Assembly (NCBI GenBank): GCA_965223265.1
Contig: OZ244999.1
Coordinates: 8,224,001 to 8,288,000, forward strand
Length of the DNA: 64,000 bases
Direction of reading: 5' to 3'
DNA from: Planctomycetota bacterium
Lineage (GTDB): Bacteria; Planctomycetota; UBA8108; SXIK01
Below the pieces are notes generated by a model that was not told the origin of the DNA, ran no database searches, and was given only the letters and a program-made list of their open reading frames with translations. Positions 1 to 64,000 of the stretch are shown here, in pieces (position 1 is the first letter of the stretch; every line of letters begins with the position of its first letter). A program made the position numbers and the translations under genes.

Positions 1-378
1 CAGTCGTCCTTGTGGGTCGAAGAGAAGGCCGTTCGCCTTGTTGGACTTCGTCCGAAAAACGCCGAGCTTTCGCGTCCTCGGACTCCATGTGAGAATCTTT
101 TCTGCAGGAACGTTGGTGAAGAAGACGGTGCCGCCTCGGTCAACCGCTGGTCCCTCGGTGAAGACCTCGTTGTCTTCGACCTTGGCGAGGACTTCCACCT
201 CCGAGAGGTAGTCGTCACTCTTGAGATCGGAGTCGTCGCCGGCAAGTAGCGCCGACGTTGACGGGCGGAACAGAGCCGCTGATGCCACGACGCCCGTCAT
301 ACCGGCGCTGCGCGCGAGAAAATGCCGCCGCGACACGGCGTCGTCGATTCTGTTCGTGCTCTTCAGTTGCTCGTACAT
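1..378 (-). CDS. SMP-30/gluconolactonase family beta-propeller protein with Tat signal (3' end outside window)
   Basis: Hand translation from ATG at 378: MYEQLKS...VSRRHFLARSAG (twin-Arg motif)...FTEGPAVDRGGTVFFTNVP...KANGLLFDPQGRL, typical SMP-30 motifs; absent from the ORF track because it runs off the edge. Confidence 0.85.
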   Translation of the reverse strand, partial: MYEQLKSTNRIDDAVSRRHFLARSAGMTGVVASAALFRPSTSALLAGDDSDLKSDDYLSEVEVLAKVEDNEVFTEGPAVDRGGTVFFTNVPAEKILTWSPRTRKLGVFRTKSNKANGLLFDPQGRL

Positions 379-433
379 GGGTTTTGCCTCGGCTATTCTT
401 CTTCGATCTGACCGTCCACCGACGGCGTCGGAC

Positions 434-1651
434 TCACCCGTCCCTGGGTTGGAACTTGCGCAGATTCTTGAGTACCTCACGCGCGATCGGCATACTGCGA
501 AAGACGTAAACCTCGCCGGGGATGTCCTCGAGTTCCTCGTCCTCAACGTGGAGCTCCTTCGACAGCGCCAGGATCATATTCTCCGGTCCGTGGCTGCGCA
601 GAAGCTGCAGCCGCGGCGCGACACTCGAACGTCGCCAAAAGCCAAGGATTTCCATGTACGCCTTGGTCTGCGTCGGCGTGTGAACGAAAGCATGGTCGGG
701 GATGAGCACTCCCTGTCCACCGAGATCGACAATCTCTGCGGCCGCGCCCATCTCCCAGTCCGACTCAAGCTTGGCGAACTGAGCTTCGAAGGTACGGACC
801 TCCTCCGGAACGTACTGACCTTGCAGCTGTGTCACGGGCTCAAGCCCGTCTGCATCGCTGAGCTCGAGAGTCGTCGCGAGTCGTTTGACTCCCCAGCGCA
901 CCTCGGCTTTCAGTTTCCAACGCGGCACGTGAATCAGAGCTGGAAGGAGCTGAGCCATCTGCAAGCCGTACCGTTGTGACGATTTGAAGAGCGACAAAGG
1001 GCCGTCAAGCCTCAGGCGATAGCCACCGGAGGGGATGCTCTCGATCTCGTGCAGGAGTCGTAGGAACTTGATCTTGCGAAAGACCTCGCGGCAGCGCGTC
1101 GTGGTCACGTCGGCGAGTTCAACGACGAGCTGCGTCGCGCGCAGGAGAACCGCCTGCACCAGGGCGACGTTGTAACGCTTGAGCAGCCACTCGGGAGTGC
1201 AGCGGCGAAACTCTTGCAAGAGTTGTTCCGACTTCAAATCGGCGTAGAGGCCGTGCTCGAATGCATCGTCTTCGACGTCGAGTTCATCGCATACAGAGCG
1301 CTTGACCTCCGCACGCCGGAATCCCCACGACTCCGGGTTGGTGTAGACGTCCGCGGCAGCGCGAAAGGCTGCGCGCCGCAGCTCGGCCGGTTCGACGGCC
1401 GAACTCGTCTCGAACTCACAGCGATCCAGGAGAAGCTTGGCGAGCCCTCGCTGAAAGATGAAGGACGTGCCGACACCGACCAGGTCCTTCAATTCTTGCT
1501 CGAGCTCGCGGCGCGGCTTGCCCACGTGGCGCTCGAAGACGTCGACCAGCGTTGTTGCGAGCTCGAGCAGCGCAGCGTCGCCGGCGCTTACGTACTGCGG
1601 TCGCAACCTGCCGCCCCGCTGCGGGACTCGCACCAGATCACTGGTAAGCAC
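434..1651 (-). CDS. DUF790 family protein (Bax1-like PD-(D/E)xK endonuclease)
   Basis: MLTSDLVR start, LYADL..EQ, YNVALVQAVLLRA, LDGPLSLF...RYG, IPDHAF...YMEILGFW nuclease-like motif; overlaps the end of the XPB helicase gene. Confidence 0.85.
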   Translation of the reverse strand: MLTSDLVRVPQRGGRLRPQYVSAGDAALLELATTLVDVFERHVGKPRRELEQELKDLVGVGTSFIFQRGLAKLLLDRCEFETSSAVEPAELRRAAFRAAADVYTNPESWGFRRAEVKRSVCDELDVEDDAFEHGLYADLKSEQLLQEFRRCTPEWLLKRYNVALVQAVLLRATQLVVELADVTTTRCREVFRKIKFLRLLHEIESIPSGGYRLRLDGPLSLFKSSQRYGLQMAQLLPALIHVPRWKLKAEVRWGVKRLATTLELSDADGLEPVTQLQGQYVPEEVRTFEAQFAKLESDWEMGAAAEIVDLGGQGVLIPDHAFVHTPTQTKAYMEILGFWRRSSVAPRLQLLRSHGPENMILALSKELHVEDEELEDIPGEVYVFRSMPIAREVLKNLRKFQPRDG

Positions 1652-3011
1652 TATGTTTTCTCCGCCTGCTGCTGACGAATTCTTCGGACGTATCTTCGGT
1701 GACGACTTCGTAGAGTATGGCTCTCTTGTCTTCGGCGCGCCTGAGAATGCGTCCCAGGCGCTGGACGTGCTCGCGAACGCTGCCCGACCCGGAGAGAATG
1801 ACGCCGATGCTGGCCGCCGGCACGTCGACGCCCTCGTTGAGGACCTTCGACGTGACGAGGAAAGGGTAGTCGCCGGCGTTGAAGTTCTGAAGGATGTCGT
1901 GGCGCTCTTTGACTTTCGTCTGGTGGGTGATCGCGGGGATCAAGAAGCGGCGCGAGATTGAATACACGGTGTCGTTGTCGCTGGTGAAAATGAGCACCCG
2001 CTCGTGTCGATGCTGCGCCAACAGTTTTTCGAGTGCGTGTAGCTTGGCACGCGAGGCTTGGGCGATTCTTTTCTGCTCGCGGTAAGCGAGAAAGGCGCGG
2101 CGACCGTCTTCGCTGCGCGAGCTGAGCATGAGAAAGCGCGACCATCCATCTGGGCTGCCGACGAAGAGGCGGTTGCGGGCGACGAAATCGCGGTAGGTCG
2201 TCCGCGCTTGGTGGTAGCATTCTCGCTCCTCATCGGAGAGGTGAACCCGCAGCTTCACGGTCTCGTAGTCGGCCAGGTACTCGCCGGCGAGCGTCTTGAT
2301 CTCCTGACGAAAGACGGTGTCGCCGACCGCGTCGACGAGGCGTCTCTCCTCTCCATCCTCGCGCTCGAGCGTCGCCGTCAGGCCGAGGCGAAACGGCGCC
2401 ACGAGAAACTCAGCGGTCTGCAGATACGACGGCCCGGGCAGATGGTGGCACTCGTCGAAGACGACGAAGCCGAATCGATTGCCGAGGCGTTCCATGTGCA
2501 GGTAGGCCGAATCATAGGTCGACACCGTCACCGGCTTCGGCTCATGATAGCCGCCGCCGAGAAGGCCGACCTCAATACCGAAGTTGCTGCCGAGAACACC
2601 GTACCACTGCTGCATGAGGTCGATCGTCGGCGTCACGACGAGCGTGTCGCGCTGCGCCTGCAACATGGCCAATTCGGCGACAAACGTTTTGCCTGCGCCC
2701 GTCGGCAGGACGACGACACCACGGCCTTCAGCTTGCCACCACGCCTCGACTGCGGCCTTCTGGTAGGGAAACGGCTTGCGGTCGATCTGCAGTTGAACGC
2801 TGAGCTCTCCGTAATCACGCACGCCGTCCTCATACGGTATCCCTTGTCCCCTCAGCTCGGAGACCACGTTGCGGTAATACCTTCCCGGGGTGCGCCAAGC
2901 ATCGACGCGTGCGTCAAACGCGGCGCCGGCAAGCGCGAGTGGCTCGACGTCGACATCACCCCCGCCGCGAATGAGGATGGTCCCGCGATCGTAGCTGAGT
3001 GCGACAGGCAT
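1638..3011 (-). CDS. XPB/Rad25-like superfamily 2 DNA helicase
   Basis: Q-motif PFPYQ, Walker A LPTGAGKT, DECHH, GLTAT, LNEGVDVP, QRLGRILR; N-terminal XPB DRD-like region. Confidence 0.92.
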   Translation of the reverse strand: MPVALSYDRGTILIRGGGDVDVEPLALAGAAFDARVDAWRTPGRYYRNVVSELRGQGIPYEDGVRDYGELSVQLQIDRKPFPYQKAAVEAWWQAEGRGVVVLPTGAGKTFVAELAMLQAQRDTLVVTPTIDLMQQWYGVLGSNFGIEVGLLGGGYHEPKPVTVSTYDSAYLHMERLGNRFGFVVFDECHHLPGPSYLQTAEFLVAPFRLGLTATLEREDGEERRLVDAVGDTVFRQEIKTLAGEYLADYETVKLRVHLSDEERECYHQARTTYRDFVARNRLFVGSPDGWSRFLMLSSRSEDGRRAFLAYREQKRIAQASRAKLHALEKLLAQHRHERVLIFTSDNDTVYSISRRFLIPAITHQTKVKERHDILQNFNAGDYPFLVTSKVLNEGVDVPAASIGVILSGSGSVREHVQRLGRILRRAEDKRAILYEVVTEDTSEEFVSSRRRKHSAYQ

Positions 3012-3264
3012 GAAGCTGAGACGTGATGGCTGAATTCGGTGCTGCGGCGAGGAGGCGCGTCAGGGTTACGAACGAGTCGAAATTTGAAGACGCCGCATCC
3101 GTGCCGGGCGAGCCCTGTTTCAAAGGGCTGCCTGAGCATCTTCGGAGTGGGGACGTCTGCGGAGTCGCTGAGTCGTCACCGCAGGCTAACGTGGCCGGCT
3201 ACGTCGTGCCACTAGGTTCTTGAGAAGGTGACGGCGACGCGTCCACGTCGATGGATGCACCTAT

Positions 3265-3824
3265 CCCGCATTTCTCACCAGATTTCTACTGCGGTCCGTA
3301 AGTCGCGCTTTCGACCTCCCTCCTCGGTGGGACTCAACTACGTCAGACTTCACGCTTCGATCCTCAATGTGCAGGAAGCACGCCTGCGGTCGCCTCGCAA
3401 AGTCTTCCTTGCCACGACACGACTTACGGTTCCTCGCTACGGATTCTGGCGAGAAATGCGGGCCGACGCCCCCATTTCTCACCAGAATCCTACTGCGGTC
3501 CGTAAGTCGCGCCGTGGACAGCGTCAGACTTCACGCTTCGATCCTCAATGTGCAGGAAGCACGCCTGCGGTCGCCTCGCAAAGTCTTCCTTGCCACGACA
3601 CGACTTACGGTTCCTCGCTACGGATTCTGGCGAGAAATGCGGGCCGACGCCCCCATTTCTCACCAGAATCCTACTGCGGTCCGTAAGTCGCGCCGTGGAC
3701 AGCGTCAGACTTCACGCTTCGATCCTCAATGTGCAGGAAGCACGCCTGCGGTCGCCTCGCAAAGTCTTCCTTGCCACGACACGACTTACGGTTCCTCGCT
3801 ACGGATTCTGGCGAGAAATGCGGG
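3265..3824. mobile_element. Three tandem copies (181-bp period) of a non-coding MITE-like element with terminal inverted repeats
   Basis: Right ends GGATTCTGGCGAGAAATGCGGG at 3462, 3643, 3824; left ends CCC(G/C)CATTTCTCACCAGA(A/T)T; inner inverted pair CCGTAAGTCG/CGACTTACGG; flanked by CTAT (left) and CTAG (right). Confidence 0.75.
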
Positions 3825-5331
3825 CTAGCACTTCGCCGACGCGCCGGCCGCTGGTCATAGCCCAAGCGATGTGGAGCCCATGTCCCCAGAGCACCTGACC
3901 GCCCAGTCCATTTTGCCCGACGGCATAGAGGCCGGGAATCGGCCGACCGCTTTCGGCGTCGAGAACGCGACAGTCGATGTCGATCGCAGCGCCACCCTCG
4001 GTGGTCGTAAAGTATGCCTTGGCGGGACCGAGCAGGACCCAGTCGCCACTTGTGAGGCGTTTGCGACCATGGGACCGCCCCCACGTGTCCGTGTGCTCTG
4101 CCTCGAGACGAGCGTTGTAGCTTGCAACTTCGTCGACCAACCCATGGGCGTCCAAACCGCCGCGCCGTGCAAGCTCCGAGAGACTTCGCGCCCGCAGCGC
4201 AATGTCGGGGCGCAGTCGCAAATAGTCTTGTACGTAGGCGTAGGCGATTTGCGGCGCCGTGGAAATGAAGTGGGGCCACTGGCTGTAGCGCTCGATCAAG
4301 TCGCAGTCGAGGAGGAAGAAGCATTCCTTACCCGTCTGCAGCGCCGCGGCTGTCTCCCGCGCCGGCGACTCGAGCTCATTCACGAATCTTCGTCCCTCCC
4401 GGTTGACGAGAATCGCACCGTCTGCGAGCACTGCGTCCTCAGGGTGATGCCACGTGACGAGGACGCGACGAGCTACCCGCTGCAGGACCGATCCGGGGAC
4501 GAACGAGACGGCGCGGCGAATGACGCCGGCAAGCACGCCGCTCGACGGGAGAGAGTCGAGGCGGCTCTTTCCAGGGGGGCGCACGAAGCGGAGTTCAGGC
4601 CCATAGGTGACATCCATATTGACCAAACGGGCGCCGACGCTTTCGGCGAGAACGTGCCCGTCGCCGGTGGCAGCGGTGTTGATCCCGTCGATGCGCGCGA
4701 ACCCGTCGCCTTTGAAGCGCGCGATGAGCTCCGCGGAGGCGGCGTAGTCTCCAGCGGCGAGGGCGACCCCGAGGCGCGCCGTGGTCTCAACGTTTTTGCC
4801 TTCGTGGAAGAGTTTGACACCGACGACCTTGTCGGCGCTGCGAAGGATCTCTGTCACCTTGGCGTCATAGTAGATGTGCCCTCCGAGCTTGATCAACCTG
4901 CGCTTCAGTACGTCCACGTAGGCGCGTCCGTTCGGAATGACGTTGTGCATGCGCGCGGCGCGATTGGGAGGCTCGGGACTTGGGCCGTGAAACGTCAGGC
5001 CCATTCCCTTGAGCCACTCGAGGGTTGCCGCCGCGTCGGAGAGAAAGCTTCGACGCAGTTCCACATTGCCGCGCGTCTCGATCTCCGGCGGCGCGAACTT
5101 GGCAGCGTCTTCGACGTGTGCCTCGACGTCATCACTTATGTTCGCGCGCTCTTGTTCTGCTGTGTTACTGGCGGTGAAGGAACCGACTGCGAGTCGCGTG
5201 GTGCCGCCGGCGTAGGGCAACTTTTCGAGCACGACGACGCGCACGCCGTGCTCGGCCGCGCTCACCGCCGCGGCGAGTCCACTGCCTCCGGCACCAACGA
5301 TGATGACGTCATAGGAACTCTGTACGCTCAT
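3799..5331 (-). CDS. FAD-dependent oxidoreductase (fumarate reductase flavoprotein / 3-ketosteroid dehydrogenase-like, FAD_binding_2)
   Basis: DVIIVGAGGSGLAAA dinucleotide fold, LEK..GGTT, TGDG, LVNREGRRFVNE, TEGGAAID..RVL..IPGLYAVG. Confidence 0.85.
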   Translation of the reverse strand: MSVQSSYDVIIVGAGGSGLAAAVSAAEHGVRVVVLEKLPYAGGTTRLAVGSFTASNTAEQERANISDDVEAHVEDAAKFAPPEIETRGNVELRRSFLSDAAATLEWLKGMGLTFHGPSPEPPNRAARMHNVIPNGRAYVDVLKRRLIKLGGHIYYDAKVTEILRSADKVVGVKLFHEGKNVETTARLGVALAAGDYAASAELIARFKGDGFARIDGINTAATGDGHVLAESVGARLVNMDVTYGPELRFVRPPGKSRLDSLPSSGVLAGVIRRAVSFVPGSVLQRVARRVLVTWHHPEDAVLADGAILVNREGRRFVNELESPARETAAALQTGKECFFLLDCDLIERYSQWPHFISTAPQIAYAYVQDYLRLRPDIALRARSLSELARRGGLDAHGLVDEVASYNARLEAEHTDTWGRSHGRKRLTSGDWVLLGPAKAYFTTTEGGAAIDIDCRVLDAESGRPIPGLYAVGQNGLGGQVLWGHGLHIAWAMTSGRRVGEVLARISRQNP

Positions 5332-5383
5332 GGTTCAGTTTCTGAGCCAGCCGTCCAGAGCGGTCGTGGCACGAGATCCCGAT

Positions 5384-7132
5384 TCACCAGAAAACCCAGA
5401 AGCTGAGATAGAGAGCGATCAGAACGATCACGACACCGAGGACCAGCGGCAGCGTCGAGCTGCGCTCGGGCTCGGCACCGACGTCCACGCGCTGCGCTTG
5501 CAGCTGGCTCTCGCGTAGCCAGCCGCTCGTCTCGGCGTGAAGGAGCTCACCTTTCGGTTCCAGTCCGCGCGCTAGCGAGACCAAGAGCATGGTCGCGGCC
5601 GTGACGACGACGCTGGCGAGCACCGTTGCTTCCGGGGTCAGAAGTGCCGGGGGAAGAATCAGCGCACCGCCGTTTCCTGCCAACCAGCGTGCCACGAGAG
5701 CCCAAGTTCCGTAGCCGAAGCCGACGATGATGCCGATGGCGCCCGACGATCTATGAGCGCGCGTGAGCGTGCCGACCAGGTAGACGACGAACAGTGGCAT
5801 GACGAAGGCGCCGACAACTTCGACGTAGAACTCGAACATACCTTCCTTGAGAAAAGGGATGTACACGAACGATCCGAAGATCACGAATGGGGTCGTCCAG
5901 CGTCCGACGAGCAAGTAGTGTCGGTCATCGCGGTCGCGGACGAGTAGGCGACCGTAGACGTCGCGTGTGAAGAGCGCGGAAAGCGTCGAGCCGATCGAAT
6001 CGTAGGTCGAGAGCGTCGCTGCGAGAATGCCCGCGACCACGATGCCTTTGATGCCGAGCGTTGCATAGTCACGCACGAGTGCAGGAAACACGGCATCCGC
6101 CGCGAGCTCAGGTGGCACTCCGAGCGAGTCCCGGGTTGGAAACAGAGCCCGGCCGATGACGCCCATGGTCAGATTGAGAAAGGACGCGGCGAGCATCGCG
6201 ACGCCGGCAACGACAATCGACATCTTGAGGTCCCATTCGCTTCGCGCTCCGAACATGCGCATCGATTGCGTGTGATTGACCACCGAGTAGGCAAGTCCGA
6301 GGATGATCAAGCTGACACAGACGAGCCAACCCGGTATGCGGTGTTCGATCGCTTTGAGAGTCGCGTCGTACGAGCCTCCGTAGCGGAGTTTCGCGTCAAC
6401 TTCTCCCTGCGAGAGATCGCTGACGTCCTCCCTTTCGACACGATCTGCACCGATATGAAGGAGCTGCTCGGCGGCAGCGGGATCTTCCTTTTGAATCGAC
6501 GTTCTGATCCCCTCCCAGCCGTCCACTGCTTGCCACACGACGACGAAGAGAACGATGCTCGCAAGGATCATGATGATCGATTGCAGGGCGTCCGTCAGCG
6601 CCACGGATCGAAGTCCGCCCACCATTGTGTAGGCCGTGGCGATGGCCGCCAAGAGAACGACCGCTGACCAGGCGGATCCGGTCGACCAGCCGCAGACGAC
6701 TGAGAGCGTCAGAAAGAGCGAATTGCTCATAATGCCGAGGACGGTCGTGCGGTAAAGGACCTGCACGATGACCGACGTCGCTCTGGCCGCCGGGCCGAAA
6801 CGCGCCTCGAGATACTCGGCGTTGGTGTACATGCCGGCGCGGTACATGCGGATGGCGATGAAGTGCACCATCAGGAACCAACCGCAAACAACGCCGACCC
6901 AGTTGACGAGGAGCACGGAGAGTCCTTTGCGATAGGTCACGCCTGCGTCGGCGACCAGGTCGCTGGCGTCAATCGCTGTCGCATAGAGCGACAGCCCGAC
7001 GATCCACCAAGGCAGGGTGCGACCTGCTAAGAACCAATCGCTGCTCGTCTTGGTGTCGCGCGCTCGAAAGAGCGTGTAGAGGATGATCGAACCGTTAAGC
7101 AGGATGACGATCAACCAGTCGAGCGTAGTCAT
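5384..7132 (-). CDS. Sodium:solute symporter (SSS) family transporter
   Basis: WFLAGRTLPWW, EYLEARFG, YTMVGGLRSVALTDALQ, many TM helices. Confidence 0.92.
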   Translation of the reverse strand: MTTLDWLIVILLNGSIILYTLFRARDTKTSSDWFLAGRTLPWWIVGLSLYATAIDASDLVADAGVTYRKGLSVLLVNWVGVVCGWFLMVHFIAIRMYRAGMYTNAEYLEARFGPAARATSVIVQVLYRTTVLGIMSNSLFLTLSVVCGWSTGSAWSAVVLLAAIATAYTMVGGLRSVALTDALQSIIMILASIVLFVVVWQAVDGWEGIRTSIQKEDPAAAEQLLHIGADRVEREDVSDLSQGEVDAKLRYGGSYDATLKAIEHRIPGWLVCVSLIILGLAYSVVNHTQSMRMFGARSEWDLKMSIVVAGVAMLAASFLNLTMGVIGRALFPTRDSLGVPPELAADAVFPALVRDYATLGIKGIVVAGILAATLSTYDSIGSTLSALFTRDVYGRLLVRDRDDRHYLLVGRWTTPFVIFGSFVYIPFLKEGMFEFYVEVVGAFVMPLFVVYLVGTLTRAHRSSGAIGIIVGFGYGTWALVARWLAGNGGALILPPALLTPEATVLASVVVTAATMLLVSLARGLEPKGELLHAETSGWLRESQLQAQRVDVGAEPERSSTLPLVLGVVIVLIALYLSFWVFW

Positions 7133-7261
7133 AGAGAGTTCGTCAACAGGATGGGTTCAGGTGGGATTCTCTTCGTGCAGCGCGTCGCGGCTCGTAAGAG
7201 CGTCGTCGGAGACGCGAGAGGACCCGCAGGTTACGCGGAATTTCGCTGATTGTCCCGCGCT

Positions 7262-8428
7262 TTACGAGAAAATCTTGTCGTTGACCGTGACGCCAAGACC
7301 AGCGCCTGAAGGCGGCATCACCACCGCGCGCTGCGGCGTCGGTTCGCCGATAAAGATCGGCTCGATTTCCGCCGCCGGTAGCGAATCCCAGCACGGCAGC
7401 GGAAAGTATTCGACCATCGGGCAGCAGGGAGTGGCTGCCGCGAAGTGTAGGTGCGTGATCCCGTAGGCGTGCGGGATCAACGTCACACCAGCCGCAGCGG
7501 CGATCGCTGCGATCTTGCGCCCCTCGGTGAAACCGCCGCAGCGGCGAAGGTCTGGCTGGACGACATCCATCGCCTGTTTCTCGATGATCTGTTCAAAGCC
7601 GAACTTGGTGTACTCGTGCTCGCCGCCGGAGACCGGGATCGAGGTCTCTTGCCTCAGCTTCGCGTAGCTGTTGAGATCGTCGGGCATGAAGGGTTCCTCG
7701 ACCCACGCCAGACGGTAAGGCTCAAGCCGGCGGCACATCTTCTTGGCATACGTGAATTCCCAGCCCATGTAAGCGTCGGCCATGATCTCAACGTCAGGGC
7801 CGACAGCTTCGCGGACGTTCGCGACGTGCTCCTCGTTGCGTTTCATGCCGGCCGCGCCGTCGCCAGGCCCGCAGGGGAAACGCATTTTCATCGCGGTGTA
7901 GCCTTCGGCGACGTAGGCTCTCGCTTCCTCGTGCACCTTGTCGTGACCCACAGGATGGAGGGCAGAGGCGTAAACGGGAATCGACTCGCACACCGGCCCG
8001 CCGAGAAGCTCGTAGACCGGCTTTTCAAGCGCGCGCCCCATGAGATCCCAGAGCGCGATGTCGATGGCGCTGATCGCTTGCAGTGCGATCCCTTTGCGGC
8101 CGTAGGGCAGCGTGGCGCGGAACATTCGGTCCCAAAGGCCCTCGACCTCGAAAGGGTTCTGTCCGACGAGAAGTCGACTGAGATGCCTCTCGACGATGCG
8201 CCCTGTCGTTTCGCAGCCGTCCTCGCACCACCCGGTGCCGATGACGCCGGCATCGGTTTCGACGCGGACCACGGCCATACCGGAATCCCAGAACCAAGAA
8301 CCGCGCGTCGCCTTGAACTGGGTGTAGACGTCGAGCGGTGTTACCAGCGGCAGAGTCTTCTCGCGTTCAGCGAGGTGTCCCCAAATGGAACGCGCAGCGT
8401 GAGAGACTTGGACGCGAGTGATTTTCAT
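7262..8428 (-). CDS. Mandelate racemase/enolase superfamily acid-sugar dehydratase (L-rhamnonate dehydratase-like)
   Basis: True start MKITRVQV at 8428; YGRKG...ISAIDIALWDL, KMRFPCGP, MADAYMGW, WVEEP, GGEHE, QPD, PH. Confidence 0.85.
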   Translation of the reverse strand: MKITRVQVSHAARSIWGHLAEREKTLPLVTPLDVYTQFKATRGSWFWDSGMAVVRVETDAGVIGTGWCEDGCETTGRIVERHLSRLLVGQNPFEVEGLWDRMFRATLPYGRKGIALQAISAIDIALWDLMGRALEKPVYELLGGPVCESIPVYASALHPVGHDKVHEEARAYVAEGYTAMKMRFPCGPGDGAAGMKRNEEHVANVREAVGPDVEIMADAYMGWEFTYAKKMCRRLEPYRLAWVEEPFMPDDLNSYAKLRQETSIPVSGGEHEYTKFGFEQIIEKQAMDVVQPDLRRCGGFTEGRKIAAIAAAAGVTLIPHAYGITHLHFAAATPCCPMVEYFPLPCWDSLPAAEIEPIFIGEPTPQRAVVMPPSGAGLGVTVNDKIFS

Positions 8429-8559
8429 TGGCTTCTGCAGCGTTTTCGATGGTAGCGGTCGATCTGACCAGAATTCATCGGCGCGCTTGTGCACGTTCGG
8501 AGTGTGCCTGCTACTGTGGTGCGCCGAATGATAAACTCGAGGTGAATGGACGGCGAGGG

Positions 8560-10809
8560 TTACTGCTCTTTGGTTTGCTCTTCGCGTTGCCGAGCTCGGG
8601 CGCGCCGGTAGACTTCCTTTTTGAACGTTACGATCGGACCCTCGCGCTCGTCCGCCATCATGTAGAAACGGTACCCGAAGTGTTTCTCGAGCGGAATGCC
8701 GAGTTTGTCCTCGATCGCGCGCTGTGCCATCTGCCGATTGATCAGTTCTGGGTCGTCTAGTAACTCGGTCAAGCCGAAGAGCGCGAAGGCCGGCTTCGCT
8801 GTCGCGAACGCGTTGATCACTGCGAGGCGCGTCGGCGCGTGACGGCTTTCCACCCAATTGACACCAACGGGTGCGTTGGGCAATAAATAATTCTTGGCGA
8901 TCTTCTCCCGGTCGTACTCTTTGCCGTACCATTCTTTTAGATGGGAGAGCGTCCAGTTGATCGGTTTGTCGAGGTGACAAAGATTGCATGCGTTGGGCTG
9001 ATTCGCCTCGATCATCGCCGCGTTCGTCGGATTGAAAATGCGGTGTGTGCGTACGACATCCTGCAGGCCTTCGTTGATCTTGGGCATGTGACAGTTCATG
9101 CACCGACTGCCTTCGCTTTCCAGCTTGTGGTGCGTGTGCTCCATCAAAATGGTAGTGTCCGTAAACTGATCGTGGCAGTGGATGCACGAAGCATCATCTT
9201 CCTCTGGTGTGCGGCTCCACTCTTTGCCGATCGTTTTGTGCGGATTGTGGCAGTGCACGCAGGTTAGGTGCTCCATCGCCATCGATTCCGCCTTTTCAGG
9301 GTCATAGCAGTGGCCCCGGGAGGCGTCGCTGAACTCCGTCGAGTTCCAGGTGTCGATGCCGGCCGCGAATTGCGGTCGCGCGCCGGCATGGCACCGAGCG
9401 CAAGTCCAGTTGACATTTCGCGACGTATGTCCCCACACCGCATCACGGTTCTTTCCACTCGCAAAGACGTGAGTTCCGGCCGGGAAGAAGTACGGCATGC
9501 GCTCGCTGTCCTCGACGTGATAGCGCGCGCCGTTGTGGCATGCCTCGCAGCTGATCCCCAGGTTGACTGCGTATTCCTCGGCGGGAAGGCTGCCGATTTC
9601 GACCATGACTGCCTGCGCTTCGCGGGCATCCTTCGGCTCTCGACTCGTCTTGTCCGTGACGACACGCTCGAGGAGCTGAGGATGTTCGGAGTGGAGATAG
9701 CCCGAAGCGAAAAACGAAATATCATGCGGCGCGTGAGCCTGGGTGCGCGCAGTGCCGTGACGGCGCAGCAGCCAGTCGCCAGCTGGCTGCGTCGTGTGGC
9801 ACGAGGAACAGCCGATATCGTAGATCACTTTGCAGGGCTCGACGAACGGATCGTCGCGCAAGCGATCGGGGCCGATGTGGCCATCGACATGCACGAGTGG
9901 CACCCACCGCTTTTTGTCGAGCCAGTAGCCGAACGGCAGGACGTGGTCGACGCTCCACATGGCGTGGTCACGTGGTTCAGGGCCTTCGACTTGGAGGCCA
10001 ACGTAATACTGATAGAAGCGCGAACCAATCGTGCGGGAGATTTCGTAGACGCGGCGCAGGTCACCCTTGACGAGCGTCATGCGGTACGCCTTGCCATGGC
10101 GGTGAAAGGTGGCGCGCCCTCCCATGTACGATATGAACGCGTTCTTGCCACCGGAGAAATCACCTTTGACCGTCTCCGGAGTCGCCATGGCGTTCATCCA
10201 GCGGTGCGCGTGCTCCGACCACTGGGCATAGTTTTGCTCATGGCAGTCCCGGCAGGATTCAGCACCCGCGTAGTCGGAACGACGAATGTTGCTGACGCTG
10301 CCGGCGTCCAAGGCGCGGCGGCGCACCGACTCGGCGACGTCTCGCCACCAGACGACACCGTTGCGCTCGTTCGCTGGCGGCAGATCCACCCACTGTGGGC
10401 TGTTGAAGAAGATGCCGAAGCCGCGCTTTCCGGTGGCGGCCGATTCGAAGGGGGTGGCGTAAGGATCCTTTGACGAGCGATCCTGCGCCAGCGCGGTGCG
10501 CGTTGAAACGCCAAAGATCGCCGCGTCACCAGGTCCGCTCCTTGGGCCAGTGTGCCAATCAAGGTCTGCAGCTGCGACCCAAAGCGCGAGTGCTGCGCCG
10601 CAGGTGACAACCACAATTCGACGGCGATGACGTCTCACGTGCGAACCGATCTCGACTCGGTGAGTGTTCACTGGGCGTGACCAAATGAGTGTGAGCGTGT
10701 TCCGGAAGGCACGCTCTATTTTAGCAAGACTTGCCCTGCTATACCACGAGTGTGTCGACTTCGCCCCCCTCGATTCTCCTCCACCTGTCGCAGTGTGATC
10801 GCGCGCCAA
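8560..10809 (-). CDS. Multiheme (8 CxxCH) c-type cytochrome, exported; start uncertain (possibly ~10668)
   Basis: CRDCH, CSSCH, CEACH, CARCH, CVHCH, CIHCH, CMNCH, CNLCH; hydrophobic segment after RRHRRR. Confidence 0.88.
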   Translation of the reverse strand: MARDHTATGGGESRGAKSTHSWYSRASLAKIERAFRNTLTLIWSRPVNTHRVEIGSHVRRHRRRIVVVTCGAALALWVAAADLDWHTGPRSGPGDAAIFGVSTRTALAQDRSSKDPYATPFESAATGKRGFGIFFNSPQWVDLPPANERNGVVWWRDVAESVRRRALDAGSVSNIRRSDYAGAESCRDCHEQNYAQWSEHAHRWMNAMATPETVKGDFSGGKNAFISYMGGRATFHRHGKAYRMTLVKGDLRRVYEISRTIGSRFYQYYVGLQVEGPEPRDHAMWSVDHVLPFGYWLDKKRWVPLVHVDGHIGPDRLRDDPFVEPCKVIYDIGCSSCHTTQPAGDWLLRRHGTARTQAHAPHDISFFASGYLHSEHPQLLERVVTDKTSREPKDAREAQAVMVEIGSLPAEEYAVNLGISCEACHNGARYHVEDSERMPYFFPAGTHVFASGKNRDAVWGHTSRNVNWTCARCHAGARPQFAAGIDTWNSTEFSDASRGHCYDPEKAESMAMEHLTCVHCHNPHKTIGKEWSRTPEEDDASCIHCHDQFTDTTILMEHTHHKLESEGSRCMNCHMPKINEGLQDVVRTHRIFNPTNAAMIEANQPNACNLCHLDKPINWTLSHLKEWYGKEYDREKIAKNYLLPNAPVGVNWVESRHAPTRLAVINAFATAKPAFALFGLTELLDDPELINRQMAQRAIEDKLGIPLEKHFGYRFYMMADEREGPIVTFKKEVYRRARARQREEQTKEQ

Positions 10810-10827
10810 GAGACCTTTTGCTCAAGC

Positions 10828-13800
10828 TCATGGACAAGCGGCGAAGCGCTGGCAATCGAGGTTGTCCGCGGTGGTGTCGTCGCCGCAACTGCCGAAGGGT
10901 GTAGGCAGCAGTCCCGCACCGACGAAGAGGTGGCGCAGGATCGCGACTCCGTCGGAAACGTTGAGTCTGCCGTCGTCGTTGGCATCACCGGCACGCACAC
11001 ACGTCGGCGTCCCGCCTTTTCGAAACAGGTAGTTGAGTACGAACAGCGCATCCCCCAGGTCAATCTCACCACTGGCGTCGGCGTCGCCGCGCTGAAAACG
11101 TGCGTCCAGCCGCTCAGGTGCGAGCGTACGGTCGTAGTTGTCGATCGTCGGAGTCACGATCACGTCGAAGTTCGCGTCGAGGAGTGAAACCGAAGCGGTG
11201 GTGCCAGCGAAGGGATCCGGCGCAACGATCTGGACGACGCTGACGGAGCTCGGAAGGCCCGAGGCATCCAGCGGCGGATCGAGGACAACCCAGTAACGGA
11301 CGCCGGTGTTGTGGCGTGCTGCGGAATAGACGAGATCCCAGTAGCTGTCGACGCGCCGGCGCTGGCCACCAAGCTCGACCTCGGCGTGCACCAGCGCTGC
11401 GGGTGCGGTATCAAAAAAGTTCTCAGCTTCCTCAAAGCGCTCCTCGAGCCGTATGCTGCCGAGGTCGCCGAGGTCGATCGCGATCTCCCAAAGCGGCAAG
11501 TCGTCGTAACTGCACGACCCGAAGTGGAGAAGAGGCAAGTCATTGATCGAACCGCGAAGCGACTCCTCGCCGACCAGCGTGACGAAGAACGCATCGTTGA
11601 GCGTTTGCGTCGCGTCGATCGCTTCGTCGCCGCGGGCGCGGTATTCAAGCGGCTGAGTGAGAGCAAGATCGATCGCACTGCCATCGGCGAGTACGAAGGA
11701 CTGACGGTAGGTGAAGCGGTAGAGCGTGATGTCGCCGTCGCCAGCCACACGGAGAACTCGCAGAAGACCGGGCGATGCCGGCACGGCGCTTTCCTGATCG
11801 GGACCGAGGCGGAGCTCGTCGACGAGATCGAGGCTTATCGTGTCGCGTGTCGTGTCGAGCTGGAATCGGCCGCTGCGCAGCTCGACAACGCTCTTGAGTC
11901 GGTACTCATCCTCGAGTCCGCGGTTGGAGCCGGCGAGATGAAAGACGCCGCAGGCGCGTGACCCAGGCGGGATCTCGAGCTCGAACGACGGCGTCGGTGG
12001 GATCGGTACCGAATGCAGAAACGGTCTCACTTGTTTGACGGCCAAGCTGCCATCCGGCTCGAGCTTGATCTCCATGTCGAGGAGAACTTCGTCGCGACTG
12101 TGCGTCCCGAGCTCGAGAGGAAAATTCGCATCGATGTGCCACATGAGCCGCCCGAGTTCCGAGAGCTCCGCATCGGAGAGCACCCACTCCCCTTCAGGAA
12201 GCAGAGTCGAGCCCTGAAGAGGCCGGATGATCCCGAGGACTTCACCGTTGAGCACTTCGAGCACATCTTTTTCGGCAAGCACGCCCGGCTCCGGCTGCAC
12301 GACGCTCGCTTCGCCGACCTGGACAGTGACGACATAGCGTCGATCGAGCGGGTTCGACAGGTTGCCGGTGAACGCGACGCCGTTAGCTGCTTCATCGAGA
12401 AAGGCGCGCGAAACAAGGATCCCCATGCCGACGCGGAGACCGTCGGCGTCGGACTCTGGCACGCCGAAAAAACTGCGCTCCTCGTAAGCTCTGAAGGTGT
12501 AGAGACTCGTCCAGACTTTTTTGAGTGCGCGCCGAATCGTTCGCTCACCCGATTTCGAAGCGTCGCAGAGTGACGGTCCTTCATCGTCTGCGTCGAGAGT
12601 GTCGTCGGCGCATACACCGGTCGATTCGTAGAGACCGGCGCCGTTGAACTCGAGCGCATCCTCGACATTCGACGACGATCGGAAACGCACGCTCGTGCGC
12701 GTCGACCCGAACACGTCACCGATGCGCTGCACCAATCGCTCGACGAGTGCGGGGTCAACCTCGCCGTGCTGCCGTGCAAAGTCGCGGAACGCGTCGAGTG
12801 CTGCGAAGCGGACCTCAGAATTGCTTTGAAACTCGTCTGAAGAGAAAAGCTCGAGGAGATGTTCCTCGTACGTCACCTCGCGAGCAGGATCGAGCGCGGA
12901 GGGCATCCGGTTGCCGCGCATGAACTCAAAGAAGTAGCGCGCAGGGATCGCAAATCCGTGCTCGCGGTACTGCGCCCACGGTCCTTCCAGGATGCGACCG
13001 AGGCGAGCTAGATTGGATGCTTTGCCCCCGAAGCGCGCCTCCGGCGGCGCCAACGTGCCGCTTAGATCCATGTCCCCGAGGCTCGAGAGCTCGTCGAATT
13101 CGCGGTCGATCTCAGGGAGTGTCGAAAGTTGCGGTCGGCTGTCGCTCCAAAACTCCTCTGCCTCTTCGACCGTCGCTTCGCGGAGGCGGAATTCCGTCGC
13201 TCCGACCTCGAGGCGGATGAGCTTGCCTTCGAAAGGGCTGAACGCTACGCGGGCCTCTTCGACGAAGGCGTTGGGCGTGTTGCGCCTCGCTGTGCGGATA
13301 GCGAGGTGACTCAGCTCCCCCTGTGGCGTGCCGGTGATGACGCCGCCGACGACACCCTCGATATCGGGCGGCGCCTCATCCAGAACGAGGATGTTCTGAA
13401 ACCCGATCTGGCCGTTGTCGTTTGCGGCCTCGAATCCATCGGCGTCGAGCACGCGCACACGTCCGAACCCGACTGCCTGCGTGTACGGCACGTACGCGTT
13501 TGTTCCGGAGCCGTCGTCAAGGAAGACGGGGAAGCCGGGGTCGCGCCACGCTGCCGCCGCTTCGCGAGCCGGGCGCGTGCTCGGGAAGTACCCGAGAGGC
13601 TGCAGGGAGAACGTGGCGCTTAAGTCGGCGCGCACGGCTGCGACTTCCTCGAGGCTGAGGAGCTCGTCCTCAGACGAAGGGTCGGTGAAGACGTCGAAGC
13701 CGTACGCCAGGCCGTCCGCCGTGCGGAGGCGGCTGATGACGCCGACAAAGTATTGGCGCTCGGCCCGCCGCGCGACGAGGCGATTGAAGTCGTCGATCGT

Positions 13801-16356
13801 CAGTGCCGGGAAGCGATCCGGAAAGACCGCGGCGAGGAATTCCTGGTGCAGCTGGAATCGGCGCGAATTTTGGTAGAGCGTCGGCAGAAGATCCGCATCG
13901 CCGGTCGCCGGCATGACGTACTTGCCGGCACGGTCGACGATGCCAGCGCCGCGCGACGCCACGGAGATGCGCTCGAAATCGAGACCGGTGCAAATCGATT
14001 CGAGAAAATCTTCGTCGAACGTCACCGTGCGCACTTCGTTCAAGAACACGGTGAGCTGCCGGCCGTCATGATCAGTGCTGACGACGTCAACGTTGCCATC
14101 AAGGTTGAGGTCGACCCCGAGCGTGCGCAGCGGGATGTCACCGACTGACAATGTCTGCGGAAACGAGAAGGTCCCATCGCCGTTGCCGACGATGATCGAG
14201 ACGGAGTTAGCTCGGAGGTTTGCGGTCAAGAGGTCAGCGTGGCCGTCGCTGTTGATGTCGGCCGCTGTGACGGCTCCTACCTCTTCGCCGACGCTGTAGA
14301 ACTGAACACGGTCGAGCGTGCCGTCGCCGCGATTGAGAAAGTACGCGATCGTCGCTTGGGCGCCATTCGGTATCACAAAGTCTGGAGCGCTGTCGCCGTT
14401 CAGGTCAGCGCAGGCGATCGAACCGGGCGGCGCCGTGATGTTGTAGCTGTCGGGTGGATCGAACGTGCCGTCGCCGCGGTTCGCCAGCAGCGAAAGAATT
14501 TGGGTTTGGCCGCGCACAACAGCGATGTCGATGTCGCCGTCTCCGTCGAAGTCGTCAGCGGCGAGGCCGCGATCGCCAACGCCGACTGCGGTATCGCGTC
14601 GAGCACCGAACGTCGTGTCACCAAGTCCCTTGAGGATCGTCACTGAGCTGTCGCCGGAGTTCATCGTGAGGACGTCGGGCACGTCGTCGCCATCGACATC
14701 GCGCGCGAGAACGACGATCGGGCTGGCGCCAACGTCGTGAAATTTGGTGTCCGGGAAAGTGCCGTCGCCAGGGTTCTTGAGCACGACGACTTTGCCATCG
14801 CGCGGGGAGGTCATCACAAGATCCAGATCGTCATCGAGGTCGAGGTCGCTCACTTCGACGAACTCGACGCGGCTTGTCGGAGTCTCGTAATCGAAACGCG
14901 TCAGCGTGCCGTCGCCTTCGCTCAGGAAGACCGAGGCGAGAAGATCGGGACCGTTCGCCGTGATCACATCCACTCGGCCATCGCCGTTGACGTCGCCGGT
15001 AGCGGCCCCGTGCGGCCGGCCGTCGGGAGCGATGCCGACAGGAAAGTGACCGAAGAAGCGCAAGTTGAACGTTTGTCGCTCACCGTTCCAGAGAAAATTA
15101 ACACTGCTCAGTTCCGGGGTCAGAAATGCCACGTCTTCGTCGCCATCGCCGTCGAAGTCACCTAGTTGGATCCGCCGAAACTCAACGGTTGTTAGGTCGG
15201 TGAGTCCAAAATCGCCGCGATCGTTGTTCGTTAGGAGAGTGACGCTGCGGAAATCAGCGTTGCCGACGATGAGGTCGATATCGCCGTCACGATCGAAGTC
15301 ACCGGCGTTCACGGTACGGGCTGTTAGCGCCAAGTCGGTCGGCGAGGCGAACTCGCCGGCTCCGCTGTTGGTCCACCACGTGAGCTGTCGGTTGTTGATC
15401 AGCACCAACAAATCGAGATGGCCATCGGTATCCAGATCGACGAGCTCAACACTGGAGGGGCGACCGGGAAGAGGAAAGTCCGTCGTCACGAAAAGTCCTT
15501 CACCGTCGTTGGTAAGAATGGACGCGCTCGGGGTGGAGCGCTTCGGGATGACGAGATCGATGTCACCATCGCCGTCAATGTCGCCGCGCCGGATCTGAAT
15601 CGGTGTGCCGCTGACCGCGTAGGAAATCGCCGCGCCGAACGAGCCGCTGCCGTCATTCGCCAACACTGATACGAAACCACCCGTCGAGTTCGCGGTGATG
15701 AGATCGGGGCGATCGTCGCCGGTCACGTCGTCGGCGACGATCGTACGCGTGAATTGCTCGACCGGTAGCGTCTCTGCTGTGGCAAGAGTGCCGAGCCCGA
15801 GGTTGCGAAAGAGGAGGAGCTGCGTCGAGTTCGCCGTGACGACATCCGCGGCGTTGTCGCCATCGATGTCAGCGACAGCGATCGATGTACCTTCCGTGAG
15901 CGCATCGTAGGACACGGGAGGTGCCAACGTGCCGTCCTCTCGACTCAAGATCACAGAAACAAACGACGCGCGTTCGGTTCCCGTTTGGCTCAGGACGACG
16001 AGGTCTGCAGCGCCGTCGTCGTTGAGGTCGCCGATGGTGCTTGCCTGCGGCGTCTCGGGTACCGACATTGGCTCTGGGTCGCGCACGCCGAAGTCGAGCC
16101 CGACGCCCTCGCACTCATCGGGCAGTCCGTTGCGATTGCAATCCTCACTCGCAAGCGATTGCAGGTCGACGACGTCTTCGACACCGTTGGCGTTGCAGTC
16201 TGCGCTGCGGGCGAGGTCGATCGGTAGCAGGCAAAACGTGGTTGCTACGATCGGCAGCACGGGCGAGTCGAGCAGCGACCAAGACCAGCGTCGAGGTTTG
16301 CAAGCGGGGCGTCGACGGGTGCGCGCGTCCAAAGACATGAACTTAGGTCGCATCAT
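10828..16356 (-). CDS. Secreted FG-GAP/VCBS repeat + phospho-His + ATP-grasp (PPDK_N-type) dikinase-like + dockerin-like protein, copy 1 (divergent)
   Basis: ADCNANG motif, many D-x-D/N-G-D-G repeats, GGVITGTPQGELSHLAIRTARR, FGGKASNL, RFRSSSNVEDALEFNGAGLYES, VWTSLYTFRA, VKQVRP, FQRGDADASG...GDANDDGRLNVSD; ATGA overlap with the stop of copy 2. Confidence 0.85.
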   Translation of the reverse strand: MMRPKFMSLDARTRRRPACKPRRWSWSLLDSPVLPIVATTFCLLPIDLARSADCNANGVEDVVDLQSLASEDCNRNGLPDECEGVGLDFGVRDPEPMSVPETPQASTIGDLNDDGAADLVVLSQTGTERASFVSVILSREDGTLAPPVSYDALTEGTSIAVADIDGDNAADVVTANSTQLLLFRNLGLGTLATAETLPVEQFTRTIVADDVTGDDRPDLITANSTGGFVSVLANDGSGSFGAAISYAVSGTPIQIRRGDIDGDGDIDLVIPKRSTPSASILTNDGEGLFVTTDFPLPGRPSSVELVDLDTDGHLDLLVLINNRQLTWWTNSGAGEFASPTDLALTARTVNAGDFDRDGDIDLIVGNADFRSVTLLTNNDRGDFGLTDLTTVEFRRIQLGDFDGDGDEDVAFLTPELSSVNFLWNGERQTFNLRFFGHFPVGIAPDGRPHGAATGDVNGDGRVDVITANGPDLLASVFLSEGDGTLTRFDYETPTSRVEFVEVSDLDLDDDLDLVMTSPRDGKVVVLKNPGDGTFPDTKFHDVGASPIVVLARDVDGDDVPDVLTMNSGDSSVTILKGLGDTTFGARRDTAVGVGDRGLAADDFDGDGDIDIAVVRGQTQILSLLANRGDGTFDPPDSYNITAPPGSIACADLNGDSAPDFVIPNGAQATIAYFLNRGDGTLDRVQFYSVGEEVGAVTAADINSDGHADLLTANLRANSVSIIVGNGDGTFSFPQTLSVGDIPLRTLGVDLNLDGNVDVVSTDHDGRQLTVFLNEVRTVTFDEDFLESICTGLDFERISVASRGAGIVDRAGKYVMPATGDADLLPTLYQNSRRFQLHQEFLAAVFPDRFPALTIDDFNRLVARRAERQYFVGVISRLRTADGLAYGFDVFTDPSSEDELLSLEEVAAVRADLSATFSLQPLGYFPSTRPAREAAAAWRDPGFPVFLDDGSGTNAYVPYTQAVGFGRVRVLDADGFEAANDNGQIGFQNILVLDEAPPDIEGVVGGVITGTPQGELSHLAIRTARRNTPNAFVEEARVAFSPFEGKLIRLEVGATEFRLREATVEEAEEFWSDSRPQLSTLPEIDREFDELSSLGDMDLSGTLAPPEARFGGKASNLARLGRILEGPWAQYREHGFAIPARYFFEFMRGNRMPSALDPAREVTYEEHLLELFSSDEFQSNSEVRFAALDAFRDFARQHGEVDPALVERLVQRIGDVFGSTRTSVRFRSSSNVEDALEFNGAGLYESTGVCADDTLDADDEGPSLCDASKSGERTIRRALKKVWTSLYTFRAYEERSFFGVPESDADGLRVGMGILVSRAFLDEAANGVAFTGNLSNPLDRRYVVTVQVGEASVVQPEPGVLAEKDVLEVLNGEVLGIIRPLQGSTLLPEGEWVLSDAELSELGRLMWHIDANFPLELGTHSRDEVLLDMEIKLEPDGSLAVKQVRPFLHSVPIPPTPSFELEIPPGSRACGVFHLAGSNRGLEDEYRLKSVVELRSGRFQLDTTRDTISLDLVDELRLGPDQESAVPASPGLLRVLRVAGDGDITLYRFTYRQSFVLADGSAIDLALTQPLEYRARGDEAIDATQTLNDAFFVTLVGEESLRGSINDLPLLHFGSCSYDDLPLWEIAIDLGDLGSIRLEERFEEAENFFDTAPAALVHAEVELGGQRRRVDSYWDLVYSAARHNTGVRYWVVLDPPLDASGLPSSVSVVQIVAPDPFAGTTASVSLLDANFDVIVTPTIDNYDRTLAPERLDARFQRGDADASGEIDLGDALFVLNYLFRKGGTPTCVRAGDANDDGRLNVSDGVAILRHLFVGAGLLPTPFGSCGDDTTADNLDCQRFAACP

Positions 16357-19300
16357 GGCGAATCGCAGGGTGAGTGTGCGAAGCAGGAAAGGAGATCGGG
16401 TGTCGTGTCCGCGCCGCAGCCGGTGAAAGGTGCTGCAAGGTCGCCGCGGCCGGCGAACAGATGGAGAAGAATCGTGACCCCGTCCGTGACGTTGAGCTTG
16501 CCATCGTCGTTGGCGTCGGCTGATTTGACGCAGCTTGGGGCTACGGCGCGGCCAAAGATGTAGTTGAGAGCGGCAAGTGCGTCAGAGAGATCGAGCTGGC
16601 CGCTCGCGTCGACATCGCCGCGCCGAAACGGGGTTGGCTCGGCCTCGGTCTCGCGTCGGTCGAAGGATGTGACGTCGAGCGTCTTGAGCGGCTCAAGGTC
16701 GACGCCGAGATAGCGAGCGGTCGCCACACTGGTCGAAGTTGGCTCTGCAAACTCAATGGCGCGCACGAGCCCGCCGGTTCCATCCACGGCGACGGGTTCC
16801 GCGAGGACGATCCAGTAGTGCACGGCGAGGTTGTGGCGCGACGCCGAGTAGACGAGGCGCCAGTAGTCGCGGATGGTCTCTTCGTGACCGCCGGGCAGCG
16901 ACACGGTCGCGCGCTGGAGGCTCGCAGGGTTCGTGCCGAAGAAGCGGGCTTCATCATCGGAGAAGCGTTCGTTGAGCGTTAGTGTGCCGCCGTCGGCAAG
17001 AGTGACATCGATCCGCCACAGGGGCAAGAGCTGGTGGCGGCACGAGCCGTAGTTGACCAGGCGCTGTCCGTTGACGCGTGCCTTCAGCGGCTCGAGGCTC
17101 GCTTGAGTCGTGAATTCTGCATCGCTCAAGACGCGTACACCTGAAATCGGTTCTTCACCACGCGCCTCAAACTCGAGGGGTGCGAGAAGCTCGATCTCCA
17201 AGACGGTGCCATCGTCGAGGCCCCAGCGCTGCGCGAAGGTGAAGCGATACTTCGTCAGCTCGCCGTTGGGTATGCGCCGCAGACGAAAGCGCCCGCTCTC
17301 GAGCGGCGTCGCGACTTGGCGCTCAGGTCCGAAGCGGACTTCGTCAAAGAGCTCGGCGGTGAACGAGTCCCGCGTCGTTGTGAGCGGGATCGTTCCGCTG
17401 CGCAGCTTGACGTTGCTTTTCAGCTCGTATTCCTGACGCGGACCACGATTCACCCCCGCCTCTTGAAACACCCCACAGAGCTCGAAGCCCTCGGGCACCT
17501 CCAGCGTGAACTCCGGCGTTGGCGGCGGAGGCTCCGAGAGAAGGAACGGACGCACCTGCTTCACCGCCAGCTCTCCGTCGCTCATGAACTTGTACTCAAC
17601 GTCGAGCAGCACCTGAGAGCGATCGAAACGCCCCAGATCCAGAGGAAAGTTCTCATCCATGTGCCACATCAGGCGCCCAAGCTCACCCAGCTGCGCCTCA
17701 CTCACTACCACCTCTCCCTCACCCACAAGCGTCGAGCGCACCGCACGGATCACCTCCACCACTTCACCTTCAACAAGCTCCAGAACGTTCGTCTCCGCTA
17801 AGACACCCGGCTCGGGGCTCACCACACTCTCCTCTCCAAGCTGCGCCGTCACCACGTAGCGCCGATCGAGAATGTTCGACGTGTTCCCCGTAAACGCCAC
17901 TCCCTGAGACGCCTCACCTATGAACGTGCGGTTCACCAAGATCCCCATCGCCGCGATCTCTTGGTCAATCCCGAAAAACTCTCGCTCCTCGTACGCCCGG
18001 AAGTTCCACAGACTCCTCCACACCCGCTTCAGAGCGCGCGTGATCGTGCGCTCATTTGTCTCCTCGGAGTCGCACTGCGACGGGCCCTCCTCATCGCCGT
18101 CAAACTCATCGGCTAGGCACCCGCTCGTTGAGTTGTAGAGACCGGCGCCGTTGAACTGAAGGTCGTCCTCCACGTTCGAAGACGAGCGAAAGCGCACACG
18201 CGTTGTCTCACTTGTGCCCATCACCTCGCGCACTCGCGCTGCCACCAGCGCGATCACCTCCGCGCGCACAACACCCTCATCGCGCATGTGATCGCGCAGC
18301 ATGTCCAGAGCTTCGAAGCGAACGCGAGAGTCCGTCTGAAAGCTCTCATCGACTAAAAGCTCCTGCACGTACTCCTCGTACGTCACCTCTCGACTGCGGT
18401 CGAGGAAAGACTCCAGGCGGTTCTCGCGCATGAACTCCACGTAGTAGCGCATCGGGATCGCAAAACCCTTCTCCTGGTACTCGGCGTACTCCCCCGTCAG
18501 GATCTCCTGCAGACGCGAGAGGTTCGTCGCCTTCCCCCCGAAGCGAGGCACTCCCGAAAGACCACTCGACTCCAGCTCCGCGATCTCTCCCAGCGTCAAA
18601 AGCTCCGAGAACTCGCTGTCGAGCGTCGGCGCTACCTCCAGGCTTGGCCGGCTCGTGCGCCAGTGCTCCTCCGCCTCCTCCTGGCTCGCCGCGCGGATCG
18701 TGTAGCCCCCCGCTGTCACCTCTAGGCGAACCAGCTGGCCGTCCCACTCCCGAAACTCCTCCAAAGCCCCGGAGACGTACGCGTTCGGCGTTCCTCGACG
18801 CGCTGTGCGGATCGCCAGGTGACTCAGCTCCACTTGCCTCTGACCTGTCACCACGCCGCTGAAGACTCCTTCGATGTCCCGTGGGGCGATCTCTAAGACC
18901 AAGATGTTCTGAAAGCTGATCTCCCCTGTCTCACTCGCAGCGCTCAGTTCCTCTTCCGTCAGCACCCGCAGGCGCCCGAAGCCCACACCTTGGGTGTACG
19001 CCTCGAAGTCCACAGGGCCGCTGGTGGTGTCGAAGAAAATCTCAAACTCCGCGCCGCTCCACTCAGAGGCGCGATCGCGCGCCGCTGGTGTGTCTGGGAA
19101 GTACCCCAGCGGCTCCAGCGTGAACGTCTGGCGCAGCTCGGCGTACACCGCCCCCACCTCCTCCTGCCTCAGAAGCTCCGTGCTGTCAGAGCCGTCCACA
19201 ACCACCGTGAAGCCGTACGCGATCCCGCCCGACTCGCTCTCGCTCCCCGGTAGGCGAAGCCGGTTGATCACACCAGCGTAGTACTCGCGCGTGGCGCGCC

Positions 19301-21857
19301 GTGCCGTCAGCGCTGCGTAAGCCTCCGCACCGAGGCTCGGGAAGCGGTCCGGGAACACCGCTGCCAAAAACTCCTGGTGCAGCGCGAAGCGCCGAACGTT
19401 CTGGTACGTCGTCTCCAAAAGCCTCCCGTCTGCAGGACGAGCAGGCGTTATGTACTTACCGGCGCGGTCGACGATGCCGCGGGACGTCGCCGTCGTCATG
19501 TCGACGAAATCGAGTTCTGTGCACAGGGCGCTGAGAAAATCCTCTGCTGCGACGCCCGGAGCAGACTTGTTGAGAAAGATGTTCGCGTCGCTCGAGCCGC
19601 GGTTGACGACAACCACGTCAAGGCTGCCGTTGGCGTCGAGGTCGATCGGTAAGGAAAAGCGGGTACGCGAGCCACCGGTCAGCTGCGTGAGAACGATCGG
19701 AAACGTACCGTCACCCTTGCCGGGTAGAAACGACACTGTGTTGTTCGCGTCTTCCTGTCCGGCCGCGAGGACATCCAGCGTGCCATCGCCATCGATGTCG
19801 CCGACCGCAACAGAGAAAGGCGCGGTTCCGGCATCGAAGGTACCGCCATCGATGAGGACGCCGCCGCCCTGATTGAGAAGCGATGTCACGCTGCGTGACT
19901 GATTGTTCGCGACAACTACATCGAGCCAACCATTCTGATCCAGATCGGCGATTTCCACCCAGAGCGGGCTCCCGTGGAGGCTCACTGACTCCGCCGGCGC
20001 GAACGAACCGTCGCCTTGATTCCACAGCAGCGACGCATCACTGCTGGTGCGGTTGGCTGTCACGGCATCGATGTCGCCGTCACCATCGAGATCGCCGATC
20101 GCAAGGCCCCAAGGATTGGTTCCCACCGGAAACGTCTGCCGCTGGCCGAGCGTGCCGTCGCCGAAACCTGGATGCAGAACGACCACGCTATCGCCCGTGG
20201 CGATCAATAAGACGTCGACGTGGCCGTCGCCGTGGAAGTCGGCGGCGCGACTCACCCATGGGGCTTCACCAGTGCCATAGTCGACGGGCGGAGCAAAGTT
20301 GGTGCCATCGTCGAGGTTGAGGTTGACGGCGATCTTGTGCGCCGCGCGGTTGCCCACGATGATGTCTTGCCTGCCGTCTTCGTTCAGGTCTGCGCCGACG
20401 ACCGTCATAAGATGCCCACTCGTGTGGACGTGCCGGACAAGGGGCGCTCCGAGGACACCGCTGCCATCGTTACGGAGGATGGAAAACGACAGGTCCGGAC
20501 CGTTCGCCGTGGCGACGTCAAGCAGACCATCGCTGTCGATATCGACCGCTGTGACCGAATGAGCTTGACCGCCGAGTGGCGCTAGCGACGAGCTGACGCG
20601 CAATCCTCCGGGCTCACGGTTCCACAGAATGGCGACACGCGGTGGGTCGATGTTGGCGAGCGCGATGTCGTCGTCGCCGTCGCCGTCGAAATCTCCAGGT
20701 AGCGCCCAGAACACGGTGACATTGATCTCCTCGGCCGGGATGAACGACCCTCCAACGTTCACGAGTGTCGAAATGCTACGTCCGCCGCCGACGCTGACGA
20801 CGATGTCAACGTCACCGTCGCCATCGACGTCGCTCGGGGTGGTGGAGCGCGGGTTGACGTTGTGAACCAAAGGTTCAGTGAACTGGAAGTTGCCTTCATT
20901 GAAGAAAATCGACAGTGCGCGCCGTACGGTCACAAGAAGATCCGCGTCTCCGTCGTCGTCGAAGTCTGCGGTGTGGACCTCGGAGGGACCCGAGCCACCG
21001 GCGTCGATGGACCCAACCGAGACAAACGTGCCGTCGCCCTGGTTGCGTAGGATCGAAAGGTCGTTCGTGTCGCGGTTCGCGACGACGAGATCGCCGTGGC
21101 CATCGCCGTCGAGGTCTTCAGCGCGCACGGCCGTCGGTCGCTCGCCGACGAGGTGTTCGACGGCGTCGGCGAAGGTGACGCCCGCGCCGGTCTCGACGTT
21201 GGCGAGAATCACGAAGACTTTGTCGTCGACGCCGTTGGCGGCGAGCAGATCGCTGGCGCCGTCGCCACTGACGTCGCCCGCGGCGACGACGCGCGTGAAC
21301 GCTGGCACCGCGACCTCAAGAGGTGGATCCCAGGTCCGGTCGCCGCGATTGAGGAACACGAGGAGCAGGGTTGAGTTGGCGGTCGCCAAGTCGCTTCTGC
21401 CGTCGCCGTTGAAGTCGCCGGCAGCGATGCTCGTCGCGTCAGTCCCCGCGTCGAGCGGAATCGCCGCGTCGAACTCGCCGTCGCCGCGGCTCGAGTGAAC
21501 GGTGATAATCGAGGCCTTCGACGTCGGTTCCTGACTGAGGACCGCGACGTCGTCGAGGCCGTCGGCATTGAAGTCGCGGTGGACCGACCACACGGGTCGC
21601 GGCGTCGGAACGAAACCACTCTCCTTGATCGAGAACTGTGGAGGTTCGAACTCGCACTCGTCGGGAATGAGGTTGGCGTTACAGTCAGCGCTTGTGCCGT
21701 CCGCAACGTCGGTCGCGTCCTCGACACCGTTGACGTTGCAGTCGGCGGCCTTGAGCAAGCGAGGCGTCTCGATAGCGACAGTGACGAGGACACCGAAGAG
21801 AAGTATCGCAGTCCACCATCGCGAACGGCCGAAAGAGTGGTTGTCGTAGAAGTTCAT
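16353..21857 (-). CDS. Secreted FG-GAP/dikinase-like/dockerin-like protein, copy 2
   Basis: Likely start MNFYD at 21857 followed by a signal peptide ending AADCNVNG; the upstream ORF extension lies in REP DNA; same motifs as copy 1. Confidence 0.85.
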   Translation of the reverse strand: MNFYDNHSFGRSRWWTAILLFGVLVTVAIETPRLLKAADCNVNGVEDATDVADGTSADCNANLIPDECEFEPPQFSIKESGFVPTPRPVWSVHRDFNADGLDDVAVLSQEPTSKASIITVHSSRGDGEFDAAIPLDAGTDATSIAAGDFNGDGRSDLATANSTLLLVFLNRGDRTWDPPLEVAVPAFTRVVAAGDVSGDGASDLLAANGVDDKVFVILANVETGAGVTFADAVEHLVGERPTAVRAEDLDGDGHGDLVVANRDTNDLSILRNQGDGTFVSVGSIDAGGSGPSEVHTADFDDDGDADLLVTVRRALSIFFNEGNFQFTEPLVHNVNPRSTTPSDVDGDGDVDIVVSVGGGRSISTLVNVGGSFIPAEEINVTVFWALPGDFDGDGDDDIALANIDPPRVAILWNREPGGLRVSSSLAPLGGQAHSVTAVDIDSDGLLDVATANGPDLSFSILRNDGSGVLGAPLVRHVHTSGHLMTVVGADLNEDGRQDIIVGNRAAHKIAVNLNLDDGTNFAPPVDYGTGEAPWVSRAADFHGDGHVDVLLIATGDSVVVLHPGFGDGTLGQRQTFPVGTNPWGLAIGDLDGDGDIDAVTANRTSSDASLLWNQGDGSFAPAESVSLHGSPLWVEIADLDQNGWLDVVVANNQSRSVTSLLNQGGGVLIDGGTFDAGTAPFSVAVGDIDGDGTLDVLAAGQEDANNTVSFLPGKGDGTFPIVLTQLTGGSRTRFSLPIDLDANGSLDVVVVNRGSSDANIFLNKSAPGVAAEDFLSALCTELDFVDMTTATSRGIVDRAGKYITPARPADGRLLETTYQNVRRFALHQEFLAAVFPDRFPSLGAEAYAALTARRATREYYAGVINRLRLPGSESESGGIAYGFTVVVDGSDSTELLRQEEVGAVYAELRQTFTLEPLGYFPDTPAARDRASEWSGAEFEIFFDTTSGPVDFEAYTQGVGFGRLRVLTEEELSAASETGEISFQNILVLEIAPRDIEGVFSGVVTGQRQVELSHLAIRTARRGTPNAYVSGALEEFREWDGQLVRLEVTAGGYTIRAASQEEAEEHWRTSRPSLEVAPTLDSEFSELLTLGEIAELESSGLSGVPRFGGKATNLSRLQEILTGEYAEYQEKGFAIPMRYYVEFMRENRLESFLDRSREVTYEEYVQELLVDESFQTDSRVRFEALDMLRDHMRDEGVVRAEVIALVAARVREVMGTSETTRVRFRSSSNVEDDLQFNGAGLYNSTSGCLADEFDGDEEGPSQCDSEETNERTITRALKRVWRSLWNFRAYEEREFFGIDQEIAAMGILVNRTFIGEASQGVAFTGNTSNILDRRYVVTAQLGEESVVSPEPGVLAETNVLELVEGEVVEVIRAVRSTLVGEGEVVVSEAQLGELGRLMWHMDENFPLDLGRFDRSQVLLDVEYKFMSDGELAVKQVRPFLLSEPPPPTPEFTLEVPEGFELCGVFQEAGVNRGPRQEYELKSNVKLRSGTIPLTTTRDSFTAELFDEVRFGPERQVATPLESGRFRLRRIPNGELTKYRFTFAQRWGLDDGTVLEIELLAPLEFEARGEEPISGVRVLSDAEFTTQASLEPLKARVNGQRLVNYGSCRHQLLPLWRIDVTLADGGTLTLNERFSDDEARFFGTNPASLQRATVSLPGGHEETIRDYWRLVYSASRHNLAVHYWIVLAEPVAVDGTGGLVRAIEFAEPTSTSVATARYLGVDLEPLKTLDVTSFDRRETEAEPTPFRRGDVDASGQLDLSDALAALNYIFGRAVAPSCVKSADANDDGKLNVTDGVTILLHLFAGRGDLAAPFTGCGADTTPDLLSCFAHSPCDSP
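17455..19466 (-). repeat. ~2.0-kb near-identical core, copy in gene 2 (inverted relative to the others)
   Basis: Reverse complement matches 43970-45981 from RAGKYITP to CGVFQEAG; identical shadow ORFs appear in the ORF track. Confidence 0.95.
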
Positions 21858-21888
21858 GGCAGCTCGAGTTGAACGGTTCGATGCAGCA

Positions 21889-22410
21889 AGATAGCAGGCA
21901 CGGTCCGAGGCTAGGAATTCTTTAACGTGCCGTCGTAACTCACGGTCACGTCGGGACGGCATACAGCAGTGGGCGACTACTTTGAAGATCGAGTTGGTGA
22001 CGGTACGTGCCCATAGTAGCAGGCACACGCCGTGTGCCGTAGCGCTCTTTCGTTAGTACGATCGCTCCCATTGAGGGTCTATCTCACGCTCCTTGCGAGC
22101 CTCGCGTGAATCTTTTTTCTTGGCGCCAAGAGCGCAAGGTCGCAACGGAAGTGGAGACGTGTTTGAGCGCCTGACGCTTCTCTGCCAGGTCTTCGTTGAC
22201 TTCGTTTGCTTCGTTTGCTGCCGGTGAAGAGATGAGAAGAAGAACTGAACAAAAGGAAACGAAGTCAACGAAGGGCGGCCGCGCAAAGTAGCAGGCACAC
22301 GCCGTGTGCCGTCCGGAGGTGATGGTACGAAGGCATGTTTTAAATCTTCACAGCCTCGCCGCGTGCCGTCGCTCAGTCTCCCGTTACGGTATACAGAAGT
22401 TTGCCTACTA
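21889..22410. repeat. Cluster of GTAG-type REP-like palindromic elements
   Basis: (AA)AGTAGCAGGCACACGCCGTGTGCCGT at 22015 and 22285, degenerate inverted partners ending CTACTTT/CTACTA; related to 58303-58500. Confidence 0.75.
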
Positions 22411-22425
22411 CGTTCCGGACAGGTC

Positions 22426-25248
22426 CTATGGTTCCTCGCGGCATAAGTCGGGGCAGCTCGCCAGCGTGGTGCACCCAGTTCCGAGTCGCGATGCGGCACC
22501 GGAGCCAAAGAGATAGTTGAGGGTGTCCACGGCGTCAGCGAGATCGACGCGCGTGTCGTCGTTGACGTCGAGGAGCGCCGTGTTTCCGGCATCACTCAGG
22601 CACGGAGGCGCTGGTGCGCCGATGACGAAGAGGTGGCGCAGGAGTCCGATCGCGTCGGAGACGTTGAGGCGCCCGTCCTGGTTGAAGTCTGCGACGACCT
22701 GCAAACCACCGTTGAGTTCAGCTTCGAGGCTGCCGTCAGCCCACTCGAGTCGCGGGTTGAGCCAATCGCGGATGTGCTGCACCTCGTCGTCCCACGAGAT
22801 GAAGGTTTCCGGAGGCGTCCAGCGCTCGAAATTGCGCCTCGCTGCTTCCGCGCCGATTTCTTCGACGACTTCATCGAGCAGGGCGTTGACGTTTTCGGTA
22901 CTCAGCGGGCCGCGGCGCAGTTCGTGCCAGCGCTCAACGTAGCGCTCGAGGAAGGCACGATCTTCGAGCAGGTACTGCCACCAACCGAAAAAGCGGACTT
23001 CCGACCAGGAATCCGGCGTACCACGCACGCCGAGCGAAATGTTGAAGTCCCAGATCGGCCCGTACTCGAGCTTCTGCCCGCGCCGTTTGAAGAAGTAGCT
23101 GCTCTTTTTGAAACCGTCGGCGTTGCGAGAGAGCTCGTTGAGGATATGGTGATCGATCCACGAGTCAACGTCGATGAACGCGGGGTAGCCAAGCTGCAGA
23201 TCACCGACGTTCTCACTCACGAGCGCGTCGGAAAAATCGCGCAAATGTCCGACAAACCACGCAGCTTGTTCCGGCGTCACCTCCGCTTCCTTCGGATAGA
23301 CCCAGGCGAGATCGATGCCAGCGACGCCAAAGCCTGTGTCGCCGGCGTCAACCGGGTCGATCTTGACCATGTAACCGCCGGTGACTTCAGGCTCGGCGTT
23401 GTCGTCTGGCCCGAGAGCCTCCACGTCGACGCGCTCAGGGCCGCGCTTGATCTTTTCCATGAAGACGTAGAGGCCAACGTAGTCGTCCAGCGACACCTGA
23501 TCGTTCGACGTGCTCGTGAACACTTCGCAGAAACGGGTCCGCACGGCGTAGCGCCCAACTTGGCGGCTGAGACGGTACATGAAAGCGTTGCGGCTCAGCG
23601 ATCGATCTTGAAACGGCGCATAGAGCACCCAGTCTGACTCCTCCGGCATGTCGAAGAAGGCGACGTCGCGGTCCTCACCGCGATCGTTCTGGATTTCGAC
23701 GCCGAGCGACTTCTTCGGGTTATCGCGCGTGCTGGTGCCGCGCTGCTTGATGATGCCGCGCGCGGCGATGCTGCGTCCAGCGTCGAGCGTCGCACGACCG
23801 GTACCGTCCGGCTCGACGAGCTGCAGGTGCATCGGCGTCTGGCCGTTGAGAAAGATGCCGCCCCCGAACGTTGAAATCACGAAGATTGGCAGGTTGGAGG
23901 AGAAGTCGGCGGCGTCGGCTGCGATGGCGAGATAGGACTCTTCGTCGATCTCGCTCGGCACGAGGTCCGGGCCGTACGTGCGTGCACGGATGCGCGTCGT
24001 GGTCGTGCGCACAAGCGGCTGCGTATAGAGCGGAGAGTCCTGTGTCGGCACGCTGCCGTCGGTGGTGAAATGGATGCTGGTCTCTGGGGGCGCCGTCAGC
24101 TCGATCGTCATCTCGCCAACGAAGTGCGTGCTGCGTACCGAGAACATCGGCTCGGGGGCGATCCCGCTCTGACCACTTGGCGGATTCGGCAGCCCCGGCG
24201 TCGGTGCCGCGAAGTAGCGCGGCGTCTCACCAACGCTTGTCAGCGAGACACTTTCGAGGCGCGGCACGAAGAGGAAGTCCTCGCTGCGGAAACTGTCGTT
24301 CATGGCCTGAAACGCCAGGATGTTGACGCCCTCGACGAAAAGATCGCTCGCCCCAGCGAGGGAGATTTCTTCTACTTCGAGTGCTTCGTCAACGGGCCTT
24401 GGTGAGACCGCCTGCGAATTGACGCGGGTGGCGTCAGCGTTTCGGCGTGCCACTTCCACGCCGTTTAAGTAGGCGACGAAGCCGCTTTCATACTGCACGA
24501 GGAGGCGTACGAGCTTCGGCTGGTCGCCGGCCCCGACGACGATCGGATAACGAAGGAAGATCGACGCGTTCTTGCCCTGCATGAGCTCGCCGACGTCGGT
24601 AGCGATGAGATCGCCGAACGTTGGCATCGCTTTTTGATCGTATCCCAGCGTGCCGCTCACTTCCGCCCAGCCGGAGTCGTCGAGACCCGGCAAGTTCCAA
24701 CCTTCGGGAAGATCCGAGCGGCGCTCGGTCACTAAAGCACGCCCCATCGATGAGGATTCTACGAGCGCCGCGGTAGAGGTCTCCATCGTGAGGCCGAACG
24801 ATGCGTCCACCCGCTGCGCGGGGTACTCTGGAGCGAAACTTGAAACCAAGTCGCCGGCGGGAGAGAAAAGACCCAGGAAGTCGCCACCGCGCGCCAACCT
24901 AAAGCTCGTGTGCAGCTCCTGTGCGTTATCGCGTCGATCCTTGCCAGAGGCGAAGACGACGAGAAACTCTCCCGGCCCAAGCGTGATATCCGGGACGATC
25001 CACTGCGCGGGGTCGGCGGCATCGTCGCTGAGGCTCCAGCCACCGAGCTCAACTGCGACCTCGGTGTCGTTGACGAGTTCGATCCAATCCGACGCATCGC
25101 CGTCGACATCGACCAGTGTGTTCAGATTTGACGCCATGAACTCGCTGATGACGACAGCGTTCACCTTCGCTGTCGTGAACGCCAGGACGATCGACGCGCC
25201 CCAAGTTAAGCGCCTCAGTGTGCGACTGCGGATCTTCACGACGCGCAT
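22426..25248 (-). CDS. Secreted CotH kinase family protein with lamin-tail, chitobiase/Fn3-like and dockerin-like domains
   Basis: ISEFMASN...SDWIEL (LTD), IHFTTDGSVPT, RGTST...KKS, ESDWVL, RNADG..SSYF, GPIWDFN, C-terminal DFNQDGRLNVSDA; start MRVVK at 25248 preferred. Confidence 0.88.
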   Translation of the reverse strand: MRVVKIRSRTLRRLTWGASIVLAFTTAKVNAVVISEFMASNLNTLVDVDGDASDWIELVNDTEVAVELGGWSLSDDAADPAQWIVPDITLGPGEFLVVFASGKDRRDNAQELHTSFRLARGGDFLGLFSPAGDLVSSFAPEYPAQRVDASFGLTMETSTAALVESSSMGRALVTERRSDLPEGWNLPGLDDSGWAEVSGTLGYDQKAMPTFGDLIATDVGELMQGKNASIFLRYPIVVGAGDQPKLVRLLVQYESGFVAYLNGVEVARRNADATRVNSQAVSPRPVDEALEVEEISLAGASDLFVEGVNILAFQAMNDSFRSEDFLFVPRLESVSLTSVGETPRYFAAPTPGLPNPPSGQSGIAPEPMFSVRSTHFVGEMTIELTAPPETSIHFTTDGSVPTQDSPLYTQPLVRTTTTRIRARTYGPDLVPSEIDEESYLAIAADAADFSSNLPIFVISTFGGGIFLNGQTPMHLQLVEPDGTGRATLDAGRSIAARGIIKQRGTSTRDNPKKSLGVEIQNDRGEDRDVAFFDMPEESDWVLYAPFQDRSLSRNAFMYRLSRQVGRYAVRTRFCEVFTSTSNDQVSLDDYVGLYVFMEKIKRGPERVDVEALGPDDNAEPEVTGGYMVKIDPVDAGDTGFGVAGIDLAWVYPKEAEVTPEQAAWFVGHLRDFSDALVSENVGDLQLGYPAFIDVDSWIDHHILNELSRNADGFKKSSYFFKRRGQKLEYGPIWDFNISLGVRGTPDSWSEVRFFGWWQYLLEDRAFLERYVERWHELRRGPLSTENVNALLDEVVEEIGAEAARRNFERWTPPETFISWDDEVQHIRDWLNPRLEWADGSLEAELNGGLQVVADFNQDGRLNVSDAIGLLRHLFVIGAPAPPCLSDAGNTALLDVNDDTRVDLADAVDTLNYLFGSGAASRLGTGCTTLASCPDLCREEP

Positions 25249-25403
25249 CCCCCAAACTGTGGTTCGACGGAGAGGCCTATCCGTCAGACTCCGTCCAACA
25301 ACGAACAAGGTGCGACCTGCGGCAGTTCCGTTCAATCTTACGGACGGGGCCCGTAGAGCGAAGCGGCTTCTTGCCGCCAGTGACGGTTCAACGGGCTGCT
25401 AAC

Positions 25404-25453
25404 AAAACGGCCAGCGCTCCATCGGCTCGAGAGCCTGGGAACGCTGGCCGTTT
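25404..25453 (-). terminator. Rho-independent terminator downstream of the LamG/dockerin gene
   Basis: Stem AAACGGCCAGCG...CGCTGGCCGTTT with inner GGCTC/GAGCC; followed by TTTTGTT on the minus strand. Confidence 0.7.
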
Positions 25454-25512
25454 CCAAACGGTTCGCTACGATCGTGCGGAGTTCCGCCGAACGCAGCTAA
25501 CCCATCGCTACG

Positions 25513-27822
25513 TTACGGTGTGCACGACTCTGGGCAGACTTCGACGGCAGTGAGCAGTCGACAATTCTGGCCGAGCACGTGCGGTGGGTTGCCAGCACCG
25601 GCGAACTGCCAGTTGAGCGACGCCACCGGATCGGAGATGTCGTGACCTCCATCACCGTTGAAGTCGGCGAGCTGGACACCTGTCGCATTCAATCCGACTC
25701 CAGCAACCAGGCAATCCTCAGCCGGAATGCCCGCGAACTGGAAGTTGAGGTCTGCGACCGGGTCGGAGATGTCGACGCCACCGTCGAGGTTGAAGTCACC
25801 AGGGACGAACGGCTGCTTGACCGTCGAACCCTGGTAGTCCGAATCCTCGGGCACGAAGAGCGGGTCGTCCGTCAGCATCAGGACGTCGTACTTCGTGGTA
25901 TTGCCACCTTGGCGACGCGCGAAGACGAGCTCGTTCCCGCCGTCCTGCAGGTTGAGTTCGTGACCCTCCCAGCGATCACGCCCCGGGCCCTGAAGCCTCT
26001 GCCAGCACCAGAACGGACTACTGTCTTCCTCGAAGATGCGGTCGTCGTTACCGCGGCCACCACCGGTGAAGAGTCCGGTGTCCGGATCGAACGAGTCGAT
26101 GTCGGCATCGAGGTCGTTCGGGTCGTCACGGGCGACACAGTGGTCCGAGGTATTGAACGGGTTGATCGTGCGTCCCCAGAGATACCAGACACCCGCGCCA
26201 CCGCCGGCGAGGCTGATGTCGGGGAAGTAGCGGAGCAGCTGTCCTTGCTGCGAGCCCGCGTTCGGGGGATCGTTCGCTGGATTCGGCGCCGGGCTCATGT
26301 AGCCACCGAAGGCACCGCCGTACTCGCCGCCCTGGAACGAGCTGTTGCCAGGCGTGTACGTCTCCCGGCGCCAACCGAGGTCGCCGGCCGCTTCAGGCTC
26401 TCTCGAGCCCCAGTCCTCGCCTTCCCACCAGATCTGCACGCCGCCGTCGAGCTCGGAGACTCTGCAGCCGCCCGCCGGTGTCGCCACCAGCGGCTCAATC
26501 GTGAACTGGTCGGAGCTGACGGTGCGGGCGCCACCAGCATCCGGGCAGAGAAGGTTGTCGGTGACCTGCACGGTGACGATCCAGTCGCCTTCCCACAGGT
26601 CAAGATTGTGCTCGGCGCCCGTGCGGGTGTCGGTGCGCTCGACGAGAACCGGAGGATCTTCCGGCGTTGCGCCGGGCACTTCGACTTCGAAGGTCTTGGT
26701 GTCATCCTTCTTGGGGCCGCGTACGACGCGGGCGCCGGTGTTCTGCTCTTCAGCAGTGTACATGTACCAGAGGGTGTCGCCGTCCGGGTCATCACCGCCC
26801 GTTGCCGTCGCTAGGTAGGTGGTGGCGGAGACGACGACGTCCGGACTCTCGGCGGCTTTGGCAACGGTGATGCCGGTGACGGTCGCGTTGCTGTCGGCAG
26901 GGCACGCGATCGGCGCGGCCATGTCGGACTCGAACACGGCGGTGATCTCGTCGTCGCTCAACGGACCGTCGTAGAAGCGAACGTCATCGATGACGCCGTT
27001 GAAGTAGTTGTGATTCTCCGGTGGATCCGGGTTCTCCGGCGTTGGCGCCGGGAAGTTATCCGGCGTCGGTGCTCCGGACGGACCGCCAATACTGACGTCG
27101 CCAGGGGCTGGGCGCAGGCGGAAGTAGTTCGTGCCGCCGCCTTCGCTGCAAGTCGGGTCGCCGGGGTTATCGATCACACCGTCGATGTAGATCGAATAGT
27201 TGCCGGTCTCGATGCGGTTTTTCTCGAGGAAGACGACGCCGGTACCACCTTGGTGCGGCTGCGGGAACGGTAGCTTCTCGCAAATGAACTGCATGTCCAT
27301 GACCAGCGCGACGTGGTGCGGATCACCGTCGTTCACCTCGAGGACTGAGTTCAAGCCGCCGAGGTCGCCGATGATGGCGCGGACAAACCCGTTGTTGGGA
27401 CGCGGCGGATCAGCCGTCGGATCCGGGTTGCGCTCCGTGCCGAGATGCATGTACTTACGGCCCGGGTAAAAGTCCTCCCGGTTCTCCGCGATGATGATGC
27501 CATTCGGGGTGTCGGCATCGGCATCGGAGCGAATCCATGCGCTCCACGTGAAGCTATTCTGGAACTCGAAGCTCGCCGAGTCATCGACGACGGCGACGCC
27601 ATCGACACCGTCGAGCACCAGGCCGTTCGTGTCGACCAGACCGGCGCCGAAGCCGGCACCGCCTGAGAGCGTAGCATTACGACCTTGAGCACTCGAATCG
27701 GCCGCGGTCGTACCCGATGTCTCCTCGAATTTCCAATGACCGTGGTTGCTGGCTTGCGCGAACAACGCACCCGGCAAGCTCACAAAGAACATTGCGCATA
27801 ACAAGAACGCGAAAGAACGCAT
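25513..27822 (-). CDS. Secreted LamG/concanavalin-like domain protein with C-terminal dockerin-like domain
   Basis: Signal peptide, HWKFEETSGTTAADSS, FTWSAWI, FNGVIDDVRFY, FVPGDFNLDGGVDISDP..DFNGDGGHDISDP; GGAGG-like RBS upstream. Confidence 0.82.
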   Translation of the reverse strand: MRSFAFLLCAMFFVSLPGALFAQASNHGHWKFEETSGTTAADSSAQGRNATLSGGAGFGAGLVDTNGLVLDGVDGVAVVDDSASFEFQNSFTWSAWIRSDADADTPNGIIIAENREDFYPGRKYMHLGTERNPDPTADPPRPNNGFVRAIIGDLGGLNSVLEVNDGDPHHVALVMDMQFICEKLPFPQPHQGGTGVVFLEKNRIETGNYSIYIDGVIDNPGDPTCSEGGGTNYFRLRPAPGDVSIGGPSGAPTPDNFPAPTPENPDPPENHNYFNGVIDDVRFYDGPLSDDEITAVFESDMAAPIACPADSNATVTGITVAKAAESPDVVVSATTYLATATGGDDPDGDTLWYMYTAEEQNTGARVVRGPKKDDTKTFEVEVPGATPEDPPVLVERTDTRTGAEHNLDLWEGDWIVTVQVTDNLLCPDAGGARTVSSDQFTIEPLVATPAGGCRVSELDGGVQIWWEGEDWGSREPEAAGDLGWRRETYTPGNSSFQGGEYGGAFGGYMSPAPNPANDPPNAGSQQGQLLRYFPDISLAGGGAGVWYLWGRTINPFNTSDHCVARDDPNDLDADIDSFDPDTGLFTGGGRGNDDRIFEEDSSPFWCWQRLQGPGRDRWEGHELNLQDGGNELVFARRQGGNTTKYDVLMLTDDPLFVPEDSDYQGSTVKQPFVPGDFNLDGGVDISDPVADLNFQFAGIPAEDCLVAGVGLNATGVQLADFNGDGGHDISDPVASLNWQFAGAGNPPHVLGQNCRLLTAVEVCPESCTP

Positions 27823-28020
27823 AGGACCCTCCCTAAAAACCTACGGCGAACAACAACCTTTCCACGGTTGTTGACAATCGTTCCCTGTGTCGTGCTTAGT
27901 GCCCGTTTTCCCGCGCGCAAGACGGATTGGAGAGTTCGTTTGCGATCGGAAAAAGGACCCAAACCCTTCGCACTCCGTTCGCGAATATGAGAAACCAACC
28001 AGGGACCCGTGTCAACCGTC

Positions 28021-28156
28021 AACTGTATACAAACCCTTCGAACGCCCTTCCCGCGTCGTGCGGAGTGGGTCGGGGTTTGTGAACTCTTTGCGTCTGCGCG
28101 CGCGGAAAAGGGAATCTGCTCGCGACAAATTGCGTCTTCTGTATACTAAGTACAAT
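28021..28156. promoter_or_regulatory. Candidate GntR(FCD)-type operators CTGTATACAA (28023) and CTGTATACTAAGTACAA (28139) in a divergent promoter region
   Basis: AT-rich TGTATACA palindromes in GC-rich DNA upstream of the GntR gene. Confidence 0.45.
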
Positions 28157-28210
28157 TCCCGCGAATCGATGAAAGCGCGGGTTTTTTCAATCGACCTTAG
28201 GCTGCGTATC

Positions 28211-28939
28211 ATGAAACGCCCAGCGGATCTTAGAGTCCAGCCGGTTCAGCGCGTGACGCTCACCGATTCGGTGTACAAGAATCTCTTCGAAGCGATCGTC
28301 ACCGGTGCCTTTGCTGGCGGCGATGAACTCAACGAAGTCAGTCTGTCACGTCAGTTTAGCGTCAGTCGGACGCCTGTTCGGGAGGCTCTGCGGCTGCTCG
28401 CTGCGGAGGGGCTGGTGGACATTTCCAGTAATCGCAGCGCCACGGTTCGCCGGATATCCGAGCGTGACATGAGCGAGATCTACCAGATTCGCGGCGTTCT
28501 CGAGCCACTCGCCGCCTCGCTCGCCGCCGAGCGTATGCCGCGGGGAGAGGCGAGGCGGCTGCGGGAACGATTGGAGCGTATCGCGGGCGAGTTGTCTGGC
28601 CCGGACGAGGGTGAACCTGGGTTTGCGTTGCGTGACGTCGACTTCGACTGCTCGTTTCACGCGGCGATCGCTGGTGCCAGCGGGAATCGGCGTCTGCGCG
28701 ACGATATCTTGCGTCACACGAACGTCATCCGCTTGGTGCCGCGTCTCTTGGCGCAAACCGCGGAGCGTACGCGCCAAGTGTACGAGGAGCATGACCGCGT
28801 CTTGTCGGCGCTCGAAGCGAAGGACGCGGAGGCCGCACGGCGTGCCATGGAGGCACACGTTGCGTCGGCGACCCAGTGGCTCGAGACGGAAGGTCAGCGG
28901 CTTTTCCGTGTGCGCGACGAAGCCGCAGCGGCAACTTGA
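28211..28939 (+). CDS. GntR family transcriptional regulator (wHTH + FCD)
   Basis: LNEVSLSRQFSVSRTPVREALRLL, FHAAIAGASGN, EHDRVLSAL..D...MEAH; start ATG at 28211. Confidence 0.92.
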   Translation: MKRPADLRVQPVQRVTLTDSVYKNLFEAIVTGAFAGGDELNEVSLSRQFSVSRTPVREALRLLAAEGLVDISSNRSATVRRISERDMSEIYQIRGVLEPLAASLAAERMPRGEARRLRERLERIAGELSGPDEGEPGFALRDVDFDCSFHAAIAGASGNRRLRDDILRHTNVIRLVPRLLAQTAERTRQVYEEHDRVLSALEAKDAEAARRAMEAHVASATQWLETEGQRLFRVRDEAAAAT

Positions 28940-28979
28940 TCAAATCTGCCCGGCCAGATTTCGCATTGGGTGGAAGTCG

Positions 28980-31346
28980 GTGACGATCAGACGACCGGCG
29001 CTCTGGTTTCTCTTCTGCACTGCGATTGGCTGTGGTCGCTGCGTGCTTGCCGAGGAACACCCACATGTCCGCGCGCGGGCAGCAGGGCTGGTCGTAGCGT
29101 TCGAGTCGTTGGCGCCGGGCGCCAAGAAGTTCTCTCGCGCTGCAGGCTCGTTCCTGACGCGTGATGCGCGCGTCGCGCGTCTCGTCGCGTTGTCACTTCC
29201 GCGTGGGTTTGCGCCGACGCCATTTCTTGCGTCGGGTCCGTTTCGGGCAACGTGGGAAGGAGCCCTCGACGTCGAGTTCTTCGACGACTTCACGTTTTCG
29301 GTGCAGGGTCAAGGTCGAGTCTCGCTTGAGATCGATGGCAACACGGTGCTCGCCGGTGAGGGTGATGACCTCAGCCGCCTCGAGCCGGCCACAGTGGAGC
29401 TCGAGGGTGGGCTGCGTCATCTCGTCGTGCGCTATGAGACGCCGCCCGACGGCACGGCGGATTTCCGGCTCGAATGGGCGTCGATCGATTTCCTCCCCGA
29501 ACCGATTCCGCCAACTGCCTTACGTCATGACGCGGATCATCCCCTCCTCACCGCGAGTCGCGCGCTGCGGCACGGCCGCGAGCTGTTCGCGCTGCGGCGC
29601 TGCGTCCGATGTCATCGTCCAGCGAATGAGATGACCACAGCGCGCATGCCTGAACTCGACGCCGACGCGCCAGCGCTCAGCGGTGTTGGCAGTCGATTGA
29701 AACAGCGCTGGATGGAGGAGTGGATCCGTGATCCGCACGCGAACCGCTCAAACGCCACCATGCCGCGCTTGGTCTCGGAGCGCGAGGCGACCGATCTTGC
29801 GGCGTTTCTCGCCGCGTCTGGCGGTGACGAGAGCCAGCGCGAAGAAAAGGCAAAAGATGGCGGTGCAGAGGCTGTGACCGCGACGGAAGAGCGCGCCACG
29901 GTCGGCAAAACGCTCTTTGATCGTCTCGGCTGCGTCGCCTGTCACGTGCGTCAGGCGCTGGCGGGCGGCGTCGATGGGCGCGGGCGCATTTCGTTGGCGC
30001 ACGTACCGGCAAAGTGGCACGCAGCGGCGCTGCAGCGATTCCTTCTTCGGCCGGAAGAACATTATGAATGGATTCGGATGCCGAACTTTTTGCTCTCGGA
30101 GAGCGAAGCCGAGGCGCTGGGTGCTCTTTTGATGGCGGAGACGGAGACGGAGTCAGAATCAGAGACGGAGTCAGAGTCAGAGACGGAGACAGAGTCAGAG
30201 ACGGAGACAGACACGGAGTCAGAGTCAGAGTCAGAGACAGAGACAGCGTCAGAGACAGCGTCGGACTCAGAATTGGATACAGACTTGCCGACGCTCACTG
30301 TATCTGAATCCGGTTCTGTCTCTGACTTTGATTCTGTCTCGGCTCCCGACTCCGACGCCGACTCGGCCCCGCAAACGCCCTCGCCGACTCCCACCGACAC
30401 CCCCGTCGCCCGCGGCCGCCTCCTCATCTCCACCCGCGGCTGCCTGCAGTGCCACGCGTTCGATGGTTTGGAATCGCGCTACGACCCCGCGCCAAATCTC
30501 GCGCAGCTGTTCGCTGGGGATTGGCGCCGCGGTTGTCTGAGTAGCGGTGAATCCGCCGTCGGTCGAGCGCCGCGTTTTGACTTTGCGCCGGCGGAGCTGG
30601 CGGCGCTGCGAGCGTTTGGGCGTGTGGGCGACGCATCACTTGCGCGCCTCAGTGAGGTCGAGTTCGCGGAGCGTCAGATCGCCGCGCTGCGCTGTCAGAG
30701 CTGCCACCCGCGCGACGGACGCGTCGACGATTGGACGCAGCTCACCGTTGGCGACGACGAAGCCGCCGCGGTTGCCATCGCGCTTGGGGAGACCGAAGGC
30801 AAGATCTTGCAGATCCGTCCGCACCTGACCTGGGTGGGCGAGAAACTCCGCAGCGACTGGCTGGCGGCGTTTCTTGGCGGCGAGGTGAAGTATCAACTGC
30901 GTTCATGGTTTGACGCTCGCATGCCGAAGTTCTCGTCGCGCGCCGAGCTCATCGCGCGCGGCCTGGCGATGTCGCACGGGATCGCGCCGGTGCCTCAACC
31001 GCTGCCGTCGAGCGATCCGGAGATGGCGAAGATCGGCCGGCGTCTTATGCTGCAGGACGGTGGCTTCGCCTGCGCCGCGTGCCATGACATCGGTGCGCAC
31101 AAAGCGGTTGGCGTTTTCGATGCCAAGGGGACTAATTTCATGTACGTGGCGGAACGGCTGCGCAAAGAGTTTTTTCATCGCTGGATGCTCAATCCGACGC
31201 GACTGGCACCGGAGACGAAGATGCCGCAGTTCGCTGGCGTCGACGGGCGTTCACCGCTGAGTGGTTACTACGACGGCGACGCTCGGAAGCAGTTCGAAGC
31301 GATCTGGCAGTACTTTCTCGACGGGCGTAAGATGGCGCCGCCGTAG
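28980..31346 (+). CDS. Exported PA14-domain multi-c-type cytochrome (5 CxxCH) with an internal acidic E-T/E-S low-complexity insert
   Basis: GTG start then signal peptide; FRATWEGAL (PA14-like); CVRCH, CVACH, CLQCH, CQSCH, CAACH with downstream MP ligand motifs. Confidence 0.82.
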   Translation: MTIRRPALWFLFCTAIGCGRCVLAEEHPHVRARAAGLVVAFESLAPGAKKFSRAAGSFLTRDARVARLVALSLPRGFAPTPFLASGPFRATWEGALDVEFFDDFTFSVQGQGRVSLEIDGNTVLAGEGDDLSRLEPATVELEGGLRHLVVRYETPPDGTADFRLEWASIDFLPEPIPPTALRHDADHPLLTASRALRHGRELFALRRCVRCHRPANEMTTARMPELDADAPALSGVGSRLKQRWMEEWIRDPHANRSNATMPRLVSEREATDLAAFLAASGGDESQREEKAKDGGAEAVTATEERATVGKTLFDRLGCVACHVRQALAGGVDGRGRISLAHVPAKWHAAALQRFLLRPEEHYEWIRMPNFLLSESEAEALGALLMAETETESESETESESETETESETETDTESESESETETASETASDSELDTDLPTLTVSESGSVSDFDSVSAPDSDADSAPQTPSPTPTDTPVARGRLLISTRGCLQCHAFDGLESRYDPAPNLAQLFAGDWRRGCLSSGESAVGRAPRFDFAPAELAALRAFGRVGDASLARLSEVEFAERQIAALRCQSCHPRDGRVDDWTQLTVGDDEAAAVAIALGETEGKILQIRPHLTWVGEKLRSDWLAAFLGGEVKYQLRSWFDARMPKFSSRAELIARGLAMSHGIAPVPQPLPSSDPEMAKIGRRLMLQDGGFACAACHDIGAHKAVGVFDAKGTNFMYVAERLRKEFFHRWMLNPTRLAPETKMPQFAGVDGRSPLSGYYDGDARKQFEAIWQYFLDGRKMAPP
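30138..30365. repeat. Hexamer microsatellite (GAGWCR)n followed by its degenerate reverse complement; in-frame imperfect palindrome
   Basis: GAGACG/GAGTCA/GAGACA runs, then GATACAG-15 nt-CTGTATC centre, then TCTGTCTCTGACTTTGATTCTGTCTC. Confidence 0.8.
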
Positions 31347-31409
31347 AGACCGCTTTCCGAATCTCGCCTCCATCTTCCCATTCGAAAATCCCGTGTTGTT
31401 GAGTCCCCC

Positions 31410-34400
31410 ATGTCGTTAACACCATCGTCACGCGGGTGGGCGCGCACGCCTGTCCAGTCTTGCCTCGTCTTTGCAAAACTTGCCGTAGGCTTCATTGCCC
31501 TCGTGCTGGCGGGCGAGCTATTTCTCGCCGCTGCCTGCGGTGGACTCGACGCTGCGGGAGCGGCGGAGACCACTCCGACGGGCAAACGATGGGTCGACAT
31601 GAACTACGGGCCGTTTCTGACGGCGTCGATCGAAGCGCCACGCCCTGAGCGCAATATCGCGCAGAAGGGGCTGGCTATCCGCGTGGGCGGCACGACGATG
31701 CACGCCGCCGGCAGTGAAGATGCCGCGACGATGCTTTTCGACACCGACCTGCTGCGCTACTCGGTCGCGTGGAGTGGCGGTTTTCTTGAAATGAGCAACA
31801 TCGCCTGGGATGGCAGCCACGGCACGCATCCCCGTTTGCAAGGGGACGTGAGCTTCGTCCATCGCGTCGCACCGGGTTGGGCGCGTCCAGGGACGCTCGA
31901 CGACTTTACGGATCCACGCACGCTACCGTACGGTCCGCTGCCACGGTCGTGGGCGCGTTTCGGTGGGCTTTACGTTCACGGCAGCAAGGTTGTTGTTGAG
32001 TACACGGTCGGCGACACGCGCGTTCGCGAACTACCGGGCCTCGAAGAGGCTTGGGGTCTGCGTCTCTTCACACGCACGATCAACGTTGATCGCCTCTCCG
32101 CACCCCGTGTTCTGCAGGTCTGCGAACGTGAAGGTGCAGCGGTCGAGTTTCGGTCGCACGTCGGGCTCGAGCGCGTCGGCGCTTTCGGCCGCGCCACCGA
32201 TCGTTTGGTGGTCGCGCGCGATGGCGAATCAGTACTTGCAGTCGCGTGTCGTGGAGCTCCGCAGGGAGCTCGCTGGGTGGTGACCGATGATGCGGTGCGT
32301 TTGCTTCTGCCGCGAAGTGGAAGCGATGGAGCGGCGGAGTTTCGGCTTTTCGTCTGGCGCGGCGCTTTCAACGACCTGCCCAAGTTTGCCGCGATCATTC
32401 ACTCGGCGCGAGCAGAGCAGGGCCTCGACTTGGAGCTGCTGACGCGCGGCGGTCCGCCACGATGGCCGGAGGTACTGGAGACGCGGGGCAAGCTCGGTCC
32501 TGAAAGTCCGGCGTACACGGTGGATGAACTCACCGTGCCGGCGGAGAACCCGTGGAACTCATGGATGCGCCTCGGCGGTTTCGATTTTTTCGACGATGGC
32601 GAACGTGCGGCGGTGTGTACGTGGATGGGCGACGTTTGGCTGGTGAGTGGCATCGGCGAGAAGCTTGAGAACCTTCGCTGGCAGCGAATCGCAACAGGGC
32701 TGTTTCAGCCGCTTGGTCTCAAGATCGTCGACAGCAAGATCTACGTCCTCGGACGTGATCAGATCTCAATCCTTCACGACCTCAACGGCGACGGTGAAGC
32801 CGACTTCTACGAGAATTTCAACAACGACCACGAAGTGACTGAACACTTTCACGAGTTCGCCATGGATCTGCAGCAAAACGTGGAGGGCGACTTCTACTAC
32901 ATGAAGGGAGCTCGTCACGGTAAGGACTCGGTCGTGCCCCAGCATGGGACGGTGCTCAAAGTTTCAAAGGATGGTCGTGAGACACGGATCGTCGCCAACG
33001 GTTTTCGCGCTCCGAACGGTCTCTGCATCAACCCCGACGGCTCGTTGATCTCGAGCGATCAGGAGGGTCACTGGACCCCCGCCAACCGCATCAATTGGAT
33101 CCAGCCGGGCGGTTTCTACGGTTATATGTGGTCGTATCATCGAGGCGAACGGCCAACGTCGCCCGCTCCGCCGCTCTGTTATATCCACCCGAAGTCTGAT
33201 CGCTCGCCCGCGGCGCAGCTCTGGGTGACCAGCGATCGTTGGGGACCCCTCAACGGCAAGCTGATCTCACTTTCGTACGGCACCGGGAACGTTTACCACG
33301 TTCTGCACGAGAGAGTGAGCGGGCAAGTGCAGGGTGGCGTCGTCAAATTGCCGATCGCGATGTTCCCGACGGGAGTCATGCGCGGGCGCTTTCATGCCGA
33401 TGATGGCCAGCTCTATGTCGCAGGACTCTACGGTTGGGCGGGGAATCGTACGGTCGCGGGTGGGTTCTATCGCATTCGCTACACCGGGAATTCGCTTTGC
33501 GTCCCGCTTCGCCTCGAAGCGAAGCGGGACGGCGTCCTGATCACGTTTAGCTCCCCGCTCGACACGCGGCGATCGATCCCAGCGTCGCGCTTCGCAGTGG
33601 AGCGTTGGAACTACAAGTGGCAGGAGCAGTACGGCTCGAAGGACTATCGTTTGAGTGATGGCGAGATTGGACGCGACAGCGTCGCCGTCGATGCAGTGCG
33701 CGTGAGCCGTGATGGCCGGAGCGTGTTTCTGGCGATCGATGACATGAAGCCGTGCATGCAGATGCGGATCGTCTACCGATTGCGGGCCGCCGATGGCGCT
33801 CGCGTCGCCGACGAGATTTATCACACGATCCATGCGCTTGCGGACGGCGGGGCACACCACGATCTCTTCGCCGCAGCTAGTCACGACGATGCGAGGACCG
33901 CGACTGCCGAAACCAAGGCCACCCACCGAAGCGCGCCGACCAAAACGGGGCAGCGCTGGCTCGACATGAACTATGGGCCCTACCTCACCGCGTCGATCGA
34001 GTCTCCGCGACCGACGATGAACCACGCGCAGAAGGGGCTGGCTCTGCGCGTCGGTGGCGATCAGCGCACGGCGGCCGGTAACGACGCTCACGCGACGCTG
34101 CTCTTCGACACCGATCTTCTTCGTTTCGCCAGCGGCTGGACGGGCGACTTTCTCGAGATGGTGAGCTGCGTGTACAACGGCCAGCATGGGACCGGGTCGC
34201 ACCCTTCCGTGCGCGGCGAGTGTGTCTTCGTCAATCGACCGGGCCCGGGCTGGGCGCGACCAACATCCGCAGGCGGTGGTGAAAACGTCTTCGACGACCC
34301 GCGCGAGTTACCATACGGCCCACTGCCGCGCGACTGGGCTCGCTATCGCGGTCTGTACCTGCACGGGGACAAAACCGTTGTCTCGTACACCGTTGGCAGC

Positions 34401-37007
34401 ATGGACGTGCTCGAGATGGGCGAGGTGCTCGAAGCGCAGACGCCGCGTGCCTTCGCGCGTCATCTGCGAGTTGGCCCGGCCGCCGAGACGCACGTGCTGC
34501 AGGTGTGTGAGCGCGAGGGGGCTCAAGCGACGATCCTATCGTCTTCCGATGCTCTGCTCCGAGGCGACGCAAACGAAACGTCAGCGAGCAGCCGGGCCGA
34601 CCCGCGTCGAGTCGTGGACGCTGATGCTGCACCCGCGACGGTGGGCATCGACCGCTGGATCGTTCTCGGTGATCTGTCTGCTGCGGAAGCTGCTAGCGAG
34701 GAGCCGTCAGAGCTGCAGGAGAAACTTCTGTTTCACTACAGGTGCGCGTCCGCTGTGGGTCTCAAAGTCGTCAACGCCGTGCGCGATGCGTTTCACGGCG
34801 AGATCAAAGGTGTTCGGCGCACGACGACGGGCCACGGCGGTGGTGAGAACGGCGCACTTTGGTTCTACGAGAAGCGCAGCGGTGGCAATCAGGTCATCGT
34901 TGCGGATGGTTCGGCGTTTGACCTTGGTGCGAATGATTTCAGCTGTACCGCGTGGGTGAACACCAGCGTCGGCGGCACGATCCTGGCGAAAACGGGCAAA
35001 CGCTGGGGCCCTGGCGCGAAGTCGTTCTTTATCCGAGATGGCCGGCTCGTTTTCGCTAGTGGCGACGGCGGTGAGGTCACGGGTTCGCGACGTGTCGACG
35101 ATGATCATTGGCATCACGTCGCGCTGACGTTCGAAGCGACCACGCGGCGCGCTCGACTATTCGTCAACGGCGAAGTCGACGCGGAAGGCACGCTGGACTC
35201 GGTCGGTCCAGACACGAGCGAGCAACTTCTTCGCATCGGTTTTACGGCAGGGCGTTTTCCGGAGCAGACGAGGTTCATCGGTCTCGTCGATGAGGTGCGA
35301 CTCTATGAGCGCGTGCTCGACGCGCGACTCGTTCGCAAGGTTTCGTTGTTGCCGACAGTCGCGCCGCGCGTCGTGGCGGTGGCGGCTGCGGCGGACGAGG
35401 CCGTCGGCGCGACGTGGCGTCTCGAGGACGACGCCGTGCGCCTCCGGATCCCGGCGCACGACGAGTCCGTGCCTCTGAAGATTCTCCTCTGGCGTGGAAG
35501 ACTTGCCGAGCTCGAACGGTTCGCCTCTCACGTCCAGCAGGCAAGAACAGTCGATCTGGAAGCGCTGACGCGCGGCGGGCCGCCGCGATGGCCGGAGAAA
35601 CTTGTCACCAAGGGCAAACTCGGCCCGGAGACGAGCGCCTACACCGCGGACACCTTGACGTTGCCGGAGAAGAACCCGTGGGATGCGTGGATGCGTCTCG
35701 GCGGCTTGGATTTCTTCGCGAATGGCGACCGTGCCGCGGTCTGCACCTGGAGCGGCGATGTCTGGCTCGTCGACGGCGTCGATGGTGATCTCAGCGAACT
35801 GAGATGGCAGCGCATCGCGACAGGACTCTTTCAGCCGCTCGGGATGAAGATCGTGCGTGACGACATTTACGTGCTCGGACGCGATCAGATCACGATCCTT
35901 CGCGACCTCAACGGCGACGGCGAGACCGATTTCTACGAGACCTTCAACAACGACCATGAGGTGACGGAGCATTTCCACGAGTTCGCCATGGATCTGCAGA
36001 CCGACGCCGCCGGCGACTTCTACTACGCCAAAGGCGCACGTCACGGCAAGAGGGCGATCACCCGCCGACACGGTACGATCATCAAGGTGAGTGCGGACGG
36101 CCAATCGTCCGAGATCATGGCGTACGGTTTCCGCGCCAACAACGGACTGTGCGTCAATCCCGACGGCTCGTTTCTTACCAGCGATCAAGAAGGCACATGG
36201 ACGCCCGCCAACCGCATCAACTGGGTTCGGCGAGGTGGTTTTTACGGACACATGTGGTGCGTACATCCGGGAGTGCCGCCAACTACGTACGACGGGCCGC
36301 TCCTCTGGCTCCATCCGGACTTCGATGGCTCTCCCGCCGCGCAGGTGTGGGCAGAGAGCGACCGCTGGGGCCCGCTCAGCGGAAAACTCCTGTCGCTGTC
36401 GTACGGTTTCGGTCACGTCCATCACGTCATGACCGAGGAGGTCGACGGCAAGATGCAGGGCGCGGCGTTTCGCCTGCCTCTCCCCGAGTTTCCGACCGGA
36501 GTCATGCGTGGCCGTTTCCATCAGGGGAGCGGGCAACTCTATCTCTGCGGGCTCTTTGGCTGGGGAAGTCAGCGTTCGCATCCGGGTGGTTTCTATCGTG
36601 TGCGCTACACGGGCGAGCCGATTTGCATCCCAGTCGGATTCTCGGCGCGCCAGGGTGGCGTGGTCATCCGTTTGAGCGAGCCGATCGACAGGCGCCGCGC
36701 TGCGAATCCGAAGCGTTTCGTGGTCGAGCGCTGGAACTACAAGTGGACGCAAAGCTACGGCTCGAAGGACTACAAGTTGAGCGACGGCTCGATCGGCCGC
36801 GACCGCGTTCCCATCGACGCGGTGCGCGTCTCGAAGGATGGCCAGACGCTCTTTCTCGAAATCGCGGACATGCAGCCGGTGATGCAAATGCGCGTTCAGT
36901 ACCGCATCGCAACCGAAAGCGGCAAGCCGGTGCGGCACGAGATCCTGAGCACTGTGCACGCGCTCCATAGTGGTGAGGATCACCTGCAGCAGTTCGAGAC
37001 CGATTGA
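31410..37007 (+). CDS. Tandem-duplicated DUF6797-like / sugar-dehydrogenase-type beta-propeller protein with a LamG insert
   Basis: Two homologous halves starting WVDMNYGPFL and WLDMNYGPYL, each with GDVWLV, ATGLFQPLG, HFHEFAMDL, SDQEGxWTPANRINW, RGRFH; LamG (FSCTAWV...FIGLVDEVRLY) only in the second half. Confidence 0.72.
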   Translation: MSLTPSSRGWARTPVQSCLVFAKLAVGFIALVLAGELFLAAACGGLDAAGAAETTPTGKRWVDMNYGPFLTASIEAPRPERNIAQKGLAIRVGGTTMHAAGSEDAATMLFDTDLLRYSVAWSGGFLEMSNIAWDGSHGTHPRLQGDVSFVHRVAPGWARPGTLDDFTDPRTLPYGPLPRSWARFGGLYVHGSKVVVEYTVGDTRVRELPGLEEAWGLRLFTRTINVDRLSAPRVLQVCEREGAAVEFRSHVGLERVGAFGRATDRLVVARDGESVLAVACRGAPQGARWVVTDDAVRLLLPRSGSDGAAEFRLFVWRGAFNDLPKFAAIIHSARAEQGLDLELLTRGGPPRWPEVLETRGKLGPESPAYTVDELTVPAENPWNSWMRLGGFDFFDDGERAAVCTWMGDVWLVSGIGEKLENLRWQRIATGLFQPLGLKIVDSKIYVLGRDQISILHDLNGDGEADFYENFNNDHEVTEHFHEFAMDLQQNVEGDFYYMKGARHGKDSVVPQHGTVLKVSKDGRETRIVANGFRAPNGLCINPDGSLISSDQEGHWTPANRINWIQPGGFYGYMWSYHRGERPTSPAPPLCYIHPKSDRSPAAQLWVTSDRWGPLNGKLISLSYGTGNVYHVLHERVSGQVQGGVVKLPIAMFPTGVMRGRFHADDGQLYVAGLYGWAGNRTVAGGFYRIRYTGNSLCVPLRLEAKRDGVLITFSSPLDTRRSIPASRFAVERWNYKWQEQYGSKDYRLSDGEIGRDSVAVDAVRVSRDGRSVFLAIDDMKPCMQMRIVYRLRAADGARVADEIYHTIHALADGGAHHDLFAAASHDDARTATAETKATHRSAPTKTGQRWLDMNYGPYLTASIESPRPTMNHAQKGLALRVGGDQRTAAGNDAHATLLFDTDLLRFASGWTGDFLEMVSCVYNGQHGTGSHPSVRGECVFVNRPGPGWARPTSAGGGENVFDDPRELPYGPLPRDWARYRGLYLHGDKTVVSYTVGSMDVLEMGEVLEAQTPRAFARHLRVGPAAETHVLQVCEREGAQATILSSSDALLRGDANETSASSRADPRRVVDADAAPATVGIDRWIVLGDLSAAEAASEEPSELQEKLLFHYRCASAVGLKVVNAVRDAFHGEIKGVRRTTTGHGGGENGALWFYEKRSGGNQVIVADGSAFDLGANDFSCTAWVNTSVGGTILAKTGKRWGPGAKSFFIRDGRLVFASGDGGEVTGSRRVDDDHWHHVALTFEATTRRARLFVNGEVDAEGTLDSVGPDTSEQLLRIGFTAGRFPEQTRFIGLVDEVRLYERVLDARLVRKVSLLPTVAPRVVAVAAAADEAVGATWRLEDDAVRLRIPAHDESVPLKILLWRGRLAELERFASHVQQARTVDLEALTRGGPPRWPEKLVTKGKLGPETSAYTADTLTLPEKNPWDAWMRLGGLDFFANGDRAAVCTWSGDVWLVDGVDGDLSELRWQRIATGLFQPLGMKIVRDDIYVLGRDQITILRDLNGDGETDFYETFNNDHEVTEHFHEFAMDLQTDAAGDFYYAKGARHGKRAITRRHGTIIKVSADGQSSEIMAYGFRANNGLCVNPDGSFLTSDQEGTWTPANRINWVRRGGFYGHMWCVHPGVPPTTYDGPLLWLHPDFDGSPAAQVWAESDRWGPLSGKLLSLSYGFGHVHHVMTEEVDGKMQGAAFRLPLPEFPTGVMRGRFHQGSGQLYLCGLFGWGSQRSHPGGFYRVRYTGEPICIPVGFSARQGGVVIRLSEPIDRRRAANPKRFVVERWNYKWTQSYGSKDYKLSDGSIGRDRVPIDAVRVSKDGQTLFLEIADMQPVMQMRVQYRIATESGKPVRHEILSTVHALHSGEDHLQQFETD

Positions 37008-37239
37008 GTTCGGAGGTTCAGAGGCACAGCAGGAGAATTCGCTGACGCCGGAGTCGATGGTGAAAGAAGCTCGGCCGGTCGCGGCGGAGACGGGTGTCTC
37101 ATCGCGACCGGCCGAGCTGGAAGCACGTTGTGCTCGCCGAAGCGCGCGATCAGGCTCCGACGCTGCAAGGAATGGCAAGCACTTGCCGAGCCGAAGGCGT
37201 TTCTTGCTGTCTTATCTCTTGCAACGTCAGAGGTGAGGT

Positions 37240-39988
37240 TCAGAACATTCGTGGATACTTCAGCGCTGTGATCTCGACCTCGTAGTTGATTTCGACGCGA
37301 CCCTTCTCCAGGTCGTACGTCTCATTGCGGCCGTCGCCGTCGCGATCGTAGAGCGGGCCGATACACGGTCCGCCCCAGATGTCTCGGCAGTCGTCGCAGT
37401 CGCCACCCCACCAGCCGTTGACGACGACGCTGCGCGGCATGACGACACGGCGGGCGAGCTGACCGTCGGCGAGGACGATGTCGTCGTAGCCTTCGTAGGT
37501 CGTCGAACCGCTGATAAGGTCAGCGACGAAGTACGTCTGCGAATGAAGGCCGATGAGGTCGTTCGTCTCGTCCTCGCCATCCTTTTCCCAGACGCCGAGT
37601 TCGACGTAGAGCACCGGGCTGTCTTCACCGACTCCGCCCGAGTTCAGCGTCTCAGGCTGAATACGCAGACCGCCGACGAAAACGCGTTCGTCGCCTTCCT
37701 TCATCTCCCAGTAGGGGCTGCCACCCGGGAATCGGCTGGTGTCGCGCAGTTGGCGATCGTCGCGATAGAGCTGCGCGCGTGCTTCCATGAAGACGTCGTT
37801 GACGCCTTCGCCATTGCCTGAGCAATCCTCGTAGCCCATGAGCAGGCGGATCGACTTGACGCGAACGTTGTAACCGATCACGCGGGGACTCCCGACGCGT
37901 CGCGTCGCGACGTTGACCGTCACAGGTCCACGGTCGGCGTCGGCACCGCCGAGGGTGAATGGTCCTTGCGTACTGCCAATGCCCCAGCCCAGAGCTGACG
38001 CGGTGCGGTTGTGCGTGAACAGCCGGCGACCGAGGAAGTCGTCATCCTCGCCGAGAGAGTCCTTGACCATGGACTCAAGAGACTGTGCCAGCGTCGTCGA
38101 GCCTTTGCAGCCGGCGTCGACGCCAGCTTGCGTGGCGCCGTAGCACAGGAGTGCGCCGGCTGCGACGTCGACGTAGTCGCTCCACCAGCGGGCCTCGTCG
38201 GCTTCGATCGCCGCGAACGCCGCTTCGAACGACTCGGAGTACGTGCCCTCAAAGCTGGCGCAGCGCTGCATGCATGCCTCAGGATCGACGGCGGCCATGC
38301 ATTCCTCCGCGCACTCGATCGGGTCCATGCGACTCTCGCTGCCGATGAAAAGTGGCACGTCCGGCTTGACGATCGTGTCGTCTGCCGCCGTTAGGTGCGC
38401 CGATCCTTCGCGACCACCTGGATAGTGACCGGCAAATTCAACTGGGAAGCTGAACGAACCATCCACGCGTTCCGTGGGCGAGCCGAAGTAGCTGTTGAAG
38501 GTGAAGCTCATCTCCGGACTGTCGTCGGAGTCCTCACCATTGCCGATGACGTGCATTTCACTCAGGCGTGAGGCGATGTACGCGGGTCGCACGAACACGG
38601 TGACGGGCGCGCTCTGGCAGGCGACCTCGGGGCAGCCGTCCGTGCACGTCGGGGAGTTCTCGTCGACCGGAAAGACCGTGATCTCATACTCTCCCGACGG
38701 CGCGTCGATCGGAATCTCGAAGTCGAGGAAGTCACCGAGCTCGTCGTCGCGGCGCGGGCGAGCGTTGGCGCACGCGCAGTGGATGAGCTCGCGCTCGAAG
38801 CTGAAGGGGATGACGCCGTTTTCATCGAAGAGAGGACCTTGGGTGTACTTGTAGCCACGCATGACGACTCGGTAGAGACTGCCCGGGAAGGAACCTGCGA
38901 GAGCGACGTGATCACCGTCGGTGACGAAGTCGCGACCAGGCCCATAGACGACGGGCACGCTGAGGCAGTTCACAGGATCTTCGCCGCCCACGAACATGAA
39001 GTTGAGCAGCGCGAGACCGTCAGCGATGTCGAGGCCACCGTCGCGGTTGAAGTCCGAGTAGGAAAGGAATCGCCGTGGCGCCACCCACGAACAAGTAGTT
39101 GAGAATGTTGATGGCGTCGGCGATGTCCCGGGAGCCGTCTCCATTGCTGTCTCCGAGGCGGTCGAGCGCTGCGTCGACGCGCACGACCGACGTTCTGACC
39201 TGGTCGCCGCTGGTCGCAAACACGATGGCGCGCGTCCCCTTGGCGGCGTGGGAGCGGATCTCGAACGTGGCGCGCTTTTGACCGCCGCTGACGAGCACGA
39301 AACCTGGGACGTCGAGCACCGCGGGTTCAGACGTGTAGAGGCGAACCGGAACAACCTTGCCTTGCGGCACGGTTTGGCGCAGCTCCACGACACCAGCCAT
39401 CGTCGAGCCATCACCGACCATGCGAGAGTCGTCAAATGTGACTGCGACGAGGTTGCCCGCCGGCTCCAGACATTCATCCGTCCAGTCATACTCGACGAGC
39501 TTCGCCTTGGTCAGCTCGGGGCTGGTGTGAACCAGATTGCCCGTGCCGACTTCATACACCTTGAGGATGAAATGATCGCTGCTTTCGATGCTGCACGCGT
39601 TTTCAGGCGCGAGCGGCGGGCCGAGTGCGACATTATAGTGACCTTCAGCGTCCGTAAGGGTCGAACCGATCAGATAGAACTCATCGCGGGGTAGACACAT
39701 CGGCACGACGATCGGGCCGGGATCGGGAATAGGAAAGTCGCCGACGATCTTTTGTGTTTTCGTGGCGTCCTCACGATCGTTGTCGGCGCCAGCGGCCTTC
39801 GCAGTCAAGGTCTCCAAACGGCCGATGGAGATTTTGAGGTAGGCGCTGACGCGGTAGCCTTCAACTCCTAAACCGCAGCGGACGATCTGACCTTCTGCGC
39901 GGTCGAAAAACGAAAGCTGGGCAGCGACTGGGCGACAAAATATGGCGAGCAAGAGCGTGAGAAGTTAGAGGCGGAAAGCGACTTTCAT
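37240..39988 (-). pseudogene. Secreted protein with an internal dockerin-like domain, broken by a nonsense codon and a frameshift
   Basis: RBS AGGAG + ATG 39988: MKVAFRL*(TAA 39965-39967)LLTLLLAIFCRPVAAQ; frameshift ~39060 splits the dockerin halves GDSNGDGSRDIADA / SDFNRDGGLDIADG. Confidence 0.72.
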
Positions 39989-40332
39989 GGCGCAACTCCT
40001 GAAAGAAATGGGATGGGGGTGAATGACCATGGAGGACGAAACGAATCGCGGCGCTCGATGCAGACACAAAAAAAATGCCGGGGAGCACGTAGCTGCCTCC
40101 CCGATCGAGAAGGCGCCCGAGGTCGTCGGTGGCGCGGCTCTCGCTCGCCGCGCGAAGCGCCGTGGAGGCACCACTCGCGGGATGTTTGACTGCATTCGTC
40201 GCGCAAGATCGGTACAATCGAGGACTCATCGCGTTTGACGCATTCCCCAAGAAATCCGATCGTCGAAAGGGTTGTTCGCTCGACCGTCATGAATGGTCGC
40301 GTAGGCCCCTCCGCATGACTAGGAGATGTTCC

Positions 40333-41478
40333 ATGCAGCTTTCAAATTGGGTGACGCTTGTAGCATTTCTTGCCATCGGCAGCGGCTGGATTGGGTGCGA
40401 CTCGCAAACGAAGAATCCAGAAGTGACAGCAGGGACTCCGAGCCAAGCCATCGAGGTCGAGAAGCCGTCCACCGACGATTCGATGTCGTCGACGGAGAGG
40501 AGTATTGAGGCGTACCTGGCAAGCGGCTCGTCAGACGCCGCGGCGTCGCGCCCGAAGAAGGAGGCGACTGGAACCAACGAGCCGGCAAAACCAACCGATC
40601 AGGAAGGCGTCGATTTGGCTGATTTGATGAAGGCGAAGACGCACGGTGGTTTTCCTGCCTCTCACTGGGTCGCGCAGCTCGAGGACAAGGCTCCGGCCTC
40701 GCGCCTCGAGGCGATCGACGCGCTCGAGGCCATCAAATCGGTCGAGCCGGAAGTCCTGGACGGGTTAGTCGGCCAGCTCAGCGCACGCGAGTCCGGTGTC
40801 GGAGAGCGTGCGGCGGAAGTGCTGCGCTCGTTTGGCCGCGCGGCCGCGCCAGCCGTTCCGAAGATCGGAGCGTGGTTGAAGTTGAACAGGAACCCGAGTG
40901 CCAGCCGCGCGGCCGCGTACGCGCTCGGGGGCATCGACCCGGAAGGCAAGCAAGTCGTGCCGATTCTCCTCGACGTTTTCGAACGCGAACACATCGCCGT
41001 CCAGGACGGTGCTGTCAGAGCGTTTCGCGAGATTGGCGAGCCTGCTTTCGAGGCTCTTGAAAACGCCCTCGACCACCCGAACAAGTGGGTGCGTATGGGC
41101 GCGGCCCGGGCGCTCGCCGGCTCGGGGTGGCAGGCTCCGAAGGCTGCCCAGGCGCTCGCAGAGATTCTGCACGACCAAAACCCGAGTCTGCGGCGTATGG
41201 CCGCGGTTGAATTCCGGCGGTTCGGCCCAGACGCGAGTGACGCCGTCCCGCACCTCGTCGAAGCGCTGGACGATCAGGAGTGGGCAATTCGACGCGCCGC
41301 CGTCAACGCGCTTGGACATGTCGCCGATCCCGACGACGCTGAAGTCGAACGTCGACTGCGGATGATCGCGGCCAGTGAGCACCCCTTCTTGGCGCCGCCA
41401 GCGAAGAAGGCATTGGCTCGCCTGGCTGAGGGAAGACCGGAGCGCCCCGGACGAAAGCCCGCTGCTGGCGGCGATTGA
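40333..41478 (+). CDS. HEAT-repeat (PBS-lyase-like) lipoprotein
   Basis: AGGAG RBS, signal MQLSNWVTLVAFLAIGSGWIGC (lipobox-like), repeated VR..AA.AL HEAT units. Confidence 0.8.
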   Translation: MQLSNWVTLVAFLAIGSGWIGCDSQTKNPEVTAGTPSQAIEVEKPSTDDSMSSTERSIEAYLASGSSDAAASRPKKEATGTNEPAKPTDQEGVDLADLMKAKTHGGFPASHWVAQLEDKAPASRLEAIDALEAIKSVEPEVLDGLVGQLSARESGVGERAAEVLRSFGRAAAPAVPKIGAWLKLNRNPSASRAAAYALGGIDPEGKQVVPILLDVFEREHIAVQDGAVRAFREIGEPAFEALENALDHPNKWVRMGAARALAGSGWQAPKAAQALAEILHDQNPSLRRMAAVEFRRFGPDASDAVPHLVEALDDQEWAIRRAAVNALGHVADPDDAEVERRLRMIAASEHPFLAPPAKKALARLAEGRPERPGRKPAAGGD

Positions 41479-41510
41479 CACGGGCTACAGTGTCTGTACA
41501 CTGTATACAG
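41475..41510 (+). promoter_or_regulatory. Sigma70-like promoter TTGACA-16-TACACT overlapped by palindromes TACAGTGT-n4-ACACTGTA and CTGTATACAG
   Basis: TTGACA 41475-41480, TACACT 41497-41502, CTGTATACAG 41501-41510, about 90 bp upstream of the copy 3 start. Confidence 0.55.
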
Positions 41511-41596
41511 TTTGTCTCGGGGGGAGGTTTGCTCATGGGCGGTTGCTACGGCGCCTGACGCCGGGTCTGAGGTGGACGGCAGCGGAAAGCGCTCCC

Positions 41597-44500
41597 ATGA
41601 CCAAGAGAATCGAGTTGTTTTTTTGCCTGCGGCCGGGCGTCGTCCACGTTTGTCTTTTCCTGCTTGGTCTCAGCGCGCTGCGGGCAGATTGTAACGTCAA
41701 TGGCATCGACGATGCCGACGACATTTCGACTGGGTCGAGCGACGACTGTAACGCAAATGGCGTTCCCGACGAGTGTGAGATCGCACCCTTCGCATTCGGT
41801 CTCGGCGATGAGAATCTGGCGCTTCTTAAAGAGCCTCAGTTTGTGCGCGCCGTCGATGTCAACGGCGACGAGCTGACCGACCTCGTCGTCGCCGAGTGGA
41901 ACTCGGATCGAACTTCGAATCTGAGTTTCCTTCCGGCGGTCGCCTCACGCCAATTCGGCGAGCGAGTCGACATACCAGTGCCCGACGACCTCTCGGATCT
42001 CGCCGTCAACGACGTCGACTCGGATGGAGACTTCGATTTCGTCACAGTTCACTCGAGCGTCCTGCTGGTGCACGAGAACACCGGTGGCGGCAACTTCGAC
42101 ACCACTCCGGTGGAGGTCGCCGTTCCCAGATTCACGCGGCAAGTGATCGCTGTGAATCTCAACGGCGACGCACGTCTTGACTTGGCGGCGACGAACACGA
42201 TCGAGGACGCGGTGTTTGTCGCCGTGGCTGACGGTGACGGCTACGCCACGCCGCAGCGATTTGCTGTGGGCGATCAGCCGGTGGCGCTCCGCGCGGCGGA
42301 TTTCGACGGCGATGGGAGCCTCGACTTAGCCGTCGCCAACACGCGATCGCAGGACGTCTCAGTGCTTTTGAATTCAGGCGCCGGTTCGTTCGGCAGCCCG
42401 AGGCATCTGCCACTCGGGGATCGACTGTCGACGTTGGTGATCGAGGACTTTAACGGCGATGGCGCGATCGATCTCATTGGCAGTGGTCGCGCGACGCTCG
42501 GCGTTTGGTTGAACCCGGGCGACGGGCAATTTGCGAGTCTCGTCACCTATCCGATCGCCGGGGTGCAGGTCTCTGCGGTCGATGTCGACGCCGACGGCGA
42601 TCGCGACATCGTTCTCGGCAATCACGCTCTGACCGAGTTGACGCTGCTTTCGAACGGCGGCAACGGAACGTTCGTCACCCGTACGGACTACGCGCTCGAT
42701 TTCCGCGGTTTCGTCGCCGGCGATCTCGATGGTGACGGCGACGTCGACGTTGCTGCGGGCGCTACGTCGCCACCAAGCGTGAAGTTTCTCTGGAACGGGG
42801 ACGTGACGACGTTTGCGGTTTCGGCGTCGCACTTTGTCACCGGCGGCCGGCCACATGACATCCGATCGGCCGACCTCAACGGCGATGGATTTCCAGACGT
42901 CGTGACGTCGAATGGTGACGATGGGACGTCGTCGATCTTGCTCTCGAACGGCGATGGCACGCTCAGTGAACCCATCGTGCGATCGTACATGGTCACGGTG
43001 AACGGCGAAGAACGTCTGGCGCACATGAATTCCATCGAGGTCGGTGACTTCGTGGGTGATTCTGCGCCTGACCTTGCAGCGATCGGGCCGACGAATATCC
43101 TGCTCATCATCCCCAACGACGGTCAGGGTGGGTTCGACGGTGAGATCGAGACCTTCCCCGGCGCTGCGGGGGCTCGCTTCCTGCGGTCGATCGATCTCGA
43201 CGGCGATTTGCGAGCCGAAATTGTCGCCACGAACATTCAGGACAACAGCGTCTCCGTATTCCGTGATTTTCGCAGCGAAGATTCTTTGAGTCGTGTCGAC
43301 TATCCGGTCGGTTCGACACCGTGGGCGGCGGCGCTGGGCGACTATGATGGCGATGGGCGGATCGACGTTGCGACAGCGAACCAAGCCTCGAGGGACGTTT
43401 CGATCTTGATCAACGTCGGTGACGGCACGTTTCAGTCGGCACGAACTCAGCCGCTCGGTTTCTCGCCGCGTTTTGTCACCGAGGCGGATCTGAATGGCGA
43501 CGGCTTCTCGGATCTCGCTTTCACGAATCCAAGTGGCGGAGAGGTCGTTCTCACGTTGAACCGCGGCGACGCCACGTTCGAGGCGCCGCGTTCATTCGTC
43601 ATCGGCCGTGCCGTCACCTCTGTCTTGGGTGGCGACTTGGATGGGGATGGCTTCGCTGACCTCGTGACGACGAACGAGCTCACCGGCCCGACCGACAGCG
43701 GCAGCATCACCGTACTCCTCGGCACGGGCGATGGCACCATCCGAAACGACTTCACGTACGACACCGACCCAGGACCGCGCTTCAGCACCATCGCCGATCT
43801 CGATCTCGACGGCGATCTTGACATTGTCAGCGGCAATCGCGTCGCTCGCACGGTCACCGTCTTTCAGAACAAGATCGATCCGTCGCTCTCTCTGTTTGCG
43901 CGGCGTATTTGTACGCCACGCGGTTTCCACGCACTCTCCCTCCCGGCACGCACAAGCAGTTTAGTGGAGCGCGCCGGTAAGTACATAACGCCTGCTCGTC
44001 CTGCAGACGGGAGGCTTTTGGAGACGACGTACCAGAACGTTCGGCGCTTCGCGCTGCACCAGGAGTTTTTGGCAGCGGTGTTCCCGGACCGCTTCCCGAG
44101 CCTCGGTGCGGAGGCTTACGCAGCGCTGACGGCACGGCGCGCCACGCGCGAGTACTACGCTGGTGTGATCAACCGGCTTCGCCTACCGGGGAGCGAGAGC
44201 GAGTCGGGCGGGATCGCGTACGGCTTCACGGTGGTTGTGGACGGCTCTGACAGCACGGAGCTTCTGAGGCAGGAGGAGGTGGGGGCGGTGTACGCCGAGC
44301 TGCGCAAGACGTTCACGCTGGAGCCGCTGGGGTACTTCCCAGACACACCAGCGGCGCGCGATCGCGCCTCTGAGTGGAGCGGCGCGGAGTTTGAGATTTT
44401 CTTCGACACCACCAGCGGCCCTGTGGACTTCGAGGCGTACACCCAAGGTGTGGGCTTCGGGCGCCTGCGGGTGCTGACGGAAGAGGAACTGAGCGCTGCG

Positions 44501-47083
44501 AGTGAGACAGGGGAGATCAGCTTTCAGAACATCTTGGTCTTAGAGATCGCCCCACGGGACATCGAAGGAGTCTTCAGCGGCGTGGTGACAGGTCAGAGGC
44601 AAGTGGAGCTGAGTCACCTGGCGATCCGCACAGCGCGTCGAGGAACGCCGAACGCGTACGTCTCCGGGGCTTTGGAGGAGTTTCGGGAGTGGGACGGCCA
44701 GCTGGTTCGCCTAGAGGTGACAGCGGGGGGCTACACGATCCGCGCGGCGAGCCAGGAGGAGGCGGAGGAGCACTGGCGCACGAGCCGGCCAAGCCTGGAG
44801 GTAGCGCCGACGCTCGACAGCGAGTTCTCGGAGCTTTTGACGCTGGGAGAGATCGCGGAGCTGGAGTCGACGGGTCTTTCGGGAGTGCCGCGCTTCGGGG
44901 GGAAGGCGACAAACCTCTCACGCCTGCAGGAGATTCTGACGGGGGAGTACGCCGAGTACCAGGAGAAGGGGTTTGCGATCCCGATGCGCTACTACGTGGA
45001 GTTCATGCGTGAGAACCGCCTGGAGTCTTTCCTCGACCGCAGTCGAGAGGTGACGTACGAGGAGTACGTGCAGGAGCTTTTAGTCGATGAGAGCTTTCAG
45101 ACGGACTCTCGCGTTCGCTTCGAAGCTCTGGACATGCTGCGCGATCACATGCGCGATGAGGGTGTTGTGCGCGCGGAGGTGATCGCGCTGGTGGCAGCGC
45201 GAGTGCGCGAGGTGATGGGCACAAGTGAGACAACGCGTGTGCGCTTTCGCTCGTCTTCGAACGTGGAGGACGACCTTCAGTTCAACGGCGCCGGTCTCTA
45301 CAACTCAACGAGCGGGTGCCTAGCCGATGAGTTTGACGGCGATGAGGAGGGCCCGTCGCAGTGCGACTCCGAGGAGACAAATGAGCGCACGATCACGCGC
45401 GCTCTGAAGCGGGTGTGGAGGAGTCTGTGGAACTTCCGGGCGTACGAGGAGCGAGAGTTTTTCGGGATTGACCAAGAGATCGCGGCGATGGGGATCCTGG
45501 TGAACCGCACGTTCATAGGTGAGGCGTCTCAGGGAGTGGCGTTTACGGGGAACACGTCGAACATTCTCGATCGGCGCTACGTGGTGACGGCGCAGCTTGG
45601 AGAGGAGAGTGTGGTGAGCCCTGAGCCCGGTGTTTTAGCGGAGACGAACGTTCTGGAGCTTGTTGAAGGTGAAGTGGTGGAGGTGATCCGTGCGGTGCGC
45701 TCGACGCTTGTGGGTGAGGGAGAGGTGGTAGTGAGTGAGGCGCAGCTGGGTGAGCTTGGGCGCCTGATGTGGCACATGGATGAGAACTTTCCTCTGGATC
45801 TGGGGCGTTTCGATCGCTCTCAGGTGCTGCTCGACGTTGAGTACAAGTTCATGAGCGACGGAGAGCTGGCGGTGAAGCAGGTGCGTCCGTTCCTTCTCTC
45901 GGAGCCTCCGCCGCCAACGCCGGAGTTCACGCTGGAGGTGCCCGAGGGCTTCGAGCTCTGTGGGGTGTTTCAAGAGGCGGGAGCGGGCCGTGGACTGCGC
46001 GATGAGTATGATCTCAAGAGCGTGGTGGAGTTCTCTGGGGGAGAGCACGTTCTTCGCAGTGACCGCGAGGTGTTCACCGGTGAGCTTTTCAGCGGTGTGT
46101 TCCTGGGCCCATCGCAAGAGCCAGGAGTGGCTGTAGGGAAGGGAACGTACCGCCTGACGCGGTTTTCAGAAGCCGGCGCAGTGACGGCGTATCGTTACAC
46201 GTACTCGCAGCGCTATGCACTTTCTGAGAGCGGTGAGGAGTACGAGGTGTCGGTGGTGACGCCGTTTGAGTTCCGGGCTCGCGGCGAGGAGACTCTGGGG
46301 GGCGGTCGTTTGGTGCTCTCTGACATTGAGTTCAAGAGTCGTCCGAGCCAGGAGCGGGTGAGCGGGCGGATCGGCGGAGCGCCGCGCGTGCGCTACGCAT
46401 CTTGTGACTTCAGTGACTTACCGCTGTGGGAGGTGATCGCGGTTGGCGAGGACGGGACTCGTATTGAGGCGCTCGAGCGCTTCGATGAGGAGGCGAGCAC
46501 GTTCGAGACGTCTCGAGCGTCCTTAGAGCGAGCGCGAGTGGAGATCGGCGGTGTGGTGCAGGATCTGAGGTCGTACACGCAGCTGGTGTACTCTGCGTCT
46601 CGTCACAACACTGCAGTGGGTTACTGGCTGGTGCTGAACGAGTCGGTGGAGCTTGAGGGGGTGAGCGGCGGTAGAGTTCGGGTCGTGGAGTACGCTCAGG
46701 GAGAGGGCGGCGAGTCGGGATCTCTGCGTTACCTGGGAGAGGACCTGAGCGAGCTTGGCCGAGCGAGCGTGAGCTCAGAGCGCCGTGAGGAGCGCGGCGA
46801 GGAGGAGCGAGAGTTTCGCCGCGGCGATGTGAATGCCGACGGATTGGTGGATCTTGCCGACGCTTTGGGAGTTTTGAACTACTTGTTTCGCCGCGCGGCG
46901 GAGCCGAGCTGCGTGCGTGCGGCGGACGCCGACGACAACGGCCGCGTGAACGTCTCGGACGCCGTGGTGATCCTGCTGCACCTCTTTGCCGGCGGCGGCC
47001 CCCTGCCTGAGCCCACCGCCTGTGGTCTCGACACCACCGGCGACTCGCTCTCCTGCAGAGACGCGGCAGCTTGTCGGCCATAG
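41597..47083 (+). CDS. Secreted FG-GAP/dikinase-like/dockerin-like protein, copy 3
   Basis: Start MTKRIE at 41597, signal ending LRADCNVNG; ELSHLAIR (His codon 44615), FGGKATNL, RSSSNVEDD..GAGLY, VKQVRP, FRRGDVNADG. Confidence 0.87.
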   Translation: MTKRIELFFCLRPGVVHVCLFLLGLSALRADCNVNGIDDADDISTGSSDDCNANGVPDECEIAPFAFGLGDENLALLKEPQFVRAVDVNGDELTDLVVAEWNSDRTSNLSFLPAVASRQFGERVDIPVPDDLSDLAVNDVDSDGDFDFVTVHSSVLLVHENTGGGNFDTTPVEVAVPRFTRQVIAVNLNGDARLDLAATNTIEDAVFVAVADGDGYATPQRFAVGDQPVALRAADFDGDGSLDLAVANTRSQDVSVLLNSGAGSFGSPRHLPLGDRLSTLVIEDFNGDGAIDLIGSGRATLGVWLNPGDGQFASLVTYPIAGVQVSAVDVDADGDRDIVLGNHALTELTLLSNGGNGTFVTRTDYALDFRGFVAGDLDGDGDVDVAAGATSPPSVKFLWNGDVTTFAVSASHFVTGGRPHDIRSADLNGDGFPDVVTSNGDDGTSSILLSNGDGTLSEPIVRSYMVTVNGEERLAHMNSIEVGDFVGDSAPDLAAIGPTNILLIIPNDGQGGFDGEIETFPGAAGARFLRSIDLDGDLRAEIVATNIQDNSVSVFRDFRSEDSLSRVDYPVGSTPWAAALGDYDGDGRIDVATANQASRDVSILINVGDGTFQSARTQPLGFSPRFVTEADLNGDGFSDLAFTNPSGGEVVLTLNRGDATFEAPRSFVIGRAVTSVLGGDLDGDGFADLVTTNELTGPTDSGSITVLLGTGDGTIRNDFTYDTDPGPRFSTIADLDLDGDLDIVSGNRVARTVTVFQNKIDPSLSLFARRICTPRGFHALSLPARTSSLVERAGKYITPARPADGRLLETTYQNVRRFALHQEFLAAVFPDRFPSLGAEAYAALTARRATREYYAGVINRLRLPGSESESGGIAYGFTVVVDGSDSTELLRQEEVGAVYAELRKTFTLEPLGYFPDTPAARDRASEWSGAEFEIFFDTTSGPVDFEAYTQGVGFGRLRVLTEEELSAASETGEISFQNILVLEIAPRDIEGVFSGVVTGQRQVELSHLAIRTARRGTPNAYVSGALEEFREWDGQLVRLEVTAGGYTIRAASQEEAEEHWRTSRPSLEVAPTLDSEFSELLTLGEIAELESTGLSGVPRFGGKATNLSRLQEILTGEYAEYQEKGFAIPMRYYVEFMRENRLESFLDRSREVTYEEYVQELLVDESFQTDSRVRFEALDMLRDHMRDEGVVRAEVIALVAARVREVMGTSETTRVRFRSSSNVEDDLQFNGAGLYNSTSGCLADEFDGDEEGPSQCDSEETNERTITRALKRVWRSLWNFRAYEEREFFGIDQEIAAMGILVNRTFIGEASQGVAFTGNTSNILDRRYVVTAQLGEESVVSPEPGVLAETNVLELVEGEVVEVIRAVRSTLVGEGEVVVSEAQLGELGRLMWHMDENFPLDLGRFDRSQVLLDVEYKFMSDGELAVKQVRPFLLSEPPPPTPEFTLEVPEGFELCGVFQEAGAGRGLRDEYDLKSVVEFSGGEHVLRSDREVFTGELFSGVFLGPSQEPGVAVGKGTYRLTRFSEAGAVTAYRYTYSQRYALSESGEEYEVSVVTPFEFRARGEETLGGGRLVLSDIEFKSRPSQERVSGRIGGAPRVRYASCDFSDLPLWEVIAVGEDGTRIEALERFDEEASTFETSRASLERARVEIGGVVQDLRSYTQLVYSASRHNTAVGYWLVLNESVELEGVSGGRVRVVEYAQGEGGESGSLRYLGEDLSELGRASVSSERREERGEEEREFRRGDVNADGLVDLADALGVLNYLFRRAAEPSCVRAADADDNGRVNVSDAVVILLHLFAGGGPLPEPTACGLDTTGDSLSCRDAAACRP
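43931..47056 (+). repeat. ~3.1-kb direct repeat shared with 49630-52755 (core + C-terminal domain + dockerin)
   Basis: Constant offset 5699 bp; identity ends at CTCTCCTGC just before the two stop codons. Confidence 0.95.
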
Positions 47084-47226
47084 AACGAGATCAAGGCGCC
47101 GCCACTCCAGCGGTTGCCGCGAACAAATCGTAGAAACACCATGGTTGTTACTTTGCACCGCGAAGCGGTGAGAATCTCGCGACAGTGATTCCTCACGGCG
47201 GAGCGTGAACGGGGAAGGGTGCTCGG

Positions 47227-50200
47227 GTGAGCGTTCGGATGCGACGACGGAGATTCAGCTGCTACGTACCGGATATCGCGCTGGGGATTCCATGCCTGGT
47301 GCACGCGTGCATCGTCGCACTCTTGATCGCGATTGGCACCGCAGCCGCACTCGCCGCAGACTGCAATCTCAACGGCGTCGAGGATGCCGAGGAAGTTGCG
47401 AGCGGCGTGGCCCAGGACTGTAACGCCGACGAAATCCCCGACGCGTGTCAGTTTGCACCGACCGAGTTCGGCTTTGGTAGCGACCGCTTACCGCTCATCA
47501 GTAGCCCCAGAGGCGTGGCCGCTGCTGATTTCAACGGCGACGGTTGGGACGACCTCGCGATCGGTTCGCAAGATGCCGCAAGAGTGTCCACGTTGACCGT
47601 TTTTCTGAGCCGAGGCGATGGGAGCTTCGAGACCGGAATCGAGCACGCCGCCACCGATGACTTAACCGGTACTGCGGTGGGTGAGTTCAATGGCGACTCT
47701 GCGATCGACATCGTGAGCGTGAGCTCTGTCGCCGTCGATATTTTTCTCAACGATGGAAACGGTGCGTTCACGCGTGCCCCGGTACCGCTCGAGGTGCCGA
47801 AATTCACGCGGACGATCGGCACTGCAGATGTTCTGCGCGGCGGCGGTAACGATCTGATCGTGGCAAACTCCGTTGACGGAACTGTCGGCGTCTTGCCGGG
47901 AAATGGGGACGGTACGTTCGGTGCGCTCGTCGACATCAGAGTCGGCGACCGGCCGTCGGCGCTGGCACTCGCCGACATCGACGCTGATGGCTGGGACGAC
48001 ATCGTGAGCGCCAACACCAGCTCGAGAAACATCTCGATCGTCGCCAGCAGCGCGGGCGACGCTTTGGCCGCGCCCATCGTGCTCGACGCGGCTGGCCTTC
48101 GACCACTCGCGGTGGCGACAGCGGACTTTGACGGTGACGGCCACGTCGACCTCGCGGCATCCGGCCAACAGGGGACACGCATCTGGCTGCAGCGTGCAAG
48201 CGGCGCCGGCGAGCTCGGCACTTTCGACTTCGATGAGGCGATCGTGTTTTCGGCGGGAGCCGCCACGCTGCTCTCTGCGGACTTCGACACCGACGGTGAC
48301 GCCGATCTTGTCGGTGTCGAAGTCGGGCTGGGCGCCCTCCAGGTCTGGATCGATGCAGGCACTGGAGGATTCGGCGCGACGCGCTTGGCGACACCAGGCG
48401 TGCGGCAGTTTGCCGCCGGTGACTTTGACGGCAACGGCGCCGAGGATTTTTGTCTGACGACCGCAGATCCGGACGGCGCCAATGTTTTGCTGTCGGGTCT
48501 TGGCAGCGCCACGATCGACATGGAACAAACTCGCGTCGTCTTTGACCGCCTGCCCCACGACGTCCAGGTCGTCGATTTGAACCGCGACGGCAACCTGGAC
48601 GTGGTGTCAGCGAATGGCCACAGCGACTCGATTTCACTCGCGTTTGGTCAAGGCGACGGCAGCTTTTCGCCCATCGTCCATCACCACCTCGGCAACTGGG
48701 GGCACGCGAATTCGATCGACGTTGGCGACTTCGACCGCGATGGTGACATGGATATCGTCACAGCTGATTTTGAGGGGCGGGATACGATTCCAGGCGTCGT
48801 CGCCGAGGTGACACAAATCGCGGTGATTTACAACCGCGGCGACGGGTTGCCGGAACGCACGGTAACGTACCCGACGGGACGGGAAAGCTGGATGGTCCGC
48901 ACTCAAGACCTCGACGGTGACGGGCGCCTCGATCTTTTCACTGCCAACCGCGCCGCGGAGACCGCGACGCTTTACTTCGGTCTCGAGGACGGGACGTTCG
49001 GTCGTCGTGAGGACATCCCGGCTGGCGACACTCCAGCGGCGGTGTTTGCTGCCGACCTCGATGCGGACGGCGACGCCGATCTCCTCGCTGCCAATTCCGT
49101 GTCGGCGCGGGTGTCGATTCTCGTCAACCGCGGCGTCGGCAACTTCGATCCACCGCACACCATCGAGGTTGCGCTGGGACCCAATTTTGTCAGCGCCGCC
49201 GACGTCAACAGCGATGGTCGCGTCGACGTTTTGACGACGCACGAACCCTCGCGGTCGGTCGGCGTACTCCTCGGGCGAGGTGGTTTAGAGTACGATCCGC
49301 CACTCAGTTTTCCACTCCGCTCCGCTCCGTTTTCGTTGACGGCGGTGGATTTGAGCGGCGACGGCTTTCTCGACCTGATCGTACCGCATGGCGGCGAAAC
49401 GACGGTGCTGCTCGGACGCGGCGACGGTACATTTCCGGTCTTTTTTCAATACGTCGTCGGCGCTCAGCCGCGCTTTTCCGCCGCCGGAGACCTCAACAGC
49501 GATGGTGCGATGGACTTCGTCGTCGGGAACCGTTTTACGCGCGACATCAGTGTCTTCTTGCAGCGCCGAAACGCGACGGAGTTGACGGCCGCGTTTCTTG
49601 ACGGGATTTGCACGGCGGCGGACTTTCATGCACTCTCCCTCCCGGCACGCACAAGCAGTTTAGTGGAGCGTGCGGGCAAGTACATAACGCCTGCGCGGCC
49701 AGAAGACGGTGCGCTTTTGGAGACGACGTATCAGAACGTTCGTCGCTTCGCGCTGCACCAGGAGTTTTTGGCAGCGGTGTTCCCCGACCGCTTCCCGAGC
49801 CTCGGTGCGGAGGCTTACGCGGCACTGACGGCGCGGCGCGCCACACGGGACTACTACGTCGGTGTGATCAACCGCCTTCGCCTTGCGGCGAGCGAGAGCG
49901 AGGCAGGCGGGATCGCCTACGGCTTCACGGTGGTTGTGGACGGCTCGGACAGCGCGGAGCTTCTCACTCAGGAGGAGGTCGAGGCGGTGTACGCCGAGCT
50001 GCGCAAGACGTTCACGCTGGAGCCGCTGGGGTACTTCCCAGACACACCAGCGGCGCGCGATCGCGCCTCTGAGTGGAGCGGCGCGGAGTTTGAGATTTTC
50101 TTCGACACCACCAGCGGCCCTGTGGACTTCGAGGCGTACACCCAAGGTGTGGGCTTCGGGCGCCTGCGGGTGCTGACGGAAGAGGAACTGAGCGCTGCGA

Positions 50201-52779
50201 GTGAGACAGGGGAGATCAGCTTTCAGAACATCTTGGTCTTAGAGATCGCCCCACGGGACATCGAAGGAGTCTTCAGCGGCGTGGTGACAGGTCAGAGGCA
50301 AGTGGAGCTGAGTCACCTGGCGATCCGCACAGCGCGTCGAGGAACGCCGAACGCGTACGTCTCCGGGGCTTTGGAGGAGTTTCGGGAGTGGGACGGCCAG
50401 CTGGTTCGCCTAGAGGTGACAGCGGGGGGCTACACGATCCGCGCGGCGAGCCAGGAGGAGGCGGAGGAGCACTGGCGCACGAGCCGGCCAAGCCTGGAGG
50501 TAGCGCCGACGCTCGACAGCGAGTTCTCGGAGCTTTTGACGCTGGGAGAGATCGCGGAGCTGGAGTCGAGTGGTCTTTCGGGAGTGCCTCGCTTCGGGGG
50601 GAAGGCGACGAACCTCTCGCGTCTGCAGGAGATCCTGACGGGGGAGTACGCCGAGTACCAGGAGAAGGGTTTTGCGATCCCGATGCGCTACTACGTGGAG
50701 TTCATGCGCGAGAACCGCCTGGAGTCTTTCCTCGACCGCAGTCGAGAGGTGACGTACGAGGAGTACGTGCAGGAGCTTTTAGTGGATGAGAGCTTTCAGA
50801 CGGACTCTCGCGTTCGCTTCGAAGCTCTGGACATGCTGCGCGATCACATGCGCGATGAGGGTGTTGTGCGCGCGGAGGTGATCGCGCTGGTGGCAGCGCG
50901 AGTGCGCGAGGTGATGGGCACAAGTGAGACAACGCGTGTGCGCTTTCGCTCGTCTTCGAACGTGGAGGACGACCTTCAGTTCAACGGCGCCGGTCTCTAC
51001 AACTCAACGAGCGGGTGCCTAGCCGATGAGTTTGACGGCGATGAGGAGGGCCCGTCGCAGTGCGACTCCGAGGAGACAAATGAGCGCACGATCACGCGCG
51101 CTCTGAAGCGGGTGTGGAGGAGTCTGTGGAACTTCCGGGCGTACGAGGAGCGAGAGTTTTTCGGGATTGACCAAGAGATCGCGGCGATGGGGATCTTGGT
51201 GAACCGCACGTTCATAGGTGAGGCGTCTCAGGGAGTGGCGTTTACGGGGAACACGTCGAACATTCTCGATCGGCGCTACGTGGTGACGGCGCAGCTGGGT
51301 GAGGAGAGCGTGGTGAGCCCCGAGCCGGGTGTCTTAGCGGAGACGAACGTGCTGGAGCTTGTTGAAGGTGAAGTGGTGGAGGTGATCCGTGCGGTGCGCT
51401 CGACGCTTGTGGGTGAGGGAGAGGTGGTAGTGAGTGAGGCGCAGCTGGGTGAGCTTGGGCGCCTGATGTGGCACATGGATGAGAACTTTCCTCTGGATCT
51501 GGGGCGTTTCGATCGCTCTCAGGTGCTGCTCGACGTTGAGTACAAGTTCATGAGCGACGGAGAGCTGGCGGTGAAGCAGGTGCGTCCGTTCCTTCTCTCG
51601 GAGCCTCCGCCGCCAACGCCGGAGTTCACGCTGGAGGTGCCCGAGGGCTTCGAGCTCTGTGGGGTGTTTCAAGAGGCGGGAGCGGGCCGTGGACTGCGCG
51701 ATGAGTATGATCTCAAGAGCGTGGTGGAGTTCTCTGGGGGAGAGCACGTTCTTCGCAGTGACCGCGAGGTGTTCACCGGTGAGCTTTTCAGCGGTGTGTT
51801 CCTGGGCCCATCGCAAGAGCCAGGAGTGGCTGTAGGGAAGGGAACGTACCGCCTGACGCGGTTTTCAGAAGCCGGCGCAGTGACGGCGTATCGTTACACG
51901 TACTCGCAGCGCTATGCACTTTCTGAGAGCGGTGAGGAGTACGAGGTGTCGGTGGTGACGCCGTTTGAGTTCCGGGCTCGCGGCGAGGAGACTCTGGGGG
52001 GCGGTCGTTTGGTGCTCTCTGACATTGAGTTCAAGAGTCGTCCGAGCCAGGAGCGGGTGAGCGGGCGGATCGGCGGAGCGCCGCGCGTGCGCTACGCATC
52101 TTGTGACTTCAGTGACTTACCGCTGTGGGAGGTGATCGCGGTTGGCGAGGACGGGACTCGTATTGAGGCGCTCGAGCGCTTCGATGAGGAGGCGAGCACG
52201 TTCGAGACGTCTCGAGCGTCCTTAGAGCGAGCGCGAGTGGAGATCGGCGGTGTGGTGCAGGATCTGAGGTCGTACACGCAGCTGGTGTACTCTGCGTCTC
52301 GTCACAACACTGCAGTGGGTTACTGGCTGGTGCTGAACGAGTCGGTGGAGCTTGAGGGGGTGAGCGGCGGTAGAGTTCGGGTCGTGGAGTACGCTCAGGG
52401 AGAGGGCGGCGAGTCGGGATCTCTGCGTTACCTGGGAGAGGACCTGAGCGAGCTTGGCCGAGCGAGCGTGAGCTCAGAGCGCCGTGAGGAGCGCGGCGAG
52501 GAGGAGCGAGAGTTTCGCCGCGGCGATGTGAATGCCGACGGATTGGTGGATCTTGCCGACGCTTTGGGAGTTTTGAACTACTTGTTTCGCCGCGCGGCGG
52601 AGCCGAGCTGCGTGCGTGCGGCGGACGCCGACGACAACGGCCGCGTGAACGTCTCGGACGCCGTGGTGATCCTGCTGCACCTCTTTGCCGGCGGCGGCCC
52701 CCTGCCTGAGCCCACCGCCTGTGGTCTCGACACCACCGGCGACTCGCTCTCCTGCTACGACGCGGCGGCGTGTCGCTGA
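47227..52779 (+). CDS. Secreted FG-GAP/dikinase-like/dockerin-like protein, copy 4
   Basis: Signal ending ALAADCNLNG; unique FG-GAP region; core and tail nearly identical to copy 3; start may be 47239. Confidence 0.87.
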   Translation: MSVRMRRRRFSCYVPDIALGIPCLVHACIVALLIAIGTAAALAADCNLNGVEDAEEVASGVAQDCNADEIPDACQFAPTEFGFGSDRLPLISSPRGVAAADFNGDGWDDLAIGSQDAARVSTLTVFLSRGDGSFETGIEHAATDDLTGTAVGEFNGDSAIDIVSVSSVAVDIFLNDGNGAFTRAPVPLEVPKFTRTIGTADVLRGGGNDLIVANSVDGTVGVLPGNGDGTFGALVDIRVGDRPSALALADIDADGWDDIVSANTSSRNISIVASSAGDALAAPIVLDAAGLRPLAVATADFDGDGHVDLAASGQQGTRIWLQRASGAGELGTFDFDEAIVFSAGAATLLSADFDTDGDADLVGVEVGLGALQVWIDAGTGGFGATRLATPGVRQFAAGDFDGNGAEDFCLTTADPDGANVLLSGLGSATIDMEQTRVVFDRLPHDVQVVDLNRDGNLDVVSANGHSDSISLAFGQGDGSFSPIVHHHLGNWGHANSIDVGDFDRDGDMDIVTADFEGRDTIPGVVAEVTQIAVIYNRGDGLPERTVTYPTGRESWMVRTQDLDGDGRLDLFTANRAAETATLYFGLEDGTFGRREDIPAGDTPAAVFAADLDADGDADLLAANSVSARVSILVNRGVGNFDPPHTIEVALGPNFVSAADVNSDGRVDVLTTHEPSRSVGVLLGRGGLEYDPPLSFPLRSAPFSLTAVDLSGDGFLDLIVPHGGETTVLLGRGDGTFPVFFQYVVGAQPRFSAAGDLNSDGAMDFVVGNRFTRDISVFLQRRNATELTAAFLDGICTAADFHALSLPARTSSLVERAGKYITPARPEDGALLETTYQNVRRFALHQEFLAAVFPDRFPSLGAEAYAALTARRATRDYYVGVINRLRLAASESEAGGIAYGFTVVVDGSDSAELLTQEEVEAVYAELRKTFTLEPLGYFPDTPAARDRASEWSGAEFEIFFDTTSGPVDFEAYTQGVGFGRLRVLTEEELSAASETGEISFQNILVLEIAPRDIEGVFSGVVTGQRQVELSHLAIRTARRGTPNAYVSGALEEFREWDGQLVRLEVTAGGYTIRAASQEEAEEHWRTSRPSLEVAPTLDSEFSELLTLGEIAELESSGLSGVPRFGGKATNLSRLQEILTGEYAEYQEKGFAIPMRYYVEFMRENRLESFLDRSREVTYEEYVQELLVDESFQTDSRVRFEALDMLRDHMRDEGVVRAEVIALVAARVREVMGTSETTRVRFRSSSNVEDDLQFNGAGLYNSTSGCLADEFDGDEEGPSQCDSEETNERTITRALKRVWRSLWNFRAYEEREFFGIDQEIAAMGILVNRTFIGEASQGVAFTGNTSNILDRRYVVTAQLGEESVVSPEPGVLAETNVLELVEGEVVEVIRAVRSTLVGEGEVVVSEAQLGELGRLMWHMDENFPLDLGRFDRSQVLLDVEYKFMSDGELAVKQVRPFLLSEPPPPTPEFTLEVPEGFELCGVFQEAGAGRGLRDEYDLKSVVEFSGGEHVLRSDREVFTGELFSGVFLGPSQEPGVAVGKGTYRLTRFSEAGAVTAYRYTYSQRYALSESGEEYEVSVVTPFEFRARGEETLGGGRLVLSDIEFKSRPSQERVSGRIGGAPRVRYASCDFSDLPLWEVIAVGEDGTRIEALERFDEEASTFETSRASLERARVEIGGVVQDLRSYTQLVYSASRHNTAVGYWLVLNESVELEGVSGGRVRVVEYAQGEGGESGSLRYLGEDLSELGRASVSSERREERGEEEREFRRGDVNADGLVDLADALGVLNYLFRRAAEPSCVRAADADDNGRVNVSDAVVILLHLFAGGGPLPEPTACGLDTTGDSLSCYDAAACR
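49630..52755 (+). repeat. Second copy of the 3.1-kb direct repeat
   Basis: Matches 43931-47056 with scattered SNP patches. Confidence 0.95.
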
Positions 52780-52856
52780 TGTCCGCTGCGCGTCGTACAA
52801 ACGAAGCCGTAAAATGAAGCCTTGGGGCTGCCGAGTCAGAAGATAGAGGAACTCAA

Positions 52857-55800
52857 ATGAACAATCGACGGATCCTCAGCGCTTTGCTCGCCGCCTGCGC
52901 TTTCTGTTTCTCGCTTTCCGCGACGGCGGCCGATTGCAACCGCAATGGCGTCGAGGATGCCGCCGACCTCACCGCCGGAACGAGCCAGGACTGTAACGCC
53001 AACCAGATTCCCGACGAGTGCGAACAAGCGCCGCTCGCGTTCGGTCTCGTCGAAGGTGATTACTCAGTGAGTGAGGGACCCGTCGCGGCGGTGAGCGGGG
53101 ATTTCGACGGGGATGGCCTGCTGGACATCGCGACCGGTAGCAAGGACAGCACCAACGTCTCGACGCTGACGGTGCTCCTTAGCCAGGGCGACAAAACGTT
53201 CGTGCACGCCGGGAACTTCGCAGCGGGTGAGCGGCTCGCGTCACTGGCGGCGGTCGATTGGGATGGAGACGGCGACGTCGATCTCGTCAGCGCAAATTCA
53301 TCCCTCGTGTCGACGTTCGCCAACAACGGCGACGGCACCTTTGGCGCGCCGCAGCAATACCCGGCACAGTCGAGCACGTCAGCCGCCACCGCCGCCGACA
53401 TCTCAGGCGATGGTCTTCCCGAGCTTCTCGCCGCCAGCGCGCTGCGCAGTAACGTCGGTGTCTACCCCAACCTGGGCGATGGCACCTTCGGTGAAGCCAC
53501 CCTCGTTCCAGTCGGCCGTCGACCGATCGCGATTTTCGCGGTTGATTTGAATGGTGACGGCGCGGTCGATGTGACGACGCTCAACCGCAACGACGCCAAT
53601 CTCTCGATTCTCGTCAACGACGGCGCCGGAGGGTTGATCGCGAACGACCCCGTCGCTTTCGAAGGATTGCCGACAGCCTACACAGTCGCCGACCTGAGCG
53701 GCGATGGCTTTCCCGACCTCGTCGCGGCCAATCGTGAACGTTTCAGCGTTTGGATCAACAACGGCGACGCCACGTTCGGTGTGCCGGCGACCCACGACGT
53801 TCCGACACACTCGCTCGCTGCGGGCGATCTTGACGGTGACGGCGATGTCGATGTGGCTGTCGGCTCGTTCGCGCAGTCGCACGTCCTTCTCTTCGACAAC
53901 GACGGCAAGGGGGTGCTGGAAGAGCGCGCCACCATCGTCACCGAATTCGACGCTCTTCTCTCAGAGCATCTCAGCGATCTTGACGGCGACGGCGCTGTCG
54001 ATCTGACGACGGTGCGTGAGCTTTTCTCTCGCGTTGACATTTTTTGGAACGGTGTTCCCGGCGCTTCCGCTGTGAGCCTTGATCCCGTCACCGTCGTGAT
54101 TGACCGCGAGCCCCACCACGTTAACTTGTTGGATGTTGATGGCGACGGCCACCTCGATGTCGTCTCGGGCAACGGTGACAACCGTTCGATCTCCGTCATG
54201 GTGAACCAAGGTGACGGTACGTTCGCGAGCGGGCGCGAGTTTCCCGTCGATGAGCCGAAGGATTTTATTCGGCTCGACTCGATCGACGGCGGTGATTTTG
54301 ACAACGACGGCGACGTTGACGTCCTCAGCGCCGATGCGTGGGGCGACGTGTTGCGGATTCACTTCAACGACGGTGACGGCAACTTCCCGACGTGGGACCT
54401 TTACGACGCTGGCCTGGGAACGGTGCGCGCCGAGACGGCTGATTTCGACAGCGACGGCGAGCTCGATCTCATGAGCGTCAACACTGAAGGCAACACGGTT
54501 ACCATCTACACCGGCGTTGGTGATGGCACGTTCAAGGATCGTCGCGACCTGCCGGTCGGCGTTGGTCCGTTCGCTCTCACCACGGTTGATCTCGACGGCG
54601 ATGGCCACGTCGACGCAGCCATCGCCAACCGGACGTCGTCGGACCTCTCGCTCCTCTACGGTAACGGCGACGGCACTTTCGCCGACGTTGTCAGTCTTGC
54701 GGTGAGCGGTGAGGCGCGCTCGGCGGTCGCCGCGGACCTCGACGACGACGGTATCCTCGACCTACTCACGGCCCATCGTTCGCGTGCTTCCATCTTCCGC
54801 GGCCTTGGTGGTCGCAGCTACGCACCCGCGCAGATCATCGTGTTCGAGCGGGACGTGCACACGGCGATCGCAACGGATGTCGACGTCGACGGCGTCTTGG
54901 ATATCGTGACCGCCAACGAGACGACGGACAGCATGTCAGTTCTTCTCGGTTTGGGAGGTGCGGAGTACCTGCCTCCGTTTCATCTCTTTGCCGGCGACGG
55001 ATTGCGATTTCTCCTCACCGACGATATCGATGCCGATGGCGACCTCGACGTGATCACCGGCAATCGTGTCGGCCGCGATCTCACTGTCTTTCGTAATCGA
55101 TTCGATACGCTCGTCGGCAGCGAAGATTTTTTGACATCCGTTTGCACTGCGCGCGACTTTCATCTCTACACTGTTCCCACCAACACGAGCAGTTTAGTGG
55201 AGCGTGCGGGCAAGTACATAACGCCTGCGCGGCCAGAAGACGGTGCGCTTTTGGAGACGACGTATCAGAACGTTCGTCGCTTCGCGCTGCACCAGGAGTT
55301 TTTGGCAGCGGTGTTCCCGGACCGCTTCCCGAGCCTCGGTGCGGAGGCTTACGCAGCGCTGACGGCACGGCGCGCCACGCGCGAGTACTACGCTGGTGTG
55401 ATCAACCGGCTTCGCCTACCGGGGAGCGAGAGCGAGTCGGGCGGGATCGCGTACGGCTTCACGGTGGTTGTGGACGGCTCTGACAGCACGGAGCTTCTGA
55501 GGCAGGAGGAGGTGGGGGCGGTGTACGCCGAGCTGCGCAAGACGTTCACGCTGGAGCCGCTGGGGTACTTCCCAGACACACCAGCGGCGCGCGATCGCGC
55601 CTCTGAGTGGAGCGGCGCGGAGTTTGAGATTTTCTTCGACACCACCAGCGGCCCTGTGGACTTCGAGGCGTACACCCAAGGTGTGGGCTTCGGGCGCCTG
55701 CGGGTGCTGACGGAAGAGGAACTGAGCGCTGCGAGTGAGACAGGGGAGATCAGCTTTCAGAACATCTTGGTCTTAGAGATCGCCCCACGGGACATCGAAG

Positions 55801-58301
55801 GAGTCTTCAGCGGCGTGGTGACAGGTCAGAGGCAAGTGGAGCTGAGTCACCTGGCGATCCGCACAGCGCGTCGAGGAACGCCGAACGCGTACGTCTCCGG
55901 GGCTTTGGAGGAGTTTCGGGAGTGGGACGGCCAGCTGGTTCGCCTAGAGGTGACAGCGGGGGGCTACACGATCCGCGCGGCGAGCCAGGAGGAGGCGGAG
56001 GAGCACTGGCGCACGAGCCGGCCAAGCCTGGAGGTAGCGCCGACGCTCGACAGCGAGTTCTCGGAGCTTTTGACGCTGGGAGAGATCGCGGAGCTGGAGT
56101 CGAGTGGTCTTTCGGGAGTGCCGCGCTTCGGGGGGAAGGCGACAAACCTCTCACGCCTGCAGGAGATTCTGACGGGGGAGTACGCCGAGTACCAGGAGAA
56201 GGGTTTTGCGATCCCGATGCGCTACTACGTGGAGTTCATGCGCGAGAACCGCCTGGAGTCTTTCCTCGACCGCAGTCGAGAGGTGACGTACGAGGAGTAC
56301 GTGCAGGAGCTTTTAGTGGATGAGAGCTTTCAGACGGACTCTCGCGTTCGCTTCGAAGCTCTGGACATGCTGCGCGATCACATGCGCGATGAGGGTGTTG
56401 TGCGCGCGGAGGTGATCGCGCTGGTGGCAGCGCGAGTGCGCGAGGTGATGGGCACAAGTGAGACAACGCGTGTGCGCTTTCGCTCGTCTTCGAACGTGGA
56501 GGACGACCTTCAGTTCAACGGCGCCGGTCTCTACAACTCAACGAGCGGGTGCCTAGCCGATGAGTTTGACGGCGATGAGGAGGGCCCGTCGCAGTGCGAC
56601 TCCGAGGAGACAAATGAGCGCACGATCACGCGCGCTCTGAAGCGGGTGTGGAGGAGTCTGTGGAACTTCCGGGCGTACGAGGAGCGAGAGTTTTTCGGGA
56701 TCGACCAAGAGATCGCGGCGATGGGGATCTTGGTGAACCGCACGTTCATAGGTGAGGCTTCTCAGGGAGTGGCGTTTACGGGGAACACGTCGAACATTCT
56801 CGATCGGCGCTACGTGGTGACGGCGCAGCTGGGTGAGGAGAGCGTGGTGAGCCCCGAGCCGGGTGTCTTAGCGGAGACGAACGTGCTGGAGCTTGTGGAA
56901 GGTGAAGTGGTGGAGGTGATCCGTGCGGTGCGCTCGACGCTAGTGGGTGAGGGTGAGGTGGTTCTCAGTGAGGGGCAGCTGGGTGAGCTTGGGCGCCTGA
57001 TGTGGCACATGGATGAGAACTTTCCTCTGGATCTGGGGCGTTTCGATCGCTCTCAGGTGCTGCTCGACGTTGAGTACAAGTTCATGAGCGACGGAGAGCT
57101 GGCGGTGAAGCAGGTGCGTCCGTTCCTTCTCTCGGAGCCTCCGCCGCCAACGCCGGAGTTCACGCTGGAGGTGCCCGAGGGCTTCGAGCTCTGTGGGGTG
57201 TTTCAAGAGGCGGGAGCACGGCGCGGACCGCTGGAGGAATATGAGCTCAAGAGCCGCATTCGTTTCGTCGGCGGTCCCATCGCGCTGCGGACGGATCGAG
57301 AGATCTTCGCCGCCGATTTGATCGACGAGCTGAGATTCGGTCCGAGTCAAGAGCTCGCCACGGCCGACGGCGCAGGAACGTTTCGCGTCAACCGGGTCGC
57401 CGGCCCAGGTGACGTGACGATCTATCGATTCACGTTCTTGCAGTCGTTCCGCCTCGCCGATGACCGACCGTTCGAACTCCGACTCCTCACGCCGCTTGAG
57501 TTCCGTGCGCGCGGCGACGAGCCGGTTGAAGCATCCTTGTTGTTCACGAATGAATTCTTCACGCAGCGACCGAATACCGAGGCATTTCAAGCGCGACTCG
57601 ACGGCAACTTCCTCGTCCACTACGGCGCCTGCAACTACGACCACCTGGACCTCCACCGAACGCGCGTCGAGCTCGAGGACGGCAGTACGCTGCGACTCGA
57701 CGAGCGCTTTCTCGAAGCCGACAGCGAGGTCGAAACCGGGCCGGCGGCTCTCATCGACGCAGTCGTCGTGATCGGCGGCACGCGTCAGCGCGTTACCGAC
57801 TATTGGCGCCTTGTCTACTCCGCTTTTCGCCACAACCAGGGCGTGCGCTATTGGGTGGTGCTCGATCCGCCGCTGAGCATTGAAAGCTTGGCACCGATTC
57901 ACGCCGTCGAGCTCAGAGCTGCGGAAGATAACCAGCCGGCGAGCGCCGCGTATCTCGGCGCCAGCTTAGAGGTGCTACGTGAAATTGGGGTGAGTGCGTT
58001 CGAGCGCACGCGCATCACGGAAGCGTCCGAGTTTGTTCGCGGCGACGCCAACAGCGACGGTCTCGTCGATGCCGCCGACGTGATTTTCATCCTGAACTAC
58101 ATCTTCCGCGACGGCGACCCGATCACCTGTCAAAGTGCGGCAGACGCGGACGACAATGGTCGACTCAACGTCTCGGACGCGATCGGTATCCTGCTGCGCC
58201 TCTTCGCCGGAGCGCCGCCGCTCCCCGCGCCATCCGACGCCTGTGGCGAGGATCCGACCGTCGACACGCTGAGCTGCGCATCCGCTCCAGCGTGCTTGTA
58301 G
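52857..58301 (+). CDS. Secreted FG-GAP/dikinase-like/dockerin-like protein, copy 5
   Basis: GAGGA RBS, Sec signal MNNRRILSALLAACAFCFSLSATA|ADCNRNG; shared core; unique C-terminal domain; FVRGDANSDG dockerin-like tag. Confidence 0.9.
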   Translation: MNNRRILSALLAACAFCFSLSATAADCNRNGVEDAADLTAGTSQDCNANQIPDECEQAPLAFGLVEGDYSVSEGPVAAVSGDFDGDGLLDIATGSKDSTNVSTLTVLLSQGDKTFVHAGNFAAGERLASLAAVDWDGDGDVDLVSANSSLVSTFANNGDGTFGAPQQYPAQSSTSAATAADISGDGLPELLAASALRSNVGVYPNLGDGTFGEATLVPVGRRPIAIFAVDLNGDGAVDVTTLNRNDANLSILVNDGAGGLIANDPVAFEGLPTAYTVADLSGDGFPDLVAANRERFSVWINNGDATFGVPATHDVPTHSLAAGDLDGDGDVDVAVGSFAQSHVLLFDNDGKGVLEERATIVTEFDALLSEHLSDLDGDGAVDLTTVRELFSRVDIFWNGVPGASAVSLDPVTVVIDREPHHVNLLDVDGDGHLDVVSGNGDNRSISVMVNQGDGTFASGREFPVDEPKDFIRLDSIDGGDFDNDGDVDVLSADAWGDVLRIHFNDGDGNFPTWDLYDAGLGTVRAETADFDSDGELDLMSVNTEGNTVTIYTGVGDGTFKDRRDLPVGVGPFALTTVDLDGDGHVDAAIANRTSSDLSLLYGNGDGTFADVVSLAVSGEARSAVAADLDDDGILDLLTAHRSRASIFRGLGGRSYAPAQIIVFERDVHTAIATDVDVDGVLDIVTANETTDSMSVLLGLGGAEYLPPFHLFAGDGLRFLLTDDIDADGDLDVITGNRVGRDLTVFRNRFDTLVGSEDFLTSVCTARDFHLYTVPTNTSSLVERAGKYITPARPEDGALLETTYQNVRRFALHQEFLAAVFPDRFPSLGAEAYAALTARRATREYYAGVINRLRLPGSESESGGIAYGFTVVVDGSDSTELLRQEEVGAVYAELRKTFTLEPLGYFPDTPAARDRASEWSGAEFEIFFDTTSGPVDFEAYTQGVGFGRLRVLTEEELSAASETGEISFQNILVLEIAPRDIEGVFSGVVTGQRQVELSHLAIRTARRGTPNAYVSGALEEFREWDGQLVRLEVTAGGYTIRAASQEEAEEHWRTSRPSLEVAPTLDSEFSELLTLGEIAELESSGLSGVPRFGGKATNLSRLQEILTGEYAEYQEKGFAIPMRYYVEFMRENRLESFLDRSREVTYEEYVQELLVDESFQTDSRVRFEALDMLRDHMRDEGVVRAEVIALVAARVREVMGTSETTRVRFRSSSNVEDDLQFNGAGLYNSTSGCLADEFDGDEEGPSQCDSEETNERTITRALKRVWRSLWNFRAYEEREFFGIDQEIAAMGILVNRTFIGEASQGVAFTGNTSNILDRRYVVTAQLGEESVVSPEPGVLAETNVLELVEGEVVEVIRAVRSTLVGEGEVVLSEGQLGELGRLMWHMDENFPLDLGRFDRSQVLLDVEYKFMSDGELAVKQVRPFLLSEPPPPTPEFTLEVPEGFELCGVFQEAGARRGPLEEYELKSRIRFVGGPIALRTDREIFAADLIDELRFGPSQELATADGAGTFRVNRVAGPGDVTIYRFTFLQSFRLADDRPFELRLLTPLEFRARGDEPVEASLLFTNEFFTQRPNTEAFQARLDGNFLVHYGACNYDHLDLHRTRVELEDGSTLRLDERFLEADSEVETGPAALIDAVVVIGGTRQRVTDYWRLVYSAFRHNQGVRYWVVLDPPLSIESLAPIHAVELRAAEDNQPASAAYLGASLEVLREIGVSAFERTRITEASEFVRGDANSDGLVDAADVIFILNYIFRDGDPITCQSAADADDNGRLNVSDAIGILLRLFAGAPPLPAPSDACGEDPTVDTLSCASAPACL
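55188..57217 (+). repeat. ~2.0-kb near-identical core in copy 5
   Basis: Offset 11233 bp from the copy 3 core; SSLVERAGKY to CGVFQEAGA. Confidence 0.95.
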
Positions 58302-58302
58302 T

Positions 58303-58500
58303 CTTCAAAGTAGCAGGCACGCCCAGACTGTGAGATTCTTCGAGCGTGCCAGCGCAACTCACGGTCACGCTTCTCACACACCTCCGGTACGGCCCACGGC
58401 GTGTGCCTGCTACTATAGACACGCCAGACGATTTTCAAAGTAGCAGGCCCACGGCGTGTGCCGTCCGGGGATGTGCGCGAGTTACGACAGCACGTTGAGA
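58303..58500. repeat. GTAG-type REP/REPIN-like cluster between convergent genes
   Basis: TTCAAAGTAGCAGGCAC...GTGTGCCTGCTACTAT inverted pair, then a third TTCAAAGTAGCAGGCCCACGGCGTGTGCCGT; internal AACTCACGGTCACG shared with ~21937. Confidence 0.78.
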
Positions 58501-58572
58501 TAACTCACGTCCCCGGCGTGCGCCTGCTGCTTTTCTTTCGCTCAGGCCATGCACCGCCGCTACTCACTCGAA

Positions 58573-61161
58573 TCACTCGTAGCGCCACTTGCGGCGCCAC
58601 GGGTCGCGCGTCTCTTCCTGAAAGGCGCGCAGCTTTGTCTTCAGCCGCGCCAGCACGTCGGTATGCTCTCGATCCTCTGCGAGGTTGTGAATCTCGTGCG
58701 GATCCTGCTCGAGGTCGTAGAGCTCCCACTCTGGTCGATGGCGATAGGCCTCGACCGTGCGCTTACCGTAGATCGCCTTCGGACCCTTGGCGTAAATGTC
58801 GAGCCACGTCGGTGACTCCCAGAGATCCGACGCCGACGGATACGTCAGACCGTAAGCGATGTTCCAGATGAGCTTGTAGCGGCGCTCTCGCACCACGCGC
58901 ATCGGGTAGTACATGGTGATCTCGTGGAAGGTGTGCGAAGCGTAGACTTCGTCCCAACCAGCGGGATTTTCCATGCCGATGACGCCCAGGAAGGATCGCC
59001 CTTGAAGCGGCGGCTCGGTCTGCGGTCGACCCCCGGCGTAGTCGAGGATCGTCGGCGTGAGGTCGACCCAGCTGATCATGGCGCGTGAGGTGATGCCTCG
59101 CTGTTTGACGCCCGGGTGGCGAATGATGCATGGCGAGCGCAGCCCGGGCTCGTAGCACGTCGTCTTGGCACCAGGGAAGGCGATGCCATGATCGGAGATG
59201 TAGATGAACAACGTGTTTTCCCAGTGGCCCGTTTGCTTGAGCAGTTCCATCAGGAGCCCGAGGCCTTGGTCGACACGCGAGACCGACTCGTAGTACTGCG
59301 CCAGCTCGGCTCGGCACACCGGTGTGTCTGGCAGATATGGCGGCACGACGACGTCCTGTGGCCGATAGGTCTGGCGCTCGACGCCCGGGTAGGTCTCGCC
59401 GCGCGGTTTGTTGCCGAATCGGTTTGGTGCGTGGGGCGCGTCTTTGAAGAATCCGCCGGAGCGATGTGGGTCGGCCGTGCAGAAGTAGAGAAAGAATGGA
59501 CGAGCGTCTTTCGCGCTGAGGAAACCGCGACAGTTTCGCGCCATTTCGACCGGGTTGCGGGCGCTTCCCGGTAGCGCGACGTCGAAGCGATACACATCCT
59601 CGGGTCCAACGTGATATTTGCCGATCCGCGCCGTGCGGTAGCCAGCTTCGGTGAGCAACACTGGGAGCGACTTGATGTCCCCGTATGTCCGAAAATGGTG
59701 GTAGGTGTGTTCGTGGCCGTACTGAGCGGTGCGGTGGTTGTAGAGGCCTGTGAGGATGACACTACGGCTGGCGCTGCAGCTCGCCGTCGTACAGAAAGCG
59801 TGAGTGAACAGCGTGCCGTCCGCCGCCAGCCGATCCATGTTGGGAGTTTTGATCGCGGGATTGCCGTAGCAGCCGGCATCTTGACCTTGATCGTCCGAGA
59901 CGACGAGGACGACGTTGCGCGTGGAGGGCTCCGCGGCGGGGGTTGGCTGCGCGCCGAAAACGAGACAAATCAGCGCCAGCGCCGCGATCGCCCAGGTTCC
60001 GGCGAGCTGACTAAAGATGTCCATAAGATCTCCCTTGAGTTCGATTCCAACCCCTGGCGCGTCCGGCACGCGCACCGTGCCGTCTACAATTGGCAGATCA
60101 TCGGCAAAGCCGCCGAACGGTTCGAACACGCCCGGATAGGACTCGCTGCCGCCGAGGCCGATCCCGGCCGCGACGTGAAGCGCCAATTGGTGTCCGCCGT
60201 GAGGTACGCAGCGCGAAAGCGACCAGCCGGACTCACGCAGCACGTCGACGGTCCGCAAGTACTCAACAAGGCCGTAACTGAGCGTTGGATCCATCTGCAG
60301 GATGTCTCGCTCAGGGTCGAGCCCGCCGTAGCGAATCAGATTGCGCGTGTCTTGATGCGAAAACAGGTTCTCGCCAGTTGCTAGTGGCGTCTTCGTTGCG
60401 GCCGCGACCTGCGCGAGCAGATCGTAGTCGAGCGGATCACCGGGTTCCTCATACCACTTGAGACCGAACGGCGCGAGCGCCTCGCCATAGGCGAGTGCGG
60501 TGTCGCGGTCGAATCGACCGTTGGCGTCGACGGCGAGTGCACTCCCGCTGCCCGCGATCTCAAGAGCGGCTTCAATGCGTTCGATGTCCTGCTCGAGAGG
60601 GACGCCGCCGATCTTGATCTTGAATTCGGTGTAACCTTGCTCGCGGTATCCTTCGAGTTCTTGGCGAAGTCCCTCGAGTTCTTTGCCGGGGTAGTAGTAG
60701 CCGCCGGCAGCGTAGATCGAAACGTGCTCGTCGGCCGCTCTGTCGCCGCCGCGCTCGGCGAGCACTTGGTAGAGCGGTTTTTCTTCAAGCTTGCCGACGA
60801 GATCCCACAGGGCCATGTCGATCGCACCGACGGCGACGCTGCGTTCACCGTGGCCGCCTGGCTTCTCGTTCTTCATCATCACATCCCACGCCTTGAACGG
60901 ATCGAAGTTGTCGCCTCTCTCCGTGAGGAGTTGTTCAGGGGCCGCAGCCAGGAGCCGTGGCACGAGCCGTCGACGCAGGATGTCACGCTGCGCATAGCGT
61001 CCGTTGGAATGAAAGCCGTAGCCGATGACACGCTTTCCGCTGCGTTCGACGTCCGTTATGATCGCAACAGCAGAGACCGTCATCTCCGCGAAGCTGATGA
61101 ACGCGTTGCTGATGGACGATCGAATCGACACGATTTCGTCGCGGATTTCGACAATTCTCAT
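58573..61161 (-). CDS. In-frame fusion: D-tartrate dehydratase-like enolase-superfamily protein + signal/TM segment + sulfatase (N-sulfoglucosamine sulfohydrolase-like)
   Basis: Start MRIVEIRD at 61161; GYGFHSNGRY, MMKNEKPGGHGERSVAVG, YAAGGYYYPGK, KIKIGG, DANGRF, PHGGH; then hydrophobic TWAIAALALICLVFG; then VSDD, CSASRSVILTG, GKYH, SDHG, ELYDL..DPHE..NLA. Confidence 0.85.
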   Translation of the reverse strand: MRIVEIRDEIVSIRSSISNAFISFAEMTVSAVAIITDVERSGKRVIGYGFHSNGRYAQRDILRRRLVPRLLAAAPEQLLTERGDNFDPFKAWDVMMKNEKPGGHGERSVAVGAIDMALWDLVGKLEEKPLYQVLAERGGDRAADEHVSIYAAGGYYYPGKELEGLRQELEGYREQGYTEFKIKIGGVPLEQDIERIEAALEIAGSGSALAVDANGRFDRDTALAYGEALAPFGLKWYEEPGDPLDYDLLAQVAAATKTPLATGENLFSHQDTRNLIRYGGLDPERDILQMDPTLSYGLVEYLRTVDVLRESGWSLSRCVPHGGHQLALHVAAGIGLGGSESYPGVFEPFGGFADDLPIVDGTVRVPDAPGVGIELKGDLMDIFSQLAGTWAIAALALICLVFGAQPTPAAEPSTRNVVLVVSDDQGQDAGCYGNPAIKTPNMDRLAADGTLFTHAFCTTASCSASRSVILTGLYNHRTAQYGHEHTYHHFRTYGDIKSLPVLLTEAGYRTARIGKYHVGPEDVYRFDVALPGSARNPVEMARNCRGFLSAKDARPFFLYFCTADPHRSGGFFKDAPHAPNRFGNKPRGETYPGVERQTYRPQDVVVPPYLPDTPVCRAELAQYYESVSRVDQGLGLLMELLKQTGHWENTLFIYISDHGIAFPGAKTTCYEPGLRSPCIIRHPGVKQRGITSRAMISWVDLTPTILDYAGGRPQTEPPLQGRSFLGVIGMENPAGWDEVYASHTFHEITMYYPMRVVRERRYKLIWNIAYGLTYPSASDLWESPTWLDIYAKGPKAIYGKRTVEAYRHRPEWELYDLEQDPHEIHNLAEDREHTDVLARLKTKLRAFQEETRDPWRRKWRYE

Positions 61162-61255
61162 CTCTTTCTGCTCGCTTGGGGATGTTGGTACTTGTTGAGG
61201 ATTTCGCTGTCGCTCGTGCAGACGGCGAAACGATACTAATGCTCGAGGGAAACCC

Positions 61256-63721
61256 TTGACGACAAAAAATCTGAGTTCAGCAACACTGGTCGATTGTGTT
61301 TCGCGCGGCGTCGACCGCGAAGAGCGCGCACGGCTCGCGCTGAAGCGAAGCGGGAAGAGAAGGGGCGTCGTCAAGACGCAGTGGAGTTCGATACGGCGCA
61401 GTTCGATACAGCCGATCGTTTTCGTCGTTGCAACGCTCGTTGGGGGGAGCGCTTTGCTACCTCACGCCACCGTTGCCGGCGAGCTGCGCGTGAACGTCGA
61501 CTGGAGCGAGTTCCTCGCGCGGCATGATCTCGTTTGGGATCGACTCGCGACGACGTGGTACGAGTCGCCTTTTCTCGGCAATGGCATGATGGGGACGATG
61601 ATCTATCGTCCCCGGCGCGGTCATTTGCGTTGGGACGTTCACCGCAGCGACGTGCAAGACCATCGCGACAACACCCACGGCTGGTCGGCATACAGCCGCG
61701 GTCGCTTACCGATCGGATACTTTGATCTTGTCAGCGTCGGACAGGTCGACTCGGGGACCATGCACCTCGACCTCTACAACGCCGAGGCCCGCGGCGTGCT
61801 CCGGACCGACGTCGGTGAAATCGCGTGGCGGAGTGTAGTACTCACCGGCGAGATGGCGATCGTGATCGAAACGCGCGCAACGGAAGGCGAGCGTGATTTC
61901 ACGTGGCGTTTCCATCCTGCCGAGGCGATCAGTCCGCGCCAGGCGTTTCGCGCCGACTACACGCTCGAGCATCGCCACCAGATGGAGTACAAGCACAACC
62001 CACCTCACGCCCTTGAGCTGGCGAGCGACGGTGGGCTTTGCTCGCAGCCGCTGCTCGTCGGCGGGGGACACGCGACCGCGTGGCGTCAAGTGCGCCTCGG
62101 CCCAGGCCATCGCTTGCTGTACGTTAGCGTTGATCAGTCGTTTCCGAAAACAGACTACGCCGCGAAAGCACGCCGGCTTCTTGAGCGTGCGCTAGCGACA
62201 CCGTTCGAGCACGCCGTGGCGGTCCATCGTGACTGGTGGCATCGGTTTTATCCGGCGAGTTTTCTCTCGATCCCCGACACCCGACTCGAGGGGTTCTATT
62301 GGATCCAGATGTACAAGCTTGCCGCCGCGACACGTGCGGATGGAGCGTTGATCGATAACCACGGCCCGTGGTTAGAGTTCACCAAGTGGCCCTACGCGTG
62401 TTGGAACTTGAACGTGCAGCTCACGTATTGGCCGTGCTACGCGTCGAATCGACTCGAGCTTGGCGAGTCGCTCTGCCGCTCCCTCGACCGCAACTTCGGC
62501 AACCTCATCGAAAACGTTCCGGAAGCCTATCGTCACGACTCGGCCGGCATCGGCCGTGCGGCGACCAATGACTGTATCGCCAAGGTCGGTGTTCCCGGCC
62601 GCACCGACGTCGGTCAGTACAGCGTGCCGGAGGTTGGGCTCCTGCCTTGGGCGTGTCACAACTACTATTTGCAGTACCGCTACAGCATGGACGACAAGCT
62701 GCTGCGTGAACGGCTGTTTCCTCTCATGCGGCGCGCGTTCAACTACTACCTTCACTTCCTCGAGGAAGGGAGCGACGGACGACTTCACCTGCCGGCGACG
62801 TATTGCCCTGAGTATGGACTGGCGCCGGATAACAATTTTGACTTGGGACTCATGCGCTGGGGCTTTGAGACGTTGCTGCAGATCTGCGAGCGCCTGGGGA
62901 TGGATGATCCGCTGGCGCCGGGCTGGCGCGACGTGCTCGAGCGCCTCGTCGACTACCCGGTCGACGAAAACGGCCTCATGGTGGGGCGCGGCGTACCGTG
63001 GGCGAAGTCGCACCGCCACTACTCCCACATGCTCATGGTCTATCCGTTCTATCTCTTGAATCGCGAAGACCCAAAGGCGAAGCGACTGATTGAGCGCACG
63101 CTCGATCACTGGCTTCATATCGGCGGCGGTAGCCATCACCGCGGTTACTCGTACACCGGACCGGCATCGATGTACGCTGCGCTCGGTGACGGTGATCGCG
63201 CGCACCACTTTGTGAACAAGCTGCTCGACAGTGAGGCGCAGGAAGCCTTCGGTGGTAAGTGGATCCGGCCGAACACGATGTACATGGAGTCAGGACCGGT
63301 GATCGAGACGCCGCTTTCCGCCGCGCAGTCACTGCACGACATGCTCATTCAAAGCTGGGGTGGCAAGATCCGCGTCTTCCCGGCGCTGCCGGTCGTCTGG
63401 AAGGATGTCACCATCCACAATTTGCGCACCGAAGGGGCGTTTCTCGTCAGTGCCGTCCGCCGTGACGGACGGACGGAGTTCGTCCGCGTCAAAAGCCTTG
63501 CCGGGGAGCCTTGCCGCGTGGTGACCGGGATGTTTGGCCGGCATCGCATCCTTGGCAAAAGCGCCGCCGCATTGCACGAGCGCGCCGATGGCTCCCTAGA
63601 GCTCGATCTTGCGCGCGGTGACGACATCATCCTCTACACCGGCCCGCAGCCGCCGCGGCTAGAGGTCACGCCGCTAGCGGCGGTGCGCGAGGAGCGGAAC
63701 TACTACGGGCTCCATCGCTGA
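61256..63721 (+). CDS. Secreted glycoside hydrolase family 95-like (alpha-L-fucosidase/galactosidase-like); start uncertain
   Basis: FLGNGMMG, HRDWWHRFY, WNLNVQLTYWP, SHRHYSH, PNTMYMESGPVIETP, MLIQSW..IRVFPALP..W, LRTEGAFLVSA. Confidence 0.8.
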   Translation: MTTKNLSSATLVDCVSRGVDREERARLALKRSGKRRGVVKTQWSSIRRSSIQPIVFVVATLVGGSALLPHATVAGELRVNVDWSEFLARHDLVWDRLATTWYESPFLGNGMMGTMIYRPRRGHLRWDVHRSDVQDHRDNTHGWSAYSRGRLPIGYFDLVSVGQVDSGTMHLDLYNAEARGVLRTDVGEIAWRSVVLTGEMAIVIETRATEGERDFTWRFHPAEAISPRQAFRADYTLEHRHQMEYKHNPPHALELASDGGLCSQPLLVGGGHATAWRQVRLGPGHRLLYVSVDQSFPKTDYAAKARRLLERALATPFEHAVAVHRDWWHRFYPASFLSIPDTRLEGFYWIQMYKLAAATRADGALIDNHGPWLEFTKWPYACWNLNVQLTYWPCYASNRLELGESLCRSLDRNFGNLIENVPEAYRHDSAGIGRAATNDCIAKVGVPGRTDVGQYSVPEVGLLPWACHNYYLQYRYSMDDKLLRERLFPLMRRAFNYYLHFLEEGSDGRLHLPATYCPEYGLAPDNNFDLGLMRWGFETLLQICERLGMDDPLAPGWRDVLERLVDYPVDENGLMVGRGVPWAKSHRHYSHMLMVYPFYLLNREDPKAKRLIERTLDHWLHIGGGSHHRGYSYTGPASMYAALGDGDRAHHFVNKLLDSEAQEAFGGKWIRPNTMYMESGPVIETPLSAAQSLHDMLIQSWGGKIRVFPALPVVWKDVTIHNLRTEGAFLVSAVRRDGRTEFVRVKSLAGEPCRVVTGMFGRHRILGKSAAALHERADGSLELDLARGDDIILYTGPQPPRLEVTPLAAVREERNYYGLHR

Positions 63722-63813
63722 GTGATCGACCGAGCAGTGACTGGGTGAAGGAGCGCCGAGGAATCCCGTTTCGCGCTCAGCACGTCATCCGCAGCGACCA
63801 CTCTCTCGTTCGC

Positions 63814-64000
63814 CTACTTGCTCTCACCGATCGTCTTGATTGCTTCGCCGGCCGACTTGATCACTTCTTCGCCGGACTCTTTGACATCTTCGGCGGCTTT
63901 CTCGATCGCGGATTTGGCGTCGTCTGCCGCCTTTTCCAGTTCGCTGGTCGCTGGAACCGTTGCCGAACCTTCCTGTGTCTCTTCGGTGATCGCCTCCGAC
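63814..64000 (-). CDS. 3' end of a gene with a charged helical, LEA-like C-terminus (partial)
   Basis: Hand translation ...SELEKAADDAKSAIEKAAEDVKESGEEVIKSAGEAIKTIGESK*. Confidence 0.6.
   Translation of the reverse strand, partial: SEAITEETQEGSATVPATSELEKAADDAKSAIEKAAEDVKESGEEVIKSAGEAIKTIGESK

Follow-up and report, generated by a model that had tools for sequence, protein, structure and literature searches.

Five giant Planctomycetota proteins with export signals and a predicted phospho-histidine dikinase core

On balance, we read five giant genes of a Planctomycetota bacterium as encoding exported, modular dikinases of the PEP-utilising superfamily which would work by a phospho-histidine mechanism, a reading drawn from their sequences and from structural models. 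Membership of this superfamily (PPDK/PEPS/RPH/GWD) is indicated by the ATP-grasp domain, the predicted His domain and the ATP/Mg motifs, and export of the five proteins is supported by their N-terminal sequences. Each protein is predicted to begin with an export signal, which is followed by about 14 FG-GAP blades, a core of approximately 650 residues, a variable β-rich domain and a dockerin.

Results

The five genes and their architecture

The window, which is the whole stretch of 64,000 nt that was analysed, comprises positions 8,224,001-8,288,000 of the forward strand of contig OZ244999.1 (assembly GCA_965223265.1, Planctomycetota bacterium; UBA8108; SXIK01), and all coordinates given here are positions within it. 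According to the list of open reading frames, it holds five family genes of 1,814-1,902 codons each, which lie where a preliminary description of this DNA had placed five giant reading frames (span 10828..58301). They were delimited by reading frame, translation and Pfam matches:

10828..16356, minus strand: copy 1 (P0002), 1842 aa
16353..22028, minus strand: copy 2 (P0003)
41375..47083, plus strand: copy 3 (P0005)
47227..52779, plus strand: copy 4 (P0006)
52857..58301, plus strand: copy 5 (P0001), 1814 aa, whole gene

The stop of copy 2 overlaps the start of copy 1, and the probable starts of copies 2 and 3 are the Met codons at about 21857 and about 41597, respectively. The codons of the putative catalytic histidine are located at 13306-13308 (His1017, copy 1), 18819-18821 (His1070, copy 2), 44615-44617 (His1081, copy 3), 50314-50316 (His1030, copy 4) and 55848-55850 (His998, copy 5), the last being the position assigned to it in the preliminary description. 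All sequence motifs quoted there recur in the translations, namely GFGR(L/V)RVL...NILVL...GV(V/I)TG...ELSHLAIRTARR.TPNA as well as FGGKA.NL, GFAIP, RFRSSSNVED, GAGLY, MGILV, GVAFT and VKQVRP. A sixth giant reading frame in the span (31410-37007, plus strand) is not a member of the family, as it matches DUF6797 and Laminin_G_3 in Pfam, and further unrelated genes in the span encode a CotH kinase, a GntR regulator and cytochromes. In copy 5, the following features were assigned:

52857..52928, plus strand: predicted Sec-type signal peptide, aa 1-24 (MNNRR, then a hydrophobic stretch ending ...ATA directly before ADC; sequence, hydrophobic score of 2.51 just before the ADCN motif)
52929..53027, plus strand: three-Cys acidic motif ADCNxNGxxD...DCNANxIPDECE (translations; no Pfam match)
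53034..55136, plus strand: FG-GAP/VCBS repeats (Pfam FG-GAP_3, 11 stretches, E 5e-73; loop positions)
55170..55661, plus strand: core N-domain, aa 772-935 (AF2 pLDDT 92; conservation)
55659..56024, plus strand: predicted phospho-His swivel domain, aa 935-1056 (VIA Z 10.4-11.8; Foldseek 2fm4)
56055..57149, plus strand: PPDK_N ATP-grasp domain, aa 1067-1431 (Pfam; PDB profile 8a8e, E 5e-14; VIA Z 29.7 to 5hv1)
57150..58031, plus strand: variable β-rich C-terminal domain, aa 1432-1725 (strands in model residues 664-739)
58041..58298, plus strand: dockerin type I-like module and three-Cys tail (Pfam Dockerin_1, 21.9 bits, cut-off 22.9)

All five copies have the three-Cys acidic motif after the signal peptide. 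FG-GAP_3 matches each of the five proteins in 11-13 stretches (E 1e-59 to 4.5e-79), and the repeats of copy 5 contain 14 calcium loops of the DxDxDG type at a spacing of about 49 aa, which may correspond to two seven-bladed propellers. For the β-rich domain, neither a Pfam match at E<=0.1 nor a usable Atlas match was obtained, and the A1 profile, whose range takes in some of this domain, matched only PEPS and RPH in the PDB. Dockerin_1 (PF00404) was found in all five whole proteins with E values between 6e-7 and 0.0026. In scans restricted to the C-terminal pieces, copies 1, 2 and 3 reached 25.2, 24.1 and 33.4 bits and copy 5 reached 21.9; for copy 4, the scan of the whole protein gave 29.9 bits, so that four of the five copies exceed the cut-off of 22.9. 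Potential binding partners of such modules, i.e. cohesins (PF00963), occur above the cut-off at three places in the genome, two of which are cohesin+dockerin proteins.

Fold and domain order of the catalytic core

The core was modelled with high confidence (AF2; pLDDT 91, pTM 0.84) and comprises three parts. The most C-terminal of these (model residues 296-660) had been described as a PPDK_N ATP-grasp fold, and this assignment is borne out by Pfam, in which PF01326 lies above its cut-off of 27 bits in all five copies (40.7-52.9 bits) and in 51 of 51 homologues, as well as by the model, which VIA aligned to RPH (5hv1) with a Z score of 29.7 (rmsd 2.3 Å over 294 residues), to PEPS (2ols) with 28.3 and to PPDK (1dik) with 21.1. 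Similarly, Foldseek matched the core to RPH with an E value of 1.4e-15. The A1 profile detected PEPS (8a8e) at E 5e-14, with GGK, RSS..ED and D.E...Q.RP in alignment, motifs which also align to 2ols, while a search of the PDB with a single protein sequence was weaker (E of about 0.07 to PEPS). In copy 5, the ATP-grasp domain holds an acidic insert with two invariant cysteines.

The segment carrying the SH motif had been proposed to be a swivelling phospho-histidine domain. Its predicted fold agrees with this proposal: model residues 164-285 align at Z scores of 10.4-11.8 to the N-domain of Enzyme I, the His domain of RPH and the C-domain of S. aureus pyruvate kinase (VIA), and Foldseek matches them to the phosphoryl-carrier domain of PPDK (2fm4; probability 1.00, 28% identity). 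The ordinary Pfam model of the swivel domain, PF00391, matched none of the 51 homologues and none of the 35 paralogs, and the identity of the segment as a swivel domain rests on predicted structure. The order in which the His domain precedes the ATP-grasp domain, as originally described, is confirmed in the model and is the opposite of that in the solved PEPS and RPH chains. Likewise, the TIM barrel that had been reported missing was not found in the five proteins, in which PF02896 (PEP-utilizers_C) had no match at E<=0.01.

The His domain is preceded by a conserved α/β domain of about 165 residues in the AF2 model, which is part of the core and had escaped the preliminary description. Its best Foldseek match in the PDB has an E value of 0.14, and in the wide VIA search its best Z score was 4.1, with none of 48,161 chains at Z>=5. 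Within this domain H41 is invariant, and K15, P19, F49, Y61, R71, G76, G96 and P135 are nearly so (domain numbering).

The ATP-binding residues of the core are anything but degenerate, since conservation across the 35 paralogs extends to the GGK, RxRSS and ED motifs as well as to the Mg ligands. Residues H227, R231, R235, G321-G322-K323, R436, R438, S439, S440, E444 and D445, together with E635, K637, K647, Q648, R650 and P651, do not vary among the 35 paralogs, and D633 is kept in 34, with one change from D to E. The catalytic histidine is invariant in these 35 paralogs and also in 51 of 51 diverse homologues.

A large family with exchangeable parts

The genome encodes 35 paralogs (about 190 kb), so that the five genes in the window, previously described by themselves, form part of a much larger family. 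At E<=1e-30 the family extends to 866 cluster representatives; relatives account for 567 of the 575 genome stretches that were matched, and 26 of 30 related genomes hold the family, which according to record titles occurs in Myxococcota and Omnitrophota besides Planctomycetota. The legend of a preprint lists PPDK_N among the frequent domains of giant proteins in Omnitrophota. Public annotation labels the proteins, as had been foreseen, as 'VCBS repeat-containing', 'FG-GAP-like repeat-containing' or 'PEP/pyruvate-binding domain-containing protein', and our literature searches found no paper on the family. Stand-alone proteins with the N-domain and the His domain gave only six matches, which are probably fragments, as five of them reside on contigs of <=1.2 kb.

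Among the 35 paralogs, the median identity is 0.30 in the propeller and 0.54 in the core. Ten pairs of neighbouring copies, in three clusters, have cores that are 0.98-1.00 identical and propellers that are only 0.32-0.41 identical. Within the window, a repeat search and a codon-level comparison revealed one such segment:

17415..19472, minus strand: shared core cassette, 2058 nt

This cassette is 97-98% identical to 43964-46021, 49663-51720 and 55197-57254, and its borders are sharp at the codon level. Copies 3 and 4 are nearly identical from the core through the C-terminus, and copy 1 is the divergent one, its core being about 57% identical to those of the other four. The near-identity of four of the five cores had escaped the preliminary description. 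From these sequence comparisons we conclude that the cores of four window copies are kept nearly identical by recombination.

Export signals

Export signals were judged by hydrophobicity and a motif search, which left 7 of the 35 N-termini unresolved. In each of the five window copies the N-terminus is basic and then hydrophobic directly before ADCNxNG (Kyte-Doolittle 12-residue means of 2.37-3.04), and in 28 of the 35 open frames, these five among them, the ADCN motif is immediately preceded by a hydrophobic stretch. Among homologues lacking the propeller, 33 of 43 start with Met and a hydrophobic N-terminus, several of them with lipoprotein boxes; propeller-less relatives from Myxococcota similarly bear signal or lipoprotein peptides. 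The mature protein of copy 5 contains only 12 cysteines, most of which have counterparts at equivalent positions in the other copies and two of which are invariant in 35 of 35 paralogs. The claim that the proteins are exported is hence supported at the sequence level by the N-terminal signals, by sparse cysteines at conserved positions and by lipoprotein-type relatives.

Genomic neighbourhood

The neighbours of the genes in the window are of the glycan-utilisation type (a sulfatase, a GH95 protein, a symporter and a GntR regulator), and a CotH protein with a signal peptide is encoded directly upstream of copies 2 and 1. CotH is expanded in this genome (55 matches). A CotH match lies within 10 kb of 9 of the 35 paralogs, compared to 3.8 expected (p of about 0.025 under random placement, the loci not being independent), and within 6 kb of four paralogs, compared to 2.3 expected (p 0.22); in view of the latter value and the non-independence of the loci, we consider the link to CotH weak. 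A Pfam scan of 96 ORFs around 17 loci (20 picked of 79, minus L066, L067 and L074) yielded no recurring partner gene that might hint at a substrate, and an all-against-all comparison of the ORFs from the 79 loci gave no shared partner beyond clusters in 7-9 loci, which share their other flanking ORFs too; the remaining matches were mostly shadow ORFs of the family gene. ORFs of 370-400 aa just downstream in L039, L044 and L072 turned out to be mutually unrelated and were discarded as a common partner.

A search for a TLC/NTT-type ATP carrier gave no match in the genome at E<=0.01, and the same search found such a carrier in one of five other family-holding genomes. The HEAT-repeat gene upstream of copy 3 was considered as a carrier, but its product looks like a lipoprotein instead.

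Discussion

In the mechanism that we propose, the ATP-grasp domain would bind Mg-ATP, and His998 (copy 5 numbering) would take the β-phosphate while the γ-phosphate is transferred to water, giving AMP and Pi. The swivel domain would then carry the phosphate to an acceptor site, at which a hydroxyl group of an extracytoplasmic macromolecule, be it a glycan, a wall polymer, a protein or a lipid, might be phosphorylated. We presume that the family-specific N-domain, which has an invariant histidine and conserved lysine, arginine and tyrosine residues, forms this site; this is pure inference because the domain has no structural relative. Choice of the target may fall to the propellers, and perhaps to the C-terminal domain too, which would fit the pattern of propellers that vary from copy to copy around an engine held constant by recombination. 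Through its dockerin, the enzyme would be anchored to proteins with cohesins whose genes lie elsewhere in the genome.

Going further, it might tentatively be speculated that planctomycete-like bacteria and their relatives in several other phyla carry out phosphorylation driven by nucleotides outside the cytoplasm, in this genome with 35 docked dikinases in which interchangeable calcium propellers aim one phospho-His engine with a new-fold acceptor domain at different external or envelope polymers. If so, an unrecognised source of ATP or of an equivalent donor would exist beyond the inner membrane, here independent of TLC-type carriers. Active where their signals send them, the proteins would be dikinases in a compartment which textbooks treat as free of ATP, raising the questions of how energy is delivered and of whether glycans, wall polymers or prey surfaces are the target. 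The constant engine with its differing propellers offers ready-made specificity variants for experimental work, and the core is of a size usual for crystallography or cryo-EM.

An exported dikinase poses a puzzle, as one would not expect to find ATP beyond the cytoplasm, and we know of no ATP pool outside the bacterial cytoplasm. The paradox would be removed if the proteins were effectors whose propeller binds the surface of prey or host and whose dikinase works only after delivery into a foreign, ATP-rich cytoplasm, either phosphorylating a target or burning ATP to AMP and Pi. The groups in which the family is found include predators or episymbionts. Preprints on Omnitrophota bear on such a lifestyle as well. 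Hypervariable binding modules on a constant enzyme also resemble host-range diversification, and the lipoprotein forms could travel in outer-membrane vesicles. However, no translocation domain or secretion-system gene was seen in the window, the neighbouring genes point to glycan utilisation, and a set of 35 dockerin-bearing paralogs is more suggestive of a repertoire of docked enzymes. A reading as TcB-like Tc toxins, which would call for TcdB_toxin_midN, SpvB and RHS elements, was rejected, as the Pfam matches are trivial (15.9 bits versus a cut-off of 24.8, over 23 residues in one copy). We consider delivery into other cells unlikely.

Somewhat less likely still, the same machinery might perform another chemistry, in which the donor is not free ATP, the reaction runs in the reverse sense from a phosphorylated polymer via the histidine to AMP or water, or the protein is charged a single time before or during export. 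Such a chemistry would accommodate both the ATP paradox and the lack of TLC matches in the genome; PPDK-type chemistry is reversible, and the second half-reaction is unconstrained because the N-domain is new. Against this, the residues aligned with the ATP-phosphate and Mg site of PEPS are all invariant, an argument for nucleotide binding of the ordinary kind. Water dikinases are moreover effectively irreversible, and charging before export is improbable because Sec export would unfold the protein.

The large propellers and the dockerin would be equally typical of adhesive or scaffolded proteins, and the core might then be a non-catalytic module that binds or senses, for example, extracellular nucleotides, the proteins being chiefly adhesins or scaffold components. 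We regard this as improbable, since a pseudoenzyme would not be expected to retain the catalytic histidine and all ATP/Mg residues throughout the 35 paralogs at a median core identity of 54%, or the histidine in all 51 distant homologues. Finally, that the proteins are cytoplasmic, where ATP is present, and that their hydrophobic N-termini are start-codon artefacts or membrane anchors with the bulk of the protein inside, is very improbable even though several ORFs have uncertain starts, given the basic-then-hydrophobic N-termini before a conserved Cys motif in 28 paralogs, the similar N-termini of 33 of the 43 distant short forms, several with lipoboxes, and the calcium-loop propellers, dockerins and sparse conserved cysteines, which are marks of extracytoplasmic proteins.

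Comparison with known systems

As exported dikinases, the proteins would have their closest parallel in domain order in the plant starch dikinases GWD and PWD, in which the His domain is located before the ATP-grasp domain. Both share the succession of targeting module, phospho-His domain and PPDK_N ATP-grasp domain without a TIM barrel, and to that extent the family may be regarded as a bacterial relative of these enzymes. The only swivel-domain profile touching the His segment is GWD1_pHisD (PF22973), which remains below threshold: 21 of the 51 homologues match at E<=1 (best E 0.0037), and its 25 sub-threshold matches in the genome all lie within the paralogs (best 24.4 bits, cut-off 27). 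The presumed shared chemistry (EC 2.7.9.4 and 2.7.9.5) is ATP + acceptor-OH + H2O -> AMP + Pi + acceptor-phosphate. In contrast to GWD/PWD, the family has neither CBM45 nor CBM20 (no CBM at E<=0.01) but FG-GAP propellers and a dockerin, the repeats filling the N-terminal 700 aa where the plant enzymes have starch-binding modules; its members are predicted to be exported whereas GWD/PWD are plastidial, and it numbers 35 paralogs in this genome. For the N-domain of 165 residues that precedes the His domain, a counterpart in GWD is a weak Atlas lead only (0.77). A review of these enzymes states that His992 of potato GWD is essential and that no structure of GWD or PWD has been solved (PMC12892837).

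The best structural match for the ATP-grasp domain is RPH (RPH-Lm; 5hv1, 5fbs, 5fbu), whose His domain also aligns with that of the family (Z 11.8 over 102 residues, 24% identity). Similarly to the activity proposed here, RPH is a dikinase acting on a hydroxyl of a non-pyruvate acceptor without a TIM barrel. However, its ATP-grasp domain is N-terminal (chain 1-327) and its His domain C-terminal (the aligned range ends at 867), so that the order in the family is reversed, and the family N-domain does not match the acceptor domain of RPH. RPH is a cytoplasmic enzyme.

With PEPS and PPDK (2ols, 8a8e, 1dik) the family shares the ATP-grasp fold and its motifs. For PPDK, swivelling of the phospho-His domain is an established mechanism, and PDB titles among the Foldseek matches name swivel states of its central domain. 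The family differs in the reversed order of the His and ATP-grasp domains, in the absence of PF02896 and in that PF00391 is undetected; the NCBIfam equivalogs of PEPS reach only 35.1 and 26.4 bits, as compared to cut-offs of 598 and 740.

Cellulosome-type enzymes resemble the family in that a type I dockerin-like module containing two calcium loops is located at the C-terminus, and cohesin proteins are encoded in the genome. The cargo, however, is a putative ATP-dependent phosphotransferase and not a hydrolase, and the dockerin has extra cysteines and a Cys-rich tail. The CotH family likewise consists of ATP-using phosphotransferases with export signals and belongs, like the eukaryotic secretory kinases of the Fam20C type, to the secreted or atypical kinases. 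Both are unrelated to the family in fold and chemistry, as they transfer the γ-phosphate directly, whereas the proteins described here would act as phospho-His dikinases.

Five large proteins with a common architecture

The window (62% G+C, positions 8,224,001-8,288,000 of a single 9,179,496-bp contig) encodes five giant proteins, as had been noticed in the preliminary description, and the order of parts proposed there, a signal peptide followed by FG-GAP repeats, a dikinase-like core and a dockerin-like tag, was borne out by open reading frames of 1,814-1,902 codons, their translations and Pfam searches:

10828-16356, reverse strand: copy 1
16353-22028, reverse strand: copy 2
41375-47083, forward strand: copy 3
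47227-52779, forward strand: copy 4
52857-58301, forward strand: copy 5

Pfam assigned 11-13 FG-GAP_3 stretches, a PPDK_N domain above the cut-off and a Dockerin_1 match to each copy, and found neither a PEP/pyruvate TIM barrel nor the swivel profile PF00391 in any of the five, which also scored far below the cut-offs of the NCBIfam PEP-synthase models. Copy 5 has 14 DxDxDG-type loops at a spacing of about 49 residues, and its repeats would, judging from the sequence, form two seven-bladed propellers, which fits the number of loops. Directly after the signal peptide, at 52929-53027 in copy 5 and at the corresponding position of the other four, lies a conserved acidic three-Cys motif (ADCNxNGxxD...DCNANxIPDECE) without a Pfam match; it might form a small module stabilised by calcium or disulfide bonds.

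Predicted structure of the catalytic core

A model of 743 residues of copy 5, predicted by AlphaFold (mean pLDDT 91, pTM 0.84), most closely resembled rifampin phosphotransferase (RPH; E 1.4e-15), PEP synthase (9e-11) and PPDK (5e-5) in Foldseek searches, and also matched 2fm4, the isolated phosphoryl-carrier domain of PPDK (E 2.6e-3, prob 1.00, 28% identity). In VIA-align comparisons, the ATP-grasp domain (model residues 296-660) aligned with RPH 5hv1 at Z 29.7 and an rmsd of 2.3 A over 294 residues, with PEP synthase 2ols at Z 28.3 and with PPDK 1dik at Z 21.1, and the swivel domain (residues 164-285) with the His domain of RPH 5fbu (Z 11.8), the C-terminal domain of S. aureus pyruvate kinase (Z 11.5) and the N-domain of Enzyme I (Z 10.4). 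The GGK, RSS..ED and D.E...Q.RP motifs of the family profile align with the same motifs of PEP synthase (E 5e-14). Structure prediction and family-wide features support the earlier reading of a His domain followed by an ATP-grasp domain, and the position of the His codon of copy 5 (His998, in a core spanning aa 772-1431), 55848, was confirmed. His before ATP-grasp is the domain order of the plant starch dikinase GWD.

While the His and ATP-grasp domains of the initial reading stood, it had not set apart a third part of the core, the first 165 residues (N-domain), which are about as conserved as the remainder and are kept even in the shortest relatives of about 700 amino acids. Modeled alone, the N-domain is confidently predicted to be an alpha/beta domain (pLDDT 92); Foldseek returned no match (best E 0.14), and comparison with 48,161 PDB representatives gave a best Z of 4.1 and none of 5 or above. 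It contains one invariant His (H41 in domain numbering) and several residues that hardly vary, among them a Lys (K15), an Arg (R71) and a Tyr (Y61). The N-domain is proposed as the putative acceptor site. Small stand-alone proteins of N-domain plus His domain hardly occur (six hits, five of them on contigs of at most 1.2 kb).

The canonical swivel profile PF00391 matched none of 51 aligned homologues at E<=1, and within the genome it matched six ordinary genes only and no paralogs. The Pfam profile GWD1_pHisD matched 21 of the 51 homologues (best E 0.0037) and 25 places in the genome, all within the paralogs, the best at 24.4 bits versus a cut-off of 27. As these matches stay under the cut-off, the resemblance to starch dikinases is, at the level of sequence profiles, real but sub-threshold. 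A 2026 review (PMC12892837) states that GWD and PWD have no solved structure and that potato GWD cannot do without its His992; it names AlphaFold models of GWD1 and PWD (AF-Q9SAC6, AF-Q6ZY51).

Conserved engines and divergent propellers

A tblastn search of the genome identified 35 full-length paralogs and one fragment (8070890-8071309, reverse strand), probably a gene remnant, which matches the first 148 core residues only, at 44% identity. When all 35 paralogs are aligned, every one of them has the same residue at the catalytic His and at sixteen further motif positions, and one motif Asp is kept in 34. As the motifs are preserved in spite of a median core identity of 54%, a reading of these proteins as pseudoenzymes would be hard to reconcile with their sequences. 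The propeller has diverged most (median identity 30%), followed by the C-terminal domain (37%) and the dockerin (52%).

A cassette of about 2.06 kb recurs in four of the five window copies at 97-98% identity. It is sharply bordered, its roughly 660 codons showing only a few patches of mostly synonymous differences and its flanks being unalignable. The patches of codon differences demonstrate that the four near-identical cores are separate loci and not assembly duplicates. Across the genome, ten pairs have cores that are 98-100% identical but propellers that are only 32-41% identical, and these fall into three clusters of neighboring paralogs:

near 2.31 Mb: paralogs at 2311465 and 2317452
near 4.62-4.64 Mb: paralogs at 4620846, 4626296 and 4637885
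the window: copies 2-5

Thus, recombination either keeps the engines uniform or exchanges one propeller for another, the junction being the start of the N-domain.

Predicted export, possible docking and ATP supply

In all five window copies, and in 28 of the 35 paralogs, the ADCNxNG motif is closely preceded by a stretch that is first basic and then hydrophobic; the other seven, two of which are short forms, were not placed by the search for this motif. Other organisms contribute 43 homologues that lack propellers; in 33 of these the sequence opens with Met and its N-terminus is hydrophobic, lipoprotein boxes being present in several, and the rest are mostly truncated records. These family-wide N-terminal features and lipoprotein-type relatives support the claim of the preliminary description that the proteins are exported, which on sequence grounds would hold for the five copies and for the family. 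Mature copy 5 (about 1,790 residues) has 12 Cys residues, most of which have counterparts at the same sites of the other copies, and the two Cys in the ATP-grasp insert are invariant. The genome encodes cohesin-domain proteins, with three matches above the cut-off, and two of the proteins also carry dockerins (cohesin modules at 9019118 and 1526012; at about 9.02 Mb, L080:1111-2922, reverse strand, and about 1.53 Mb, L081:1-1962, reverse strand, each numbered within its extracted locus). Both combine cohesin and dockerin in the manner of cellulosome adaptor scaffoldins and are possible docking partners of the dikinases.

The chemistry, substrate and energy source of the family are matters that we infer. 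A search for TLC/NTT-type carriers (PF03219) gave no match in the genome, so that supply of ATP by this route is not supported here; one of five other genomes holding the family had a match.

Distribution and gene neighborhood

Searches with the core recovered 2,376 cluster representatives at E<=1e-3, and 866 when the limit was tightened to E<=1e-30. In species genomes 575 stretches were matched, and 567 of them were relatives. The family comprises forms of about 1,800 amino acids with propellers, about 1,080 without and about 700 with the core only, and a few that are far larger. Planctomycetota are named most often in the record titles, along with Verrucomicrobiales, Omnitrophota, Myxococcota, classes of Chloroflexota and Sumerlaeia; 26 of 30 related genomes hold 1-11 copies, and no copy was found in the four genomes searched from one family with small genomes. 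Public names of the proteins are generic. Literature searches returned no study of the family; the legend of a preprint on Omnitrophota giant proteins gives PPDK_N among the frequent domains.

Neighboring genes in the window encode, among others, enzymes (a sulfatase fusion, a GH95 and members of the enolase superfamily), a symporter, a GntR regulator and multihaem cytochromes, with the following features:

8560-10809, reverse strand: multihaem cytochrome (Cytochrome_C7, C554, MtrC/MtrF-like, paired CXXCH), follows copy 1 immediately, in the same orientation; overlaps an enolase-superfamily frame (7262-9187), one of the two starts probably being wrong
22426-25335, reverse strand: exported CotH kinase (signal peptide, lamin-tail domain, Fn3_assoc/CHB_HEX_C, CotH E 3e-50), immediately preceding copies 2 and 1 in the same orientation
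31410-37007, forward strand: giant frame unrelated to the five; 1,865 amino acids with an internal tandem duplication, each half with DUF6797 and a DUF7133/SGL/GSDH-like beta-propeller region, one Laminin_G_3 between the halves
40129-41478, forward strand: HEAT-repeat protein shortly before copy 3; a lipoprotein-like signal (…LAIGSGWIGC) comes after an internal Met
58573-61374, reverse strand: apparent MR_MLE (enolase-superfamily)-sulfatase fusion, adjoined by the GH95 gene (61256-63721)

Since the long frame of copy 3 overlaps that of the HEAT-repeat protein, the Met near 41597 is the probable start of copy 3.

A Pfam scan of 96 neighboring frames at 17 loci found no gene partner conserved across loci, and a beta-lactamase-fold neighbor at only one of them (L033). 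CotH matches number 55 in the genome, in open frames of 515-1,861 amino acids, and CotH proteins are a second large family of ATP-using phosphotransferases that are apparently exported; because of this huge expansion, the adjacency of CotH and dikinase genes is only weakly above chance. In a Deltaproteobacteria MAG record (L039, 5782-10537), FtsE/FtsX-like genes and an M23 peptidase gene come before a short-form dikinase, and after it lie an unannotated frame of 371 amino acids and then a CotH kinase; this setting hints at a link to the cell wall.

Comparison with known systems

The ATP-grasp domain is N-terminal in the solved chains of RPH and PEP synthase, whereas the His domain comes first in the family described here. 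The catalytic kind would be one already known; what is new is the setting and architecture, namely proteins that are predicted to be exported, propeller-targeted and docked, with an extra domain without known fold, present in 35 copies whose engines are kept alike by recombination.

Follow-up and report, generated by a model that had tools for sequence, protein, structure and literature searches.

The locus analysed here raises the question of how neighbouring genes come to share an almost identical stretch of DNA in their middle and to differ strongly at both ends. The window, a stretch of 64,000 nucleotides from a planctomycete genome, carries five paralogous genes, c1 to c5 (Table 1). For these, a preliminary description had proposed that one catalytic cassette is held constant while recognition modules diversify, as in polymorphic toxins or receptor repertoires. 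The genes c1 and c2 overlap by 4 nt, whereas 143 nt separate c3 from c4 and 77 nt separate c4 from c5. c2 is oriented opposite to c3-c5 and stands head-to-head with them; its likely start precedes a signal-like segment and a DCN motif.

Table 1. Coordinates of the five paralogs and their parts within the window.
Feature	Position	Strand	Details
c1	10828..16356	-	fifth paralog, 1842 aa; architecture as c2-c5
c2	16353..22028	-	longest ORF 1891 aa; Met at 21857 is the likely start
c2-specific C-terminal domain and dockerin-like end	16356..17454	-	
c2 copy of the shared core	17455..19466	-	core nt 7-2018; k-mer contigs break at both ends
c2-specific signal segment and tandem FG-GAP propellers	19467..21857	-	
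c3	41375..47083	+	longest ORF 1902 aa; likely start 41597
c3 tract common to c4	43931..47056	+	core and whole C-terminal domain
c3 copy of the shared core	43970..45981	+	swivel-His segment ~44429-44749; ATP-grasp ~44843-45913
c4	47227..52779	+	1850 aa; likely start 47239
c4 tract common to c3	49630..52755	+	core and C-terminus; core proper 49669-51680
c5	52857..58301	+	1814 aa
c5 copy of the shared core	55188..57217	+	identity to c3/c4 spans -9 to core nt 2021
c5-specific C-terminal domain and weak dockerin	57218..58298	+	dockerin 22.2 bits, Pfam cut-off 22.9

A near-identical core between divergent ends

The genes c2-c5 have a tract of about 2,012 nt in common that is ~97-98.5% identical and free of indels (in c5, strictly 55203-57214). 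By blastn of the five genes, identity amounted to 98.5% for c2/c3, 97.7% for c2/c5, 97.2% for c2/c4, 97.8% for c3/c5 and 96.9% for c4/c5, the alignments of these pairs being 2,058-2,118 nt long, ungapped and in frame. The pair c3/c4 was 98.1% identical across 3,152 nt; its tract starts 33 nt upstream of core nt 1 and stops about 25 nt short of the stop codon, and the final 1,404 nt are 100% identical. These tract coordinates agree within a few bases with those given in the preliminary description, and both breakpoints named there, the onset of identity at RAGKYITP and its end at CGVFQEAG, were reproduced. In c1, the core is 63% identical in nucleotides and 57% in amino acids to the shared core and thus not homogenised.

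Outside the core, the N-terminal propellers and C-terminal domains of c2-c5 showed about 50% DNA identity, the C-terminus of c3/c4 excepted. At the protein level, 33-36% identity was found for the N-terminal and 39-46% for the C-terminal parts (c3/c4: 100%), in line with the strongly differing propellers and the four C-terminal variants (c1, c2, c3 = c4 and c5) that had been described. Along codon-aligned 50-codon windows, a sliding comparison proposed earlier, identity was 38-69% ahead of the core, 90-100% within it and 43-71% behind it, with sharp jumps at both edges. Across 508 paralog pairs of the genome, core identity (K) followed N-terminal identity (N) as K = 0.80*N + 29.1 (sd 3.9), which predicts about 57% core identity for pairs among c2-c5; 98-99% was observed.

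Analysis of substitution rates by domain, likewise proposed earlier, gave a core dS of only 0.024-0.086 with a dN/dS of 0.07-0.14 among c2-c5, as opposed to saturated dS values of 1.6-2.8 for the N-termini and 1.2-2.1 for the C-termini. When the shared core was compared with F30 and F06, the closest copies in the genome that are unconverted, dS was about 1.9. As the synonymous sites of the core are nearly identical, purifying selection on the protein alone cannot be the cause, and the constancy of the core is due to recent copying of DNA, not to conservation. Thus, the proposal of a constant cassette amid diversifying modules holds for a constant module between differing ends; it is not supported for the diversification, since the age of the ends equals that of the entire family of 35 members to which these genes belong (see below), with saturated dS and an N-terminal identity of 33-36%.

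The preliminary description had considered that the identical cores might result from assembly, and the genome is indeed a single-contig assembly of metagenome type, in which polishing of repeats can blur SNPs. That the assembly merged or homogenised cores which truly are more divergent is, however, highly improbable and largely refuted by Logan k-mer contigs from four public runs, which stem from one study and possibly from the source sample. These contigs branch exactly at the boundaries of the core (17455-17484 and 19437-19466, the core edges of c2) and carry it in a single collapsed form: the depth of the core contigs was 11.6, 12.8, 27.7 and 10.4 compared to 3.2-9.7 in flanking contigs (~2-3.6x). 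Variant letters within the core contigs matched variants of other assembled copies only, and the assembled copies themselves differ at 83 of 2,058 sites in a structured pattern. As k-mer contigs do not span the 2-kb repeat, the pairing of N- and C-terminal parts in c2-c5 is given as assembled. The contig comparison also returned many joints of 20-27 nt, which were cross-matches of FG-GAP repeats and were left unused. Short-read assemblies will collapse or break at genes of this family.

A family of 35 copies with a dikinase-like core

A search of the genome for further cores, as suggested before, identified 35 family copies, making up about 2% of the 9.2 Mb. Members start with a signal peptide and a dockerin-like DCN motif, which are followed by a pair of FG-GAP beta-propellers, the dikinase-like core (~670 aa), a ~260-aa domain that matches no known family and a dockerin; within the core, a phosphohistidine swivel domain is predicted to precede an ATP-grasp domain of the PPDK type. 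The same pattern of homogenisation occurred in two other clusters. F09 and F10 are 37% identical in the N-terminal part, 99% in the core and 100% in the C-terminal part, and the corresponding values for F17, F18 and F20 are 39-42%, 99-100% and 95-98%; in both clusters every copy lies in direct orientation. Core identity reached at least 98% in 10 of the 508 pairs, all 10 within 31 kb, and never exceeded 77% in pairs more than 60 kb apart. Proximity alone is nevertheless insufficient for conversion, because the adjoining c1 is unconverted, and so is F19, whose core is just 77% identical despite its place within the cluster.

Outside this genome, no orthologs of c2-c5 were detected across 30 related genomes and 79 loci from other genomes, the best core among the 30 genomes being about 55% identical. 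A long core match was present in 75 of the 79 loci; a single one of these 75 (L033/L115) held two copies within 10 kb, and this pair was not homogenised. A literature search combining Planctomycetes, FG-GAP and dikinase found nothing, and among the matches listed for gene conversion in Planctomycetes none concerns this family, of which no member has been studied so far.

The core matched PF01326 (PPDK_N) in Pfam with E=1e-14 and 55 bits (cut-off 27 bits), and the motifs GGKA, RxRSSSNxED and E..K..Q.RP are invariant in the 35 sequences. The same applies to His218 of the core within 'ELSH', located in a swivel-domain-like segment upstream of the ATP-grasp region. A weak phmmer stretch aligned this segment with the swivel region of PEP synthase, and a match to GWD1_pHisD (E=0.11, 12.5 bits) stayed far under the 27-bit Pfam threshold. 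Using a structure model, Foldseek returned rifampin phosphotransferase 5hv1 as best match (E=2e-16), the ATP-binding domain of 5hv6 with a TMt of 0.73-0.74 and, further, PEP synthase 2ols and PPDK 1dik; the core is thus predicted to fold like these three enzymes. For the C-terminal domain, Pfam gave only the dockerin and the ESM Atlas no usable match, and the search with the whole model yielded a weak AttH-like match (2ich, probability 0.51).

In GWD, a swivel domain carrying the histidine lies ahead of the nucleotide-binding domain. The core resembles GWD and PWD in that it has a PPDK_N-type nucleotide-binding domain and, ahead of it, a candidate swivel segment with His218. In contrast to these enzymes, CBM45 and CBM20 are absent and tandem FG-GAP propellers occupy their place; no CBM was found by Pfam in the proteins of the five genes, which gave FG-GAP repeats and dockerin. 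A further difference lies in the signal peptide and the dockerin, which imply export. Outside the cell, ATP is not expected.

Origin and boundaries of the shared tract

The distribution of differences within the core allowed us to compare copying that was repeated with copying that happened once. Along core nt 7-2018 of c2-c5, 63 sites are variable, and the site pattern switches only 13 times compared to a mean of 47.3 after shuffling (so few in 0 of 100,000 shuffles). The sites support two 2+2 partitions that are incompatible with each other, c2c3|c4c5 (17 sites) and c2c4|c3c5 (5 sites), and these are clustered in blocks (an equally low value in 81 of 100,000 shuffles). One 564-nt stretch shows no difference among the four copies (0 of 20,000 with uniform placement), and identity falls into layers of about 85, 89, 92, 97 and 100%, one example being core nt 123-320 of c4, an older-layer patch 89% identical to the other copies. 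A genome-wide search revealed no better donor for the divergent patches (84-97% identical), which indicates that the patches date from earlier rounds of the same copying process.

In the core tree, c2-c5 formed a clade with an SH-aLRT of 100, tips of at most 0.01 and a stem of 0.40. In the N-terminal tree, c5 paired with F03 (99), c3 with F04 (97) and c2 with c1 (91), so that c3 and c5 are, by their N-termini, closer to copies in other parts of the genome than to the rest of c2-c5; constraining c2-c5 together cost 40.8 lnL units (AU p=0.013). For the C-terminal tree, a single clade of c2-c5 was not rejected (AU p=0.09).

The 5' ends of the tracts are staggered over about 40 nt, at -33 (c3/c4), -9 (c5) and +7 (c2) nt, and those of the other clusters fall within the same ~25 aa. 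At the 3' side, the ends of c2 and c5 coincide within 3 nt, which is tighter than expected of independent events, and in the other clusters the distance from tract end to stop codon is at most about 10 nt. According to the structure model, the 5' breaks are situated after the last propeller strand (ending at residue 747) and before the first core strand, where residues 750-757 and 773-809 have pLDDT values below 50, and the 3' break lies at core residues 672-675 in a segment of pLDDT < 50; the breakpoints are therefore located in predicted flexible linkers between domains. A 5' boundary limited by homology was considered and rejected: baseline DNA similarity was ~52-55% both before and after the break without a clear step, and did not rise to 67% until the window that begins with core residue 27. 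Unconverted cores of the subfamily share about 60% DNA identity (first third ~55%, propellers ~47%), and the longest exact runs common to unconverted copies, 17-26 nt, are alike in propeller and core. In the absence of a homology step at this boundary, a domain-linker or selection filter is favoured.

We consider it likely, with a probability of roughly 0.8, that the cores of c2-c5 are homogenised by repeated ectopic gene conversion, i.e., segmental concerted evolution. c1-c5 would represent old members of the 35-copy planctomycete family of predicted exported proteins, and the core DNA of c2-c5 would have been overwritten repeatedly between copies within about 31 kb, the inverted c2 included, with the conversion in c3/c4 probably extending over the C-terminal domain. 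An initial 'seeding' replacement may have been followed by homologous recombination among near-identical cores; the mosaic of variant sites argues for such continued homogenisation after seeding. Tracts would halt where the sequences become too different, and boundaries may appear in linkers because only swaps of whole folding units would yield working proteins. The outcome would be a single enzyme engine common to four genes that differ in their ancient propellers and carry C-terminal domains of three kinds. A point against this reading is the low identity of unconverted cores, about 60%, which does not readily account for the first replacements.

Low homology between unconverted cores would rather fit single paste events, in which each gene received the core (in c3/c4 together with the C-terminus) in a single insertion, through illegitimate recombination, microhomology-mediated recombination or an offset segmental duplication, followed by plain divergence; the nearly common 3' end of c2 and c5 and the tract ends ~10 nt from the stop codon in the other clusters also speak for this. 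However, under such a history the differences should be spread evenly and agree with a single tree, and blocks with incompatible partitions were observed instead, together with the identity layers of ~85-100% and a difference-free 564-nt stretch directly adjoining an 11%-divergent patch, which makes single pasting improbable. Slightly more credit, though still little, can be given to a role of the 2-kb core as a hinge at which crossovers reassort propellers and C-terminal domains among c2-c5, the near-identical core perhaps also being kept for that use. As the inverted c2 shares 2 kb at 97-98.5% with the head-to-head c3-c5, an exchange between c2 and c3, c4 or c5 would flip the intervening 19-31 kb and swap the ends. 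The nearest relatives of c3 differ by part (N-terminal F04 (97), C-terminal F03 (87/96)), and imposing the pairing of the other part was rejected in three of four AU tests (p=0.02, 0.035 and 0.017; fourth 0.19), whose groups were chosen after the trees had been seen. This N/C incongruence is, however, ancient (branches ~0.8-1.0), the k-mer contigs, which cannot span the core, held no alternative junction, no recombinase occurred among the ORFs of at least 150 aa scanned between c2 and c3, the copies of the other two clusters are all in direct orientation, and conversion alone accounts for the data. If the hinge did operate, four propeller 'heads' and three 'tails' would provide a combinatorial repertoire of predicted exported dikinase-like enzymes at the population level, with variation in the enzyme repertoire from cell to cell, and the discordant N/C histories would be a fossil trace of exchanges.

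The layout of constant and variable parts superficially resembles a polymorphic-toxin-like or site-specific cassette system, and either of these, like purifying selection alone, is extremely unlikely. The analogy to polymorphic toxins drawn in the preliminary description fails because what varies is not a toxin tip at the C-terminus, the C-terminal parts matched no Pfam toxin family (E up to 1), and the gaps of 77-143 nt between c3, c4 and c5 are too short for immunity genes. Against a cassette system stand the staggered 5' ends and the lack of recombinases among the ORFs scanned: no integrase or invertase family was found in the six large proteins and 16 flanking or intervening ORFs (at least 150 aa), a scan that covered nearly all of 22-41 kb. 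Selection alone is countered by the identity of the synonymous sites. In a loose sense, a repertoire of receptors or enzymes would be plausible.

Comparison with known systems

Polymorphic toxins such as Rhs, CDI and MafB consist of a constant N-terminus and a short variable C-terminal toxin followed by an immunity gene. The present proteins are likewise large, multi-copy and predicted to be exported, with a constant part and swappable parts; unlike in those systems, the ends vary around a constant middle, the genes abut and no toxin domain was found. In hsdS loci, inverted gene copies with conserved central repeats can swap two variable recognition halves, and the inverted copies described here share a conserved central repeat as well. 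They differ in that neither a recombinase among the ORFs scanned nor fixed short crossover sites were found, and no alternative arrangement was observed in k-mer contigs, which cannot span the core. Shufflons of type I restriction hsdS and domain movement in specificity subunits are treated in an excerpt of PMC3077401.

The bab genes of Helicobacter pylori are comparable in that near-identical segments are kept by intragenomic homologous recombination while the ligand-binding part differs, and in that chimeras arise at segment borders. Work by Pride and Blaser from 2002 is cited in PMC4552749. In contrast to babA/babB/babC, the homogenised part here is an enzyme module of 2 kb within the gene, with a boundary at each end, four genes take part, of which one is inverted, the pattern is found in three clusters of a 35-copy family, and the host is an uncultured planctomycete in which no phase-variation repeats were seen. 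Conversion in babA/babB/babC is described, in an excerpt of PMC4552749, for the 5' region and a homologous 3' region of ~1200-2100 bp; for prokaryotes in general, concerted evolution has been surveyed (PMC6053082, excerpt).

The process is well known and the family uncharacterised, making this a new case, probably one of domain-precise concerted evolution at a scale unusual for a bacterium (2-3-kb tracts, four genes, three clusters). Trees of the family based on the core misrepresent gene history. The propeller and the C-terminal domain are the parts that bear the individuality of each copy and the dikinase-like core is the interchangeable one, a usable hypothesis toward the function of these predicted exported enzymes.

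GC3 was 0.78 in the converted cores, copies that are not independent of one another, and about 0.71 for the family; F15, an unconverted copy, had a GC3 of 0.86. There is a hint of GC-biased conversion at the cores.

Gene layout and the shared core

The source is a single-contig genome of 9.18 Mb with ~62% G+C, and the window (G000:C1:8224001-8288000, G000:C1 being this genome) contains five large paralogous genes, c1 to c5. Pfam assigns to each gene 10-11 FG-GAP_3 stretches across the first ~800 residues, a PPDK_N (ATP-grasp) domain (E 2e-10 to 5e-14) and a C-terminal dockerin, which in c5 is slightly below the threshold. All five also have a signal-like hydrophobic segment immediately N-terminal of a conserved 'DCN..G..D' motif.

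Large genes, strict core tracts and homogenised clusters (window positions unless prefixed by G000:C1)
Feature	Position	Strand	Description
c1	10828-16356	-	large paralogous gene
c2	16353-22028	-	large paralogous gene
c3	41375-47083	+	large paralogous gene
c4	47227-52779	+	large paralogous gene
c5	52857-58301	+	large paralogous gene
DUF6797/LamG gene	31410-37007	+	sixth large gene, not related to c1-c5 (Pfam)
c2 tract	17455-19466		strict core tract
c3 tract	43970-45981		strict core tract
c4 tract	49669-51680		strict core tract
c5 tract	55203-57214		strict core tract
F09/F10 cluster	G000:C1:2309095-2320562		unlike propellers; core + C-terminus near-identical
F17-F20 cluster	G000:C1:4619814-4642312		unlike propellers; core + C-terminus near-identical

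The strict tracts agree with the near-identical core that the preliminary description had placed in c2-c5. By blastn, these copies have 2,058 nt in common at 96.9-98.5% identity, ungapped, with the likeness of c3 and c4 extending to 3,152 nt; to these copies, the c1 core has ~63% identity. The sharp breakpoints described earlier appear in 50-codon windows as an abrupt jump at both core edges, from 38-69% identity to 90-100% in the core and then down again. Protein identity is 33-36% among the N-termini of c2-c5 and 39-46% among the C-termini, except for c3/c4 (100%), as expected from the C-terminal variants claimed, with c3 and c4 alike.

Across 35 aligned family members, the invariant core residues are His218 in 'ELSH', GGKA at 312-315, R427, R429, SSSN at 430-433 followed by E435 and D436, and E626, K628, Q639, R641 and P642. 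Searches of the PDB by phmmer gave PEP synthase matches, all weak, one stretch of which covers the swivel domain. Foldseek matched rifampin phosphotransferase (5hv1, 2e-16) and its ATP-binding domain 5hv6 (TMt 0.73-0.74), and also PEP synthase and PPDK. In plant glucan, water dikinases the His domain precedes the ATP domain, an order that the core, with its putative His domain, would share; its Pfam GWD1_pHisD match is sub-threshold.

Origin of the identical cores

Four public runs contain the stretch, all from one study and maybe from the source sample, and are therefore not fully independent. Unique k-mer contigs of the c2 C-terminus and N-terminus end at 17455-17484 and 19437-19466, and between them lies a single core contig with a depth of 11.6, 12.8, 27.7 and 10.4 in the four runs versus 3.2-9.7 in the flanks. 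Alternative letters occur in it only at core nt 343 and 1122, plus 927-972 in run X4, and all are variants assigned by the assembly to other copies. Depth, breaks at both boundaries and matching variants thus demonstrate that the core in the reads is truly near-identical multi-copy sequence, and an assembly artefact was rejected. The k-mer contigs carry no information on the pairing of N- and C-terminus across the core.

Protein-level selection as the cause is excluded by the core dS among c2-c5 of 0.024-0.086 (dN/dS 0.07-0.14), compared to propeller values of 1.6-2.8 and C-terminal values of 1.2-2.1; against the nearest unconverted relatives, dS of the shared core is ~1.9. Recent whole-gene duplication is likewise excluded by the trees. 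In the N-terminal tree of the 33 long copies, c5 groups with F03 at 1.23 Mb (SH-aLRT 99), c3 with F04 at 1.83 Mb (97), both being other family copies, and c2 with c1 (91); a tree constrained to keep c2-c5 as one group is worse by 40.8 log-likelihood units (AU p=0.013). In the core tree, c2-c5 form a clade with support 100, tips of <=0.01 and a stem of 0.40, with F06 as sister. Within core nt 7-2018, 63 variable sites group into 14 runs of uniform pattern, with 13 switches versus 47.3 expected (0 of 100,000 shuffles as low), and blocks back the incompatible partitions c2c3|c4c5 (17 sites) and c2c4|c3c5 (5 sites). A c4-private patch at core nt 123-320 holds 23 sites (89% identity), and 564 core nt show no difference among all four copies. 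As the divergent patches find their best match in the three sister cores and nothing better elsewhere in the genome, they represent older layers, not imports. Together, these patterns are the signature of gene conversion acting repeatedly between c2, c3, c4 and c5.

The earlier reading of a constant catalytic cassette with different recognition ends holds as an outcome; the ends, however, are ancient rather than diversifying, and the mechanism is ordinary conversion. The proposed likeness to polymorphic toxin systems was not borne out: their characteristic features are missing. The ORFs scanned in the interval between c2 and the oppositely oriented c3-c5 include no recombinase. Segmental conversion between bacterial paralogs is described, among other cases, for the bab genes of H. 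pylori (PMC4552749) and in a prokaryote-wide survey (PMC6053082). Our literature search found no paper on this FG-GAP/dikinase-like family. The near-identical cores are real and striking and are explained by a known process, well documented in bacterial paralogs, acting on an unstudied protein family.

GC3 is 0.78 in the c2-c5 cores and 0.75-0.81 in the converted C-termini of F09/F10 and F17/F18/F20, the family usually having ~0.71; this could reflect GC-biased conversion, with the copies being non-independent and F15 a counter-example.

Tract boundaries and possible reassortment of modules

The 5' tract ends are staggered (-33 nt in c3/c4, -9 in c5, +7 in c2), and in other clusters they fall inside the same ~25 residues, bounded by a conserved 'CT..DF' helix on one side and 'GKY..PAR' on the other. 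At the 3' side, the c3/c4 tract stops 25 nt upstream of the stop codon, those of c2 and c5 have ends no more than 3 nt apart, and those of the F09/F10 and F17-F20 clusters, starting at the same junction, end ~10 nt or less short of the stop codon. Residues 1-840 of c5, modelled with AlphaFold (mean pLDDT 83.6), have tandem-propeller proteins as best fold matches; the model is all-beta at 62-747, followed by linker segments of low confidence (750-757 and 773-809). In the model of c3 core and C-terminus (mean pLDDT 85.4), the 3' break coincides exactly with a stretch of pLDDT below 50 (672-675), an indel-prone loop throughout the family. Among unconverted relatives, no clear step in baseline DNA similarity was found at the 5' boundary (propellers ~47%, first third of the core ~55%, whole core ~60%), and the longest exact runs are 17-26 nt in propellers and core alike. 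From breaks at linker or loop and the missing step we infer that the boundaries mark the junctions at which a chimera still folds and functions. Boundaries established in this way would then stay fixed, because later homologous exchange would stop at unlike flanks. The conversion account covers neither the first replacements at ~60% identity nor the 3-nt coincidence of the c2 and c5 ends.

Since c2 is inverted relative to c3-c5, a crossover between their cores would invert 19-31 kb and swap the ends; that core crossovers reassort ends in this way appears improbable. The nearest relatives of c3 differ by part (N-terminus with F04, C-terminus with F03, core with F06), and three of four AU tests imposing the other part's pairing reject it, these tests being post hoc and the events ancient. 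In the subfamily of F01, F03, F04, F06 and F30-F34, nearest relatives differ among N-terminal, core and C-terminal parts, which points to ancient reassortment of modules within the family.

The family in the genome and neighbouring genes

A search of the rest of the genome for further cores had been suggested, and tblastn identified 35 full-length cores in the genome plus one fragment, including two more homogenised clusters. All but two are long forms of ~1,800 aa (33/35); the two short forms lack propellers. At ~5.5 kb each, the 35 copies make up roughly 2% of the genome. Core identity follows N-terminal identity over 508 pairs (K = 0.80N + 29.1, sd 3.9), with ten outliers at 98-100% core identity, all within 31 kb: six among c2-c5, F09/F10 at 2.31 Mb and three among F17/F18/F20 at 4.62 Mb. 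Pairs >60 kb apart never exceed 77%. Proximity alone is insufficient, because c1, F19 and F21 are close by yet not homogenised. Core and C-terminus are 95-100% identical within the two other clusters, F19 excepted; this copy, in the middle of F17-F20, has a core just 77% identical and may be older or escaped. A 437-aa open frame at G000:C1:8070887-8071306 (-) contains only the first ~150 core residues (44-46% identity), suggesting that this sub-domain is able to stand alone.

Of the 30 related genomes searched, 26 contain relatives, at 1-10 matches per genome; the 35-copy family is a lineage-specific expansion. Homologs, from Planctomycetes MAGs, are annotated solely as 'VCBS repeat-containing' or hypothetical, and labels of more distant loci include Omnitrophota, Verrucomicrobiales and Myxococcales MAGs. 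One locus in another genome (G028:C241:1-7488, L035) carries two tandem short-form relatives of ~1,025 aa, ~100% identical in DNA save one 60-codon window near the N-terminus (73%), the inverse of c2-c5 in that a variable patch lies inside otherwise identical copies.

In the window, the DUF6797/LamG/SGL-like protein (1,865 aa) contains an internal 284-nt direct repeat (32679-32962 and 35805-36088, 77% identity). The gene immediately upstream of c2 and in the same orientation (22426-25335, -) encodes a CotH-kinase protein that carries lamin-tail and Fn3-associated domains and is putatively another exported ATP-using enzyme. A single 933-aa ORF (58573-61374, -) joins an enolase-superfamily (MR_MLE) and a sulfatase part and may be a true fusion or, with an upstream TTG taken as the start, two genes appearing as one. 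At 434-3011 (-), a DUF790 protein adjoins and overlaps an XPB/ERCC3-like helicase with a damage-recognition domain, which looks like a helicase-nuclease pair.
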